A stretch of DNA of 64,000 bases. Origin: Marsupella aquatica (lineage: Eukaryota; Plantae; Marchantiophyta). The translations under genes were made by a program, and so were the position numbers. Below, piece by piece: positions 1 to 64,000 of the stretch; positions within the stretch are counted from its first letter, which is position 1; every line of letters begins with the position of its first letter. The notes under the pieces are model-generated. The model was given only the letters and a program-made list of their open reading frames with translations. It was not told the origin of the DNA and ran no database searches. The stretch is from NCBI GenBank assembly GCA_973895155.1, contig OZ316893.1, forward strand, positions 8,929,839 to 8,993,838. Direction: 5' to 3'.

Positions 1-1457
1 TGCCACCATTTCCATAACTTTGTGCCCAGAAAGTCTTGCCCGGTAATTTTTTTTCCAGGCAGATATTATATATGATAAGGACTAATTGGGCTGGTGTTAT
101 TGTCTGAAACTTGTTCACACGAAGCTCAGACAAACTTCCTGGCTGCCGCCAATCAACATTTCCACAGATGAACATTTCCTCACTTTCTTATCACAAGGTT
201 CCAGACTAGTAACCCCAGACCAATCCCTCATTACCCTATACTATTATCTGTTCCAAAAATAGATTACCAGGTAAGACTTTCGGCATTTCTTCACTTTCTG
301 GTCACAAAGTTACAAACTAGTAACCCCAGACCAATCGGTCATTACCATATACTATTGGTCATTACCCTATACTATTACCTGCTTCAAAAATAGATCACCA
401 GGTAGGTAAGACTTTCCTCTAAATTTTTGGGCAGAGGGTTCTCCATTTTTGGGCCAAATGGTAGCATTTAATAGAAAAGATTAGTAGAATTATAATATTG
501 TGGTAAGGCACGAGGTTGCAACGTTGCAGTCGTGGTTCAGGAGCGTCACCAGTTACTGTAGTAAGGCTCCTTGGTCCTTCATTGTAGTCTTTGGTCCAGG
601 AGCGTCACCAGTCTCCTCGTTGTGAGCTCTCTCTCCCTCCCTCTTTCTCTCTCTCTCTCTCTCGATCGATGCGCTCGTTTGTTTGATTTGTCTCCTCGAT
701 TGCAAGTACAATAGTGGGTTGAAGCAATTTGTTCAAGCTCCACGCAGCAATCAATCTGATCTCAGCTCTCTTAATTAATTCACAACTTGTGCCGTTCTTT
801 CAAGCCGTTCGCAACCTGGTCGAAGCAACTTTTTCCGCAAGCTTCCTCGAAGAGATTTGAGCTCGATTGCGCTCCTTCGCTACGTACTACTGCGTTAGGT
901 TTGAGCGCTTTGTGAAAACTCGGGATATGAGAGTTCGCTTTGCAAACACTCTGTGTCTGTGCACGGGCTTTGAGATCACCCTTTCGGTGGTCTTTGAATT
1001 CAGTGGTCGTTGAATTTGACGGACGGTCTAAAATTTCTGCGGTGATGGCTCCGCAGTTTGCTTGAATGTCTCTGCCTCAATCGGGGCTCTCAGTCGGGGC
1101 TCCGGTTGTCCTGCTCTAGCGAGCAACTCACTGACAAAATGAAGAATCCTGGCCGGTTTCTTCCCCTGTGACGTGCGATTTCCGCCTCTCTCTGCCGGAC
1201 GGACGGACAACAATTTTGTTGAGGAGATGCCTCGGGGAATGAGTGTTTCGCAACAGCAACAGCAACAGCAGGAGTAGGAGCTGCAGCAAGAGGGGGAATC
1301 TTTTGCTCCTGATGTACGGGAGCTAGGTCAGGGAATTGTAAGGGGTTCGGAGTATCTAAATGAGTGTTTTGCAACAGCAACAGCAGGAGCAGGGGCTGCA
1401 GCACCACGCGGACGGGGGAGAGGAGCAGGGGCAGGAGGAGCTCTAAGGCAAGAGATA

Positions 1458-2936
1458 GTGATGGCTGGGCGACGGATATGGAACAGATTGACAATGATTC
1501 TAGTGGTCATCGTCCTTTCGGGAGAAATCGCATCACTCCTGTTCTTAGATCGGCTCGATTCATTGTCGATTAGATCTTTGACTTCGTGGACGCGTTCCAC
1601 GTCGCGTCCGGATAAGCCGAAGTTGTCCAGTGGGGTGCAAGACGATTCAATTGAGGTTTTCCCCGCGCAAAACAATTGCGAGGCATGGCTGGAAGAGGTG
1701 GACAGATTGCCTGCAGGCCGGAACTTCGTAATGGATCCGGTCCTGGTGATTTTCGGTGAATCGCAGGACTGGGAGAGCTGTGGTGTGGGATGTATTTTCA
1801 GATCCAACGGTGACGACCCAGACGGAGCGTTCACGAAAGGTACAATAGGTCCTCCCTACAGGCAAGACGGAAGCTCCCACATACTTCGTTCCATGGAATC
1901 TGCAACGTACTACCCCGAGAACAATCTGGCAACTGCGCACGCTTCAGGCTACGATGTGGTGATGACCACCAGCCTTGCATCTGACGTCCCAGTTGGCTAT
2001 TTTTCGTGGGCTGAGTATGATATTATGGCTCCAGTGCAACCTAAGGGTGATGACTCTGTCGCAGCTGCTTTCATTTCCAATTGTGCTGCGCATAATTTCC
2101 GACTAGAGGCACTGGAGGACCTGAAGAGATTCAGAGTGAACGTTGACTCATTTGGGAAGTGCCATCGGAATCGAGAATCTCCGAACAAGCTGGAGACTCT
2201 AAGGCACTACAAGTTCAGCTTGGCTTTTGAGAATTCCAACGAGGAGGACTATGTGACTGAGAAGTTCTGGCAGTCACTGGTTGCCGGGTCTGTTCCTGTG
2301 GTTTTGGGTGCACCGAACATTGAGGATTTTGTACCTGCGCCGAATTCGTTCTTACACATCAAATCTCTAAACGATGTGAGCAGAGTTGCCAACCAGATAA
2401 GATATTTGAATTCCAATTCGACGGCTTACAATGAAACGCTGCGGTGGAAGTACGAAGGCCCATCCAATGCTTTCAAGGCTCTTGTGGACATGGCAGCAGT
2501 CCACTCTTCCTGTCGCCTTTGCATACACTTAGCAACAATTATCCGATCTGAGGAAATGAGTGCAATCGCTGACGCAGTTGCAAAGAGACCGTGTAAATGC
2601 ACCGACGTGTTGGGCGTTGTCACCTATCATATCTACGTTCGAGAGAGAGGGAGGTTTGAATTTGAATCTGTATACGTGAGGTCAACCTACCTTTCAATTG
2701 CAGGATTGGAAGCAGCTGTTCTTGCGAAATTCAAGTCTCTCAACCATGTGCCAATATGGCATACAGAACGCCCCGAAATGATTAGAGGGGACGGCAGTCT
2801 GAATATTTATAAGATATACCCCGTGGGTCTTACTCAACGTGATGCATTGTATTCCGTCTACTTTCAGACTGATGATAATGTGAAAGGTCACTTCGATGAC
2901 AATCCGTGCCCCAAACTTGAAGTGATTTTTGTCTAA
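1458..2936 (+). CDS. FUCT: Glycoprotein 3-alpha-L-fucosyltransferase (core alpha-1,3-FucT, GT10), single exon
   Basis: 492-aa ORF with an N-terminal TM anchor. It has the GT10 motif [31 protein letters not shown], the plant FucT signatures [16 protein letters not shown] and [10 protein letters not shown], and the C-terminus [10 protein letters not shown]. Confidence 0.93.
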
Positions 2937-5363
2937 GCTCTAGGGAGCGTTTTGAATCTATCAGAGTGGAATCTGCATACTTGATTGGGTTTCACACTGC
3001 GGATTCGGAAACTGGGAGTGCATTCTCCAAAGCTGCAGGGAAGATTGATGTCCAGGTGTGGAATACAGACCCGATTCTAGTGCACAATATGGAGACCATA
3101 ATGGGAAGTGATTTTGGTCCGAGTTCCAGCGAAATTACCATCCAGTGGTTTGGAAGGACAGACTCGTCTGGTTGGTAAATAGATTCCCCACCTGGAAGAA
3201 AGATTTTTCCAAGTTTAAGCGGAGTTCGATCAACTACTGGGGATTGACAGGCTCGTCACTGGTTCATAAGCTGCACAAGTTGGAAGACTGTTTTGTCCAA
3301 GTTCGAAGGAGTTTTTCTCAACTACTGGATTCTCTACAGACTGATCTCTGGTTGATAACAGACAGGGCCAGAGTGGAAGCGAGTTTTGTTCGACGACAGT
3401 TCCAATACCCATCAACGATTGTAGAGACTACAGACCCGTGTCTTCATCACGTGGACCACATGGAGTACGACAGGCAAATTTTTGTTTGTTCCGGTTAAGA
3501 GCACTGGAGATTTGCATGGCTATTCATGAAAGTAGTCGAAGCCAAATGTTTGTGTGTGAATCACTCCGATGCAACCAGATAAGCAAGGACGGTGGTGGGT
3601 TGCAGTAAAATTTTGCAATGCAGATAATGCGAATGATCCACTTTGAGTGTCGATGATATCTACACAATCTCGTCGTTTAGGTACAGGTTCAGTATCCTGT
3701 GTGACAAAAGCTACCATTCCTGAGCTTGTGAGTTTGCAGGACACTTTGTTTAGAACAAGTCAGAATATCAGAGGGCCGGGTTTTAGACTCTGGGTCAGTG
3801 AATTCATGTTTGGTTCAGAAAGTGAATTCATGTTTTTTTAGTAAGTTGCAAGAGTTGGATGCGTAGTCTGCATTCCAGTTAACACGACGATGATGGTGGT
3901 GTTAGATACTCTTCTTGTCCCAGCAGCACCTTCAACATTTTTGTCAACATTGCTCACTTCAAGATATTGAGAGTAGCTAGTATAATCATTGCGAGAGATG
4001 AGTGAAAAATAAGCTCAGGACAGTCAACATCCTGACTTTTCACTCTCAATGAGAAATCTCAAAAGATCAGTAGCACTGTTCACAGCCTCAAGAATCAGAG
4101 GCATTCATCGTCCACTCCTCTAAACTGAGAATTGGCAATTGAAACGGTAACCACCTTCTAGAGGCTCCAGTAGATGTTATACGCGTTTGAGAGTGGATCA
4201 TCACGGTATTGTAAATGAATTAAACAAGGCTACCACAGGTCTTGTGCTATTGTGTCCAAATACTTTTCAAACCAAATTTTTTGTTCATTCTGTCTTGTTC
4301 AACAGAACTGCAGGACTTTCCTCACAATGATTGTGACCCTGCTAAAGTAAATTGAAAAATATTCTCGGAGGTAGCTCATCGTACCTTTGAGCCAATTGCC
4401 AATATATGATTGCCCTGTACACGCAGGTGACATACTCACAGTCTCTCAGCAATGTTTTCCTTGAGGATCTGAATTTTGTTTTTACTTTGTGGAGCTCAGT
4501 ATAGTGGGGCATACCAGAGTGGGATCCGTCTTCCTTGTCCTTCATGTCCACGCCTGCAGCTATTTGGTCTCTTTCTTTTGATTGCAGCGACAATGTTGTA
4601 TCGTTCTGACTACTTACGAAGTCTTATTCACACCAGCAGGCACAACGGTAATCCTTCTGTGGACACTTTGAATTCAGAACATTTAGGTCTCCAACACCGG
4701 GCCCTATCACAAACAGCCTATAACCTGGCACTGCAATTAGCATCAACATTCCTTAATTCGATTCACAACTCCTTCTGTCCCCCTGTTGGTGCACAAGCAA
4801 GACGGATTACCTTGATGAGCGACTGCCGCGTTGTGGAATAAGCAGAAAACCCTGTTGTTCGAATCTCCTGACCTTGCAGTTTCACATTTATACAATAGAC
4901 ATCAAAATGATGACTTGGCTAATTTTATCCGACCAAGGTTCTGAATGTCTGCTCTAGGCGTTCCTCTTGTTGGCCATATCTCGACATTATAGCACATTAG
5001 GAGACAGACCCTGTTTGGATGGTACAAGGAATAACGCGCCCCAAAACGGAGTGTGTATCTATGTTGATGGGCCATAAGTCTAAGTTTGTAGGTCACCACG
5101 TCCTTGAGTTTGTTATGGAAAGAGATATGGTGAGAATTGAAAGTGTGGTGTGAAGAACGATCGTGAGTCTGGCTTTCGGTTTGGGCAAAAGTTTCACAGT
5201 CCACCTCAACAGTTTTGTTATTTCTATATCTTCACTGTTTGCTCTTTGGAATTAATATATAGTAAGCAGAACCTCAAATATTGCTTCTGGGGAAGTCGGT
5301 GGACGCGCTCACCAGTCGCTAGCGTTTACAGTTTAAATTAACAATTTAGTGTTGCACTCGAGA

Positions 5364-5945
5364 ATGGATTCACGTAGCGAGCGAGAGAAGGCGCTCGCTG
5401 GTGAGCTCTACAACTCTTTCCATCCGGAGCTGGTGCAGCTGAGAAAGAGGGCACGGGGTCTTCAGCGACGGTACAATCAGACCACAGAGGAGGAAGAAGA
5501 AGCACGAGAAGCCATCCTCAAAGAATGGCTGGGTTCCAAAGGAGAGGAAGTTTTCATCGAGCCACCCTTTACGTGCGATTATGGAGGTAATCTCTACATC
5601 GGCGACGGCACATACATGAACTTCGACTGTGTGGTCTTAGATACTTGTCGGGTGGAGATTGGAAGCCATGTGAAGTTTGGGCCTAAGGTTCAAATCTACA
5701 CCGCAACTCACCCTCTGGACGCCACCCAGCGAACCACACCACCATATCTGGAGAGCGGGCGACCCATCAAGATCGGCAACAACGTGTGGCTTGGTGGAGG
5801 GTGCATCATCTGCCCAGGAGTGACAATCGGAGACAACAGCACCATTGGAGCTGGAGCCGTGGTCACTAAGAATGTCCCTCCCAACGTTGTTGCTGCAGGA
5901 AATCCAGCTCGAGTCATCAAGGAGTTGGCTCCGACACCACCCTAG
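5364..5945 (+). CDS. maa: Maltose/galactoside O-acetyltransferase (hexapeptide left-handed beta-helix, Mac N-domain), single exon
   Basis: ATG at 5364; motifs EREKALAGELY, IEPPFTCDYGGN, IYTATHPLD, IGNNVWLGGGCIICPGVTIGDNSTIGAGAVVTKNVPPNVVAAGNPARVIK. Confidence 0.9.
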   Translation: MDSRSEREKALAGELYNSFHPELVQLRKRARGLQRRYNQTTEEEEEAREAILKEWLGSKGEEVFIEPPFTCDYGGNLYIGDGTYMNFDCVVLDTCRVEIGSHVKFGPKVQIYTATHPLDATQRTTPPYLESGRPIKIGNNVWLGGGCIICPGVTIGDNSTIGAGAVVTKNVPPNVVAAGNPARVIKELAPTPP

Positions 5946-6936
5946 GTTAAAATCACTGTTATGGGCTGGGGTTCACTGTCTTGCTCATTGTAATTCCTGT
6001 TTAGGGTCCTTGTTTTAATTTATTACCTGGGTTTGAACTGTCCGGTCAAGAAATGTTAAGATTTGATTTTCTGCAAGTCGAAAGTCTTGCCTTGCATCAA
6101 ACGTTTCAGTGGCCCATTGCTCTTCATGTCGTCTTTACATTTTTCGGGTCCGACTTTCAGCCAACTGTTTTGGAGTGCAGCTGTGAGAAAGTCTTAAGAG
6201 TTTATCACTGCCGGATAATTTGTTAAGCCCTGCTTTCGGTTGCAGTACACCTAGCTTTATTGCGGACCTGTGGTGGTCCCTGCGTTCTGAATGTGGCTTG
6301 AATGGTCAGCGCGCGGACATGGAAATTTAAGTCGAAGTCTTTCACACGACATGCAATTATGAAACCTAACCTCTTCTCAGGTTCAAATTGCATTGCTCGG
6401 AACAGATGCTTCGAAGATGCAGGATGTTCAACGCTTCGTGATTGCCCGTTTCTTCTGCATACATGTTTGTAAAATTGTATGCACTTGGTTTAATTAGTGT
6501 TATCCACCTCAACGACATCTGAATTGATCTTTCATTTGAGAGATTCTGTCTGCTATTCAATGTCGCCTCCTTTGACCAGGATCTTCATTGTTTCTGATTC
6601 CTTCGTGGGGGGCCAGAGGTTTAGTATCTTGGGAGAGCATTCATCGCAATCTTTGATTTTGAACTCAGAGTTGTTCAATCAAGAAAATCATGTGGAGCAG
6701 CAAAGTGAGGCGCATGACATAAATCACACTAAGAAGGTTCTAGGAAAATCAAAGAACATAACGGGAAATCCACGTTAGATTAAAAATCGCGAGATCCGAC
6801 GCACAGAGGGTTTCATCTAAACTACAATTCATACAAAATACAGACGAGAAAAAAACTGAACAATTTACGTTCCATAAATTGATAAATTCACACATTTGCA
6901 ATGAACCGTTCCCAAAATCGCAATTTAGTGTTAGAA

Positions 6937-7430
6937 GGAGAGACTGTCGAAGACGACCATTGGGCTGGAGCTGTGGTCACTAAGAATGTCCCTGGGCAAC
7001 GTTGTAGCCGTAGGACATCCAGCTCAAGTTATAGCGGATGTCCCTGTACCACTACCCTATGTTAAAGATGGATTGGAGTTCACTTGCTCTGTTCTCACGT
7101 CTGGGAAGCCCTTGTCTTTAGCTACCTGGTTTGCACTTGGTCACTTTAGGATCTATTTCTGAAGCAGTCCATTGTGGATGTGTGGTTGCTAATTTTTGCC
7201 ACATTGCACAAACGTCTGAACCCTGTTTGTTTTCACCTTCGTTGAAAGCTCAGCGCCGAATGGAAATTAAAGTTTAAGCCCTCCACACTGCATACATGTA
7301 AGCTCAATTGCTTCTCAAAAGGATAATTGAATTCTCGGAACAGATGTTTGGAAGACAGGAAAGCGTTTAATATTTCATAATTGCCTGCCCATTTCCTACT
7401 CAAGTTTTTAGAATTATCGGCACTGACTTT
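6937..7430 (+). pseudogene. Degenerate partial duplicate of the maa 3' end and downstream sequence
   Basis: accattgggctggagctgtggtcactaagaatgtccct...ccagctcaagttat matches 5841-5920 with indels. 7290-7400 matches 6370-6480. Confidence 0.8.
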
Positions 7431-8048
7431 CACTGAACTTGTCTGACACTCCCGTAGTTTGCAGAAAGCATTTCAAAGTCCTGAGGTCGGTACAGGTCAA
7501 TTGTGTGAATGTTCAGTCCTATGACGGATGTTTCCATATTTTCTGTTTGCGGTTTATGATTTCGTGTCATCCACGCTAGGGCTCATGGTATAGAATACTG
7601 TGGACCGAACTCGTTTGACCCAGAAGGCCATAATATGTCACCTTCCGGCCTGCTTCCCTCGGTCTGCTTGTGAAGATAATCGAGATGGAGAAGAAAACTT
7701 CAGTTGTACTGCAAAGGTGCCACCGAAATTCAACAGCGAACGATTTTGACCCACAAGACCATAACGCACCTTCCTTCCTCCTTCCGCCGGTCTGCGGGGC
7801 AATATTATGGAGACCGAGATGAACAAATTTCTTGAAAAACTGCCACCAAAGTCTGGAGAAAAGCTGCTTTTATCAAGGGAAAACATCCTGAGAAAGAAAT
7901 AGGACGAAACTCAATCTCGAGAATAATTAAGCTAATACACATTGATTACCTAGTTAGCGCTTTCAGTATGTATTGCGTCTGATTTTAGCATAAACACTTG
8001 GAGCAAAAGAATGTTGTTTTGAATTGTGAAGAGACTCAATGATAACAC

Positions 8049-8107
8049 AGCTCAGTTAGGGATCCGGAGCTCAGTTAGGGATCCGGAGCTCAGTTAGGGA
8101 TCCGGAG
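8049..8107. repeat. 19-bp tandem repeat x3
   Basis: agctcagttagggatccgg starts at 8049, 8068 and 8087. Confidence 0.9.
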
Positions 8108-9076
8108 GTCCCGGGTTCGGAACCGGTTGTGTCAAAGAATACATTTTAATATTCACCCCACCCAAAAAGTGGGGATCATTCATGCTATTCACATTCGAAA
8201 AAATATGTAAAAGGTGGGCAGTAGGCGCGGGCAGGTGTGTACCCGAGGCTCTTAATGGGCCTCGAGATTGCCTTTCGTCGCGTACCAACCAAAATCTAAC
8301 TCGTACGCATTACACCGTCCAGTGCAGGCAGCAACTACAGACCTATAAAGAAAGAAATTAAAGACGAGTGTAGTGGCATTACTGATTGGGAAGTGGGGAC
8401 AGGGAGCTACAGTAGCTAGCCCACGACAAGCTTGCCGTGGTTGATGCAACACTCCACGGACCAATTTCTGTCCTTGCCAGTGCCAAGTTCAAGCTTGAAC
8501 GACAAGCTGACCACGGGGCTCTGCGGCCCAACCAATCGAATCCAGTAGCACGATGATAAAACCTTTGCATTTCGGGGTACCTTCTGATGCAGCTCCGTCA
8601 TCACAAACACGTCCATGAGCTTCTCCAATGAAGGCGAGTTCGGGCCCACCGTATCTGACGAGTTTAAGATACTGTTTCAAATAATTCTTGCTACTTGTCC
8701 GGGCAAGCTTGGTTGGTTACGTACGACATGTGTTTCACAATTTTTTTAGAAATAAAATCCGGGCTTGGTGAGATAGTACTTGCTTGAATGTGCTCGTCGA
8801 GCATAGTTCTAGGACTCTTAGAGTATAGCCCTAATTCGAAGGTCGGTGCAGAAGTTGTCTTCAAGATTACGCCTGCGCTGCAACACGTCTGGGATTCAGT
8901 GACTGATTTCCTGGAAGTAACCTCCTCCCCAAATGGGAGACTATATGTAAGCTCCGTTGCTGGTTCTTCATAGTGGAGTGAGCAGTTCTTGAATCTCCTT
9001 CATGTCGAGGAGTTTGCAGATGTGGGTTTAGTGTGCACTCTGCCGATTCGCCAGCTCCGTTTTCTGGTTGTGAGTT

Positions 9077-11233
9077 ATGGATCGTTTGATCGCTGTCTCT
9101 GCTTTGACGTTTGTCGGTCTGCTATCGAAACGGCATCTCTCTAGACGATCGGCTGAACCTGATGAAGCTAAGAAAGCCAAGGAGGGTGGGCTGCCCATTA
9201 CCGATCCCAATTGGCAGTGGCCAATTTATGATCAGTACAAGAATAAGGAAGGACAGGTACATTTGAAGAAACGGCATGCAGAGAAGAGCAAGGACGAAGC
9301 CAAGAGCAGTCCGTTCCGAGTGATCTACAAAAACGAGGAAAATCAGCAATGGCCGGATGCGGTCAAGATCGTTCTGTATTCCAAGCCCCTCATCAAAATC
9401 GTCGAGCAGTACCTCCCCAACAACGGAGACTTGAAGACTCTGGTAGAACCAACTCTTCGCGGCCGAGAGTTGTGCATTGTGCTCGATGAGCTCAAGAATC
9501 ATCAGCACTCCATAGAGGGGAAACCAGAGCATCATGGAATTCCCAACGGAAATGGGATGCTTGCAAATGGTGATTCACCCAAACCCCATGAGCTGACTAA
9601 CGGAGACTCTGTTCAACACGACGGTAAGCCTGAGGAGCAAAGTGAAGGGAAGCTTCACCTGACGCACTTGCTGCGATTTATGGAGAAGGAATACAGAGAT
9701 GTGGTTGTCCGAGTTCAACGCATGGAGGAAGAGAACCAAGTGACGTGGGATATGTTGTGGGCTTTCTTACCCGCTGGCAAGAAAGTCGTCTACAGCTGTG
9801 ACCACTCCGAAGAGCTTCTGTACGCTGTTGTGTCCAGCAACTACTTCCAATTTTCCGTAATGACTGGGTGGTCTTTCATCCTGGAGCTTGATGTGTGTGA
9901 ATTTGACGGGCAACGTTACAAGAAGTGCCAAATCATCCGAAAAATCCTCAAGTACGAGGGTGAGCGCTCGTTTGCCGGCTTGGCCGTCTGCCCTGTAGAA
10001 TTCGTTGGAACGCCGGAGATGTTGGAGGAAAGATTCGTTGAGAACGGTAAGAAATATGTCGACCTAACGATGACAACAAAGCATCGGTTCATGCACTACA
10101 CTGGGCCTCTGTTTCAGAAAAGAAAGGACAAAGGGGATACGTGCTGGCAATTGCACAAGGAGAATGCGGACGGAAGAGTGATGATCGACCTCGAGAGCTT
10201 TGCGAAGATGAATCCCCGATATCCCATGGGCAATGCGCAGCCACCATCAGCCTCCAGAAGCTGGATTCGCCGAAGCGATGGTTGCTACTCGTGCTACACC
10301 CCCCCTCGCGAATCGTACAACTCATCTACTGTCGCATCGGAAGTGTCGAACGAGAATCTCCTCTTCGCTCCGGGCATTGTCTACGGCTTCTCCTTCACCT
10401 TGAAAATGTGGGGCTCTTTCGCGATCAGTGGCTTTCGGGAAATCTCTTTCGACTCTTCTGCCTTCCAGGAACTTGTGATGGAATCTCAAATGAAAAGCTT
10501 GGTGCATAACTTGGTGAGCCATTACATTGCGACGCCAGCCGATGGATCACGGCCTTTGCGGCGAGTGGATCCAATCTCCAACAAGGGCAACGGATGCGTC
10601 TTTCTCTGCTACGGCCCACCTGGAACAGGAAAAACTTTGACAGCGGAGTCCCTAGCCGAGACTATGGGGCGCCCTCTCTGGGCCCTCAGCGTTTCCGAGC
10701 TCGGAACAACACCCAGGGAGCTCGAGCAGACGTTGTTCAAAGTTCTCGACATCGCAGCAGCGTGGCGGGCTGTGCTGCTGCTTGATGAAGCGGATGTCTA
10801 CCTGGAGAAGCGCATTACAGGAGCAGACCTCACTCGCAATGCCATGACAGGCGTCTTCCTGCGAATGCTGGAGTACTACCGAGGCGTTCTTTTCCTGACG
10901 ACAAACCGCATTGGCACTTTTGACGAAGCATTCCGCTCCCGGATCTCCATGTTTTTGCACTACGAGCCACTCAGCACTCAACACAAGCAGCAAATCTGGA
11001 AAGCGCTCCTCGACAAGGCCAGAATCCAAGATGTCGACGTGGGCAAGCTCTCCGAGTTAGCAGCTCTGGACCTGAATGGCCGTGAAATCAGAAACGCCAT
11101 TCACACGGCGCAGAGCTGGGCGCAGAGCAAAGGAGAGGTTCTTGAGCTTCAGCACGTTCACTACGTCATGAGCGTAATGGCTACCTCCCTCAAATCGCTC
11201 AATGAGGCGCTCCAAACCTCTGCATATAAATAA
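9077..11233 (+). CDS. AAA+ ATPase of the fungal-expanded type (DUF7025-like N-domain + AAA + lid), single exon
   Basis: 718 aa. Walker A GPPGTGKTLTAE, Walker B LLLDEADVYL, FLRMLEYYRGVLFLTTNR, FDEAFRSRI, lid LNGREIRN; upstream VTWDMLWAFL and GRVMID motifs. Confidence 0.88.
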   Translation: MDRLIAVSALTFVGLLSKRHLSRRSAEPDEAKKAKEGGLPITDPNWQWPIYDQYKNKEGQVHLKKRHAEKSKDEAKSSPFRVIYKNEENQQWPDAVKIVLYSKPLIKIVEQYLPNNGDLKTLVEPTLRGRELCIVLDELKNHQHSIEGKPEHHGIPNGNGMLANGDSPKPHELTNGDSVQHDGKPEEQSEGKLHLTHLLRFMEKEYRDVVVRVQRMEEENQVTWDMLWAFLPAGKKVVYSCDHSEELLYAVVSSNYFQFSVMTGWSFILELDVCEFDGQRYKKCQIIRKILKYEGERSFAGLAVCPVEFVGTPEMLEERFVENGKKYVDLTMTTKHRFMHYTGPLFQKRKDKGDTCWQLHKENADGRVMIDLESFAKMNPRYPMGNAQPPSASRSWIRRSDGCYSCYTPPRESYNSSTVASEVSNENLLFAPGIVYGFSFTLKMWGSFAISGFREISFDSSAFQELVMESQMKSLVHNLVSHYIATPADGSRPLRRVDPISNKGNGCVFLCYGPPGTGKTLTAESLAETMGRPLWALSVSELGTTPRELEQTLFKVLDIAAAWRAVLLLDEADVYLEKRITGADLTRNAMTGVFLRMLEYYRGVLFLTTNRIGTFDEAFRSRISMFLHYEPLSTQHKQQIWKALLDKARIQDVDVGKLSELAALDLNGREIRNAIHTAQSWAQSKGEVLELQHVHYVMSVMATSLKSLNEALQTSAYK

Positions 11234-13219
11234 TAGCTTCGTTCACACAGAGCAACAGAAACAATCGGCACTAGATCGAGGTAGCGAATAATTACGCAAT
11301 TCTCAACGGATGCAATTTTTGGGGTCTTGGCACCTTTGATCATAAATTCGACTATTGCAAAGTGCAACTTAAAGCACATTAGGGGAATTAGTAGTGTACT
11401 AGCTCACTGTTATAAGTTCAGCCGTAAACAAGCTGTTCAGAGCAGATTGGACACAGAATCCATTCGAGCATGGGCTCGTTCCCCCCACCACCATCTTTCA
11501 TCAAGGACATGAATCATTTGTACACAAAATGAAACACACAATGTTGTCAATTTTAAAACCCACGATTGGAACATTGTCATTCCATCTCTTTCTCTAACTT
11601 CTTTCCGTGTTCCTCGAGATTGCTGGATTCCAAATTCAGGATTTATAAGATGATCATCTTTTGGATGCCAAATCAATCATGATTCTTTGCAGATTTGAAG
11701 GATGGAGGTCGTGGCTTACTTTTTAATGACACCATGTTTTGGAAAAATATTGAGTGTACTATAGGCCGATGTGGCGGAGATCGGTGGAATTATAACATGA
11801 ACTCGAAGCTTTATCTATCAGACTTAAGATCGATCGACTTCAGTGATCGAAGCGATCCTTTTGCATTTATTTCGACTTGATCAATTACTCAAAGAATGAA
11901 AGTTAATTCTAGATGAAGAAGCTGTATTTCTGCTCTAGTGTAACATGTAATTGCGGTTCAATCCGAAGATAATACCAGAAGTGTTTATTTTATTTTATTT
12001 TATTTTATTTTTTATAATACCAGAAGTGTTGATCGCAACGTACGTTGCCGACTTGATTGGAACCACAAATTGGATACATCACTTCTTGCAATTAATCTCC
12101 TTTCCAGTTCCGTTCTTAAATCCTTTGTTGTACTTGTGCATACGGCCTTACAATTTTAGGGACCCAGAAAGTTAGCGACGAAGAACTTTCTTCCCCTGGC
12201 TGGCTAAGGATGAATAGGGTACCGTCTGGAATTAGTTAGCAATTTTCATTTTCACTTGTATCTGAAGATAAAGATTCTTAGCAAATTACTCATATTGCCC
12301 GCTCACATTCTTCTCATTCTTAGTCTCCCCACATGGAACCATGGAGAATTTCCTTATGAAATCAAAGCCCAGTTGAGTCAAACTCAAGGTTAGGTCTGAA
12401 ATCAGCGGCTGCTAAGTACCGCTATATTCCGCGTTGTGGACAATTTGGGTCGAAGACAATCATATGAGGCTAGAAATGAGTAGCATATTCCATGTTGCTG
12501 ATGTTTATTACAGGCTTGGAAGTGACGATCGTTTGGTGTGTGACCTGACTCCTTTGTGTTTGTATGTGGCTCTTCAGATGCAATTTATAATGTTTTTAGA
12601 AGTGCAATGTTTCTTAAAAGTCCTTTGTGAAGGACCAAAACCTTGCGCACAATTGCAAAATCTTTCGCCTCGAAAAAACCAATGGAATTTCATTCAAAAA
12701 GCAAGCATACAACAGGGGTGGCCCACAATTTGCCTCAAAAAAAAACCAATGGAATTCCATTCAAAAACCCAGCATGCAAGAGGGGTGGCCCACAAAAGGG
12801 GGTCGTCACCAATGGGGACCAAAGGTCTAAAGTGCCCAAAAACGACAGGGGTGGGGGGAACGCAAAATTGCAGCATCTTTACGAATAGTCTGAGCCATAC
12901 ATGTCAACCAGCAAAAGAGACAAAAATCCATTCACATCGGTGTAAAGTTCATTACGTCATCAGTCTTGAAATATCATACAAAAGTACTGGCATTTTCATA
13001 ATCATGGTACACAAAAAGCAGAGTGGGTCTATCTCTACTCCACACTGCTTTGGAACATCCATGAAGGGCAAACTGCTACCCCTAGAGATATTGATGCCTA
13101 TACAGATTCTTCAGTTTGTGGTTTGGCATGAAGATCAAAGAAGAGTGGGTATATATCTACTCCACACTCCTTTGGAACATCCAAGGGCAAACTGCTACTA
13201 CCCCTAGAGATATTGAAGC

Positions 13220-15406
13220 CTATACAGATTCTTTAATTTGTGGTTTGGGATGAACATCATGCCTGGCTTTCATTTCCTGCTCTGCTATCTCCTCCTCGGG
13301 AATGAATCTCTTCCAATACCAATGGCCGCCCCACACATGTTGCATTTCTTCTATTGGAATCCCCTTTGTCTCAGGAATGAAGAAAATGACAAAAATAGTC
13401 ATGACTACTATCCAACCAGCGAAAAAAATGAAGATGCCATACTTCATTGTGCAGAGCATTGACAAGAAAGCCTGTGCTATGAGGAATGTGAATATGAGGT
13501 TGGTGGAAACAGTGATCGACAGACCAGCTGATCGTGTTTCCAAAGGAAAAGTCTCACTGGGAATCAACCATCCTAGAGGGCCCCAAGACCAGGCGAAACC
13601 AGAAACAAATACACAGATAAGCACCACAACTGATATGGCACTTGCTGTTGGAAGTTTGCCGTTGGGTGGTAGCTGCAATCCCAGAATGATGCTGATGATG
13701 AACTGTATAATCACCACATATACGAATCACATTCAAGTTAGAACTCTTAAGCTAAAAACAAAATTGCCATCATTCACAAAAAGTAACTTTAAAAACTAGA
13801 AACTAGACGATTTGTTGAGCTTACCATCGCAACGAACATCTGGACACCGGATTCCAAAAGCAATTTCCGTCTTCCGACTTTGTCCACAATCAACACAGCA
13901 ACAATGGTTGACGCCACATTCACAACTCCGGTGATCACAGCTGAATAAAGAGCTGCATCATTCCCAAATCCCAGAGTCTGGAAAAGCACCGGCGAGTAAA
14001 ACATTATAGCATTGATCCCCGTAAACTGCTGGAACAGCTGCAACAGCATTCCAATAACGAGCTGCGGTCTTGCCCTTCTCTTCAAGATGTTTCTATAAGG
14101 ATGCACGACTGTTTTGGCCATCTCACTGGCTGCCAGAATGTCCTCATACTCGGCCTCCACATCCTCCACGCCTCGGACTTTCCGGAGCACTCTCTTCCCT
14201 TTCTCAAGCTGACCCCGTTCAATCAAACTGTTGGGAGTGTCCAGCAGAATGAGCGATCCAACAAATAGGAGAAAGGCGGGAACGGCTGCCCCTCCAAGGG
14301 CCAACCGCCATCCCCATCTGTTGATTTTGCTCGTCCCGTAATTCACAAGATTTGCTGCGAAAATGCCCACAGTCACAGCCAGCTGAAACAGAATGTTCAG
14401 ACCTCCTCGAAGATTCGTTGGTGCCATCTCTGAAAGGTACAAAGGTACAGCCTGCAGATGTAAAATACAAGGACCGGAGTACAATTAGTTGACAGTTGAC
14501 ATGCTATTATGCAAAATTTATAGGAGCTGCTGAATTGGAGAGATGGCTTGGATAGGGGAGATCGTTGGTGTTATGTTACCTGATTCGCAAAGCCAACGCC
14601 AACGCCCAGTATAACACGGCCAATAATTACCACGATGAGACTAGGAGCTGATGCACAGAGCACAGTGCCGAGGACAAAACATATCCCAGCGACTCTCATA
14701 GTGAGAAGGCGTCCGAACCTACGAGAGGTGTAACCAGCAGCGAAAGTGGCTATCAAACCAGCAATATACAAGCTGGAGGTGAACAGTTGCAGGTTCTGGT
14801 TGTCATACTTGCAATAATTATCTCCTGAACCCTGCCTGGCCAATACACTAGGGAAAAATTTTCCCAGGAAACTATGCATGCTGGTCACTCCACCTGCAGT
14901 ACAGCACAGACAGCAATCCAAGCATCAGTAGCTTGTACAACCGCAATTATACCACCTCTGTAAGCAATATGGATGCGCTGAGTAGAGCTGTGCAAACAGA
15001 GCAGCTGAGTAGCATGTACAACAACTCTATATCTTCTCGAGGAGAATGACATAATCATCCAAGACTGAGGACGTAGAGACCGAGTGCAACAGAGCGTGAA
15101 CAAATTGCTTCAATTACTTTCTCAATAATCGGCCTCAAAACATACCAGTGATACAGGCTTAATGATTCTTTCTAGTGATCGAATACAACCTGTATGAAGA
15201 AGCGACTCACTGTCTAAATTGATTGAAGAAAGCATGATGTGAATTTCGAACTTCAGGAAGTTAAACTTACCAGAGATACCGACATCGTAGCCAAACATGA
15301 GCCCTCCGCTGGCTGCAATGATGCAAGTGAGGACCACGTACACCGTGGTTCGGCCATTATATGGCTTGCTCCAGCCCCCGGTAGGAGCCATCACTCCTCC
15401 AGCCAT
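13220..15406 (-). CDS. STP: Sugar transport protein (STP/MST hexose-H+ symporter, STP13-like); exons 15271-15406, 14580-14893, 13825-14451, 13220-13702 (519 aa)
   Basis: Motifs [85 protein letters not shown] introns keep the frame (1560 nt total). Confidence 0.93.
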
Positions 15407-15449
15407 GATTGCAGACTTTGATCACGGTCCTAGCTCTCCCTTCTTTGGT

Positions 15450-16145
15450 CCCTACTGCTCTTTCTTCTCCGTGTCCGTCTCGACCGAATTACGAAGGGAT
15501 TGCAAACACACTCCAATAAACTTCTTCCTTCACTACTGCTCTTTCTTCTCCGTTTCCGTCTCGGCCGAAGACGAAGGGATTGCAGACACACTACAATACA
15601 CTTCTTTCTTCACTACTGCTCTTTCTTCTCCGTGTCCGTCTCGGCCGAAGACGAAGGGATTGCAGACACGCTATAATACATCAGACGCAAGCATGAGCTT
15701 CGGTTTCTCGATACATCTTCAAGAGCTGGTAGAGCGAGCGACACTAAGATAAGCTTCACTTCTCTCAATGACCCGGAAGAGCTGGGAGACTGAGCGATTT
15801 CAGACCTTCCTTCCTATCTAGCTGGTCGGGTCCGCTCTGTCGAAGAAGAGCAGATCGCAGACAACTACACTATAAACGTGAGGGTGGTGAACTAAATTAA
15901 GCTGTCTATCCAATCAAATCTTTTATTAATTCCTTTGGACATCTGTCCTCTTTACAGAACCGCCGCAATGCTGCGCGCCTGTGGCAACGCTCTGTCGAAG
16001 AAGAGCGGATTGCAGACACGCTACACTGAATCAGACGTGAGGGTGGTCAACTAAATTAAGCTGTCTATCCAATCAAATCTTTAGCTCCTTTGGACATCTG
16101 TCCTTTTTACAGAACCGCCGCAATGCTGCGCGCATCTGGCAAGCA
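15450..16145. repeat. Tandem duplications upstream of STP (~78-bp x3; ~150-bp x2)
   Basis: ctactgctctttcttctccgt...cgaagggattgca is repeated three times at 15450-15670. gctctgtcgaagaagagc...aatgctgcgcgc is repeated twice at 15834-16135. Confidence 0.8.
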
Positions 16146-16238
16146 TTCTTTGTTTTCACCATCTGCTGCCTGTCATGCACGGACTACAGCCATAGCTCTC
16201 ACTGGGCTGAAGTGTACTACTTATCACAAATTAAACCC

Positions 16239-16470
16239 TGTCGATCCAATCCTCCAGGTAATCACACATCAAAGGTAATCACGTGGTCACATCAAAATGT
16301 GGTAATCTGTCATCTGTGGTAATCACAAATCCAAATGTCGATCCAATCCTCCAGGTAATCACACATCAAAGGTATCACGTGGTCACATCACAATGTGGTA
16401 ATCTGTCATCTGTGGTAATCACATATCCAAATGTGGTCACATCAAAGGTAATCACACATCAAATGTGGTA
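16239..16470. repeat. Degenerate minisatellite (ggtaatcacacatcaaa/tgtggtcacatc units)
   Basis: tgtcgatccaatcctccaggtaatcacacatcaaagg is duplicated, with many short subunits. Confidence 0.75.
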
Positions 16471-19400
16471 TCATAATGAGTGCACTCAATGATTGAAAGA
16501 AAATAACGGAGGTTATCATGATATGGAGGGATATCGTACACTGTATGTATATGTAGTATTTGCGACCCAATCCATGTTCATATACTCGATCTTACATGAG
16601 ATCTTTACCGTCTACATGAGGTCTTTAGGTCTGATACTCGGTCTTACATAGGTCTTTACGGTCTTCCTGAGGTCTTTAGGGTCTTTACGGCAGGAATTGA
16701 GAGAGTTGCACTAAATCACACACCATAATTTATACCCAGGCAAATATTATTTCGGACCCAATTACGTAATTGACCAAGGCGTAGTAGTGTACTATTGTGT
16801 TGACTCTGGAGCACTATAATTATAAAGGACCCGATAGCTCTGGTGCTGACAGATTGTACAACATGGTACCTTATGAAACAACTTCCTGTTTCAACGATGC
16901 TCATGAAATAGTTCTTTAATTTTTTGCTGGCCGTTACAATATATATACATATATTTTATTTTTATTTTATTTCAAAAAATTCCTTGCTTGCTACGCCTCT
17001 CTTTACCCATACTTTATGTTTTACATTAATAAACAGGAGTCCACCTAAAAGTAACTAGTGAGCTAATGATGAAAAGTAACCCAAAATTCCTGACGAATCA
17101 AGGCACACACTATGGGTTTCTCGTTTGTCTCTAGACAATAGGTCTTTGGTTGTCAGTCCACAGGACCTACTGTAGACTGTCCCCTGAAGTCCACTAGGAG
17201 ACCTCTGGTATTCAGAGTGGTTATTGGAGAACAAACACTTGTCAATTTCTCAGTGATAAGCTGTAAAACTATTCTAGTACGTGCTACATGCTGATTCTTT
17301 CCACATTTAGAATTCCAAAAGAAGATTTCTACCCATCTACAACCCAAAAAGCAGACCACGCTCTACATGTACAATCCAATTTCTCGGTGATTATTGTGTA
17401 CAAATAGGCTAGTAAGTGTTGAATTTATCAACATCTACAACCCAAAAGACGAACACGTTCCATATCTACAATCCAAAAAGCAGACCACGTTCCGCATGTA
17501 CAATCTAAAAAGCAGACCACGTCTCAATGTAGATGACTGCTGAGAATTCAGAATGTGACACGCACATACCTTTATTGCCCTGGCACTGAAGCAGGTAGTC
17601 CAAAGTTTGACAATATGCTCAGCTTTCGGTCCTTGTTCTTCAAGATGGTTGATATTTTCTAAAAACTATTAAAATAATAAATTATGGAATGAAGATCAAA
17701 TTCGAAGGTTGGACTGTTGGACGATCGCAATTGGGTCAAAAACACGCCTTCCTTCTTTGGTTTATAAACAACTAGTGCCTTATCATTTTATTATTCAACC
17801 ATTATTGGCGTTTACATTCTTTTCTAGTAGGTACAAGTACCGCTCTAATGACTTCAAACTTATTTATTGGCACGTTGGAACTGCTTCCTTAACCACAACG
17901 ATAATTACAATTACTTGTTCCTATAATTCAAATACACATCAGTTTCTTAGCCCCATATAGCATGTTCATTCTCATTCTACTACATGTCTATTTTGACTTA
18001 TCTAAAAGAATTGAAATGGGTAGACATTTTAACTTAACTAGTTTATAAAAAACAAGTATTAAAAAATGCACACCTTTTTAAAAATGAAAAAATACAATAT
18101 TTGAAGACATGTGCATTAATTTCAAGGTATTAATCAATGTACTTGTATTAGGACTGCAGCACTTTATGATTCAATTCAAAGAGAAGAGCGTGCACTAGTG
18201 AACTTTGTTTTTTTTTTTTTACTTTTGGCTCTATTTGGGGCTCTCTATTTAGGTGACACCTGTTCATCAATAAACCAGGAACAATGTAAATTCTATAACC
18301 AATGGCATATAAGGTGCACTCATCAATGAATAGTGTATTAGTTGCTTGGTTGAAGGGTCCAACCTTCTCTCATGCACGTAAGGAAATATGCCCCTCAAAA
18401 TGCTAAGAAAAATAGAGGAGACCTAATAAAAACTAAGGGCATTAAAAAAGTTAAAGGGGCTGCCAAAAATGATTAACTTCTAAATAATACATAGCTAAAG
18501 CATGGACTAGGCCAAATGAACATAAAACTACATTTCAATCAAATTCAATGAGACAAGATAGCCAAAGAGTGTCCCGCCATATAGCAGCCTCGAAAAAAAC
18601 ATCAGGTTCCGAGCCCCACTATTATCTTCAACATTTGAACCAGGCCAGTGACCAAAGAGGTTTAGGTCACAATAGGCTGAACTTGAAAGAACGAATATTA
18701 AATATACTGTGTTTATGTCACCAATGGGAGTGTTTTGTTGGAAATGGATGAGAGTGAAGTTTGATTTAGGGTTTAGACCAGGAAGTTGAGATGTCTCAAT
18801 CTTGACTTAAGATATTCTAAAATCTTACAAAAAATAAATTGTGATTAGATTATTCTTTGAAGTTTTGTTGCAAGTGTGTTAGGAAGTGTCCATGATAGAA
18901 TTATTATCCTTGTTTTACAACACTTGAAAATGCGCAGTCTCATATAAATAAAGTAGAGTAAAAAATCAGAGATTATATCACATATCTTTTCCTGTTGTTG
19001 GAGAAACATAACAAGTGCAAGGTAAATAGCATTTATTATCAAATGTCATCATCAATAACAAAAGTTTTTATTCAAATAAGTATAGTTATCCTGAATATCT
19101 AGAACACAAACCTGAACCCTCGAGTATCTCGTCGAGTGTCCACTACCTCATCTGAAATCTACCACTATAAGACACAATCCTGCCAATTTGTGTCCTTCCT
19201 CCACTTATGAAAAAAAGCTCTTGGCAAGAAATATTATCAACCATTAGATCATTTCATACTTTTTTAGACCGGTTTCAGTGCAAAAATGAGGCCTGCTTGA
19301 ACCCTCGGCCTAACACACAGCTGCACTTAGCTACCATCCCTTGCCCTTCTTCAGTCGTTGCCCAGTCGCGGCCACCTTGCCCTGCCCATTTTGCCTCCAT

Positions 19401-20252
19401 GCAGTACTGCAAGGGGCTGCCGCTGGCCCTGGCTGCCACCTCTCCCCACTGGCAGCACCCTAGCTTGCCCTGCTCCTGGCTCACCCTTGCCTGCACACCA
19501 TTCTTGCCATGGGCAAGACATTCTTAAATGCTACAAGCCCCCTCATAAGCCCTGCAAAGGGGTTTTGGGGCAGACTAATCATTCATAAATGCCACAAGCC
19601 TGCGTATGAGTGGTGGATCTCCCACCACGTGCCCGTCCAAACTTGTGTCCTAACCTTGAAACAGACCAAACCTTGCACTAACACAGAAGGTTGAGGCAAG
19701 CTCTAGCTCTTTGACTATGCTCTTGGTCGCTGGCAACCACTCCCATAAAAAGTTGCACTCACCTGTGTTAGCACGACTATTGTTCTTGGGGGCCTCACCC
19801 CAAGGGAACTGTGTCCTCTTGTTCCAAAGAGCACTTCAAGTAATGCTTCCATGGTGGAGCTCCAAAAATCATGTTTTTCAAGAGCATTTTTACTTTTAGG
19901 TGCATTCATTCTGGTTACCATAACAGTAATGTAGATAAATAATTAATGAGGCAATTTATTATCTAGATTCTCTACATGGTTAGGTGTAAAGTGCTCAGTC
20001 ACCTTGTCACAGTCCATGGGGATGACTAGAGACAACATACAAGTCCATTCATTGGGGCTTTAGTTTCCAGTACCAAATTTTTTACTCCAATTTGATTAAT
20101 CACTAGCCCTGTGCCTGTGAGTTGCACAAAAGATTTGGAGGTGAGAAAAGCATGTTGAGGTGAGGAAAAGATTTCAAGGAGAGGAAAGATGTTGAGGTGA
20201 GAAACAGATGTCAATGTGAGAAAAACACATTGAGGTGAGGAGAAGATGTCAA

Positions 20253-21270
20253 CCCTGGGCCCTTAGTTAGCTTATGAAATAACAAACATACATGCAAACG
20301 TCCAAGGGTATTTTAAAAGAGTTTTGAAAATAATATTAGAATAAGGTTACAATGAACTAGGGCACCATATATGCGTTGTCTAGGTTGGAAGGCATGGAGA
20401 CCGAGATGGAGACTATTGTAAATTTGGTTGCCCATTACATTAGCTGGTGGGGTATGTAAATATTCCATGATAGGTGTCCGCATTTGATTGGTCCACATGT
20501 TGTAGTCTCATTGGTTTAGGGTATGTGATAAGGTCAGTCTCTTGTACCAGTTCTCACACGAGAACCCTAAACCCCTCCCCAACCCTCTCATATTTGGGTG
20601 TAACCTGGGTTTTGGGTTCTTGGAGCCATTCAATGGGAAGTTGCCATAGAATGGATGCCCTGATGTTAAGAAGACGCTGCCTTATATGCATCCCCTAAAC
20701 CTTGTTTTTATAACAAATGAAGGGTATTTTTAAATTCTAAAATATCATAGATTATAATAACTATCACCCCATGTTGCATTTGAGTTGCAACTTTGTTGGT
20801 TGCACATGTGTTGTGAGTTTGGGAGAGTGACTTGGCATAGCAGGTCACCTGGTAAGGGTGACCTCTTCACCCAGGTTACCATGTCTTGTGCCATGGGGGT
20901 ATACCTTGGAGAATGAGGGATTAGCTCCTCATTCTTCCAAGTTGAGCCTCCCGGCACTGGTATAGCTCATGTGAGTGTGGCTATGGTGAGAAAGAGAGTG
21001 TATGCCGGTTGGCATGTAGAGCAACATTGGCAGGGTTCTGCTATGTGTATAGACTTGGAGTCCTGCATGGCTAGCGGGTGAGTTTGGCTCGACTTAGTGA
21101 TACCTTGCAGCGGGGTCCCGTTTCGCGAGAGATTCATAACCTAGGAGGATTTTATATAGGACTGAAATTTCTTTTTAGAACAAACAAGATAGATTTAAAT
21201 GTTCCTACAAAATACAACAAGGGGTACCTTGGGAGGCTTTGGTCATATTTCCCTTAGTGAGAGCCCAAGG
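20253..21270. mobile_element. Non-autonomous hAT-like element, ~1 kb
   Basis: Imperfect TIRs ccctgggccctta / tgagagcccaagg; 8-bp TSD gatgtcaa/gatgccaa; termini resemble the 46746-46947 MITE. Confidence 0.65.
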
Positions 21271-21324
21271 GATGCCAAGGAGAGAAAAGATGTCAAAACT
21301 AAATGAGAAAACGATGTTGAGGAG

Positions 21325-21623
21325 CTCGGGGGTCTCACTCAATGGAAGCCTCCCCATCACTTGTGACATTTTTAGGCCTCAAACCCCCTAAAATGTAAGT
21401 CAAAAAATTATATTTTTCAACCGCTTTAAAGTTGGAATACTCTTTGAATATTCTAAAAATTTGGTTAGAATGACCCAAATGTTCTTATAAGTCTCAAAAT
21501 TGGATTTAAAAGACCCTATTATTCTTATGAAAAAATTTAAGTCTTCCCTTTGAACCAATAAAATGACTGTATTCCTCATCGCACGTGATCATGTGTCATT
21601 TTTGTGGAAATGAAACCCCCAAG
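21325..21623 (+). mobile_element. hAT-type MITE (family A), 299 bp
   Basis: TIR ctcgggggtctca / tgaaacccccaag; TSD ttgaggag/ttgaagag; aligns end to end with 24778-25073. Confidence 0.85.
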
Positions 21624-22764
21624 TTGAAGAGATAAAAAGATGTCAAGAAGAAGATGTTGTCTTTGTGAATGGAAATACAAATGATCTTTCAATGCAAAAA
21701 AGATGTCAAGGCAAGAAAAATTGTCAAGTCAAGGCAAAGATGTTGAGGCAAAATTGTCAAGTCAAGGCAAAGCATGTCCCAAAGTGCTGTTGTGAAAGCA
21801 ATCAATGTTGTGGGGAAGGGCGAGAGTGTGGGAGGGAATGCAAAACTGGGGGCGGTGGCTGTGGTGTCACAAGGTCAAGTGTGGTCGCCCTTTGCTATTG
21901 GGATGGAGAGAAATTCCCTTTTCTAATTTTTTGTCCTCCTCTTCTCCCTACCTTGCTCTTTGGCTCCCTCCCTCCCCTTCCAACATGATTAAAAAAGAGA
22001 AAAAAAAAACATAGACCGAGCAAAAGATAATGATCTTTCAAAAAGTTTAAAATTCCTCTTCTCTCTTCTCCCTAGCAAAAAAACAAAACCAAAAAATGGT
22101 ATACCAATGTAATGCACATGTCTGTCTTGAAACTAAGTATTCAGCCAGCACATGGATTTTGTAAATACCTACTTTAGAAGAAAATACATTCCTGGTATTC
22201 ACTTCCATTGACTATCGCTTTCAATCTATCTAAGGGTATCAAAATCACTGAAATATATCTGATGGTACTGGTTGTTCCTTCCTTTTTCACTTTTGTAAAA
22301 TTGCACAAAAGCTTTGAGATGGTAATAATGTGATATGAGATATGACATATATATGAACCGATTGTTCATGAATTGCACAATTGTCATTAATGCGATTTCA
22401 TTCTTACAATCAATTATCAGTGTGGCCATTTCATTGTTGGGGCAATTTTATTCTTGAGGCCATTGTGTCTTTGGTCAATAAAATTACTGCAAAAAGGAAA
22501 TTAGGATTGAATGTTAATGTAACTTGGAATTTTACTACATAGAGAGAAATAATAGGTTTTTTGGAGCTATTCCCAGCAGACTTAATTGTTTTTCCACTTT
22601 CCCCTAAATAAAACCCCATTGAAGTACTCTCATTGTATTGTTCTCTGTACTTTTACTTTTTTACTTTAAGTGAATGGGGCAATCATATGTGTCCAAATGT
22701 AACGTGGGGTCTACTTAGATTTTCTTGTTAGACCACCTACCCATGATAGCCACATGTCAACTCG

Positions 22765-23275
22765 TTCTCAATTCTCACTTACCTTTTTCTAGATGTTAGT
22801 GTATGAGTCTAGGCTCTTTCTCAATTCTCACTTACCTTTTTCTAGATGTTAGTGTATGAGTCTAGGTGAGTAGGTGTGAGTGGAAGCCAATCAGTGCCTG
22901 GGCTAGGACGTACTCTTTATTTTTCCATACACAAATCTGACGGGCAGGAAAATTTAAGCTTTAAATCCAAGGGTCATAATGAGTTCCCTCCAAAAGTATA
23001 TTTTGTAGGCATACTATGAATATATTATTGTGAGTACACTTCTCTCAAAAGAGCAAGTAAAGACAAAGGGAAGACGTCAAATGGGAAGAGCTCAAATCCC
23101 AACCATTGTGACCGTAAACCCTACACATTCCAAAAGACTCTGGTAGGGAGGGAGAATAAAGACCCAAAGACAAAGGGAAGACGTCAAATGGGAAGAGCTC
23201 AAATCCCAACGATTGTGACCCTAAACCCTACACATTCCAAAAGAGTGTGGTAGGGAGGGAGAATAAAGACCCAAG
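22765..23275. repeat. Two local tandem duplications (~52 bp and ~108 bp)
   Basis: ttctcaattctcacttacc...gagtctagg x2; aaagacaaagggaagacg...aataaagacccaa x2. Confidence 0.8.
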
Positions 23276-23599
23276 TCACTTTATTCTAGGTCATAACCAT
23301 TGTACTTTGAATTCCTGCCGTACCCTAGATGTTGGTATGCTCTGCACAATGGCATCTTGGAGTCCCGTGTTATGGAAAGATAGGTACTAGAGAAAATTTA
23401 CATATGGAAAAACAGGTACTAGAGAGTATTGACCTTTCAATGATTGTATAGTGTACAAGGAAGGTACACAAAACTTTAATATATTCCCTTCCCAAGCCCG
23501 GTTTAATCTGACGGGCACCTTGACGCCTTTTCGGGCACGTCAAATTGTCAAATGACGGCCCGAAAACACGCAATTTGACGGATATTCGTGTAGATTCTC

Positions 23600-24150
23600 C
23601 CGAATGAACCCCGACTTCCCCGGACCTTTCGCGAACTCCTCCCGAACACCCCGGACCCGAACCCGAACTCCCTCTGACCCGAACCCGGACTCCCGGGCCC
23701 TTCCCGGACCCTCCCCGGACCCCCACCCGAACCCTCCCCGGACCCTGTCCGGACCCTTCCCGGTAGCTGGGGAAAAGGGGCCGGCCGGGGTAAGGGGGGC
23801 CCGGGGGACGGGATTCGGGGAAGCGGGGACGGGGGGGCGGGGTTTGGGGAGGAGGGGAAGGGGATTCGGGGAAGCGGGGGAAAGGGGGCCAGGATTCGGG
23901 GAAGAGGGGAAGGGGGGGCGGGGTTTGGGGAAGGGGTTACGGTTTGAAGGGGGCCGGGGTTCGGGGATGCGGGGAACGGGGTAGGGGGTTCGGGGAAGGG
24001 GGTTCGGGGAAGGGGGTAGGGGGTTCGGGGAACGGGGTGCGGGGTTCGGGGACGGGGCTCGGGAATTGGCGGCCGGGGAAGAGTTAGGGGCGGGATTAGG
24101 GTTAGGGGGGCGAGATTAGGGTTAGGGGAGGCGCGATTAGGGTTAGGAGC
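23600..24150. repeat. Left subterminal GC-rich array (CCCGAACCC/CCCGGACCC, then GGGTTCGGG; TTAGGG units)
   Basis: C-rich 23600-23762 switches to G-rich 23765-24150; gattagggttagg x3 at ~24094-24147. Confidence 0.8.
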
Positions 24151-24291
24151 GAAGATTAAGAGCTTTAGGAGGGGGAGGAAGTAGATGGTTTAGTATAAGT
24201 AGGAGTCACTAATCCATTTTACTAATCCAAAGTCTCATTGTGTTTCTCTCTCTTGTGGTTTAGCATTAGGGAGAGATCGGAGGGATACATT

Positions 24292-24647
24292 GGAACTCTT
24301 GTACGCGCATGCTTTGGGCTTGGCTCGGTCTGCGATAATTTGTATGAGAAGTTCCTTATATCGCCTTAACAACTTTGCATCATTGTTTTGTTTGAAAGTG
24401 AACTACTTGCGAGTAAAGAGATACCCATGTGCATATGCGAAGAGCTTTGGCTCGGTCTATGATATTTCATATGGGTATCACAATTTCTCGTACATATGTT
24501 CACTTGAAAGATAAACGATTGTGAAGTTATAGATATTACATTAACATAGGTTGAAGTAGGGATGTTGACAAATATAAGAATTTGGGAAACTTTCCTGCGC
24601 ATGCTTTGAGCTTAGGCCCAGTCTGCGATAATTCAGCAAAGTAACCC
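24292..24647 (+). ncRNA. Array of three predicted structured RNA hairpin motifs upstream of the transposase ATG (24292-24355, 24420-24479, 24584-24647)
   Basis: Each copy: variable outer stem, 4-bp stem, UGC-NNN, GAGC-loop-GCUC, GGUC, 4-bp stem', AUAHUU bulge, outer stem'. Compensatory changes are seen (cgca/ugcg vs caua/uaug). Function unknown. Confidence 0.65.
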
Positions 24648-24723
24648 ATTGTACTATTTTTGTTATATCCACAAAATCAAAAGAATCAACCCTTTTATTT
24701 TTTTACCATTGAAAGTCGTAACA

Positions 24724-27580
24724 ATGTCCGATGAAGAGGATTTGCATGAAACTGGATATCATTCCACTACTCCCAGGCTAGGGGGTCTCACTATATGGAT
24801 GCCTCCCCATCCCCTACGACGTTTTTAGGCCTCGGACCCCCTAAAATGTAAGAAAAAAAATTATTTTTCAACCCCTATAAAGTTGGAATATTCTTGGAAT
24901 ATTCCAAAATTTTGGTTAGAAAGACCCTAATGTTCTTATAAGTCTCAAAATTGAATTTAAAAGACCCTGTTGTTCTTCTACAAAAATTCTTAAGTCTTCC
25001 CTTCAAACCAATAAAATGACCCTATCCTTTGTCGCACGTGATGTGCCATTTTTGTGGAAGTGAAACCCCCGAGCTCCCAGGCCTGGTCCAACTCGTGTGC
25101 AAGAACATTCTTCAAAACAATCTCCAGTGTGGAGATATTTTGAACGATGTGATGCGCCTTCAACATGTCATGATGTCAATCGTATCTATCAAAGATGCAA
25201 GTATTGTTTAACATACGTTACTCATCATGCAACACGAGCAAAGGCGCATTTGATGGGAAAAATCCAAAAAGGGGATGCGCCCCCTTGCATGCAACTCTAT
25301 GGTGTCGTCGATTTGGATGCCATCAACATAATGTACAATGTGATAAAGGTTCCACCAACCTTGAAGTACAAACAAAGGGATGGAACTCATATCTTGCGGG
25401 ATGTGAGAGGCCGTAGGCCAAGCGTTGGAAGTTCATATTCGCAAGCATCCACACAAGGGTCAAACTATGTTGACATGAATGATACACATGTGAGGGAAGG
25501 AGATAGGCCAGTAAATCTTCCTAACCCAATTATGGATGCCTATCAAATTCCAAATAGAACAAATTTGGATAAGCTTTGGGCGAAAGCTTTCTACACCAGC
25601 GGTATTCCATTCAATGTTTCAAATAATCCTTTTTTTAGAAGCAGTCATATAGACTTCAAAAGGGATTTCAATGGTTACTCTCTACCTACGATGCGGAATT
25701 TGCGATTGAAATTATTGGAAGACAGTAAGGAGGATCTCACAAAGGACATGACGCAAACTTTAAAGGAGGCAAAACCTTATGGGTATTCTCTTTCTTCAGA
25801 TGGATGGGAAAACGTCCGAATAGAACCTTTGATGAATGTCATGTTGTTGACTTCTAAAGGTGACTTCTTCAAGGATAGTTGGAATGCTGCGCAAGCTGAC
25901 AAGAAAGATGGGAAATATCTTGGCGAGATGTGGTTGAAATACATTGAGGATATTGGTGGAGATCATATTATTCAAATCGTAACTGATGGAGCACCCGCAA
26001 ATCGCGTAGCAAGTTGTGAGGTAGTCATGAAAAAGTATCCTCATGTCACTTGGAGCTGGTGTGTTGCCCACGTGTTTAATTTGCTGCTAGAGGATATGTG
26101 TGGTCACAAGCGTGTAGTGCTAGATGATGATGGACAGAATCCATTCCAAAAGATTTTTAAACGCTTGAGGTGGATAGTAAAAGCAGTTTCATCATCGCAA
26201 AAGCTTTCTGCAATATTTGCAAGAAAATCTCCCGACAAAAAACTGTTGAATCCAAATGCAACTAGATTTGCGACCAATTTCCTAATGGCACAAAGAGCGT
26301 TGGAGCTAAGAGGAGCTTTACAACAGATGGTCATTGATGATATTTGGCAGTCTTATCGTGATAGACTTCCATTGCAACCAAAATCAACTGGACACATGAC
26401 GAGGGGAAAGGCAGACAAACTTAAAATGTGGATACAACAAGATACATTTTGGGTTGAAGTGAAGGATACAGTTAAATTCTTTACTCCGTTGGTGAAGATG
26501 TTGCGAGAATTTGATGGTAATTCTCCGCAATCAGGTTGGTTGTATTGGAGTTTGAAAAGAGGGATTGATGTTTTGAAAGCAAGCATGGAGGATTGTCCAT
26601 TGGTAACAGAGGTATTGAAACCAAAGATACTAAAAGTGTATTTGGATCAAAAAAAATCTCTTACCACTGATTTTATGCTAGCGGAAACATATCTCAATCC
26701 CCAAATGTTTTTTGATGAGGACATAGATGTCGTTGGAGATCCAGAACTCTATAGGGGTTTCAGTGAATACATTGCTAGATATTCAGGACAACAGGTGATG
26801 GAGGGGATCAACCATGATTGTGACATCGAGAACTTATTTCTGCCATCCACAATCAAGCCATTGACGCCCAAAAAACTTTCCCAACACATCAATAGCGATG
26901 GGAGCCCCCCAATCAAGTATAGGTAACGTCAGTCCAGTAGAGTGGTGGCATGCGTATGGTGCAGATTATAAACATTTGAAAATCCTGGCGCGAAGAATCT
27001 TACACCAAAAAGTGTGTGCATGATCAGCTTGCGAGCGAAACTGGAGTTCGTATGGATTTATACATTCCAAAAGTCGCAATCGATTGACAAATGATCGAGC
27101 AAAAGATTTGGTGTTTGTATTTACAAACATGAGGGTAGAGAAAGGGCTAACAAATGTTTGAAACCCGCATACGTTTATATATGAACTTTATGACCAAAGA
27201 AAAAGAACAAATAATGGACCTAGACCTGTCTCCATGGAGTTGTGCGGCAATGAAGAGTACGATGCAACACATGCGGCTCTTGGTGAAGAAGATGTCGAAG
27301 ATTATGATACAATTGATGATGCTGATGAATTGCTACACGGATTTTCACTAGATAAGGATAGTGAGTTCTTGACTCGTATTCCACCAGATATAGACATCAT
27401 TGATGTAGGGGACTGGGAGAATGAAATGGATTTGGAGATGTATCCTACAATTGATGAATCGCAAATCCAAGACGACGAAGATGCATCACTGGACACAAAC
27501 TTTGTGATGCCTTCCCAAACTTTGCAAATGATGTGGACACAAGCAGACCATATTTCGACGAGCAACGCACAGGCATAGCA
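24724..27580 (+). pseudogene. hAT transposase (BED finger + DUF659-type RNase H fold + C-terminal dimerisation domain), disrupted
   Basis: Motifs SPVWRYF..CKYC..AKAHL, LSSDGW, QIVTDGA, WCVAHVFNLLLED, NATRFAT. After a frameshift near 26860-26930 it continues PVEWWHAYG...CA*SACERNWSSY...HSKSRNRL. A MITE sits after codon 18. Confidence 0.92.
24778..25073 (+). mobile_element. hAT-type MITE (family A), 296 bp, inside the transposase ORF
   Basis: TIR ctagggggtctcac / gtgaaacccccgag; perfect TSD CTCCCAGG (24770-24777, 25074-25081). Removing it restores the reading frame. Confidence 0.92.
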
Positions 27581-27998
27581 GGGCATCAGACGGATGGAAG
27601 GACATCAACCTTTTTTCATGGATACAACAATCATGAAGGTAAAACTTCAAACGACCCACATGCAAACTGGAAACACCATGCAGGTCCACCCTTGAATGCG
27701 TATGCAGGGAGAATGAAAAGGATTTGGAGATGTATCCTACAATTGATGAATCGCAAATCCAAGACGACGAAGATGCATCACTGGACACAAACTTTGTGAT
27801 GCCTTCCCAAACTTTGCAAATGATGTGGACACAAGCAGACCATATTTTGACGAGCAACGCACAGGCATAGCAGGGCAGACGGATGGAAGGACCTCAACCT
27901 TTTTTCATGGATACAACAATCATGGAGGTAAAACTTCAAACGACCCACATGCAAACTGGCAACACCATGCAGGTCCACCCTTGAATGCGTATGCAGGG
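27415..27998. repeat. ~293-bp tandem duplication at the transposase 3' end
   Basis: gggagaatgaaa(t/a)ggatttggagatg...gcgtatgcaggg occurs twice, near-identically. Confidence 0.9.
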
Positions 27999-29376
27999 CC
28001 AAGTGTCATGAATCCATATTCGTTGAACAGGCCTATTGGCCTTGGTGGGTTTCAAGGAATATCATCATTTCAAGAAATGTCGCACAATGTTCAGTCACAC
28101 AATCGTGATCCACTCAGTTGGGGCGACAAACAAGACGAGTGGAATGCGCTTTTGCGCAAAAATCGTAACAACAATGCACAAAATTTCTTTTCACAACCTT
28201 GAAGCATCTTTCCATTAGGACAATATCAAGTGTTGCTACTCTTATATTGTCTTAACTGACATAGACAAAATTATAAACAGTTATATTTTTTGTAACATGA
28301 TTGTATTGTCTTGCAGTGTGTTGTACCTTTTATTATTGTACAATTATGATTGAATAATTTATTTCTACTTGCATTTGAGAATGTCATAGAGACACACCAA
28401 CGCAACATGCTTTCCAAATCTCCAACACTGACTATTTCAAAGTAGTCAATATATCACAACAAAGTCTCCCTCAATGCCTCTAATGCCCTAGTACGCTAAG
28501 ACAATTGGGCTGAAACTCCAAGCCACAATAAGTTTAGGGATACCTTGTCGTTGGCCATAGCAGCCGTAGTCCATACCAGCCCCTCTCCATTAATTGGTCA
28601 GTTCATTTCACTATGCGAAGATTTAGTCCAACAATAGAGCACCATCATATTCAATAATAATTAGGTCGAGAGGACGTGATTATTGGACCTGAGAATGTCA
28701 TTGCTTGAATAAACCTTCTCATAATAAAATAAACTTAGTTGAATTTCAAGTTGTAATGAGGGCCCATTTTTGGGGTGGGTGAATGTTGTTGACCGTAGCA
28801 GCTGCACTACTTGAAGTTGGGCAGAGTTTATATGAGTACGAGAGAAGTTGTGAAATGAACACATCGGCCACATAATCAGTAATTTTCTGGTCGGGATCTG
28901 ACCAGAAAATTTGAACTGAGAATTTTCCATATTACCGAGGGACTACATGATCACCCTGCAGTTACCCATGGAATGCAGTTACACACTCACTAATGGTCGA
29001 GAAGCTTCTCAAGCTCACCCATTTATATCTTACGCAATGCTCTTGAAAAACTTAATTAAATATTTCCTTAGGTTTGTTCTTTTTCAGACATGGATATACT
29101 CAAGGCAGGAAGAGCCTTTCTCACTTCGTCTGCACTTCTCCATGGTACACTTATCCATGGTACGCTTATCCGTGGTATGCTGTAGTCTATACGATATAAA
29201 CTAGGCGTGAGTAGAATTGGAAAAACTGTTAGCAATTTTTTTCAGGACCTGGTCATGAAACCAATTAATGGAGTACGGCTGCTACGGCATTAATTTATTG
29301 TACAAGCAATTGGTGGCCAAGGAGAGCAATGCCATGATGATGATCAGACAGGGTCACGGGAATTCTACAAGATCGG

Positions 29377-30867
29377 TGTCGTGGGGATTCTTTGTTTAGT
29401 AAGTTCCTTCTAAGTATAGCTTAGTAGTATAGGATAGTAGTTTGAATTCTCGCATTACATGCAGTCTACAGTGTACATGCTACAGTGTATGATCTACAGT
29501 GTGCATGCTACAGTGTACGATCTACAGTGTGCATGTTACAGTGTACAATCTACAGTATGCATGCTACAGTGTACGATCTACAGTGTGCGTGCTACAGTGT
29601 ACGATCTACAGTGTGCGTGCTACAGTGTACGATCTACAGTGTGCATGTTACAATATACGATCTACAATATGCATGCTACAGTGTACGATCTATAGTGTGC
29701 ATGCTACAGTGTACTGTCTACAGTTGCTCCACTCACGTAACTACAGTACTAGCACACTTACTTGCCTTGGATGTGTGACACATGGCTTCCATCCGTGTGC
29801 CATGCTTGATCCTTGTGCTTGAGGTGTGAGCACTATAAATAAAGAGGAGAGGGGCTCTCTCCCCTCACTCCCCATTTTTCGTCAACTAAGTTGTGAAGCC
29901 TTAAAAACCCATTGGACTTGATGCTCTCTTCTATGATTATAACCCTTATGAAGTAGACCCACTCATGCACTCTTGCTTGGAGCTTCAGCTCGGCCAGGGA
30001 TATTTTGTATGAGTCGGACCTTCAGAAAGTGTTGTCATTTGATAGGAGATGGTTATTAAATTCTAAAGAGTTGAAAAGTGCTCAATAATGCATTGACATC
30101 ATATGCTCCTTTTTTTTGGTGAAATCCTTATGAAGTAGACCCACTCATGCACTCTTGCTTAGAGCTTTGGCTCGGCCAGGGATATTTTGTATGAGTTGGA
30201 CCTTCAGATAGTATTTTCATTCAAAAGAAGATCAACCTATTAAGATAAACATTTGCATGTATATACTTAGAGTTAACTCAATGCATAGTATTTGTTTGAA
30301 ATGAATGATCTTTTTGTTGAATGATTCTATATCTTTCCATTAAAAATGAAAATTAGTTGGATGGAATATTTGACAGTAAGATAATGCCCAGACCAGTACC
30401 TATTCTTTCTCTCCCTAATCCTTTCCTTATTAGAATTCATGTACTCCAAAAAGAGATAATGCGTTAGCATATGACTTTTCACTTTGGAGAAGCATTTGCA
30501 ACTGCGATGTTAAATTCAATAGAGCCAATTGTGTACCCTTATGTAGTTTACGAGCAGGATTGGGCTTGCACAATTTTTATCTTGTATTGAGATGGATCTC
30601 AACAAACCTCCCTCCGATGAACCTCCTGTTTCTTTCTCGTTGGGAGATATTCGTTTTGTAACTCGACCCAAGGTAGCTGCCAAGGAGGTAATTGTCCGTA
30701 GGTATGGAGAAAAGGGTTATGATGTTGTGCTTTCATCCATAGAACCGTTCCTTGTGGTGTCTGCTACCCAGTCTAGAATAGTAATCATGATCTTAACTTA
30801 AGTTCTCTCTTGACACTAGCAGCCATGGCCCGGTGCTTCCTCAAGAACCACATTTTCCCCCCAGACA
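29377..30867 (+). repeat. 5' LTR (1491 bp) with ctacagtgt minisatellite, TATA (tataaata ~29835) and two hairpin motifs
   Basis: Highly similar to 36792-38241; begins tgtcgtgggg and ends cccagaca. Confidence 0.95.
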
Positions 30868-30870
30868 TGT

Positions 30871-30888
30871 TGGCGACCATACTGGGGA
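30871..30888 (+). promoter_or_regulatory. Primer binding site, tRNA-Arg-like
   Basis: TGGCGACCATACTGGGGA lies 3 nt after the 5' LTR. It is complementary to a tRNA 3' end ...GGUCGCCA; the Arg assignment is from memory. Confidence 0.7.
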
Positions 30889-30965
30889 AACTTGAGGCTA
30901 GTGTCAAAGATAAAAGGATATTGATGAGAGAAGAAGCTTGATAGAAAATAGAAGCAAAGGAAAAG

Positions 30966-33293
30966 TTGTTCACAATGGTAGGAGGAACTATGGAAGAGAT
31001 GACTGAGATGTTTATGAGTTTGATGGAGGCTGAAGCACGAAGAGAGGCACCTGAGAACCAGAAGAAGGAGGAAGCAAGTCGTATGACCAAGTGCTTACAA
31101 GCTTTGCTAGCAAAGTTTGGGCAGTTCGACGGGAGAAGAGCAACCCGGTACTTGAAAGAGTATTGGACAGAGGTAGCCATCCACAAGATCAGTGAGAAGG
31201 TTGCCATTCATGAATTTGCATCATTGGTGGAATCAGAATTGAAAGACATCATCACCAAGATTGCTGAAGGAGCCAAAGAGGATTGGAAAACATTTGAAAT
31301 GAGGGTGAGAGAGGAGTTTCGATTTGAAGATCCAGATCGAGTTACTGCAGCCACGTTCCTTGGTTGGGTACAAGAGAAAAACAAGAAATTGGGACCTCAA
31401 GAATTATTGAGGGAATTCAATAGGCGCTACCATCAGCTATCTTCAAAAGATCTAACAATAATCAATCTCAGAAGAGGGGGTCTTTTGATCCGTGCAGCTG
31501 ATATACCTTTGAGGGTAGAGTTGGACAATGCTCTAGATGTTATTGCTCCAGATGCGGATGAAGTCACTTGGGATCAAGCAAAAGCTGCAATCCACAAGGT
31601 GACAAAGCAAAGGAGGAGAAGGGAGGTCGATCAAGAGGCGGAAGCTCCCATTCTAGACTTGAGAAAAGTCAGAGAAGAAAGCACTACTGATGGAGGAGAA
31701 AAAGAAGTCAAAAGCAGCATCACAGAAGGGGGCGACATAGCATCATTGACAGACATGATAGCAAAGCTTGCTCTTTCAATTCAAACCTTGGAGAACAAAA
31801 ACCCTGGTGGAACATCACTAGCAGCCTTGAATAAAAACTGGAATTGTTTGTGGTGTGATAGCAAGGAGCATCACAGAAGGGATTGTGGAGAACTGACAGA
31901 AGCATTGCGACTTCGACATGTCAAGTTTGTGGAAGGGAAGATTGCATTTGTTGATTCTGGAGAGCCAATACCAATGAATGTGAACCGAGGAGGAATGAAG
32001 CAAATTGTGGAATAGAGAATGAGAGAGAAAGTTTCTAGTGCTGCAGCGATGTATGGTGATCCTTCTGTCTTCAGTCTTCAGGTTAAGAAGGATTTGCCTT
32101 CCATAGAACATCTTGATATTATTGAGAGGAAGAGACTAGCGGAAAGTATCCGGAGAAAATCCGGTTGGGATGTGCCTGTGTTGATCAACTCTATCACTGC
32201 GGAAGTAGGAGCAGCATGGAATGCTGCTGTGGAAGATAAGAGGAGGTATGAAGGCACTTCTATGGAAGAAACCCAAAGGGGAGGAAAACAACAGAGACCC
32301 AAAGCAGGACCTCGCTTCACACGTCAAGCCAAAGAGAAAGGAGTTCGATTTGAGGAGCCTAAAGCGTCCACAAGCAAGAGTCAAGAAGAAATCTCCCATG
32401 GAAGCTCAATGGATACTGACACCCCAAAGAAAGGTGCTAAGAAGAGCCCAGGCTATTTGCTTACTAGAGAGGTGGAGCAAACTATTGATCCAGAAGTGAT
32501 TGCCGAGAAATTTTGGCAGCAAGAGGCTAGGGGGTTCACTAATGGAGAACTTTTTGGAAGTCTTCGTTTAGACTTACAAGGCAAGATCTTGGATAGGGCA
32601 AGAAGAAAAAGGGTTTACAAGGAGGGACCTCATGCACTAACTGCCAAGATTCTTAGCTATGACTATGAAGATGATCTAGAAGATGACGAAGAAGAAGAAG
32701 AATTGGAGGGAAATGTATTTTGTGCTACCATGAGTCACCATGAAGCAACTTCAGGTATTCATGGCAATGTAGCCCTACATGAGGTGGATTTGCGGGAAAC
32801 AATCCGACCGTATTGGACAAGAGCTTGCCCGGAGATTGAGGTGCAATTGCTTGGTGCTGAAGGAGGAATTTGGGCACTCCTAGATTCAGGATCTGAGTTG
32901 AATCTAATGTCTAAAGAGACATACCAAAAAGGGCATTGGAAGATTGATTGTGACATCAAATGGAATGTCAATTCAGTGGGCACAAGGGCAAATCCCTTGT
33001 GGGGAGCATGTCCCGAGATCATGATCAAACTTGGGAATGTGGTAGAAGCTATCAATGTCTTTGTATTTGAAAAACTTCCATATCCTTTTATTCTTGGTGT
33101 TCCTTTCATCACGGAATTACGAGTAGAGACCATGGTACTTGACGATGGTACTCACATGGCAAAAGTGAAGAGCAAGGATGACTTGAAGAAGATTCAATTT
33201 CCCACACTTCGGCCAGGTAGTACAAGAGATCGTCGGGAATTAAGAACAATGGAGGAGTACAGGTCCGATCAGAGTATGAAGGGTTTCGACTAG
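30966..33293 (+). pseudogene. Gag-protease ORF with an in-frame stop at 32013
   Basis: Zinc knuckle CLWCDSKEHHRRDC; aspartic protease ALLDSGSELNLM...FILGVPF. ORFs 30966-32015 and 32019-33293 share one frame. Confidence 0.88.
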
Positions 33294-33334
33294 GCGTCCC
33301 GCTAAGAGAAGCGAGCAGGCAGGACGCCAAGCCT
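33281..33334 (+). promoter_or_regulatory. Predicted -1 programmed ribosomal frameshift signal
   Basis: In-frame slippery heptamer G GGT TTC (33281-33287), then stem ggcgtcc/ggacgcc (33293-33328). The -1 frame is open into the pol ORF. Confidence 0.75.
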
Positions 33335-36300
33335 TTAGTCTCGTCTATGGAGGTTCATTCCTCTTTTGTTGGTGTGAGTAGGACTAGTGAAGTGAGCTAT
33401 TTTCATAAAGGTGGTGTGAAGAGGCGAGCTCAGAAGATGTTGGAAAAGAAAGAAAACGATTTGTTCACATTAGGAGTGTTGAAGGTTGAAGAGAGAATAG
33501 AAGGAGTACTAGAGGAAAGGGGATTACCACCCTCTCTTCGAGAGATTATTGGAGACATTGAGGAAGAAAATGGAGAAGTGGAGGTGGAAAGGGATGTGTA
33601 TGGTTACATTGAGCACTTTGCAGAAGTACACACAAAGTACAAAACAATGGACAAGAAGGTGCGACCTGCAGCAGTTCCCTTGCCATCTGAGGCTAAGGAA
33701 ATATTGAAGTGAGCAAAGGAGGAGCCAAGTCTTAGAGATCATACTAAGATTGGGCATAAATTCACTGAGGAGACGTTGCTCAAATTAAAGGTTGGTGATA
33801 AGGGTTTACTAGAGGAAGAGAGAAGAGCCTTCAAGGAGATGATCATCAAACATGAAAAGGCCTTTTCTTTTTCCATTGGAGAGATTGGGTGTGCTGATCC
33901 AAGGGAGATCACACCAATGGTAATCTTCACTGTTCCACATGTTCCTTGGAACCTTAAGCCAATTCCTGTGCCACGAGCACTGATGCCTAAATTGGTGGAG
34001 TTACTCAAGGAGAAGTTAGATGCCAAAATCCTTGAGAGATCAAACGCTCCGTACTCAAATCGGTGGTTCACGGTGAGAAAGAAGAATGGAAAGCTAAGGT
34101 TCATTCAAGACATGCAGCCACCAAACAAGGTCACCATAAGGAATGTGGGCACAGGACCTGTGGTGGATGAGTTTGCTGAGGAGTTTGCTGGGAGAGCAAT
34201 CTACTCCATTGGCGACTTATACTCAAGGTATGATCAGTTTCAGCTTGCCCAAGATAGCAGAGACATTACTGCTATGAGAACGCCACTAGGGTTGTTGAGA
34301 ATGTGCACCCTTCCTCAAGGTGCAACTAACTCAGTGGCCCATATGCAAAATGCCATGAATAGGATTTTGCAACCGTTTGTTCCAAAGAAGACTAGACCTT
34401 TTCTTGATGACATCCCCATAAAAGGGTGTTTGTACAAGGAGAGGGATCAAACACTTAGAGGAGATGGTCTAAGACAGTTTGTGTGGGAGCACTTACAAGA
34501 TGTGGGAGCTATTCTACAAAGACTCAAGGAAGTAGGAGTAACTCTATCTGGAGAGAAGTCAGCTTTCGGGTTACAAGAGATCATGGTAGTAGGGCAAGTT
34601 TGTGGCCCTTATGGAAGAAGCCCATGTGAAGCAAAAGTGGATGCCATCAAGGATATGGAAAACTGCAGAACTACCTCAGAGGTAAGGAGATTTCTTGGGG
34701 CCTGCATCTTCTACAGAATATGGATACCACATTTTGCTCACATTGCAGAACCTCTCTATGATCTTCTAAGGAAGAATGTGAGGTTTGTATGGAGTGCAGG
34801 CCATACAAAGGCTATGCAACAATTGAAAGAAGCTTTGACTAGCTCACCGGTATTACGACCTCTGAAGTACAATGGTATTGACCCAATAATTGTGACCATT
34901 GACTCAAGTCCTCATGCATCTGGATGGGCAGTTGGGCAAGATGAGGAAGGACAAAGGTTTGCCGCACGGTTTGGGGCAAAAATATTTACAGAAAGACAGA
35001 GGCATTATCCTCAAGTAAAACGAGAGTTGTGGGGTGCGAAGGTAGCACTTCGCCAAGAAAGAGACTATTTGATAGGAGCAAATGTAATACTGGAGACAGA
35101 TTGCCTACCCTTGTTGGGAATGATAGCCAATTGTGATACTCCAGATATTGCAATGCTTCGATGGATAGCATTCATCAGAATGTTTAATCCTGAGTTAAAG
35201 CACATTGCTGGGAGAGATAATCCAGTAGCTGATATGCTTTCCCGAGCTCGCTATAGGGACGAGGAGGACCAAGGAATGTGCCTTCATAGTACATATGGAG
35301 AAGATGAAGAGGAATTGAGGTTTGAAGAGGAAGCTTATTCTGGGGAATTGTTACAGATAGGACGTTACCTTGCCACCTTGCAGAAAGATTCAACATGGAG
35401 TAAGCAAGACTTCAACAAAATTCGGAAGAAGTCTTACCAGTTCATGATAAGAGGTGGATCCCTTTGGAAGCATCCAAAGAAGAAGGGGCACATACTTCTA
35501 AGGGTCATTGGTAGAGATGAAGAGAAACACAAAATTTTGCATGACTTACATGATTCCGACGTGGCAGGACATAAGGGGCGAGAAGCTACTTACGAAAGGA
35601 TTCGAAGACTATATAGGTGGCAAGGAATGTATGTAGATGTAAGCAAGTATGTGGAAACTTGCAAAGTGTGTCAACTCTACTCGAAGGTGAAGCATAGAGA
35701 TGGACTAAAACCCACGTACCCTCTTTCCCTACACTACCAATGGGCTGTAGATGTGGTACACATGCCGAGAGGAGTAAGAGGAGCCAAGTACCTTGTCTTG
35801 GCTATTGAGGACCGCTCCTCTTACATTGAAGGTAGAGCCTTGACAACAAATAAGACCGAGGCGATATGTAGATTTGTATTGGAGGACATCATTGCAAGGT
35901 ATGGATGCTTTGATCGCATGAGGGCAGACAGAGGGGAGCTCAATGCAGAGGAAGCAGTCGCATTTTTCAGGAAGTTTAGGGTGAATCTCAAATTGACAAC
36001 TACTTACAATCCTGAAGGTAATGGCAAGAGTGAACGGGGACACCAACCAATAGTGAATGCCTTGATTAAGGAATGCAAGGGAAGAATCTCACTTTGGCCA
36101 AATTTCCTTTCCCTAGCACTTATGGCACACCGAACAACTTGCACATCGGTAACAGGATATGCACCTTCAGAGTTGATCAATGGTCAACTTCCACTCATGC
36201 CAATAGAAGAAAATATTAACAGTTGGAGGGCAATAGAGTGGGAGGATGGTGTATCTCAAGAGGATTTGATTCTTCGTCGCATAGAACAGTTTGATCACAC

Positions 36301-36718
36301 TCCTACAAAGATCCAGGGCGCTATTAAACAATTGAAGCAAAAGAGAATGGCTAACAAATCCCGCTTTGACAAGTCCCATCGATTGAGACCCAAGACAATC
36401 CAAGAAGAGGATTGAGTCTTAGTCTCTGAAGGCGGTCTCGGACAAGATCACTCCTCGATCAAGAAATTTGCACAACGTTGGAGGGGCCCATTTGTGATAG
36501 TTACTACTCACCCAAATTCCACTTACACTCTCCGTGAATTGGATGGAGCAATTCATCGTGTGCCTTATGCAGGAAAAAGAGTGAAAATATTCAAAAGGCA
36601 AACACGTTTTTTAGAGGAAGATCCCATCGATTCAGACCAAGAAGAGGAAGAAGAGGAAGAAGAGGAAGAAGAAGATGAAGAACCTGAAAAGCAAGAGGAA
36701 GAAATATTCATTGAGTGA
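33281..36718 (+). pseudogene. Pol (RT-RNase H-integrase) with in-frame stops at 33710 and 36413
   Basis: RT motifs KLRFIQD, DLYSRYDQF, LPQGATNS, FLDDIPIKG. RNase H IDSS..., ETDCLPL, NPVADMLSR. Integrase HHCC (LHDSDVAGH...CKVCQ), VDVVHM, RADRG, NGKSER, GPF; acidic tail. Confidence 0.92.
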
Positions 36719-36791
36719 AGTACAAGATTAGTAGGGGTGACTATTAAGTGTGGTCCAGACCGGAGGTTGCACAGGTTTAGTAAGGGTGATA

Positions 36792-38241
36792 TGTCGTGGG
36801 GATTCTTTGTTTAGTAAGTTCCTTCTAAGTATAGCTTAGTAGTATAGGATAGTAGTTTGAATTCTCGCATTATATGCAGTCTACAGTGTACATGCTATAG
36901 TGTATGATCTGCAGTGTGCATGCTACAGTGTACGATCTACAGTGTGCATGTTACAGTGTACAATCTACAGTATGCATGCTACAATGTACGATCTACAGTG
37001 TGCGTGCTACAGTGTACGATCTACAGTGTGCATGTTACAATGTACGATCTACAGTATGCATGCTACAGTGTGCATGCTACAGTGTACTGTCTACAGTTGC
37101 TCCACTCACGTAACTACAGTACTAGCACACTTACTTGCCTTGGATGTGTGACACATGACTTCCATCCGTATGCCATGCTTGATCCGTGTGCTTGAGGTGT
37201 GAGCACTATAAATAAAGAGGAGAGGGGCTCTCTCCCCTCACTCCCCATTTTTCGTCAACTAAGTTGTGAAGCCTTAAAAACCCATTGGACTTGATGCTCT
37301 CTTCTATGATTATAACCCTTATGAAGTAGACCCACTCATGCACTCTTGCTTGGAGCTTCGGCTCGGCCAGGGATATTTTGTATGAGTCGGACCTTCAGAA
37401 AGTGTTGTCATTTGATAGGAGATGGTTATTAAATTCTAAAGAGTTGAAAAGTGCTCAATAATGCCTTGACATCATATGCTCCTGTTTTTTGGTGAAATCC
37501 TTATGAAGTAGACCCACTCATGCACTCTTGCTTAGAGCTTTGGCTCGGCCAGGGATATTTTGTATGAGTTGGACCTTCAGATAGTATTTTCATTCAAAAG
37601 AAGATCAACCTATTAAGATAAACATCTGCATGTATATACTTGGAGTTAACTCAATGCATAGTATTTGTTTGAAATGAATGATCTTTTTGTTGAATGATTC
37701 TATATCTTTCCATTAAAAATGAAAATTAGTTGGATGGAATATTTGACAGTAAGATAATGCCCAGACCAGTACCTATTCTTTCTCTCCCTAATCCTTTCCT
37801 TATTAGAATTCATGTACTCCAAAAAGAGATAATGCGTCAGCATATGACTTTTCACTTTGGAGAAGCATTTGCAACTGCGATGTTAAATTCAATAGAGCCA
37901 ATTGTGTACCCTTATGTAGTTTACGAGCAGGATTGGGCTTGCACAATTTTTATCTTGTATTGAGATGGATCTCAACAAACCTCCCTCCGATGAACCTCCC
38001 GTTTCTTTCTCATTGGGAGATATTCGTTTTGTAACTCGACCCAAGGTAGCTGCCAAGGAGGCAATAGTCCGTAGGTATGGAGAAAAGGGTTATGATGTTG
38101 TGCTTTCATCCACGGAACCGTTCCTTGTGATGTCTGCTACCCAGTCTAGAATAGTAATCATGATCTTAACTTAAGTTCTCTTTTGACACTAGCAGCCATA
38201 GGCCCGGTGCTTCCTCAAGAACCACATTTTCCCCCCAGACA
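36792..38241 (+). repeat. 3' LTR (1450 bp)
   Basis: Copy of the 5' LTR with a shorter minisatellite. Confidence 0.95.
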
Positions 38242-38545
38242 TCGGTCACCGAATTGATATGTAGACGCAAAATACAGTCACCGATTTCAAGTCGCTAAAA
38301 ACATCTAACTTTGTCACTATGAAAAGATATGTGAAAGCAACAGAGCACCAAGACTGAGTAGAGTACAACCATTTGACTATTCGAACGATTGTGTACAGGT
38401 ATGAGGATTATAGACCGGCAATATGCTAACTATGTACACACAGCAATAGCGGAAATTATGATGAAAGACGAGAAAACATCGGACTTAGGTACCCATCCTT
38501 CTACAAAATCATTCTCAATTTATTGTCAAAGTTCACCCTTTTATA

Positions 38546-38800
38546 TCCTCTCCTTTCTGAATTCCAATTCGAGGTTGGACATCCTCTCGTCAGCTGGTCT
38601 CCACCCTTTTAGCTGCTCTTCACGCGAACCAAAGGCAACGCCTCTGGATTCCTCAAATACTATGAATGATGCATTGAAATGAAACAGGTTCGTGAATTCT
38701 AAAGGCTGTCATCTCGGTTCGTGTGAAGAGCAGCTGAAATGGTGGAGACCAGCTGACAAGAGGATGTCCAAACTCGAATTGGAATTCGGAAAGGAGAGGA
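38546..38800. repeat. Long inverted repeat (85-bp arms 38546-38630 / 38716-38800), foldback
   Basis: Arms are reverse complements with 6 differences by eye; further imperfect pairing continues toward the loop. Confidence 0.9.
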
Positions 38801-38828
38801 GAGGCAGGTGCAATTGTGCAAATTAATG

Positions 38829-39620
38829 CCATAGGCCGTAGCAGCCGTACTCCAATAATTGGTCAGTTCATTTCACTATCAGAAGATTGATTCACGCAAC
38901 GGAGCACCGACATATTCAATAATAATAAAGTTGGGAGGACCTGAAAATTTGACCTGAGAGTGCCGTTGCTTGAATAAACCTTCTCATAATGAAATAAACT
39001 ATGTTCAAGTTCTAATCAGGACCCATTTTTGGGGTAGGCAAATGTATTGGCATTGGCCTCGGTTCCCATGCAAATGAATGTCATTGGCCGTAGCAGCTGC
39101 GCTACTTGAAGTTGAGCATAGTTTATTTGACTATGAGACAATTTATGAAAGCATCGGATCGATGACATACTCAGTAATTTTCTGGTCGAAGGACCTAAAA
39201 ATTTAACCTGAGAGTGCCGTTGCTTTCATAAACGTTCTCATAATGAAATAAACTCTGTTCAACTTCAAGTTGTAATGAGTGCCCATTTTTGGGGTGGGAA
39301 AAGGAGTACGCGTTGGCCTTGGTTTGCATGCGCATGAATGTCATTGGCCGTAGCAGCTGCGCTACTTGAAGTTGAACAGAGTTTATTTGAGTACGAGAGA
39401 AGTTGTGAAACCAACGGATCGACGACATACTCAATAATTTTCTGGTCGAAGGACCTGAAAATTTGTCCTGAGAGTGCATTTGCTTTCAGAACTTCTCTTG
39501 TACTCAAATAAACTCCGTTCAACTTCAAGTTGTAATGAGAGCCCATTTTTGTGGTGGGCAAAGGAGTAGGCGTTGGCCTCAGTTTGCATGCGCATGAATG
39601 TCATTGGCCGTAGCAGCAAT
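38829..39620. repeat. ~255-260-bp tandem units, related to 28554-28920
   Basis: ggacct(g/a)aaaattt..cctgagagtgc starts at 38937, 39191 and 39451; a diverged copy is at ~28672. Confidence 0.85.
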
Positions 39621-40432
39621 AGCGGAAAAAATGATGAAAGACAGGAAAAGTGAGTGGACTTAGGTATACATCCTTCTACAAAATCATTCTCAACTTGGGC
39701 GGCTAAAACCATTGCGATGTTGACTTTGTTGAACTCATTGTGCTACACGATCTTCTTTTGGAAATGATTTCAGAGAAGGATCAGTACCTGAGTCCACTGT
39801 GCTACCGTCTCTCATCACGTCTATTTACAACCATCAAATTACGACCATCAAATTGGTCTCGAAGCTCCGTTTCTTTCACAAACCTTCTCATGTAGGCAAA
39901 TTTCTGTGAGTTTACTTTGTAATTATGCCCGCGACCGGTGTACATAACCTAAGGCGCTGACATACCTGTAAACATCTATACTGAACAACATTCCCACTCT
40001 TTCAATCATTAGAATCCTAATTTGTTACGGTGCCATTTTGTGTGTCCAAAAATATGATTGTGAGCCCAACAATATGCTTCCAAAACCTATGGCTGATTGG
40101 AGGATGGAGTATTCTTACGAAAATACACATTCTCCAAAAGGCGACGCCATGCCCCCAATGAAAAATATATGTACTCAATGGGATATGCAATGTAATGTCA
40201 CTCCAAAATCTCTTTACCAATTACAAGTTGAAAATAATTGTCAAAGAGGATATGCCGCTTCTATTTTAACAAAAGGTCTCTAATAGTAAGTGCATGAAAA
40301 TAACATCAAAATGTAGAGACTATTGGTTTCAGTTCCTTTTGTTGTTGTTGTCGTCGATGGCTTTTGTTTTCACCTCTGCCTGTTGTTGACATCGTCGATG
40401 GCGCCGAATGGATCGTTGCAAATTTTGCTCAT

Positions 40433-42281
40433 CTATTGATGGTTGGTTGGCTGCCGCATATTGTTTCCACTCATAAAGTCGACCACTGAATAACAATCTG
40501 TCAAATTCTCCATCTGACAAATTATATTCATTGATTGTGAAATGTTCAATGGAGTTTCATCTATTTGCATCGCAAGTATAGTCTCTTTAGTCATTTCTTC
40601 AGTGTTTTGTTGAGTCTCCATTGATGTCATTTGCTTCAACAACCCTCGTTGCTCATACTCGCGTTCATGAAATGGTGTGCGACACCAATATTTTTGGCTT
40701 TTCTTCAACTATTTAGACAAGCAAGCATGATGCCATATATGACCGCATGTTCCCAACATGGAAACAGATTCAGGGCCCCAAGGATATAGGCACCAAGTAC
40801 ACTTGTCGTCTTTTTCACAAACAAATGCTGCCATAGTTTCATCCTTTTTTCACTTATAAAAAAACCTCTCAATACCTCCTGCGTCAACCTCCACATCTGG
40901 GAAAAGATTGCTGTGCCCTGTAGGATCTATGATTTGCATGTGAACAAAATTTGGCGATGATAATTCTCCTTCCCCTTTGTTTGACCCCATCCCCAAAGCA
41001 CCATTGTTAAATTCTTGCACCTCTTCATGAAGATTTGATATGATGACTGCTTGCATTGTAAGTTCACTTTTAAGATCATTAATGATCTTGTCCTTCTCCT
41101 CAAGTTGTGCCAGTTCATTGCATTGAAGTTCTTTTTCAGCAAGTTGTTTTGTCAACTTATTGATTTCTTCCATCTTGTCAAACAATTGACACTTGTACAA
41201 CATCACTTCAAAATTGGTCGTCGGCTCGGTCTGCTTCTTCTCTAGTGATCTCATCTTTAAATCAGCTTGTTGCAATTGCGACTTAAACTTTTTGATGCTG
41301 CCACATTCACATAGCTCCACTACATACTTCGTGCGGAGATTTGTCTCAATCACCTCAACAACATCTGCCCCCAAGCTCTTGCATATGTTGTGCAGGTTGA
41401 ACTTATCCTTGTTAGCATCAGTAACATTGTTGTTCTTTGCATGTGGAGTTCTACTCCCAACACCTACAAGAATTGGTTTTTTGGTGTGCGTGGACTCCAC
41501 ATTGGTTGGTGGTGCTGCACAGTCAGGCATGGAGACTCGGGGAAGTACAGCCGCTTTCCCCTTCTCATGCGCATAATTATCCCTCCCCAGTCTCATCTAG
41601 CTTTCTTTTGGATCCCTTTTTGGAAGTCTCCATGGAAGGGTCCTTTGCAATAATTGTATTCCTATTCGTTGCAATCGCAACCACTGATGGATGCACCTGA
41701 TGAGTCAGCTTGCCAACAATGTTTTCCCAATGATAATCCACCTTCCACTTGAGAATAAATTCAACAATCAGACATCGGATAAAAGGAGGATAAACGGAAC
41801 TCATTTTCGTTTGGGCTTTGTGTGGAGCAAACTCTTGATATCGTTGCTGCCAATGTGATTTAACACCTGCATGTGTTACTTTGGACATGGTAAAATTTTT
41901 TTGCGCCCATGATCTTGTTGCCCAAAGATCCGGATCGTGAAAAACTTTTTGTGCTAATGGCCAAAAGTCTTTCTTTGGCATCAACATCTCCAATTCCTTT
42001 GCATTCATAGGCCATTCGTCATGGGGAGGATTTACATTAGGCGTTAATATACTCCATTCATCCTTCATACCCTCATCTTCCCATCTTCTTGTGTTTGGCG
42101 CCGGTGTTCCATCAACCTTGGGTTTAGCCTCATAGTGAATGCCAATGGTTGTAAGATTATCCAACACAGTATTACGAAGAGCTTCATCGTCACAATAGGA
42201 TCCTTGACCATCTTGCATGGTAGGATGTTGTGTTGTGAACTCTTTGTCTTCATCATCAGAAGACAATTCCCATCGTACCAT
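40433..42281 (-). pseudogene. Cargo gene: unknown N-domain + coiled coil + RING-H2 finger (putative E3 ligase), disrupted
   Basis: ORFs 41577-42332 and 40850-41596 join by a frameshift. Reading through stops in the second frame gives CTWCLYPWGPESVSMLGTCGHIWHHACLSK*LKKSQKYWCRTPF (40670-40801), continuing to 40433. Heptad-rich region INKLTKQLAEKELQCNEL. Confidence 0.75.
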
Positions 42282-42515
42282 GTTTGCGATGTGTACAAAA
42301 GGTCTACGATATTTGACAATGTACAAACACATTTAGCACAATTTTGGGCATTCATGACAAAGTTTGATAGAATATTATGAACAAAATACAGAACATTGTA
42401 ATTGACATACAATGAATAAATATATAATCCTTAAGGTGACCTTTACAAAACTATGTAAACCCTAATCTCTAAGATATGGACTGTTGTGCAAATGCAATGT
42501 GCAATCTGGAAACGT

Positions 42516-44049
42516 TCAAACTATCTTCAAACTCCAAAAAGCACAATCCATTCTTTTCTTCGCATCCGTGGCCATCATTTCACAAATTATGACATCCAAT
42601 TTGGGGCCATGCACTTGTGCACTCCAACCCCTTCCCAAAAACCGTGAACTCTTAGACATTCCATCCCAATTCTCTGTCAACAATGTCTCAAAAATATTCC
42701 CCAAAGCATATATATTGGTATTTTTGTTAAACTCTATAGGGGTAGGTTGAACAAGCTCCGGAGCCAACTGTGGAAATTGTTTTTGGTATGCTGCTGCTAT
42801 TTCTGTTGCTGTGGGCCACATCCGATTACCTGGTGATTTGCACTGTGATTTATGCTTAGACAAGCCAAAATCACATAAACCAACATACACCTTAATAGCC
42901 ACATCGTGCTCGTGATCAAAATGAAGAAGGATGTTTCCAAAGTGAAGATCACAATGAAATCGATCATGCTCATGCAAGTATTGCAGTGTCTCCAGCAAAG
43001 CCAAGACGATTCCCAAATGGTTCTCCAACAAGAGTTTCTTCTCCGAAATGAACTTGAAATCAAGGTTCGTCGTGATCTGTGCCTTCCCCTTGCTCTTTGA
43101 CGATATGCCGCACTTATCAATAAAGCTACCAAAATCACCTCCATTGTAGTGATCATAAATAAGTTTTGGCGGATCCTCAATAGTCAACGCAAGAGCTCCA
43201 ACGATTCCCTTATGATTCAGTCCTCCCATAAGCACTTCTTGTAATGCGTCAGTTCATCTCTTATGCTTGTCTCCATCCTTGAACCGTTTTGCGACTAAGA
43301 TCACGTTGACGGGAGTGAGAGGACAATCTAATATACGACAAGTGTATACCTCTCCTTGGATTCCTTTCCCAATGCGACGTGTGTTGTGCACCTGCTCACG
43401 TTTAAGAAAATAGATACTCCTAACCTCTGGAACTACACGCGATGGACGTGTTCCTTTTCAAGCACTTTTGATGCTGAGATCCCCAAAGTGCACAATCTCG
43501 TTATCATATTTGACATTGCTATCAGATTTCGCCATTGCCAACTCTTTACTCCACTTCACTAGCAATTCTCTCTTGTGTGTGTGTACATCCCGGGGTTTCC
43601 CAAACTTGGAGAAGCATGTTTCCCGGTTTCTCAGTTTCATCTTCAAATGACTTTATTTGCTCTCGTGTGAAATTATCCTCCTTCTGTACGCTTTCCCGCA
43701 TACAACGGGTTATCTCACCAAGAAAGTTCTTGTATCCTTTCTGTCTGTGTCTTGTGAACTCCCTCTCGAACCCGTCCACCCCATACTGTTTTGGTTGAGT
43801 GTAGCGATAAAGTATCTCTTTCCATATCGACACTACCACATTGTGTCAAACCTGTTTTGCCTCTTTGTTTGCCCCCTTCCATTTTTGTTTCTCGGCCATT
43901 TTGCTAGGATTCCTAGCATGTTCGAGAGTATTTCGAGCATTCTTCAATGCGTCTAGAGCAACAAGATTCGGCTCATATCCCTCATTCACATGTTTTGTGA
44001 TCGTCTCCAACACTTGCCTATACTCTAAACTAAAATTATTGATGGCCAT
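42516..44049 (-). pseudogene. Cargo gene: protein kinase with a ~220-aa N-terminal region, disrupted
   Basis: Manual translation: IGKGIQGEVY, LVAKRF, ALQE, HCDLHFGNILL, CDFGLSK, LAPELV, NIYALG. Several premature stops and one frameshift near 43600. Confidence 0.85.
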
Positions 44050-44255
44050 GTTTTCCCTTCACAAAAGGAATATGTGAGGGAGGAACAAACTCTTACCGGG
44101 ATTTAAATAAAATCCTTCCAATAAGGTTTCAACGGCCAGCCTGAAAATTACAAGTCGTATTGTTATTATCTCTTCCCGGTTTGTTTCTCCCATGCATTAT
44201 GTATTTTTATTGCACACATGATTTTAATTACCTTTAAATATAACAACAATAAAAG

Positions 44256-44617
44256 AGAAAGACAACAGTTGTGAAATATCGCAGACCGAGCGGACGCTCA
44301 AAGCATGCGCACAAAAGTTCTTTTCTTTCAAAGTTGTTATATTCCTGCTTTGACATATGTGATTTGGTGTCTATAATTTAACACTCATTTGTAATTCAAG
44401 TAAAAATATTCTCGGCGAATCGTGGTATCCATGCAAAGTATCGCAGACCGAGCCGAAACTCTAAGCATGCGTACATGGATTCCTCTATCTCTGCAAATGT
44501 TTTACTTAATGAACAAAGGAGACTTAATTGTTAAGGTGATATTAAGAAATTATTGTACGGAGTATCACAAACCAAACCGAGGCTCAAAGCGTGCACGTAC
44601 AAGTGTTTCTTTATATC
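44256..44617 (-). ncRNA. Array of three predicted structured RNA hairpin motifs upstream of the cargo genes (44269-44314, 44424-44483, 44538-44617)
   Basis: Same consensus as 24292-24647, on the - strand; e.g. ggaauccaugua cgca ugcuua gagu uucg gcuc gguc ugcg auacuu ugcauggauacc. Confidence 0.65.
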
Positions 44618-44659
44618 CCTCTATTTGGCTCTAAGGTTAGGGTTTAAAACACAAAGAAA

Positions 44660-45075
44660 ACTTCAAAAACCACAAAACAAAACACAAACAAACAAAAACA
44701 AACCAAAAACCAAAACCAAAAACCAAAACCAAACACTTACCTCCTCCTCCTCCTCCTCCTCCTCCTCTCCTCCTCTTCTGCAAAACCAAAAATGAGGAGG
44801 GGAGGAGGGATCTCCTCCTTTTATCCTCTCCCGAGCACCCTCTCGAGCCTTTCCCGGCCGGCCTCCTCCTCCAACCCTAAACCGTGAAACCCTAATCCTC
44901 CGAGCCTCCCATCCCAAACCCCAAACCGGACCCCGAACCCCAAACCCCAAACCGGACCCCCACCCGAACCCCACCCGGACCCCACCCCGAGCGCCTCCGC
45001 CCTAGACCCGGACCCGATTAGTCATCCGGACCCCCACCTGAACCTCCTCCCGAACCCGGCCTCCCGAACCCGAAC
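44660..45075. repeat. Right subterminal array: (A/C)-rich tract, (CCT)n, CCCTAA and CCCGAACCC/CCGGACCC units
   Basis: Mirror image of the left G-rich array. Confidence 0.8.
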
Positions 45076-46106
45076 CGCGGCCGAACGTTTCCTTTCCCGG
45101 ACTGCTTCCAAACCCGGGTGCCGGGTTGCCAATTTGCCGCTCAAAAACGCCCAGTTTGACGGGCAAGGTTAAACCGGGTTCCCAAGAGAGAAATGAATAG
45201 TTGTACCCCACTGGAGGAGGGCCTTTGAGAGAAAGAGAGGAGGGAGGGGAATGAAGGGATAGAAATAAAGGAAATATGAAATAAACTGCAATTAGATGGA
45301 CCGTTTTTCCAATTTTGGGGTTTATTATTTTTATTTGTTTAATCTTTATGAGAGATCCCAAAATTTGTTATTCCAACTAAACTTCCAACTTTTTACTTAG
45401 AAATACTTTTTCAATGAAGGCCAATGAGACCAAGCTCCAAACAATTTTTCTCCCCAAGACCTGGTTTGCTTGACATGTCTTGGCATCTCGATTAGTCTTA
45501 TTCTGGCTTATGCCCATATTATTTTCCTAGCCGGGCGCTCAGCACGCTCTTTGCCCCCATTTGCACCTTTTGCCGCCCACATTTGTTCCATCTTTCATAA
45601 AATTGACAATGAAGAGCTCTTGCCAAACTCTTGCCCATACTCTAAATACCCATCTGAGTCTTTTGCCCCCTACTTTGTGTTCACTTGAATTTCACAATTT
45701 GATTGCATAAAATTATGTGCAATTTGAACAAGATATGCGCAATGATAACACTTTTCACAATAAAATGAGCAACAATAAATGATGACCATTTGTCAAAATC
45801 CAACTGCCTTTTTCCAAACAGTTTGATCCACCCAAAAAACCTGTTAATCCCCTCATCCCTGCCCTTCTTGCATTCCCTATACACCTTGGCTCACCATTTG
45901 CACCTCCACCCTCCTTAATGCACTCTCCATGCCAAAGCCCCATTGTCTTCGTGGTGAGCTGGAGACAAGGGTGGTGACAGCAAAGGGTGGGGCAAGGGAG
46001 CGACAGGGTGCGAGGGGGGGGGGATGAAAAGATGAAAAGGGGGAGGGAAATGAAAAAAGAAGTTATCCTATAAGACTAACCATGGACTTGAACCCTCCCC
46101 AACATC

Positions 46107-46450
46107 CTTGGGGGGATCACTTCCATAGAAGTGGCACATCACGTGCGACAAAGGATAGGCCCATATAAATGGGTGTGGCGGAAGACTTCCTAAGTTTGGT
46201 GGAAGAACACATAGGGCATGTTTTATTGACTGGTCAACTTTAAATAACACATAGGCCTATTTAATTGTAAAAAACATTTCTCTAAAGTTTTTAGAGGTTT
46301 TTTTAGTAAAAAATGACAAAATTTAAAGAAAGAAAGGATTTTGCATAAAAATATTTTTCACTTAATATAAGTTGGGGGGTCAAACCCTAAAACATCGCAC
46401 GCAATATATGGCCCTCCATATAGTGACACACCCCCCCCCCCCCCCCCAAG
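46107..46450 (-). mobile_element. hAT-type MITE related to family A, 344 bp
   Basis: TIR cttgggggg / ccccccaag; perfect TSD CCAACATC. The first ~50 bp are the reverse complement of the family A 3' end. Confidence 0.85.
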
Positions 46451-46745
46451 CCAACATCATGTTTATAGCAACAATATCAATCAAATTAACAACATTGTGG
46501 CAACAAGAACCAATCAAAATGATTACACCCTCCCAACTATTAATAGTGTCACTGCATAGTTATAGCCAAAACAACAACACTTCCTTATCATGCATGCCCA
46601 TTTACCTTACCTCAATGTTTTTGTGCAATGCCTGAGTATTGGGTTTGGCAACTACAACATGGTTGCAATGATAACATGCCTAAACTTACAACTACCTTGC
46701 AAAGTGCCAGATACAATCATCTTTCAAGATCACGCATTATATGCC

Positions 46746-46947
46746 CCCTAGGCCCTCACTCCGTGTAAAAGAAGTGGACCCCCTGCGATCGGGCCATTTT
46801 CCTGTTTACCCCTTGTTATTTCCATTTTACTATTACAAGTTCCCTTATTACCGGTAATAATTATAATTATTAGTTCAAAATTAATAAAAACTACTCTTCA
46901 AGCATTTGCACGTCCTCCACATATTAGTTAAGACTGAGGGCCCAGGG
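46746..46947. mobile_element. hAT-type MITE (family B), 202 bp
   Basis: TIR ccctaggccctca / tgagggcccaggg; perfect TSD TATATGCC. Confidence 0.88.
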
Positions 46948-46959
46948 TATATGCCTCAA

Positions 46960-47669
46960 CAATTACATTGCAAAACTTATATTTCTTGACTCGCCTTGAC
47001 ATCTTTTCTCCCCTCTTTTCTCCCAAATTTACTAATCTTTACATATTTGTGTCTTCTCAACATTTTTTCCCTACCTTGATATTTTTTTCTCTTTCCCACC
47101 ATCTTTTTCTCACCTTGATAACTTTGATCTCACCACAACATTTTTTTCTCAACCTCAAAAAAAATATGTCCTCGACATATTTTTCTCTCCTCAAAACCTT
47201 TTCTCACCTTGACATCTTATCTTTTTGTCATCTTGCCATCTTTTTCTCATATTCACATCTTTATTTCACCACAATATATTTCCCTCACCTCAACATCTTT
47301 TTCTCACCTCACCATCTTTTCTCTTGTTGACAGTCATCATTTTCTCACCTTGACATCTTTTCTCCCCTCGACATCTTTTCCTCATATTTACATCTTTTTC
47401 TCACCTCGCCATCTTTTCTCTTGTTGACAGTCATCATTTTCTCACCTTGATATCTTTTCTCTCCTCAACATCTCTTATCACCTTGACATCTTTCATCACT
47501 TCAACATCTTTTGTTCACCTTGACATATTTTGCTCACCTCGATATCTTTTATCACCTTGACATATTTTTATATCACCTCGACATCTTTTATCACCTCGAC
47601 ATCTTTTCTCTCCTCAGACATCTTTTATCACCTCAATGTCTTTTGTGCAATGCATGGGCATAGGGCTAG
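46960..47669 (+). mobile_element. Non-autonomous Helitron-like 3' portion with tcaccttgacatcttt repeats; 5' limit uncertain
   Basis: Ends gtgcaatgcatgggcatagggCTAG|T, resembling canonical plant Helitron 3' termini. Confidence 0.55.
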
Positions 47670-48409
47670 TATATTATATATTAATAGGTGGCATATTTTC
47701 ATTGAATGCTCTCTTGTCTTTACAATATGTGAACAATTCTCCACTTTATTTTGACAATACATAGTTACTAAGTCCATTTTGGGCCCCATTCACAACTACA
47801 AAACTAAAGTTTAGCTAATAAGTTTGGTGTTGAATGTTAATAGTCTAGTATAGTTACCTATACCTTGTTTTCACATTTTCATGAATTTATGTACACTTGC
47901 TTGTGTTATACTATTTAGTTTACAGTCGTGGAACTCCACTACCTTAACACTTAGCTCCAGCGTCGTTGACTCCGACGCCGAGCTCCCTTATGGTCTAGGC
48001 CCGGATAGGCCATCCGGGGAGGACTTAGTATGGGGAGACTTGAGGGAAATGGGACGTGGCACTAGCAAGGCAAGGCGCCAAGCTGGTGACACACACTAAG
48101 GACTTAGACTAGCTGAGAGCTGGTCGGGTCAAGGGGAAAAGGGTCGGGCTCAAGGTCAACCTTTCGGACCCCCAAATGAACTTTGAATTCTGAGGGCTTG
48201 AGTGAGAGCTCCTCTTTGGCCCAAGGCCAATGGAGTTGACGTCATGGGCAACGGACGCTTGGGGCGCAAGTTATGACCCGATCCAGGTTTGGCCAATTGG
48301 GGGCCTTGGGCGGCGATGAGATCTGAGGGCCTAGGCATGAACACTGTGTCGGCCCAATCACAATGGGCTAAGGCACTCCGCTTGCGGATGCCTAACTAGA
48401 AAGTTATGG

Positions 48410-50515
48410 TGTCACCGGGGGTGTCACCTACTTATCAAATGATTAACACAACAAATACCACACGGGTTCCACTAAAAATTGTTTGTATCGTATGATGGGG
48501 ACGTGGAGGGACGCTATATGGATTAATTTCCTACTAAGGATGAGTAGATTTGTTTCTGCTCCCAAAAATGTATTTTTTGATCAAGTCTACCGACTATACG
48601 TGTACTCCGCTTTTGATCAAGTCATGTGGACTACCTTGTTCCTACTCCTCTTGGCCTTTGGCAAAGTGCTGTCACCACTCTCCCACTCACAGGGTCGACC
48701 AAGCCATGTGAGTTTCTCTAAACATGCATACTAGGGGAAGAACACAATCGTGCAACCAAGAGAGAGAACACCACAAAAGAATTCATAAAAATCCAACCAA
48801 ATCTATATCTCTTGGTGGCCAAGTTAACACATTGCTTGGGCAACCTGGTCTCCTATCGTCTACCCAACTCCTGCCTCACTAGACAATGAGCCCTCTCCAC
48901 CTCAATACTTCGGATCAATTCCCTATTCTTGTTGAAGGCTAATCCTCACAAAAACAACACTAGACTGAGTTCACCCCCTTAGCTCACTACAGGGATCCCC
49001 CTAAATACTAAAAAAACACACCAAAGCACCCCTCATGGGGTTACAACGATGGCGGTTACCCTAGCGACGCCGCTAAAATCTTTCACAAGAAATCCCTAAC
49101 CTAAAACATGCGACACACACATGCTTCTAAAGCCCTAATCTAACTACGGGACCAGCGGTGCCTTCGACGATGCCAAACAACAATCCGAAATCCATAGTCT
49201 CGGGGAAGTGAGGAGGCCCTCACATGGTCAAAAACTCAAATATTTGAAACTACTTCCCTAAGGGGATCCTGGACAGCCCTGCTCCTCCTGATCACGGATC
49301 CGTAAACGACACTCAAAACGGATCCCGAACGGTCGAGATATGATTGTTTAAGTTTTTACAGGACACCGTCCCCCTCCATTTCGTCCATACAACACCAGGG
49401 GGCCCCGGCTTTGAAAAACACAGATCACGGTCTCCGTAGGTGCTGCTACTTCCTCCTCCCCTTGGAAAATTGGGACCTCCTGTAGTACGGACGTCCGTAC
49501 GGCCTTCAAACTCCTGTATTCTCAAAAAAATGTGATCCACTGTATCTCCTCCATCTTAGCTCCGTTTTGGCCGTGTGACATGTCATTGGATTCAGCTAGG
49601 TGAGCTCTTTCCAACAAGCCCGTAAAATCCTGATTTTGAGATGGTCAAAAATCTGATGTTCGTACAACTAGGGTCCGTACACACATTGAAAGGAAACACA
49701 ACAGGGAAAGGATTTAGGGTTTAGGATTGGGTGGGAACCTCACAAGTGAGAATAGAGAAAAAAGGAAGGAAGAAAGTGTGAGGGGCCCTCCTATGGATGT
49801 GTCCTTCTACGGAGTACCTCTCCTACGGAGTGCCCTCCTACGGAGTGCCCCTTCTACGAAGTGGTTCTACGGAGTGCCCCTTCTACGGAGTGGGGAAGGG
49901 AAAGAGAGCAAAAACCATGTGAGGACCACACAAAGGGTGAAGGGGAACACAAGTGTGGGAATCCCTTCCTTCTAAGGGCCCTCCCACCATCACTACTCCA
50001 AGATTGCCTAGTTTTACTAGTTTTACGGGCATCGAGGTTTCTCAAGATGTCACTATTTGGTACAAACCTAAACTCAACTAGGGAACCCAAATTTCGCATG
50101 GGGCTCATTGAGGGCTTCAAAATGAATCCAAACATGACCATGTTTGGAATAGTACTAGCGCAGCAACGTTTGTTTCAAATTTAAATGTTTTCTATATTTT
50201 GGTCATTATTCCCGTTTTGCGCCTTATGTGGAGCCTCCGGCCAGCCCTCACCCCTCTAAGATGCCCACACCGTGTCTCCAAGTCCTTGGGATGCCTTGTG
50301 GCCTCCTTGTACCCCCTCAATGGTTCCCTTGTCATCCATCACCGCCTGGCACCCCTCTCAACTCTGGTCTCCGGTTGTCGCATCCATTTATTAGAACTAA
50401 CAAAAATAAAAAATTGGAAAATTCAAACACTTTTGCTACACCTACTTGTCTTTCTAATTATATACGCAATTATAAGTCCTCACTAAGTTACTACCGGGTT
50501 TGGGGCCCTGTCATA
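48410..50515. mobile_element. Solo LTR (~2.1 kb), TSD TATGG
   Basis: tgtcacc...gggccctgtcata is flanked by tatgg on both sides; homologous along its length to 53322-55558. Confidence 0.8.
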
Positions 50516-53321
50516 TATGGGCATTGCCAGTTGGTGGCGCGCCCAGATATGCGTGTTGGGGTCTAGGTGGGGGCCCAAAATTTGGAGACCAAAGTTGGTT
50601 TGGGGGTGGCAGGTCTCCAGAAGCATATATGAGGGGAGTGGTGTCTCCTTGGGGGCTAAGATCGAGCCGAAGTTGTGAGCCGCGGTGGTCGCGACACTAA
50701 GGAAAAATGCCAAACGGAAACGACGATAACTTCATAACGGGAAGTCCGTTGAGGGACTTCTTGGGTGCATTGGAAAGCTCTCAAGGAGGGCTATGTCCTC
50801 CTGATCTCAGCTGGGTCTGGGGATGACATAAGTTCTTGGGGTTTGCGGGGGCTATCTCGCCCGCTTGCCAAATCCTGCCAAAACAGCAATCAAGCTGCGT
50901 TCAGCCTCCCAAGGAGCTTGCATTGGGGAGGCAAGGTCAAGTAGGCGTGGAGGTTGAATTTCAAAGGTACTTGGCCCCTAGACCATCAATGGGCGAGAAA
51001 TGGGAGTGGGTTGCTAGAGTCGGGGCTATTCTGGTCCCGACGTGTTGGGACAAGCTTTAGGACAAGCTATGCTAATTGGGCCATGAGCATGTCCTAGGGG
51101 CAGGGCGGTCAGTTGGTGATAGATAGGTACGAGGGGGAACCCGGGCTACGCCGAAGGAAGAAGTTGTTATGGACGAACAATGGGCGTCGGTTCTGGTTCC
51201 AGCTTATGGCATCGGGAGGACCTATCACTGACCTATTTACCAATGTCTGTTGAGCTTGAGTTATGATGCTAGACTGGGGAAATCTAGATCCTGAGGGGTT
51301 ACTTACCACACTCAGTTGCTTGTGCAGACAGTGAGGACCGTTGAGTAGCGGTCGTGTTGGAGAGCAAGTGCGTCTTCGTATGGGAGGGGCCGCAGGCAGT
51401 GCAAGGGGCATCAAGTTGCTTGCTCAAGGTATTCCGTGGAGGTGTTCGATCACCAAAGGCACTTAGGCATGGGTGCTGGGATTGGTGAGGGCGTTGGGTG
51501 GCAAGGTACATCACTTTTACTTACTAGAACAAACAATATTTGTGATTATAAAGGATTATATATCAAAGATATTTTATTTAGTATTTCATTAGCATTATGT
51601 TTGTTATCTTTGGCAAGTATATAAAGTTTTTGGGTAAATTGTATCTATTTTGTGTTGATGGCAGGCCAGGCTTTATTTATTAGTTATCATCGCACTAATT
51701 CAAGCATAATTTTGATTTATTATTACTTGAAAAAATAAATTTAATGATATATGCAAAAGATAAAAGATTGAATCCCTATTTGCAAACCTGTTTTGTTCCA
51801 TCAACAAGTTTGTAAAAATAAAATTTAATTAACTTTACTACAATGTTACGAACAATAGCCTCTACATCATTCACAATTGGGTGTACCTTGCAAGAACCAC
51901 TTTCAGGACTCAAAATATGTTTTTTAGTGAAAATGACTTTTGTAACATGGCAAAAGCTTCAATCATGATTTTATCTCAAGACATTAACTCTAATTTTTTC
52001 ACTAAAATGTTTTACATGCTCTAACCTACCTCACCATGTAGATAAATCAAGTTTTTGACTTTTTTAGGGGATCCTATTATTGATGGCCCTAAATGAGCCA
52101 AAATTATTGATTATTTTTGTCCTGTACATCAAGGTTTGGTATGTGTCAATATTTGAGTTTTGAAATATAAGATTATCCTATTAATATGCATGCTTTGGTA
52201 AAATTTCATTATCTAAAATATATATTTTTAGAGTCCTGTTGAATCCTAAATGATGTGACCCCTTGCATGACAAGTCCTTTTATCAATCTTTGAAGGGCAT
52301 ATAAGGAAAGCTTCAAAGTCTCAAATGCTAGATAGTTTAATGAAGGTTACCAACCTACATGATATTTATTAAGTATAGTACATCAAATTTTGCATATTAT
52401 CTCATTACACCTTACAAATGATATCCTAAAGCATGATAAATTATGGTCACTTCTAAGTAAGTGTGACGTTCCTTTTTGGTCCTCCAATTGTGAATGTTTT
52501 TCTTTTAGCTTTTCTCATAGATTCGTTCTGTCATCTTATTCAAGATAATTTGAAATTAAGCCTTGTTATTAATTAGAAAATAATTTGATATAGTGAATAT
52601 CCATATTCACCATATATATACAATTATTTGAGTTGAGCCTGGACGAATAAACATGGAGGGTTGTATACTCTTCAAGGAAAATAATAAAATATTTATCTAA
52701 AATGATTTAGATGAATATATTACATTTTACTCTATATCATTGATAAGAAAAAAGGAAATTATTGATCTTGAAACATAGAATTTCTAAACTTGGGCGAGTC
52801 ATTGATAGTAAGTTCATGTCTGTCAATTTGCTGAACATCAGTCGCTGAAGGTTACTTGTCCGTTGACGATGAAAATCATACTTTCTTGCAACACAAAAAC
52901 TCAACTCAAATGAACTTCAGAGCGTATAATCATGGCCTTGGAAAATCAACCTAAGCAAGAGAGCTCAATTTGAAGAACCTGCCAAAGTGCTAAATTGTAG
53001 TGTAGATATAGATCCTATCTCTGTAACATTTGTCAAGCAGATGAATCCAAGTTATAAGTCAAAGGAGGGCCACAAGTAAGTTACATCCAAAGACAATCAC
53101 AAATTAGATGCTTTTATGTTCCAGATGATCAGGATACCTATAAACTGGCCTAGAGGGATCATCCGTCCAAAAAGTAGAGGTCTGTAGGGACAAGTTGTCA
53201 TTTATCATGGCTAACTAGCCCGATGGCCGTGCATTGTACAAAAGATATTGAGGCAAGGCAAAGATGTTTAGGTACATGAGGCAAATATATCAAGGCAAGG
53301 CAAGAAAATGCAAATGATATC

Positions 53322-55558
53322 TGTCACCTGCTTATCAAACAATTTACACGACAAATACATATTTTCTTCTACGTTTGTTATTGTATGATGGGAACATGGA
53401 GGGACACTGTTTGGATTATATTTCACGTAGGATGAGTATATTTATTTCTGCTCATGGAAATGTAAATTTTGATCAAGTTTACCGAATAGCCCCATTGCTT
53501 TTGATCAAGTCCCATGGAATACTCCACACCCACTCTTGCTGGTCGCTGGTGGAGTGCTATCACCACCCCTCCTACTCACATGGTTGATTGATCCATGCAA
53601 GGATTCCTTAGACTGAATCTCTTGGGGAAAGACACAATCATGACACAAAAAAGATAACGCCGTACCAAAACTTCAGGAATCAAACCAAATCCATATCTTT
53701 TGGTGAACAATCATAACACATTGCAAGGACAATTCGGCCTCCTACCGTCTGTCTAACTCTTGCCTCACTGGGACAAATGCTACGTCTCTACCTCACTACT
53801 CTGGCTTGATTCCCTCTTCTAGCTATGAGATAACTTCCCTTAACAAACACTAGACTTAGCTCCCCCTGCACCTATCGGAGGTTGCCCTCAAATACAAAAA
53901 ACCAAAGCACACAAGCCCTACAAGGGTGAGGCAGTAACTGCTCTGGCTGGCCACTACCCCGGCTAGCCACTACCCCCTGGCAGCGCCACTAACCTCAAAA
54001 CCTAACTTACATGCAACACACACATGTGTCACCAACCTACCATATCCTAAGGGAAACCAACAGTGCCTTTGACGGTGCCCACCACCACTCCGCTAAACTT
54101 GAGTCCACCACCTCCTATCCTGTCTATCTATCCTGCCTACCCAGCCTCAATCCTCTTGATCACCACCACTGGTCTGTCGTAAAAAAGAGGACCCCTACAA
54201 TTGTTGAAACTAAAATTTTCTCAGAATTCACTTTTGGAAAAAAAAACTCCAAGGAGCCCTGCCCTTCCTGATCATGGCTCCGTAAACGGCGCACAAAATG
54301 GAGGTCAAACGGTTGAGAAATGGCTGTTTACATTTTTACAATAATCGGGGCACCGTCTCCCTCCTCTCTATCCGTACAACACACGACCCCGGCTTTTCAA
54401 AACATGGATCACGGATCCCCGTAGGTGATGCTACTTCCTCCTTCCCTTGGGAAGTCGGGACCTCCTGCAGTACAAACGTCCATACGGCCTCAAAACTCCT
54501 ATATTCTAAAAAAACATGCGATCCATTGTATCTCCTCCATCTTAGGGTTTTGGCCATGTGACATGTCATTGGGTTTGGCTCAGCGAGCTCTTTTCAAAAA
54601 TCCCCTGATTCTAAGATGGTCAAAAGTCTGATGTTCATACAACTAGGGTCTGTACATACGAGTGAGAAAAGAGAAGGAGTGAAGGAAGAAAGTGTGGGGG
54701 CGCCTTCTACGGAGTGAGGAAGGGAAAATGTGGGGGGCCCTTCTACGGAGTGGGGAAGGAAAAATTTGGGAGCCCCGTCTACGGAGTGGGGAAGGGAAAA
54801 TGTGGAAGCCCCGTCTACTGAGTGGGGAAGAGAAAATGTGGAAGCCCCGTCTACTGAGTGGGGAAGAGAAAATGTGGAAGAGCCCCTTCTACAGAGTGGG
54901 GAAGGGAAAATGTGGAAGTCCCTTCTACGGAGTGTGGAAGGAAGGAGAGCAAAAACATGTGAGGACCACACAAAGGGTGAAAGGGAAAGGGGAACACAAG
55001 CATGGGAACCCCTTCCTTCTAAGGGCCGTCCCATCATCACTACTTCAAGATTGTCTAGTTTTGTCATTTTACGGGCATTGAGGTTTCTTAAGGTGCCACT
55101 GTTTGATACATACATGAACTCAACCAAGAACCCCAATTTTGCATGGGGCTCATTGAGGGCTTCAAAATGAATCCAAACATGACCATGTTTGGAATAGTAC
55201 TAGCGCAACAATGTCTATTTTAAGTTTCAATATTTTCAATCTATATTTTGGTCATTATTTCCGTTTTGCGCCTTATGTGGAGCCTCCGGCTAGCCCCCAC
55301 CCATCTAGGATGCCCACACCTTGGCCTCCAAGTCCTTGGGCTGCCTTTAGGCCTCCATGTACCCCCTCAATGGCTCCATTGTCATCCATCACCACTCGAC
55401 ACCCCTCTCAACTCCGGCCTCCGGTTGTTGCATAAATTTATTAGAACTAACAAAAATTAAAAATTAAAAAAGTAACCCAAACACTTTTGCTACACCTACT
55501 TGTCTTTCTATTTACATGCACAATTATAAGTCATCACTAAGTTACGGGCCCTATCACA
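53322..55558. mobile_element. Solo LTR (~2.2 kb), same family, TSD ATATC/ACATC, inserted in a Helitron-like copy (3' end at 53215, - strand)
   Basis: tgtcacc...gggccctatcaca; internal ~37-bp tandem array ctacggagtggggaagggaaaatgtgg at 54700-54940. Confidence 0.8.
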
Positions 55559-55977
55559 ACATCAAGAAATGCAAGTGAGGCAAGGAAGTATAGTTGAGGC
55601 AAAGAAATGCATATGAGGCAAGGAAGTTAATGCACCATATGTGTCATGGTGGCGGGCATGGTGGTTAGGTCATGTTAGATGGAGGGATGATAATTTTCCA
55701 TTTCCCCCTCTTTTACTTTATCCCTCGCCGTACCCTCCCTTTCCCAGAATGAAGCCACCAGTGAACATCGATTGTTAGTGCAAACAGTTTGAACTTGTAA
55801 TTGCATTTATCTATTGCATTTGGCCCTCCATTAGTCCATCATGCTCTAATCACTTCATCCCTAAATTGTACATCCTGCCCTAAACTTGATCCATTATCTC
55901 ATAAGGCAAATTTTACATTAAGTGAAAATGACTTGCAATCATCAATAATTGTTACAGTGGATTGAAATGTACACTTA

Positions 55978-56300
55978 GGGCTAGGTTCCATGGGGCTGGG
56001 AGTAAGGAGTACGGATGCTGTCAGAATTTTTAAGCCAATAAGATTGCAGCTTGTCCAGGGACTGAGGGGTATACAAATACTGTATCAAGGAGTATGATTT
56101 TCCCTCACACTCCCTCTTAAACTTCAGAGGTACCCCCCTGCCCCTTTATAAGAACAGTACAGGGCATTCTCATTGGCTCCTGAGTCAAAATTTATACTTT
56201 TAAAATACTGTATACACCTTGGCATATGATGTATTTGAGCCCTAGTTAATGTCAGAGGGAGTGACCGTACTCCCTACCCCTGGCCCATGGAACCTGGCCC
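55978..56300. mobile_element. Tourist/PIF-Harbinger-like MITE, 323 bp
   Basis: 17-bp TIR gggc(t/c)aggttccatggg; TTA TSD on both sides. Confidence 0.85.
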
Positions 56301-59300
56301 TTACCCATAAGAGTTTGCACACACAATTACAACAGTTTTGCACTTATATATTTGCTGTTTAGTGTTGCCCTCGTTTCACTTATTTATTTCCCTTTGTGAT
56401 TTTTTCCTTTGTATTTTTCAGGGTAAGTCAAGAACTAGATCACCTGGTTACAAATATTCTCTTTATAGTTTTACTGACAATACTGTCTTAAAATGTATTA
56501 AGGTCCTGTTTCTCCAGCATTATGGGCAATAATAGCCCCTCAAAACTCAAGCTTGAGCTCTCATTTTGGGGTGCCTTATATCCCACATGGCCCTCTAAAG
56601 AGGACATCTACTACTGTAATAAGGAATCCCCCCCAAAATGGTGGGCTGTCCGTTTACAAATTTGTTTTTGGAGGGAACATTCTCTGACCATTGGATTCAT
56701 AATCTATTTTATCCTAGCCTTTCATTACTTAGTCAAAAAGCAATGTCCTAATCTAAAGAAAACAACACAAAGCAAACAAGACAAAAATACTTTGGTATCC
56801 CACAAAGATTTTGTAGAAGGGCGCCAATGATAGCATACTCTCTATGTGAGTGGCATATGTTTCCATTGGGATACCATGCGTTAAATCTACGTGTTAATGT
56901 TCCCCCATTTTACTGCCCGCTAACATTTTTATTCTCAAAACATAACCAAGACTCTACCATTTTGTCATCCGCTATGGCCCAATCAACTTTGTGCCATCAA
57001 CTTTGGGTTTACGTTCTGGCACCCTTCACTTGTTGTCATGCGCTCCAGCCCAAGTTTGCTGAAATATAAACCAAGATTCTCATGTATCATGACTTTTTAT
57101 CTAATTAAAAGTACTAGGCTTTGCATGAACACCTAGATTCAATCACCCCCTTAATTTTTTGAATTAAATCTTTCACTACGGACCCCCTTGACACATAAAT
57201 TCCAAGATTCTTGATTACCCTAAATGGATTCAAAACACCTTGCACCCCTTCCCTTGATAACTAAGGTGGGCATAGGGTGACAAGTTGGGATAATTAACTA
57301 AGGTGCATAGCGGCACCTTTAGGTTTGAAAAATCAACCAGAGAAACTTGCTTATGGAGTTCCCTCCTGAATGACATTTTGTAAAGAGACCATGATTTAAT
57401 TAAAGAACGTAAGTTAGAGTGAGATTACAAAATTATTATAATGTTAAGATAGCCTGATGCCCATGTGTTGCATAGAAGATGTCAAGGTGAAACAAGGAAA
57501 TGCAGGTGAGAAAAGGAAACCTGCAATTTATTTGCAGTCCAAGCATGGTCACGCTGTGCTACATGGAAGGAGAGAGTTTTTCCTTAGTTTTTTACCTTTA
57601 CTTATCCTTTTTTTTCTTTCCTTTTTCCCTTCCATGGGCCCTCCTTTTCTCTCCTTTTGCTCTTGCTTCCTCCAACCCTTACTCCCTCCAACCCTCCACC
57701 CTTTTCTTCCCTCCAACATGATTTAAAAATGGGAAAAGAAATGGGGGAAAAAGCAAATCAACTTAAAGGAAAAAGAGATACGTCTTTCACCTTTGATGAG
57801 GTTAGGTTCATGGGAACACACGCAAGCTTTAGTGCACTCTAGGCCTATCAGACATACCAAGTCTCTGTAACGCAACCTCTCTCTATCTCTCAAGTGATTC
57901 CATAACAATGAGCTTGAGTTCCTCTTCCATAAGTAAATACTACTTCAGTATATAGGATGGCAACACGGCTAACCTAACCAAGTGGATATCCACAGTGAGG
58001 CTAACTATGATTGGAGTCATAAGTCTAGACATAAGAAAAAATGCCTAACACATAAGTTTGAACTTATGTTGGGACAATATAAAGAAGAAAAGAGGAGCAA
58101 AATGAGAGACATTTTTCTATGTAGTGTGAGAAAACTTTTGGTTGTCCACACAGCAATTGCTTAGTGTGGAGTTCCACTAGCCTTCATCTTTTGTGGTTTA
58201 CTCTTTAATCTTTTGTTTGTCCCTTTACAAATAAATGGATCCTTTTCTTCTTTCGTGAGACATTGTGACAAGAGTCGTTTGGGAGGTACAACTATGAAAA
58301 CACACGAGGGAGATGAGAGATGTTCTTTCAATCTTATTTGACGCTCTTTGTTCACGGGCTAAGTAATTGACATGGCCGGCATTGAAGACATTCCTATCGG
58401 AGAGCAGGACTTCCAGCAATTCAGTGTAATGCCTGTTGCGAAAAACTGGATCAACATTTGTACTAGGCACGGGATCCAGTGTTCGAGTACAGTTTATCCA
58501 GTGTTCTCATGATGCATTACTGATTGATGTACCTTCTGATGACGACTCTACCTACATACATTCTTGGGAAACTAATACTTTCAATGTTTCGGGTTTACAG
58601 TCGACGATCAGGTCTGCGATTCTCGTCGTTGCGGTTCTTAAAATTCTACCTGGCAGAAGTATGAACCTGCTTTTCAGCTCATACAGAAGTAATTGTATTG
58701 TCTCAATCAGACCATGAATTGAAGTTACTGGGTAGTCAGCCAGCTATCCAGCAACATGCCTCATCGCAGTACACACATCTCTAAATCATTGTAGGCCATT
58801 TCCCATCCACTTTCAACCTTCTGTAGACATTTAGTCACTCTATTTTCGTAGCATCTAATTTCTATTTTCATACACGTTCAAATCTGACCTACTTGTACAT
58901 TCATTTACGTCGATTCCAACGTTGCTCTGGAGGATGATGTATGACGAAATATTTTGAACCTGAGGATGGACGAGGCAATTCGGGGGCCAAGAAAAAGAGT
59001 TTCTGGCCAGTGAACTGAGATTGAGAATCAGAGGTATTTACAGTGGCGATTTAGTATTGGGACTTTTCCACTCGTAGAAAGTTTCGGTTAAGAAGGTCCT
59101 CATTCGTCTGAGAAAAGTCTCGTAATATACACACAGAAATTTCAAGTATTTCTTAATCTATCCCTCGTCATAATCTATCACTTCGCCATGCGATTATCGT
59201 TTTCATACTAAAAATTTGAAGACAAGACCATAAGCACTGCTTCAAATCGTGAGCCTGAAAGTTGACACCCTCTATCATCCATATGTGTTCCTACAGAAGG

Positions 59301-59566
59301 AAAAGCACAAAAAACGAAGACATTAATCTCCTGGACACCGCAATTAAAGCTATGCACGGCATCCATGTAGTAAATGCCCACTTTGTTCCGAATATTGTAC
59401 CGACAACTCTTGGAGGCATGCATGAAGATTGTTTAATATCAAATTGCTGACAATGGTCACCAGTAAGAACGTTGAAGCCTCGCTTCTCGCATAAGCTTGA
59501 TCAAGAATTACGTCCTAAGTTCTACAGTCTGAGATTGCAAAACTCTGTACAAAAAAGAGTTGGCGC

Positions 59567-61864
59567 TCACGCAACAATGAAAGGGAGGACAATTTGCATG
59601 AACTTCTCGAACTTCAATGTCGCCGATCCTGTCAAATTCTTATCCTCGGTTTTGAATCGGTCTGTCAGGCCCTGCACATTCATTCCACGCGGATGTCAGA
59701 GTGCTGATTTGAAGAATGTCGGAGGAAGGGTCGCTCAACCACGACCGAGACTTCGACAATGGCCAAAGATACAAAGTACATCATGACTTCCTACACGAGA
59801 ACGTCTATCGAAACAATATACCTTGACAACGAGTCCACACTCGATGAAGTTATCGTAATCTAGGGCCCGATTTTGACCCGTACGATCATATTTGGAAATC
59901 AGAATCTGGAGCAAAGGGCTGGAGATGGCATAGCCCAGGTGGATGAAAGCATCTCGAAGCTCTCCCTGGTCAATTGTTCCACTTCGGTCTCTATCAAACA
60001 TCTCGAAAACACCCTGCAAAGCAACGCACATTTCGATAACAACGAGAGTCCAGGAAACTCAATTTAAGTCCTGAATCCTGAGATCTCACGCATGAAGTCA
60101 AGCCCGCCTTCTTAAAAACCATGGCGCTAAGGACTAACAACTTCGCAGATAGAAGTAATCCTAGAGCAGAGAAACGCTCGTTGAATCCAGAGTAACAGAA
60201 ACGAAATGATTCCGACGTTCTCTGAAATTAAAGACCTGAAAATGGATACATTAAAGGAATTAAGCATTTGAAGACAATAAAGAGAATTACCCTCCAGTCC
60301 TTCAGTTCTTTCCACAATGCTACAAAATCATTTGGCCCTGCATTGACAAAGAAAAGCGAAATTTCGGAAGACCGGTCAGAACTTTTCAGCCTAAAAATTT
60401 GCCCATGACAAAAATCTACGTCCCAAAGACACTTTCGTCGACTGGTGTACTGATTCACTACTCAAAAACATTTTGCGTTCCACGAAAATGAGCATGATGT
60501 CCCCAATATTCATTGCATAGTCAATTTTCAACGGCACATCCTTTGCTTGCCGTGTGTCGAACACTCAGATACAAAGATTTTTCTAATTGTGATAATGGCA
60601 TTCTAACTGTACAAACGTGCATGGAATTCTGTTTGTGCAAACAGGGCAGTGCTCATCGGAAGTGAGTTTGGTTCGCGTCAAACGGAGTCAGCCATCAGCA
60701 ATTTCAGAGCCTATCAAGCCTGAGTTTGCAAAATCTCAGTGAGATGACAACAATGGCAAACTATCCTGGTAGCGCTCGCTTGTCCTTGGCTATTGATCCA
60801 TACATCCACCCGGCTACCGGATTTATTTTTCTTGCGCTCAGGATATTGATCCCATCCCAGTCCATCGCCTGTTGGGTCTCGAGGACTTCCCAATATCCAT
60901 CCGCAGCTTCTTTCTCAGAAACACACACTAACCACTATCCCTCGGTCGGAAAGATTACTACTACTGGCCCCTTTCTAATCCTTGACTAATGCGATCTACT
61001 CCTGTTGAGACTAGACGACTTGCCCGACGTTTATGCACGATTCCGTATACGCTTCCACATTTTGATTCACAGACACTCAATCTAGGAACCAACATTTGTA
61101 TGGCAATTGCCCCTAGCTAATCTTCGACTCACGCTCATCTCGCAGCAGGAAGACTCCATTCACTCATACCTTAGTCCTCTGGAATACACAAAAAAACGAC
61201 CAGACTCGACATCGCCATCGATCAATCAACCAACCAATCTCAAAGACCACAGCGGTCAGCACTTGACCGGCGTTGTCCAGGCGTAAGTGCTGTATGTCTC
61301 TTCCCCAGCACTTAGGAATCAGTGTCATCAGGACGGGTGGAGTAGAGGAAACACCAATCAAATGACCATGAACAAAGATACACGATAGCCCAGCCCACCT
61401 ATTTTGTCGGTACCGTTGGCGCTGAAGAGATGCAGCATGAGATTCACGGTCCGGGTGCTAAACGGAATGTATACTGAAGCTGACACGACTCTGCTTAACT
61501 CATCAGCGTCTATAAACCCACTTCCATCGTAATCTCCTGCCTCGAAGGCCCTGATGGCTTCAGGATCCGTTCCAGGGGGAAACCAGACCCGAATCCGCCC
61601 AACTCCCTGCCCATACCGCACAGGTCTGTTCGAGTTGTATCGCCCTGAGGTCGAGCCAGCAGCCGTGTATGTCGCTTGAGGAGGCTGCCCAAATGGCTGG
61701 TTAAACTCCCCATAGCGTGGTTGTTGCTCACCGAATCCTGTATAAGACGGCTGCTGCGCTAACCCTGAATTTACAATTGCTGTCGGATCTCCATACCGCC
61801 CCGAACTCGTGCCTGCAGAGTTGTAGTATCCTTGAGGAGCATACGGAGACGTTTGAGCACGCAT
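59567..61864 (-). CDS. Penta-EF-hand calcium-binding protein (CML49/50, peflin/ALG-2-like); exons 61399-61864, 60291-60337, 59822-60013, 59567-59671 (269 aa)
   Basis: G/Y/P/Q-rich N-terminus; FPPGTDP, DYDGSGFIDADEL, FDRDRSGTIDQGEL, LDYDNFIECGLVVKGLTDRFK, VLPFIVA*. GT-AG introns keep the frame. Confidence 0.92.
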
Positions 61865-64000
61865 GAACTCGAGTCTTGTCTAACCCTGTTTCTCTTCTTC
61901 TACCTCCCGAACCCCAACCTTCAGTACACCCTTGAAAAAACGACTAGACCAGATCCAAGAAGTCCTTCTATGACACAATTGGTAAAAGTTGACGATCTTT
62001 CGTCCAAATTCGCCTTCAGATCCTGCTGAACTCCCCTTTCAAACTTTCCCAAGTACCTTCACTAAAACCTCCGGATGTCTTCGTGAGTTACCCTCGCCCG
62101 CAGTGGCGCAATCCGCTTCAGATCCCTCCTTAAATCTTCTCTCCCTGACCTGAAATTAAGGAAAGCGCACGATAAGATGACGGCCCGTCTATCAATTCAG
62201 TTCACAGCTCTTGAAATATCTGTCTGACTCCCGATCAACAGTGACGAGAGACTATATATGAACCTCCCAGACTTTCTTCTTTCGTTTGTTTCTCTATGCT
62301 ATGCCTCGACGACTTGACAACACTCAAACGTGTGCAGACACCAGTGAGGAAGAACTCGACAGGTCCTTCCGGGGGTTTCCACTGCTCGCCCCCTCCCCTT
62401 CTCCCACTCGACCTCAGACCGTCAACGGTTCAAAGTGGACCATGTGCATACACGCTTGCCTACTCACTTTACACTAGAGACAGCAAGGCAGACAGGATGG
62501 AGAGCTAGCTATTTTCATCCTAAATTAGCCAAACAAATGTCCAGCTCATTTCCTCTCGCGTTCGAAGCCAGCAAAATTCACCCCATTTCTCCCACACTTT
62601 CTGACCATGCTCTCGATTCTTAAGCAACCGTCAAAATTAATCTCTAGTCCAAAAGCGAGCCCCTCCTCTCACGCAACCACTGTTGTGGCCTACGATTACG
62701 AAGGGAGCAACTTCATCCAAAGTTCCGCAGTCTTACCATCCGCCACCCTGATGGGGATGGATGATTCCTAAGATTCGAGAGGGAAGAGAAAATTTCTTGA
62801 CAGCTCTTGAGTGTTTGCCGAGAGGAACAGGTGCACAGAACTAGCGACGAATTTGGGTGCGGGCCTCTCAGTCATACTTCCTCTTACGCAAGCACGTGAC
62901 GAAGAACAATCTCAAGAAGCAGAGAGTGAATGCGATTTCTGATTGACAATGCGACCGGCACGACCAATGTCGGAAACGGCCCACAATTCCATGCTCAGTT
63001 CTTACCTGGAAGGCGGGGAAAATGGTCAAGTCTGGTCTGCCTGGTCTGCCTGGTCTGCCTGCCGAATAAAAACAAAGTTTGAGATCCAAAAAATCGAGCC
63101 TTGTTCTCTAACACTACCTCAATGCAGGCATTTGGCTGCTCTGCTCCACACTTCCCGAGCAAATCAGGTCTGTGAAGTGCGATCCGCGAGCAAGAGTACA
63201 AACGAGGGACCGAATGGATGATTATTGATGCCCGGGGACGACAGGGCAAAGGAAAGTTGACAGCTATGACGTATGGCGCTTCTCCCTTTCTCTCAGTCCC
63301 ACAATGTCAATGTAAAGATAGAAAATTTGCTTTGGGCAGAACTTACACCTTAGAATATTATATTTCCGAAGAACCCAGGGATCCTCATAGACGAACCTAT
63401 AAGGAGTACCGGTAGCAGCAGCTGCCCAAGTGCGCAGTGACGCACACGGGGGGGCCACTAACTTCTTTACTAGGGAGACAGTGGAGCTGCTACAAAATAG
63501 AATGTAAGGGAGATTCTTCAACAAACCTGACAACAACACCTTCGGATGAAAATTTCCTTACGGGTAGTGAGTAGCCTCTTGCCCAAAGTTCCGTCTCTCT
63601 CTGTCTCTCTCTCCCACTCTCCCTCAGTCCCTCTCCAAAGATCCCAAAAGTCAGAACTCCGGACGTCAGGACCTCTCTCGGATCTATCCAAAATTCCTCA
63701 ATTCAGTTCAGGGCAGCTCACTGAGGAGGCGAATTGGGGCACAAATTTACAGTACGGTACACCCTATCCTTCTTATTCTTCTTATTCTACTTCTTCTTAC
63801 CTGACCGTCTAGATGATAAGTGACATCCAGAAGCTTCTGCACTCCTCCGGTTCAGCAGAGCTCCCACGCAAGCAGCAAGGCAATGACGTACGACGAGCCA
63901 GGGAACAAGGAAGGGTACAATTCATCACTGCTCCATGACAACGTGACTGAATTGCTGTGAAACGGGAGGGAAAAGTCATCCACGACTCAACTCAACCAGG

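Follow-up and report, generated by a model that had tools for sequence, protein, structure and literature searches.

Plant hATs are commonly regarded as one-gene elements, and MuDR is transcribed convergently from both ends. The liverwort element described here shares the 8-bp TSD, short TIR, GC-rich subterminal arrays, DUF659 and dimerisation domain of DUF659-type hATs, which we take to be Ac/Tag1-like, but unlike them adds two whole genes, homologous promoter-like ends and hairpin arrays. Extra ORFs, one required for integration and one anti-silencing, are described for MuDR (mudrA/mudrB) and VANDAL/Hiun (vanB, vanC) in the accessible part of the source (PMC6446971). The present element, known from sequence alone, resembles these systems in having ORFs beside the transposase, whereas they combine a Mutator transposase with unrelated accessory proteins. 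The VANDAL/VANC system was considered and rejected for this locus, which has hAT domains, a kinase and a RING gene and not a Mutator transposase with a VANC-like protein. Multi-gene hATs and transposon kinases already have precedents in fungi, going by the accessible parts of two reports. In rust fungi, hAT7 carries TET/JBP and IS3EU carries TET/JBP with an alpha-kinase encoded opposite to the transposase (Kojima 2025, PMC12730594), and one accessory gene is described there as common to hAT, Dileera and other superfamilies. A 9.5-kb DUF659 hAT of Pseudocercospora fijiensis contains copies of histone H3 (PMC6710886). hAT7 and the P. fijiensis element are exceptions to the view, taken in an earlier, sequence-only reading of this DNA, that autonomous hATs normally encode only a transposase. 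Like hAT7 and IS3EU, the present element places an accessory enzyme gene in an autonomous DNA transposon with a kinase opposite to the transposase, but its kinase is eukaryotic-type with its own N-terminal domain and no alpha-kinase, and it has a RING gene, an 8-bp TSD and a plant host. With the P. fijiensis element it shares large size, an 8-bp TSD and non-transposase cargo; there the cargo is a known host gene in degraded copy, whereas for the present cargo no donor turned up and selection acts on the kinase family. The literature searched contained no account of a kinase or RING gene in a plant hAT, though Repbase and the supplements of PMC12730594 may list such elements, and the accessible text of a 'giant transposons' review has no whole-word match for hAT or kinase (PMC6431247). 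If true, a plant hAT that has its own conserved kinase family and a RING protein would bring signalling enzymes into the small set of transposon accessories (VANC, mudrB, TET/JBP, SET, alpha-kinase).

Within the 64-kb window, the whole stretch of DNA analysed, we hold with very high confidence that the anatomy is real, one insertion unit with three genes: a DUF659-type transposase on the plus strand and, on the minus strand, a kinase and a coiled-coil/RING gene (Table 1). Its 8-bp TSD, short TIRs and subterminal repeat arrays are those of the hAT superfamily. Left and right, the subterminal regions are homologous in inverted orientation (69% over 360 bp, E 1e-31), and both ends run in the order GC-rich array, three hairpins, ATG. 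Coordinates, domains and ends agree with the single hAT insertion of equal end architecture proposed in the sequence-only reading, as does the size, 12,509 bp after subtraction of the nested Gypsy LTR element and the MITE, against about 12.5 kb claimed; this makes the element large, not giant as it had been labelled. The TIR word by itself is no rarer than chance (2 matches with at most one mismatch, 3.0 expected). Combined TIR+TSD structures number two in the window, with at least one in 6 of 150 Markov-resampled windows (mean 0.04), and the second, at 60337-63128, coincides with a splice junction in an EF-hand gene and probably arose by chance, so the TIR+TSD pattern alone can mislead. That second structure and the resampled windows lend something to the idea that the outer pair is itself accidental and the region a pile of unrelated insertions, which is nevertheless scarcely credible for a pair that encloses two long inverted homologous ends flanking a hAT transposase.

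Table 1. Features of the hAT element and of the elements nested in it.
Feature	Position	Strand	Details
hAT element	23497..45178		outermost bases are the TIRs
Left TSD	23489..23496		8 bp, TTCCCAAG
Left TIR	23497..23506	+	10 bp, CCCGGTTTAA
Left GC-rich subterminal array	23600..24065		CCCGAAC/CCGGACC units, then G-rich counterparts
Three 20-bp units	24087..24147	+	contain TTAGGGTT
Three bulged hairpins, transposase leader	24291..24649	+	at 24291, 24417 and 24583
hAT transposase pseudogene	24724..28202	+	BED-like finger, DUF659, D-D-CxxH-E, dimerisation domain
MITE in transposase gene	24778..25073		296 bp; 8-bp TSD CTCCCAGG
Tandem duplication, transposase tail	27415..27998	+	292 bp, 97%
Single repeat unit	28563..28921		72% related to central 260-bp array
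Nested Gypsy-type LTR retrotransposon	29377..38241	+	4-bp TSD TCGG
Two bulged hairpins, Gypsy 5' LTR	29955..30203	+	repeated in 3' LTR, 37328-37576
Central repeats	38546..39617		112-bp inverted repeat (38546-38800); 260-bp x2.6 array with internal palindromes
Coiled-coil/RING gene (one gene)	40329..42281	-	N-terminal domain, coiled coil, RING-H2-like finger, conserved tail
Kinase pseudogene	42462..44049	-	helical N-terminal domain and eukaryotic-type kinase; ~550 aa in intact relatives
Three bulged hairpins, kinase leader	44258..44610	-	
Right GC-rich subterminal array	44830..45110		includes telo-box-like words
Right TIR	45169..45178	-	10 bp, reverse complement of CCCGGTTTAA
Right TSD	45179..45186		8 bp, TTCCCAAG

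The transposase combines a hAT-type DDE core, with the catalytic D, D, CxxH and E present, with DUF659 (E 9e-29) and a C-terminal dimerisation domain (Dimer_Tnp_hAT, E 1e-9). Intact relatives have 905-934 aa; here the gene is broken by the MITE insertion, a frameshift near 26840-26870, two TGA codons and the 292-bp duplication. Stops and frameshifts occur in each of the transposase, kinase and RING genes, and CHG o/e is 0.63 in the three element genes versus 0.98-1.22 in two host genes. The present copy is dead and has decayed via C-to-T changes. In viral contigs the transposase had 0/4 matches.

At the ends, the GC-rich subterminal arrays are likely the binding sites of the transposase, and the TTAGGGTT units on the left presumably correspond to telo-box-like words. 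Between array and ATG lies a 54-nt bulged stem-loop, found at each end of the hAT, in the two Gypsy LTRs and in a 5.8-kb contig, L002, that carries a related kinase; the kinase-leader copies are predicted to fall within a 5'-UTR intron (GTAAGT donor at 44740, AG at 44057). The hairpin copies share descent, and the structure was derived from these same copies. In it, 93.6% of 220 cells pair, compared with 27-43% in slid controls, and covariation is strong, both sides changing in 12 of 20 pairs; none of 500 shuffles attains the covariation score. The sense strand folds better in all six copies tested, one of them cut off-register (z 0.1). Across 71 kb, only the 12 training hairpins exceed noise with a covariance model, and no Rfam family matches at the gathering threshold (best E 0.13, left leader); the hairpin pattern was found neither in viral contigs nor in prokaryote genomes. 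We predict from these alignments that the hairpin acts as RNA. Leaders of two DNA elements, this transposon among them, and of an LTR retrotransposon share an unlisted covarying hairpin, which points to a regulator common across transposon classes; the hairpin is a more testable novelty than the kinase and RING gene, assayable in Marchantia or protoplasts. Like the arginine-sandwich hairpins of HIV TAR and 7SK, as given in the accessible part of the source (PMC6189040), it sits in a leader and has a bulged U on the 5' side, after which come G-C and A-U pairs, but it has U-G before the bulge, a UNNG-like loop, an extra 6-nt 3' bulge and arrays of two to three; the likeness is offered as an analogy, and no homology is claimed. 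The bulged U is nearly invariant, and the stem pair for a possible U triple is A-U in 7/11 hairpins and G-U in 3/11. Against a TAR-like arginine-sandwich RNA, the pair before the bulge is U-G in 9 of 11 hairpins, where that fold requires Watson-Crick.

The kinase gene has lost its frame to a deletion near 43590-43610 and carries four premature TGA codons, and its ORF still scores Pkinase (E 1e-14). It belongs to a discrete, intronless family of 540-553 aa. Among 1047 candidates 14 passed as relatives, four of them named Calypogeia fissa, with no named gene from any other plant among them; only 16 in 1.84 billion representatives reach E<=1e-30, and of the best 150, 31 share at least 40% identity with the family. 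HxDxHxxN, DFG and APE are kept in all ten near-full-length relatives, and the Gly loop and VxK were matched in eight, the fixed search window having missed two 636-aa rows. Residues 232-541 of the structural model (mean pLDDT 63) resemble kinases (best Z 12.6, with 219 residues aligned at rmsd 5.3); in fold searches with this model no kinase subfamily stood out, and an Atlas search returned generic kinase matches. A haspin identity, entertained for a haspin-like catalytic loop, was dropped, DFG being present and no haspin appearing among the matches listed. Viral kinases resemble the element kinase only weakly, at 13-18% identity, and we therefore propose no viral origin; a kinase alignment scan gave two loci from 70 pattern matches in metagenome contigs, 0/9 in viral contigs and 0/7 in prokaryote genomes. 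The dN/dS ratio is 0.15-0.19 in all three pairs, purifying rather than neutral, with dS near saturation (pS about 0.7). A ratio this low would equally suit a host gene. No ordinary donor for the kinase was found among the named proteins matched. With its own family, purifying selection and the same leader in a distant relative, the kinase is probably a long-term transposon gene, as the sequence-only reading had supposed in judging that the cargo looks built-in and not like a random Pack-type capture.

The RING gene has two frameshifts and two stops; an intact relative has ~630 aa. zf-RING_2 scores E 5e-4 in the present copy, short of the cut-off, and 6e-6 in an intact relative; bit scores are 26.8-28.1 against a cut-off of 27.3. 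Intact relatives have eight ligands and the Trp, but the final zinc-ligand pair is CxC. Relatives numbered three among 1575 candidates, the N-terminal domain had no match in the Atlas, and no host donor appeared among the named proteins matched. We lean only slightly towards a long-term transposon gene here as well. Pack-type capture, in which kinase and RING would be neutral copies of host genes, could draw on both being pseudogenes in the present copy and on databases that could miss host donors. It is very improbable, for the ORFs are entire and not fragments and named proteins yield no donor; moreover a transposase gene is present, whereas Pack-type TIR elements are non-autonomous, a 49%-identical relative has a leader homologous to the transposon end, and broken kinase copies are dispersed in Calypogeia fissa.

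That relative is the L002 kinase, intact and again downstream of a hairpin leader (L002 30-148 matches window positions 44548-44430 at 70%). Its neighbour is a DUF6729 gene (E 2e-11) unlike hAT (hhalign probability 0.3%), in which D..D(xCC)..DxxH..E motifs can be seen that may be a KDZ (Dileera/Zisupton) transposase core; it had no PDB match, and its single-sequence model has pLDDT 39. Since the same leader and kinase stand beside another neighbour, the kinase looks like an accessory swapped between elements, and the leader and kinase look like a cassette that predates the present element and was exchanged among transposon families. The RING gene is absent from the L002 contig, which ends inside the unit; it is likely a looser partner of the cassette than the kinase, and the fixed kinase and RING module supposed earlier is not upheld. 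In Calypogeia fissa the kinase has, among the matches listed, at least ten accessions on eight contigs, mostly fragmented and with one full length, falling into two separate subfamilies (quick tree, 29 rows), and transposase pieces are dispersed. None of ten kinase accessions and one RING accession among these matches adjoins the eight transposase accessions, the nearest being 317 numbers apart. This separation, the different L002 neighbour, the repeat-rich middle and ends merely 69% alike would suit a chimera formed once, in which the left half comes from a plain hAT and the right half, with leader, kinase and RING, from another element, the two having moved a single time as a macro-transposon, with no stable three-gene lineage. 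Such an origin is nonetheless unlikely, as the TIR, GC-array words and hairpin spacing are common to both ends and the transposase (69-75% identical) and kinase (81%) are about equally near Calypogeia fissa proteins.

Our preferred model, held with moderate confidence, is a dead DUF659-type hAT whose homologous ends each provided a promoter and hairpin leader and whose kinase and RING accessories aided element expression against silencing. The transposase would have attached to the GC arrays and mobilised the entire unit, with transcription running inward from both ends as in MuDR, one for the transposase and the other for the kinase. The hairpins may form within the transcript and be bound by a protein promoting transposon RNA expression, which would be why a retrotransposon and another element also carry them. 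The kinase may phosphorylate, and the RING protein ubiquitinate, host silencing or transcription factors; this counter-silencing role is tentative, and we give it less than even odds. A more elaborate scheme of RNA-guided trans-activation shared by liverwort transposons is improbable: the kinase would bind hairpin arrays in nascent transcripts through a basic N-terminal patch and switch expression on, like Tat/TAR/P-TEFb in one protein, the cassette would move between hAT and KDZ-like elements, and the Gypsy element would have hijacked the system through the hairpins in its LTR. Equally improbable is a poison-antidote pair, the kinase acting against haploid spores or cells from which the element has been lost, while in carriers the RING protein degrades the kinase. 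A tandem, intronless, lineage-restricted pair under selection within a transposon would fit this, and meiotic drivers reside in a giant fungal transposon according to the accessible part of one report (PMC8092012), but the intact L002 kinase has no adjoining RING gene and both genes are lost in the present copy.

The LTRs of the nested Gypsy element, at 29377-30867 and 36792-38241, differ by a K2P distance of 0.015, and further copies of the 296-bp MITE lie at about 21324-21623 and 46107-46209.

A single hAT insertion holding three genes is delimited by CCCGGTTTAA at position 23497 and its reverse complement at 45178, flanked on each side by TTCCCAAG; the terminal inverted repeat (TIR), the target site duplication (TSD) and the transposase identify the element as a hAT. 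The sequence-only reading had claimed a 10-bp TIR with an 8-bp TSD, a size of about 12.5 kb after removal of nested elements and ends of like architecture. All three are borne out: the element measures 12,509 bp without its Gypsy element and a 296-bp MITE, its ends show inverted homology (24280-24635 versus 44621-44272, 69%, E 1e-31), and their GC-rich arrays have words in common. The 10-mer taken alone is not significant in the window, which contains two 10-bp inverted plus 8-bp direct pairs, and at least one such pair occurred in 6 of 150 resampled windows. However, the homologous ends, the common array words and the enclosed hAT transposase mean that the TIR/TSD pair does not rest on pattern alone, and its origin by chance is highly improbable. 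The second pair is probably a chance occurrence, since its left end coincides with a splice acceptor within an EF-hand gene, and the gene runs on past that end.

All three genes are broken in this copy. Each of the four kinase TGA codons lies opposite Arg in an intact relative and both stops of the RING gene lie opposite Trp in the alignment to its relatives, where two ORFs and a RING piece proved to be parts of one gene. Observed/expected ratios are lower in the three element genes than in two host genes for both CpG (0.54-0.70 versus 0.83-0.89) and CHG (0.63 versus 0.98-1.22), a depletion in line with past methylation. For each of the three proteins the nearest named relatives come from the leafy liverwort Calypogeia fissa, which suggests a liverwort host.

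Table. Positions of features in the window and on the metagenome contig L002
Feature	Position	Strand	Remarks
hAT transposase	ATG 24724	+	MITE in 5' end, one frameshift, two TGA, 292-bp duplication
Kinase	44049 to about 42462	-	frameshifting deletion, four TGA
Coiled-coil/RING gene	42281 to about 40329	-	two frameshifts, two stops; about 630 aa
Gypsy element	29377-38241		nested in hAT; LTR K2P 0.015 (divergence 1.5%), 4-bp TSD
Hairpins in Gypsy LTRs	29955-30203, 37328-37576		downstream of TATA box
Short ORF in both LTRs	30592-30801, 37965-38174		begins MDLNKPP
Central palindromic 260-bp array and related units	38546-39617, 28563-28921, 29260-29288	both	perhaps another nested element
19-bp and 36-bp tandem arrays	20102-20252, 47024-47670, 49786-49903, 54681-54945	both	likely ends of other repeats
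DUF7025/AAA ATPase	9074-11233		host-side; weak match to fungal lid-domain
Maltose acetyltransferase	5337-5945		host-side
Second 10-bp inverted + 8-bp direct repeat	60337-63128		probably chance
DUF6729 gene	L002 2527-5821		DUF6729 E 2e-11; intact-looking, probably spliced; directly behind intact kinase
Hairpin in leader	L002 92-322

The kinase belongs to a discrete family. Of 1047 candidates, 14 passed as relatives (four C. fissa proteins and ten from unnamed assemblies), and its profile gave 16 matches at E<=1e-30 and 65 at 1e-10 among 1.84 billion representatives; 31 of the best 150 profile matches reached at least 40% identity to the family, mostly as short pieces. Intact members are uninterrupted and 540-553 aa long (one call: 636), and HxDxHxxN, DFG and APE are kept in all ten near-full-length relatives. 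The predicted model suggests a eukaryotic-type kinase fold preceded by an N-terminal domain that is helical, spans about 200 aa and has a basic patch; the fold search gave many ties (best Z 12.6) and brought out no subfamily close to the kinase. Pairwise dN/dS, which the sequence-only reading had proposed computing, is 0.15-0.19 among the window kinase and its relatives at two metagenome loci, L001 and L002, with dS near saturation. Among the C. fissa accessions found, ten kinases lie on eight contigs, one at full length, and a quick tree splits them into two subfamilies; this pattern fits a transposon gene better than a host gene, with the proviso that polyploidy could inflate the accession count. 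Six more distant intronless kinases from unnamed contigs (P0049, P0055, P0060, P0072, P0078 and P0089) have the family layout of helical N-terminus and WNGG/YNGG hinge and are perhaps sister families in other transposons.

L001 and L002 were the only kinase loci among 70 pattern matches in the metagenome scan, and L001 is too short for gene context. The 5.8-kb L002 contig carries, in order, hairpins, an intact kinase (49% identity to the query) and a tandem DUF6729 gene. In a comparison with hAT this second gene proved not to be hAT-like; its motifs resemble those of KDZ transposases, a candidate identity. The leader and kinase cassette may here belong to a further transposon superfamily. Its leader matches the window kinase leader over 119 bp at 70%, extending past the hairpin core, and the window kinase leader is itself a homologue of the transposase leader, from which we conclude that leader and kinase form an old unit linked to transposon-end sequence. 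The interpretation in the sequence-only reading, a built-in kinase and RING module, is partly supported: leader and kinase recur in L002, but that contig carries no RING gene. RING relatives numbered only three among 1575 candidates (47-67% identical), with eight ligands and CxC as the last pair. At least eight C. fissa transposase accessions lie on at least five contigs, none adjoining a kinase or RING accession among those found. That the element is a one-off composite is unlikely, and a Pack-type capture of kinase and RING gene is far more so; the two acting as a poison-antidote pair is also quite improbable.

The hairpin was defined from 12 aligned copies (three from the left end, three from the right, four from the LTRs and two from L002, whose third, cut by the contig end, was left out). 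It comprises a 9-bp stem, a 6-nt 3' bulge, 4 bp, a 1x1 loop and 3 bp, followed by an inner part with a 2-nt 5' bulge, 4 bp and a UNNG-like loop, and RNAalifold predicts the same fold. Pairing holds in 93.6% of 220 cells (27-43% in slid controls), both sides have changed in 12 of 20 pairs and none of 500 shuffles reached the covariation score, values obtained from copies that are related to each other and from which the structure was itself derived. The many G-U changes among copies and the better folding of the strand reading towards the ORF (6/6 tested) point to a hairpin acting as RNA. Five of these six had a folding z of -1.4 to -3.1; the other, cut off-register, scored 0.1. The hairpins precede an ATG in sense orientation in each context; at the right end a predicted GTAAGT donor at 44740 and AG at 44057 would place them in a leader intron. 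Similarity between the LTR copies and other contexts is confined to the hairpin itself. Rfam gave no match and the 71 kb searched no further copies. A bulged U preceding G-C and A-U resembles TAR, but the bulge itself comes after a U-G pair, contrary to the published definition; the likeness may serve as a lead only.

Our favoured model, which as a whole we consider somewhat probable, is that both element ends derive from one ancestral end, each comprising a promoter and a hairpin leader. The transposase would be expressed from the left end and the kinase from the right, the accessory proteins would favour expression of the element, and the cassette would be exchanged between elements. A counter-silencing role for these proteins is a more tentative proposal, and the boldest reading, a trans-activation system guided by the RNA hairpin and common to DNA and LTR transposons, is quite improbable. 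Rust fungi have accessory genes in hATs and a transposon-borne kinase (PMC12730594); a 9.5-kb hAT contains histone H3 copies (PMC6710886), MULEs carry mudrB and vanC (PMC6446971) and a Zisupton isoform includes an F-box (PMC12062965). A search of the main text of openly accessible articles yielded neither a plant hAT with a kinase or RING gene nor a hairpin of this type.

The nested Gypsy element has 28-bp tandem arrays in its LTRs and a few stops in gag-pol. The MDLNKPP start of its LTR ORF, which has no Pfam match, fits the DLNxxP EAR repression motif. The ATPase and acetyltransferase genes on the host side have domains of fungal or microbial type, for which gene transfer is a possible origin.

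What the first reader, a model, noticed from the sequence alone, without database searches (positions are those of the whole stretch)
24292..44617. Unrecognised covarying RNA hairpin motif arrayed x3 in both putative leaders of the hAT
Seen: six copies fit P1-[4-bp P2]-UGCUUN-GAGC(3-4 nt loop)GCUC-GGYC-[P2']-AUAHUU-P1' (24292, 24420, 24584 on +; 44269, 44424, 44538 on -). Each is in the sense orientation of the downstream gene. P1 sequence differs in every copy yet pairs (gauacccaugug/cauauggguauc; auccaugua/ugcauggau; uuguacg/cguacaa). P2 covaries (cgca/ugcg, caua/uaug, ugca/ugug). Deviations are mostly G-U on one strand, one loop is UUCG, and the sequences between copies look unrelated. Conserved loops with free stems point to selection on an RNA structure rather than a DNA repeat. 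I could not match it by eye to hammerhead, twister, HDV, hairpin ribozyme, snoRNA, 5S, SECIS or histone stem-loop consensus. Inference: a protein-binding, export, translation-control or processing element.
Basis: partly seen in the sequence, partly recalled or inferred. Interest (0 to 1): 0.92.

Follow-up and report, generated by a model that had tools for sequence, protein, structure and literature searches.

The report
TAR-like RNA hairpin shared by transposons
One bulged hairpin sits in ten copies in front of the genes of two unrelated jumping genes in what is likely a liverwort genome; its stems change sequence but stay paired, it matches no catalogued RNA family, and its tip resembles the HIV TAR protein-binding site, so it is likely an RNA docking site for a protein that would switch these elements on, though neither expression nor function was tested.

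Summary
All six hairpins are at the stated places, inside both ends of a 21.7-kb hAT element (8-bp target duplication). 11 of 20 pairs show two-sided changes, and G-U outnumbers A-C 15 to 1 on the sense strand. The two hAT arrays are one duplicated 360-bp cassette (69% identical), so there are about four independent lineages, not six. The predicted fold is a rod: free stem, 6-nt AUAHUU bulge, covarying stem, U.C, then a U-N bulge on a fixed G-C/A-U/G-C/C-G stem with a UUCG-type loop. That tip reproduces the Tat-binding core of HIV-2 TAR, without its hexaloop. No Rfam, literature or outside-sequence match was found; no genome or RNA data were available. Best reading (0.4): a protein-docking element in nascent transposon leaders that raises expression. 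Rivals: translation bypass, splicing switch, processing. New family, function untested.

The parts
23497..45178 (.). hAT DNA transposon, 21.7 kb, with convergent genes read inward from both ends
   Evidence: 10-bp terminal inverted repeat and identical 8-bp flanks at 23489-23496 and 45179-45186; DUF659 and hAT dimerisation homology
24288..24356 (+). Motif copy hL1 (A-U pair of the tip changed to G-U; 3-nt loop)
24414..24483 (+). Motif copy hL2 (bulge U lost; caps a ~150-nt rod)
24580..24649 (+). Motif copy hL3 (A.C mismatch in the tip)
24724..28200 (+). hAT transposase, broken: start codon 24724, MITE insertion 24778-25073 (8-bp duplication), frameshifts downstream
   Evidence: N-terminus matches Calypogeia fissa homologues; MITE
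24215..24269 (+). Candidate branch point, pyrimidine tract and 3' splice site (24263/24269) just before the left array
   Evidence: crude consensus scan; inferred, no transcript data
29377..30867 (+). 5' LTR of nested Ty3-type retrotransposon; TATA-like box at 29833
   Evidence: LTR pair 98.5% identical, 1427 of 1449 aligned bases; TATA position
29952..30021 (+). Motif copy LTR5a, at the tip of a predicted rod 29865-30122 that begins at the inferred transcription start
30134..30203 (+). Motif copy LTR5b (182-bp duplication of LTR5a region)
30975..36415 (+). gag-pro-pol of the Ty3 element (RT, RNase H, integrase), in several ORFs
36792..38241 (+). 3' LTR
37325..37394 (+). Motif copy LTR3a (full consensus, C-UUCG-G loop)
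37507..37576 (+). Motif copy LTR3b
42516..44049 (-). Broken kinase-domain cargo gene; start codon 44049 by homologue N-termini (a second AUG at 44193 also resembles the family's N-terminus)
44258..44327 (-). Motif copy hR3 (tip intact; rod 44361-44213)
44420..44489 (-). Motif copy hR2 (tip intact, UUCG loop; rod 44527-44378)
44544..44613 (-). Motif copy hR1 (six C-to-U changes; predicted misfolded)
44141..44740 (-). Candidate splice signals around the right array: donors 44740 and 44231 (8 of 9 consensus), acceptors 44631, 44141, 44057
   Evidence: crude consensus scan and sequence; inferred

Best explanation
The motif is a conserved hairpin shared by a hAT DNA transposon and a Ty3 retrotransposon, likely acting as RNA, and it likely works as a TAR-type docking site on the nascent 5' end of their transcripts, where a protein would bind and would raise the element's own expression. 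Shown: copies, covariation, strand bias, position upstream of start codons, sequence-fixed tip. Predicted: the rod fold. Inferred: the first bulge U reaches the A-U pair two steps up (U.A-U triple) and an arginine-rich partner reads the two flanking G-C pairs; the invariant AUAHUU bulge is a second recognition site; long imperfect rods present the tips and arrays of two or three give multivalent binding; the partner is more likely a host factor (or one element's product used by both) that supports elongation or protects the transcript. Because it would act on nascent RNA, it would not matter whether the array ends up in an exon or an intron, or that it is full of upstream AUGs.
For: Stems are free, tip and bulges are fixed: identity between lineages 0.78 tip+bulge, 0.60 P2, 0.47 P1, 0.37 outer. 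The four tip pairs show no two-sided change while 8 of 9 P1 pairs do, as expected if the tip is read by sequence. In 8 rows the first bulge base is U in 7, the second varies (U/A/G), then G 8/8, A 7/8, G 8/8, C 7/8; papers name U23, G26-C39, A27-U38 as critical, a 2-nt bulge in HIV-2, G28-C37 as required and U25 as dispensable (PMC1524922, PMC11885821, PMC6189040; passages). The young LTR copies all keep the intact tip. In the LTR the first rod starts about 30 nt after the TATA-like box. Two-sided changes between the two hAT cassettes keep pairing in 17 of 20 (null 9.5, p=0.0008) and 15 of 21 (null 10.3, p=0.033) cases. Upstream AUGs are not depleted (9 vs 10.7, 8 vs 9.4, 16 vs 11.5 expected), which argues against an ordinarily scanned leader.
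Against: No transcript, start site or binding was observed. TAR's hexaloop, needed for cyclin T1 contact (PMC1524922 abstract), is absent, and the pair under the bulge is U.G in 6 of 8 rows, not Watson-Crick as the arginine-sandwich definition requires. A loose U-bulge + GA tip occurs 18 more times in the window by chance, though none has the full four-pair stem, and TAR was picked after seeing the motif. No Tat-like peptide common to both elements was found; the most arginine-rich 9-mers hold 4 R or fewer, e.g. in gag. Only 2 of 6 hAT copies keep an intact tip. In the hAT ends the array is 0.5-0.8 kb from the terminus and follows a candidate intron, not clearly at the cap. About four lineages from one window; outer rods show weaker bias (12 G-U vs 7 A-C). 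That plants lack NELF-type pausing and HEXIM/7SK is recalled, not checked.
Confidence: 0.4

Rival explanations
1. Translation element: the rods let ribosomes enter internally or shunt past a long, structured, AUG-rich leader, with the tip binding an initiation factor or helper.
For: Leaders hold 9, 8 and 33 upstream AUGs with rods of -25 to -66 kcal/mol; the left array ends about 60 nt before the transposase AUG; shunting past a large stem-loop is established for plant pararetroviruses (PMC3542737, passages).
Against: The caulimovirus hallmark, a short ORF ending just before the stem, was not seen ahead of the first hAT rods after the candidate acceptors; in the LTR the rods are about 0.75 kb from gag with many AUGs between; the right array may be spliced out.
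Confidence: 0.2
2. Splicing switch: a protein bound to the hairpins decides whether an AUG-rich cassette exon is kept or skipped, as L5 does on P5SM.
For: The right array is bracketed by an acceptor at 44631 and a donor at 44231, after a near-perfect donor at 44740; skipping leaves a 92-nt AUG-free stretch before the homologue-supported AUG. Precedent PMC3378873 (passages).
Against: The left array has no matching downstream donor, and the LTR copies have no donor upstream within the inferred transcript. Splice sites come from a crude consensus scan.
Confidence: 0.13
3. Processing signal or small self-cleaving RNA that releases the rods as stable small RNAs or decoys.
For: Tandem arrays in LTRs recall retrozyme hammerheads (PMC10226581, passage); long imperfect rods resemble precursor hairpins.
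Against: No ribozyme family at gathering score or in the E<=10 lists; single-rod topology with few fixed bases; conservation is at the tip, not in a 21-nt duplex.
Confidence: 0.12
4. Packaging, dimerisation or export signal of the retrotransposon RNA that the hAT carries as a captured leader module.
For: Two intact copies near the 5' end of the retroelement RNA; gag has a zinc-knuckle-like motif and an RRRR run.
Against: The hAT copies kept accumulating compensatory changes after the cassette was duplicated, which a DNA transposon would not need for packaging.
Confidence: 0.08
5. DNA-level or neutral repeat (protein-binding DNA site, palindromic relic, or a short coded peptide).
For: hAT ends do carry subterminal DNA repeats; G-T wobble also favours one strand in single-stranded DNA; several copies start a short ORF at the same place.
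Against: Stems change completely yet pair; with RNA parameters 9 of 10 sense copies fold within 4 pairs of the model against 6 of 10 (within 4) or 7 of 10 (within 5) with DNA parameters at about a third of the energy; pN/pS 0.86, 0.61, 1.07 with stops in two of three frames and a frameshift.
Confidence: 0.05

Closest known systems
HIV-2 / HIV-1 TAR (Tat-binding bulge; arginine sandwich motif, also in 7SK SL1)
   Same: U-first 2-nt bulge directly below G-C, A-U, G-C, C-G; second bulge base free; tip of a long imperfect rod near the 5' end of an LTR transcript; more than one copy.
   Different: UUCG-type 3-4 nt loop instead of the hexaloop; U.G below the bulge instead of A22-U40; extra U.C mismatch and 6-nt 3' bulge; also in a DNA transposon; no Tat-like protein identified; no Rfam hit.
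ENE triple-helix elements of plant and fungal transposons
   Same: A structured RNA motif carried by plant transposable-element RNAs (PMC6633196 passages and the title of the cited Tycowski 2016 paper; its spread over hAT and gypsy is recalled).
   Different: [quoted passage not shown]
P5SM cassette exon of plant TFIIIA
   Same: Structured RNA bounded by splice-site-like sequences (right array), proposed to be read by a protein.
   Different: No 5S rRNA likeness (no Rfam hit); arrayed; in leaders of transposons; LTR copies lack a flanking donor.
Retrozyme hammerheads in plant LTRs
   Same: Repeated structured RNA inside LTRs.
   Different: No hammerhead core or three-way junction; element is autonomous-type Ty3.
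Caulimovirus leader stem-loop with ribosome shunt
   Same: Long, structured, AUG-rich leader of a plant retro-transcribing element.
   Different: Three separate rods with a conserved tip; no short ORF ending at the base of the first hAT rod.

Membership tests
HIV TAR | U-first 2-3 nt bulge 5' of G26-C39 and A27-U38 | tested here: met
   U 7/8, G 8/8 with C 7/8, A 7/8 with U 7/8; all intact in 4 of 8 rows (features)
HIV TAR | G28-C37 and C29-G36 complete the upper stem | tested here: met
   G-C 8 of 9 and C-G 8 of 9 distinct rows, rest G-U
HIV TAR | Apical hexanucleotide loop contacting cyclin T1 | tested here: not met
   loops are 3-4 nt, UUCG or variants
HIV TAR / arginine sandwich motif | Watson-Crick pair immediately before the bulge | tested here: not met
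   U.G in 6 of 8 rows, U-A in 1, unpaired in 1 (definition)
HIV TAR | At the very 5' end of the LTR transcript | tested here: inconclusive
   LTR rod begins about 30 nt after a TATA-like box; start site inferred; hAT start sites unknown
HIV TAR | Cognate arginine-rich transactivator; U.A-U triple on binding | not testable with these tools
   ORF scan gave no shared Tat-like peptide; needs binding assays
Any Rfam 15 family (ribozymes, snoRNA, miRNA, riboswitch, IRES, TAR) | Match at gathering score | tested here: not met
   0 hits in the window; only weak hits far below gathering over the three arrays
ENE | Large U-rich internal loop near the 3' end | tested here: not met
   loops and position; definition
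P5SM-type splicing switch | Element inside an alternatively spliced cassette exon | tested here: inconclusive
   flanking sites at the right array only; no RNA data
Small self-cleaving ribozymes | Site-specific self-cleavage | not testable with these tools
   no family match; cleavage needs an assay
Conserved-peptide uORF | Open frame with pN/pS well below 1 | tested here: not met
   0.86, 0.61, 1.07; stops and a frameshift
hAT superfamily (host element) | 8-bp target duplication, short TIR, hAT transposase | tested here: met

The most novel reading that the evidence does not exclude
Liverwort transposons of both classes share a portable TAR-like RNA module through which an arginine-rich factor activates their transcription from the nascent RNA: a Tat/TAR-style circuit evolved independently in plants, which lets unrelated elements plug into one activator or anti-silencing pathway.
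Probability: 0.18. Interest if true: 0.92.

Novelty: new variant of a known kind. Interest (0 to 1): 0.72.

Why it matters
Few structured cis-RNA elements are known in plant transposons. A module kept by purifying selection in both a cut-and-paste transposon and a retrotransposon points to a shared trans-acting factor that controls unrelated elements through RNA. The motif is small, defined and mutable by design (free stems, fixed tip), so the factor can be pulled down and the step of expression identified in a tractable liverwort. If the TAR-like reading holds, it is a convergent arginine-sandwich switch in plants.

Tried and rejected
No whole genome and no sequencing-run data were available, so copy number, expression, start sites and splicing are open. 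Exact-pattern scans outside the window: viral contigs 0, metagenome contigs 4, prokaryote genomes 5; all 9 loci score at most 11.2 bits with the model, i.e. chance. Protein-guided locus searches in viral contigs found no relatives, so no second species' DNA was seen; absence there says little because plant genomes are not held. Literature: searches (motif strings) gave no description of the motif; supplements were not searched and transposon libraries there could hold it; the Tycowski 2016 paper was not held. Rejected: coded peptide; miRNA precursor (conservation at the tip, 6-nt bulge, Rfam far below gathering); ENE; hairpin, hammerhead, twister and HDV-like ribozymes, kink-turn, H/ACA pocket, HBV epsilon (Rfam negative; feature comparisons recalled from knowledge). 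The 251-aa cargo ORF has no homologue and only weak Atlas leads. No further copies near the host genes of the window (next model hit 16.8 bits). The prokaryotic promoter scan was uninformative.
Full report
Setting. The window is eukaryotic. The transposase's best named relatives are Calypogeia fissa proteins at 72-79% identity, the retrotransposon's named relatives among the 120 listed of 410 hits are Riccia, and the kinase's are Calypogeia, so the host is likely a leafy liverwort (inference). A hAT element runs from 23497 to 45178 with a 10-bp terminal repeat and identical 8-bp flanks. It holds a transposase read from the left end (AUG 24724, matching homologue N-termini; interrupted by a MITE and frameshifts) and a kinase-domain gene read from the right end (AUG 44049 by homologue N-termini; broken by stops). 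A Ty3-type retrotransposon with LTRs 98.5% identical (29377-30867, 36792-38241) is nested in it.

Noticed in passing
window 38820-39620 and 28560-28920: A second hairpin family inside the hAT, between the 3' ends of the convergent genes: 260-bp tandem units, each a long near-perfect hairpin (51-54 nt arms, up to 92% complementary), precursor-like; split by the Ty3 insertion; only sub-threshold miRNA-family hits.
   Followed up: partly
window 38546-38800: 255-bp near-perfect palindrome (112-nt arms, -172 kcal/mol), MITE-like or hairpin-RNA source.
   Followed up: partly
window 40850-42332 (-): Two adjoining cargo ORFs of the hAT (251 and 248 aa) without Pfam match; the first has no homologue at E<=0.001 and only weak Atlas leads; candidate accessory or regulator gene.
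   Followed up: partly
window 42516-44049 (-): Kinase-domain gene family with a distinct N-terminal domain, multi-copy in Calypogeia fissa, here as hAT cargo.
   Followed up: partly
window 9077-11233 (+) and 5364-5945 (+): Intronless DUF7025/AAA ATPase with a fungal-type lid domain and an intronless maltose-acetyltransferase-like gene in a plant-like region; candidates for horizontal acquisition; origin not tested.
   Followed up: no
window 24778-25073, 21328-21623, 46107-46209+: Three copies of one MITE with an 8-bp target duplication (hAT-type); one interrupts the transposase after codon 18.
   Followed up: partly
window 20102-20252 and 46990-47670: Inverted arrays of an ~19-bp repeat on both sides of the hAT; may mark the ends of an older outer element.
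   Followed up: no
window 30592-30801 and 30825-30938 (+): A 69-aa ORF inside the LTR, and an in-frame extension upstream of gag starting inside the LTR just after a candidate acceptor, closed by two stops.
   Followed up: partly
window 29418-29720 and 36833-37090: 14/28-bp tandem array in the U3 part of both LTRs, upstream of the TATA-like box; possible enhancer array.
   Followed up: no
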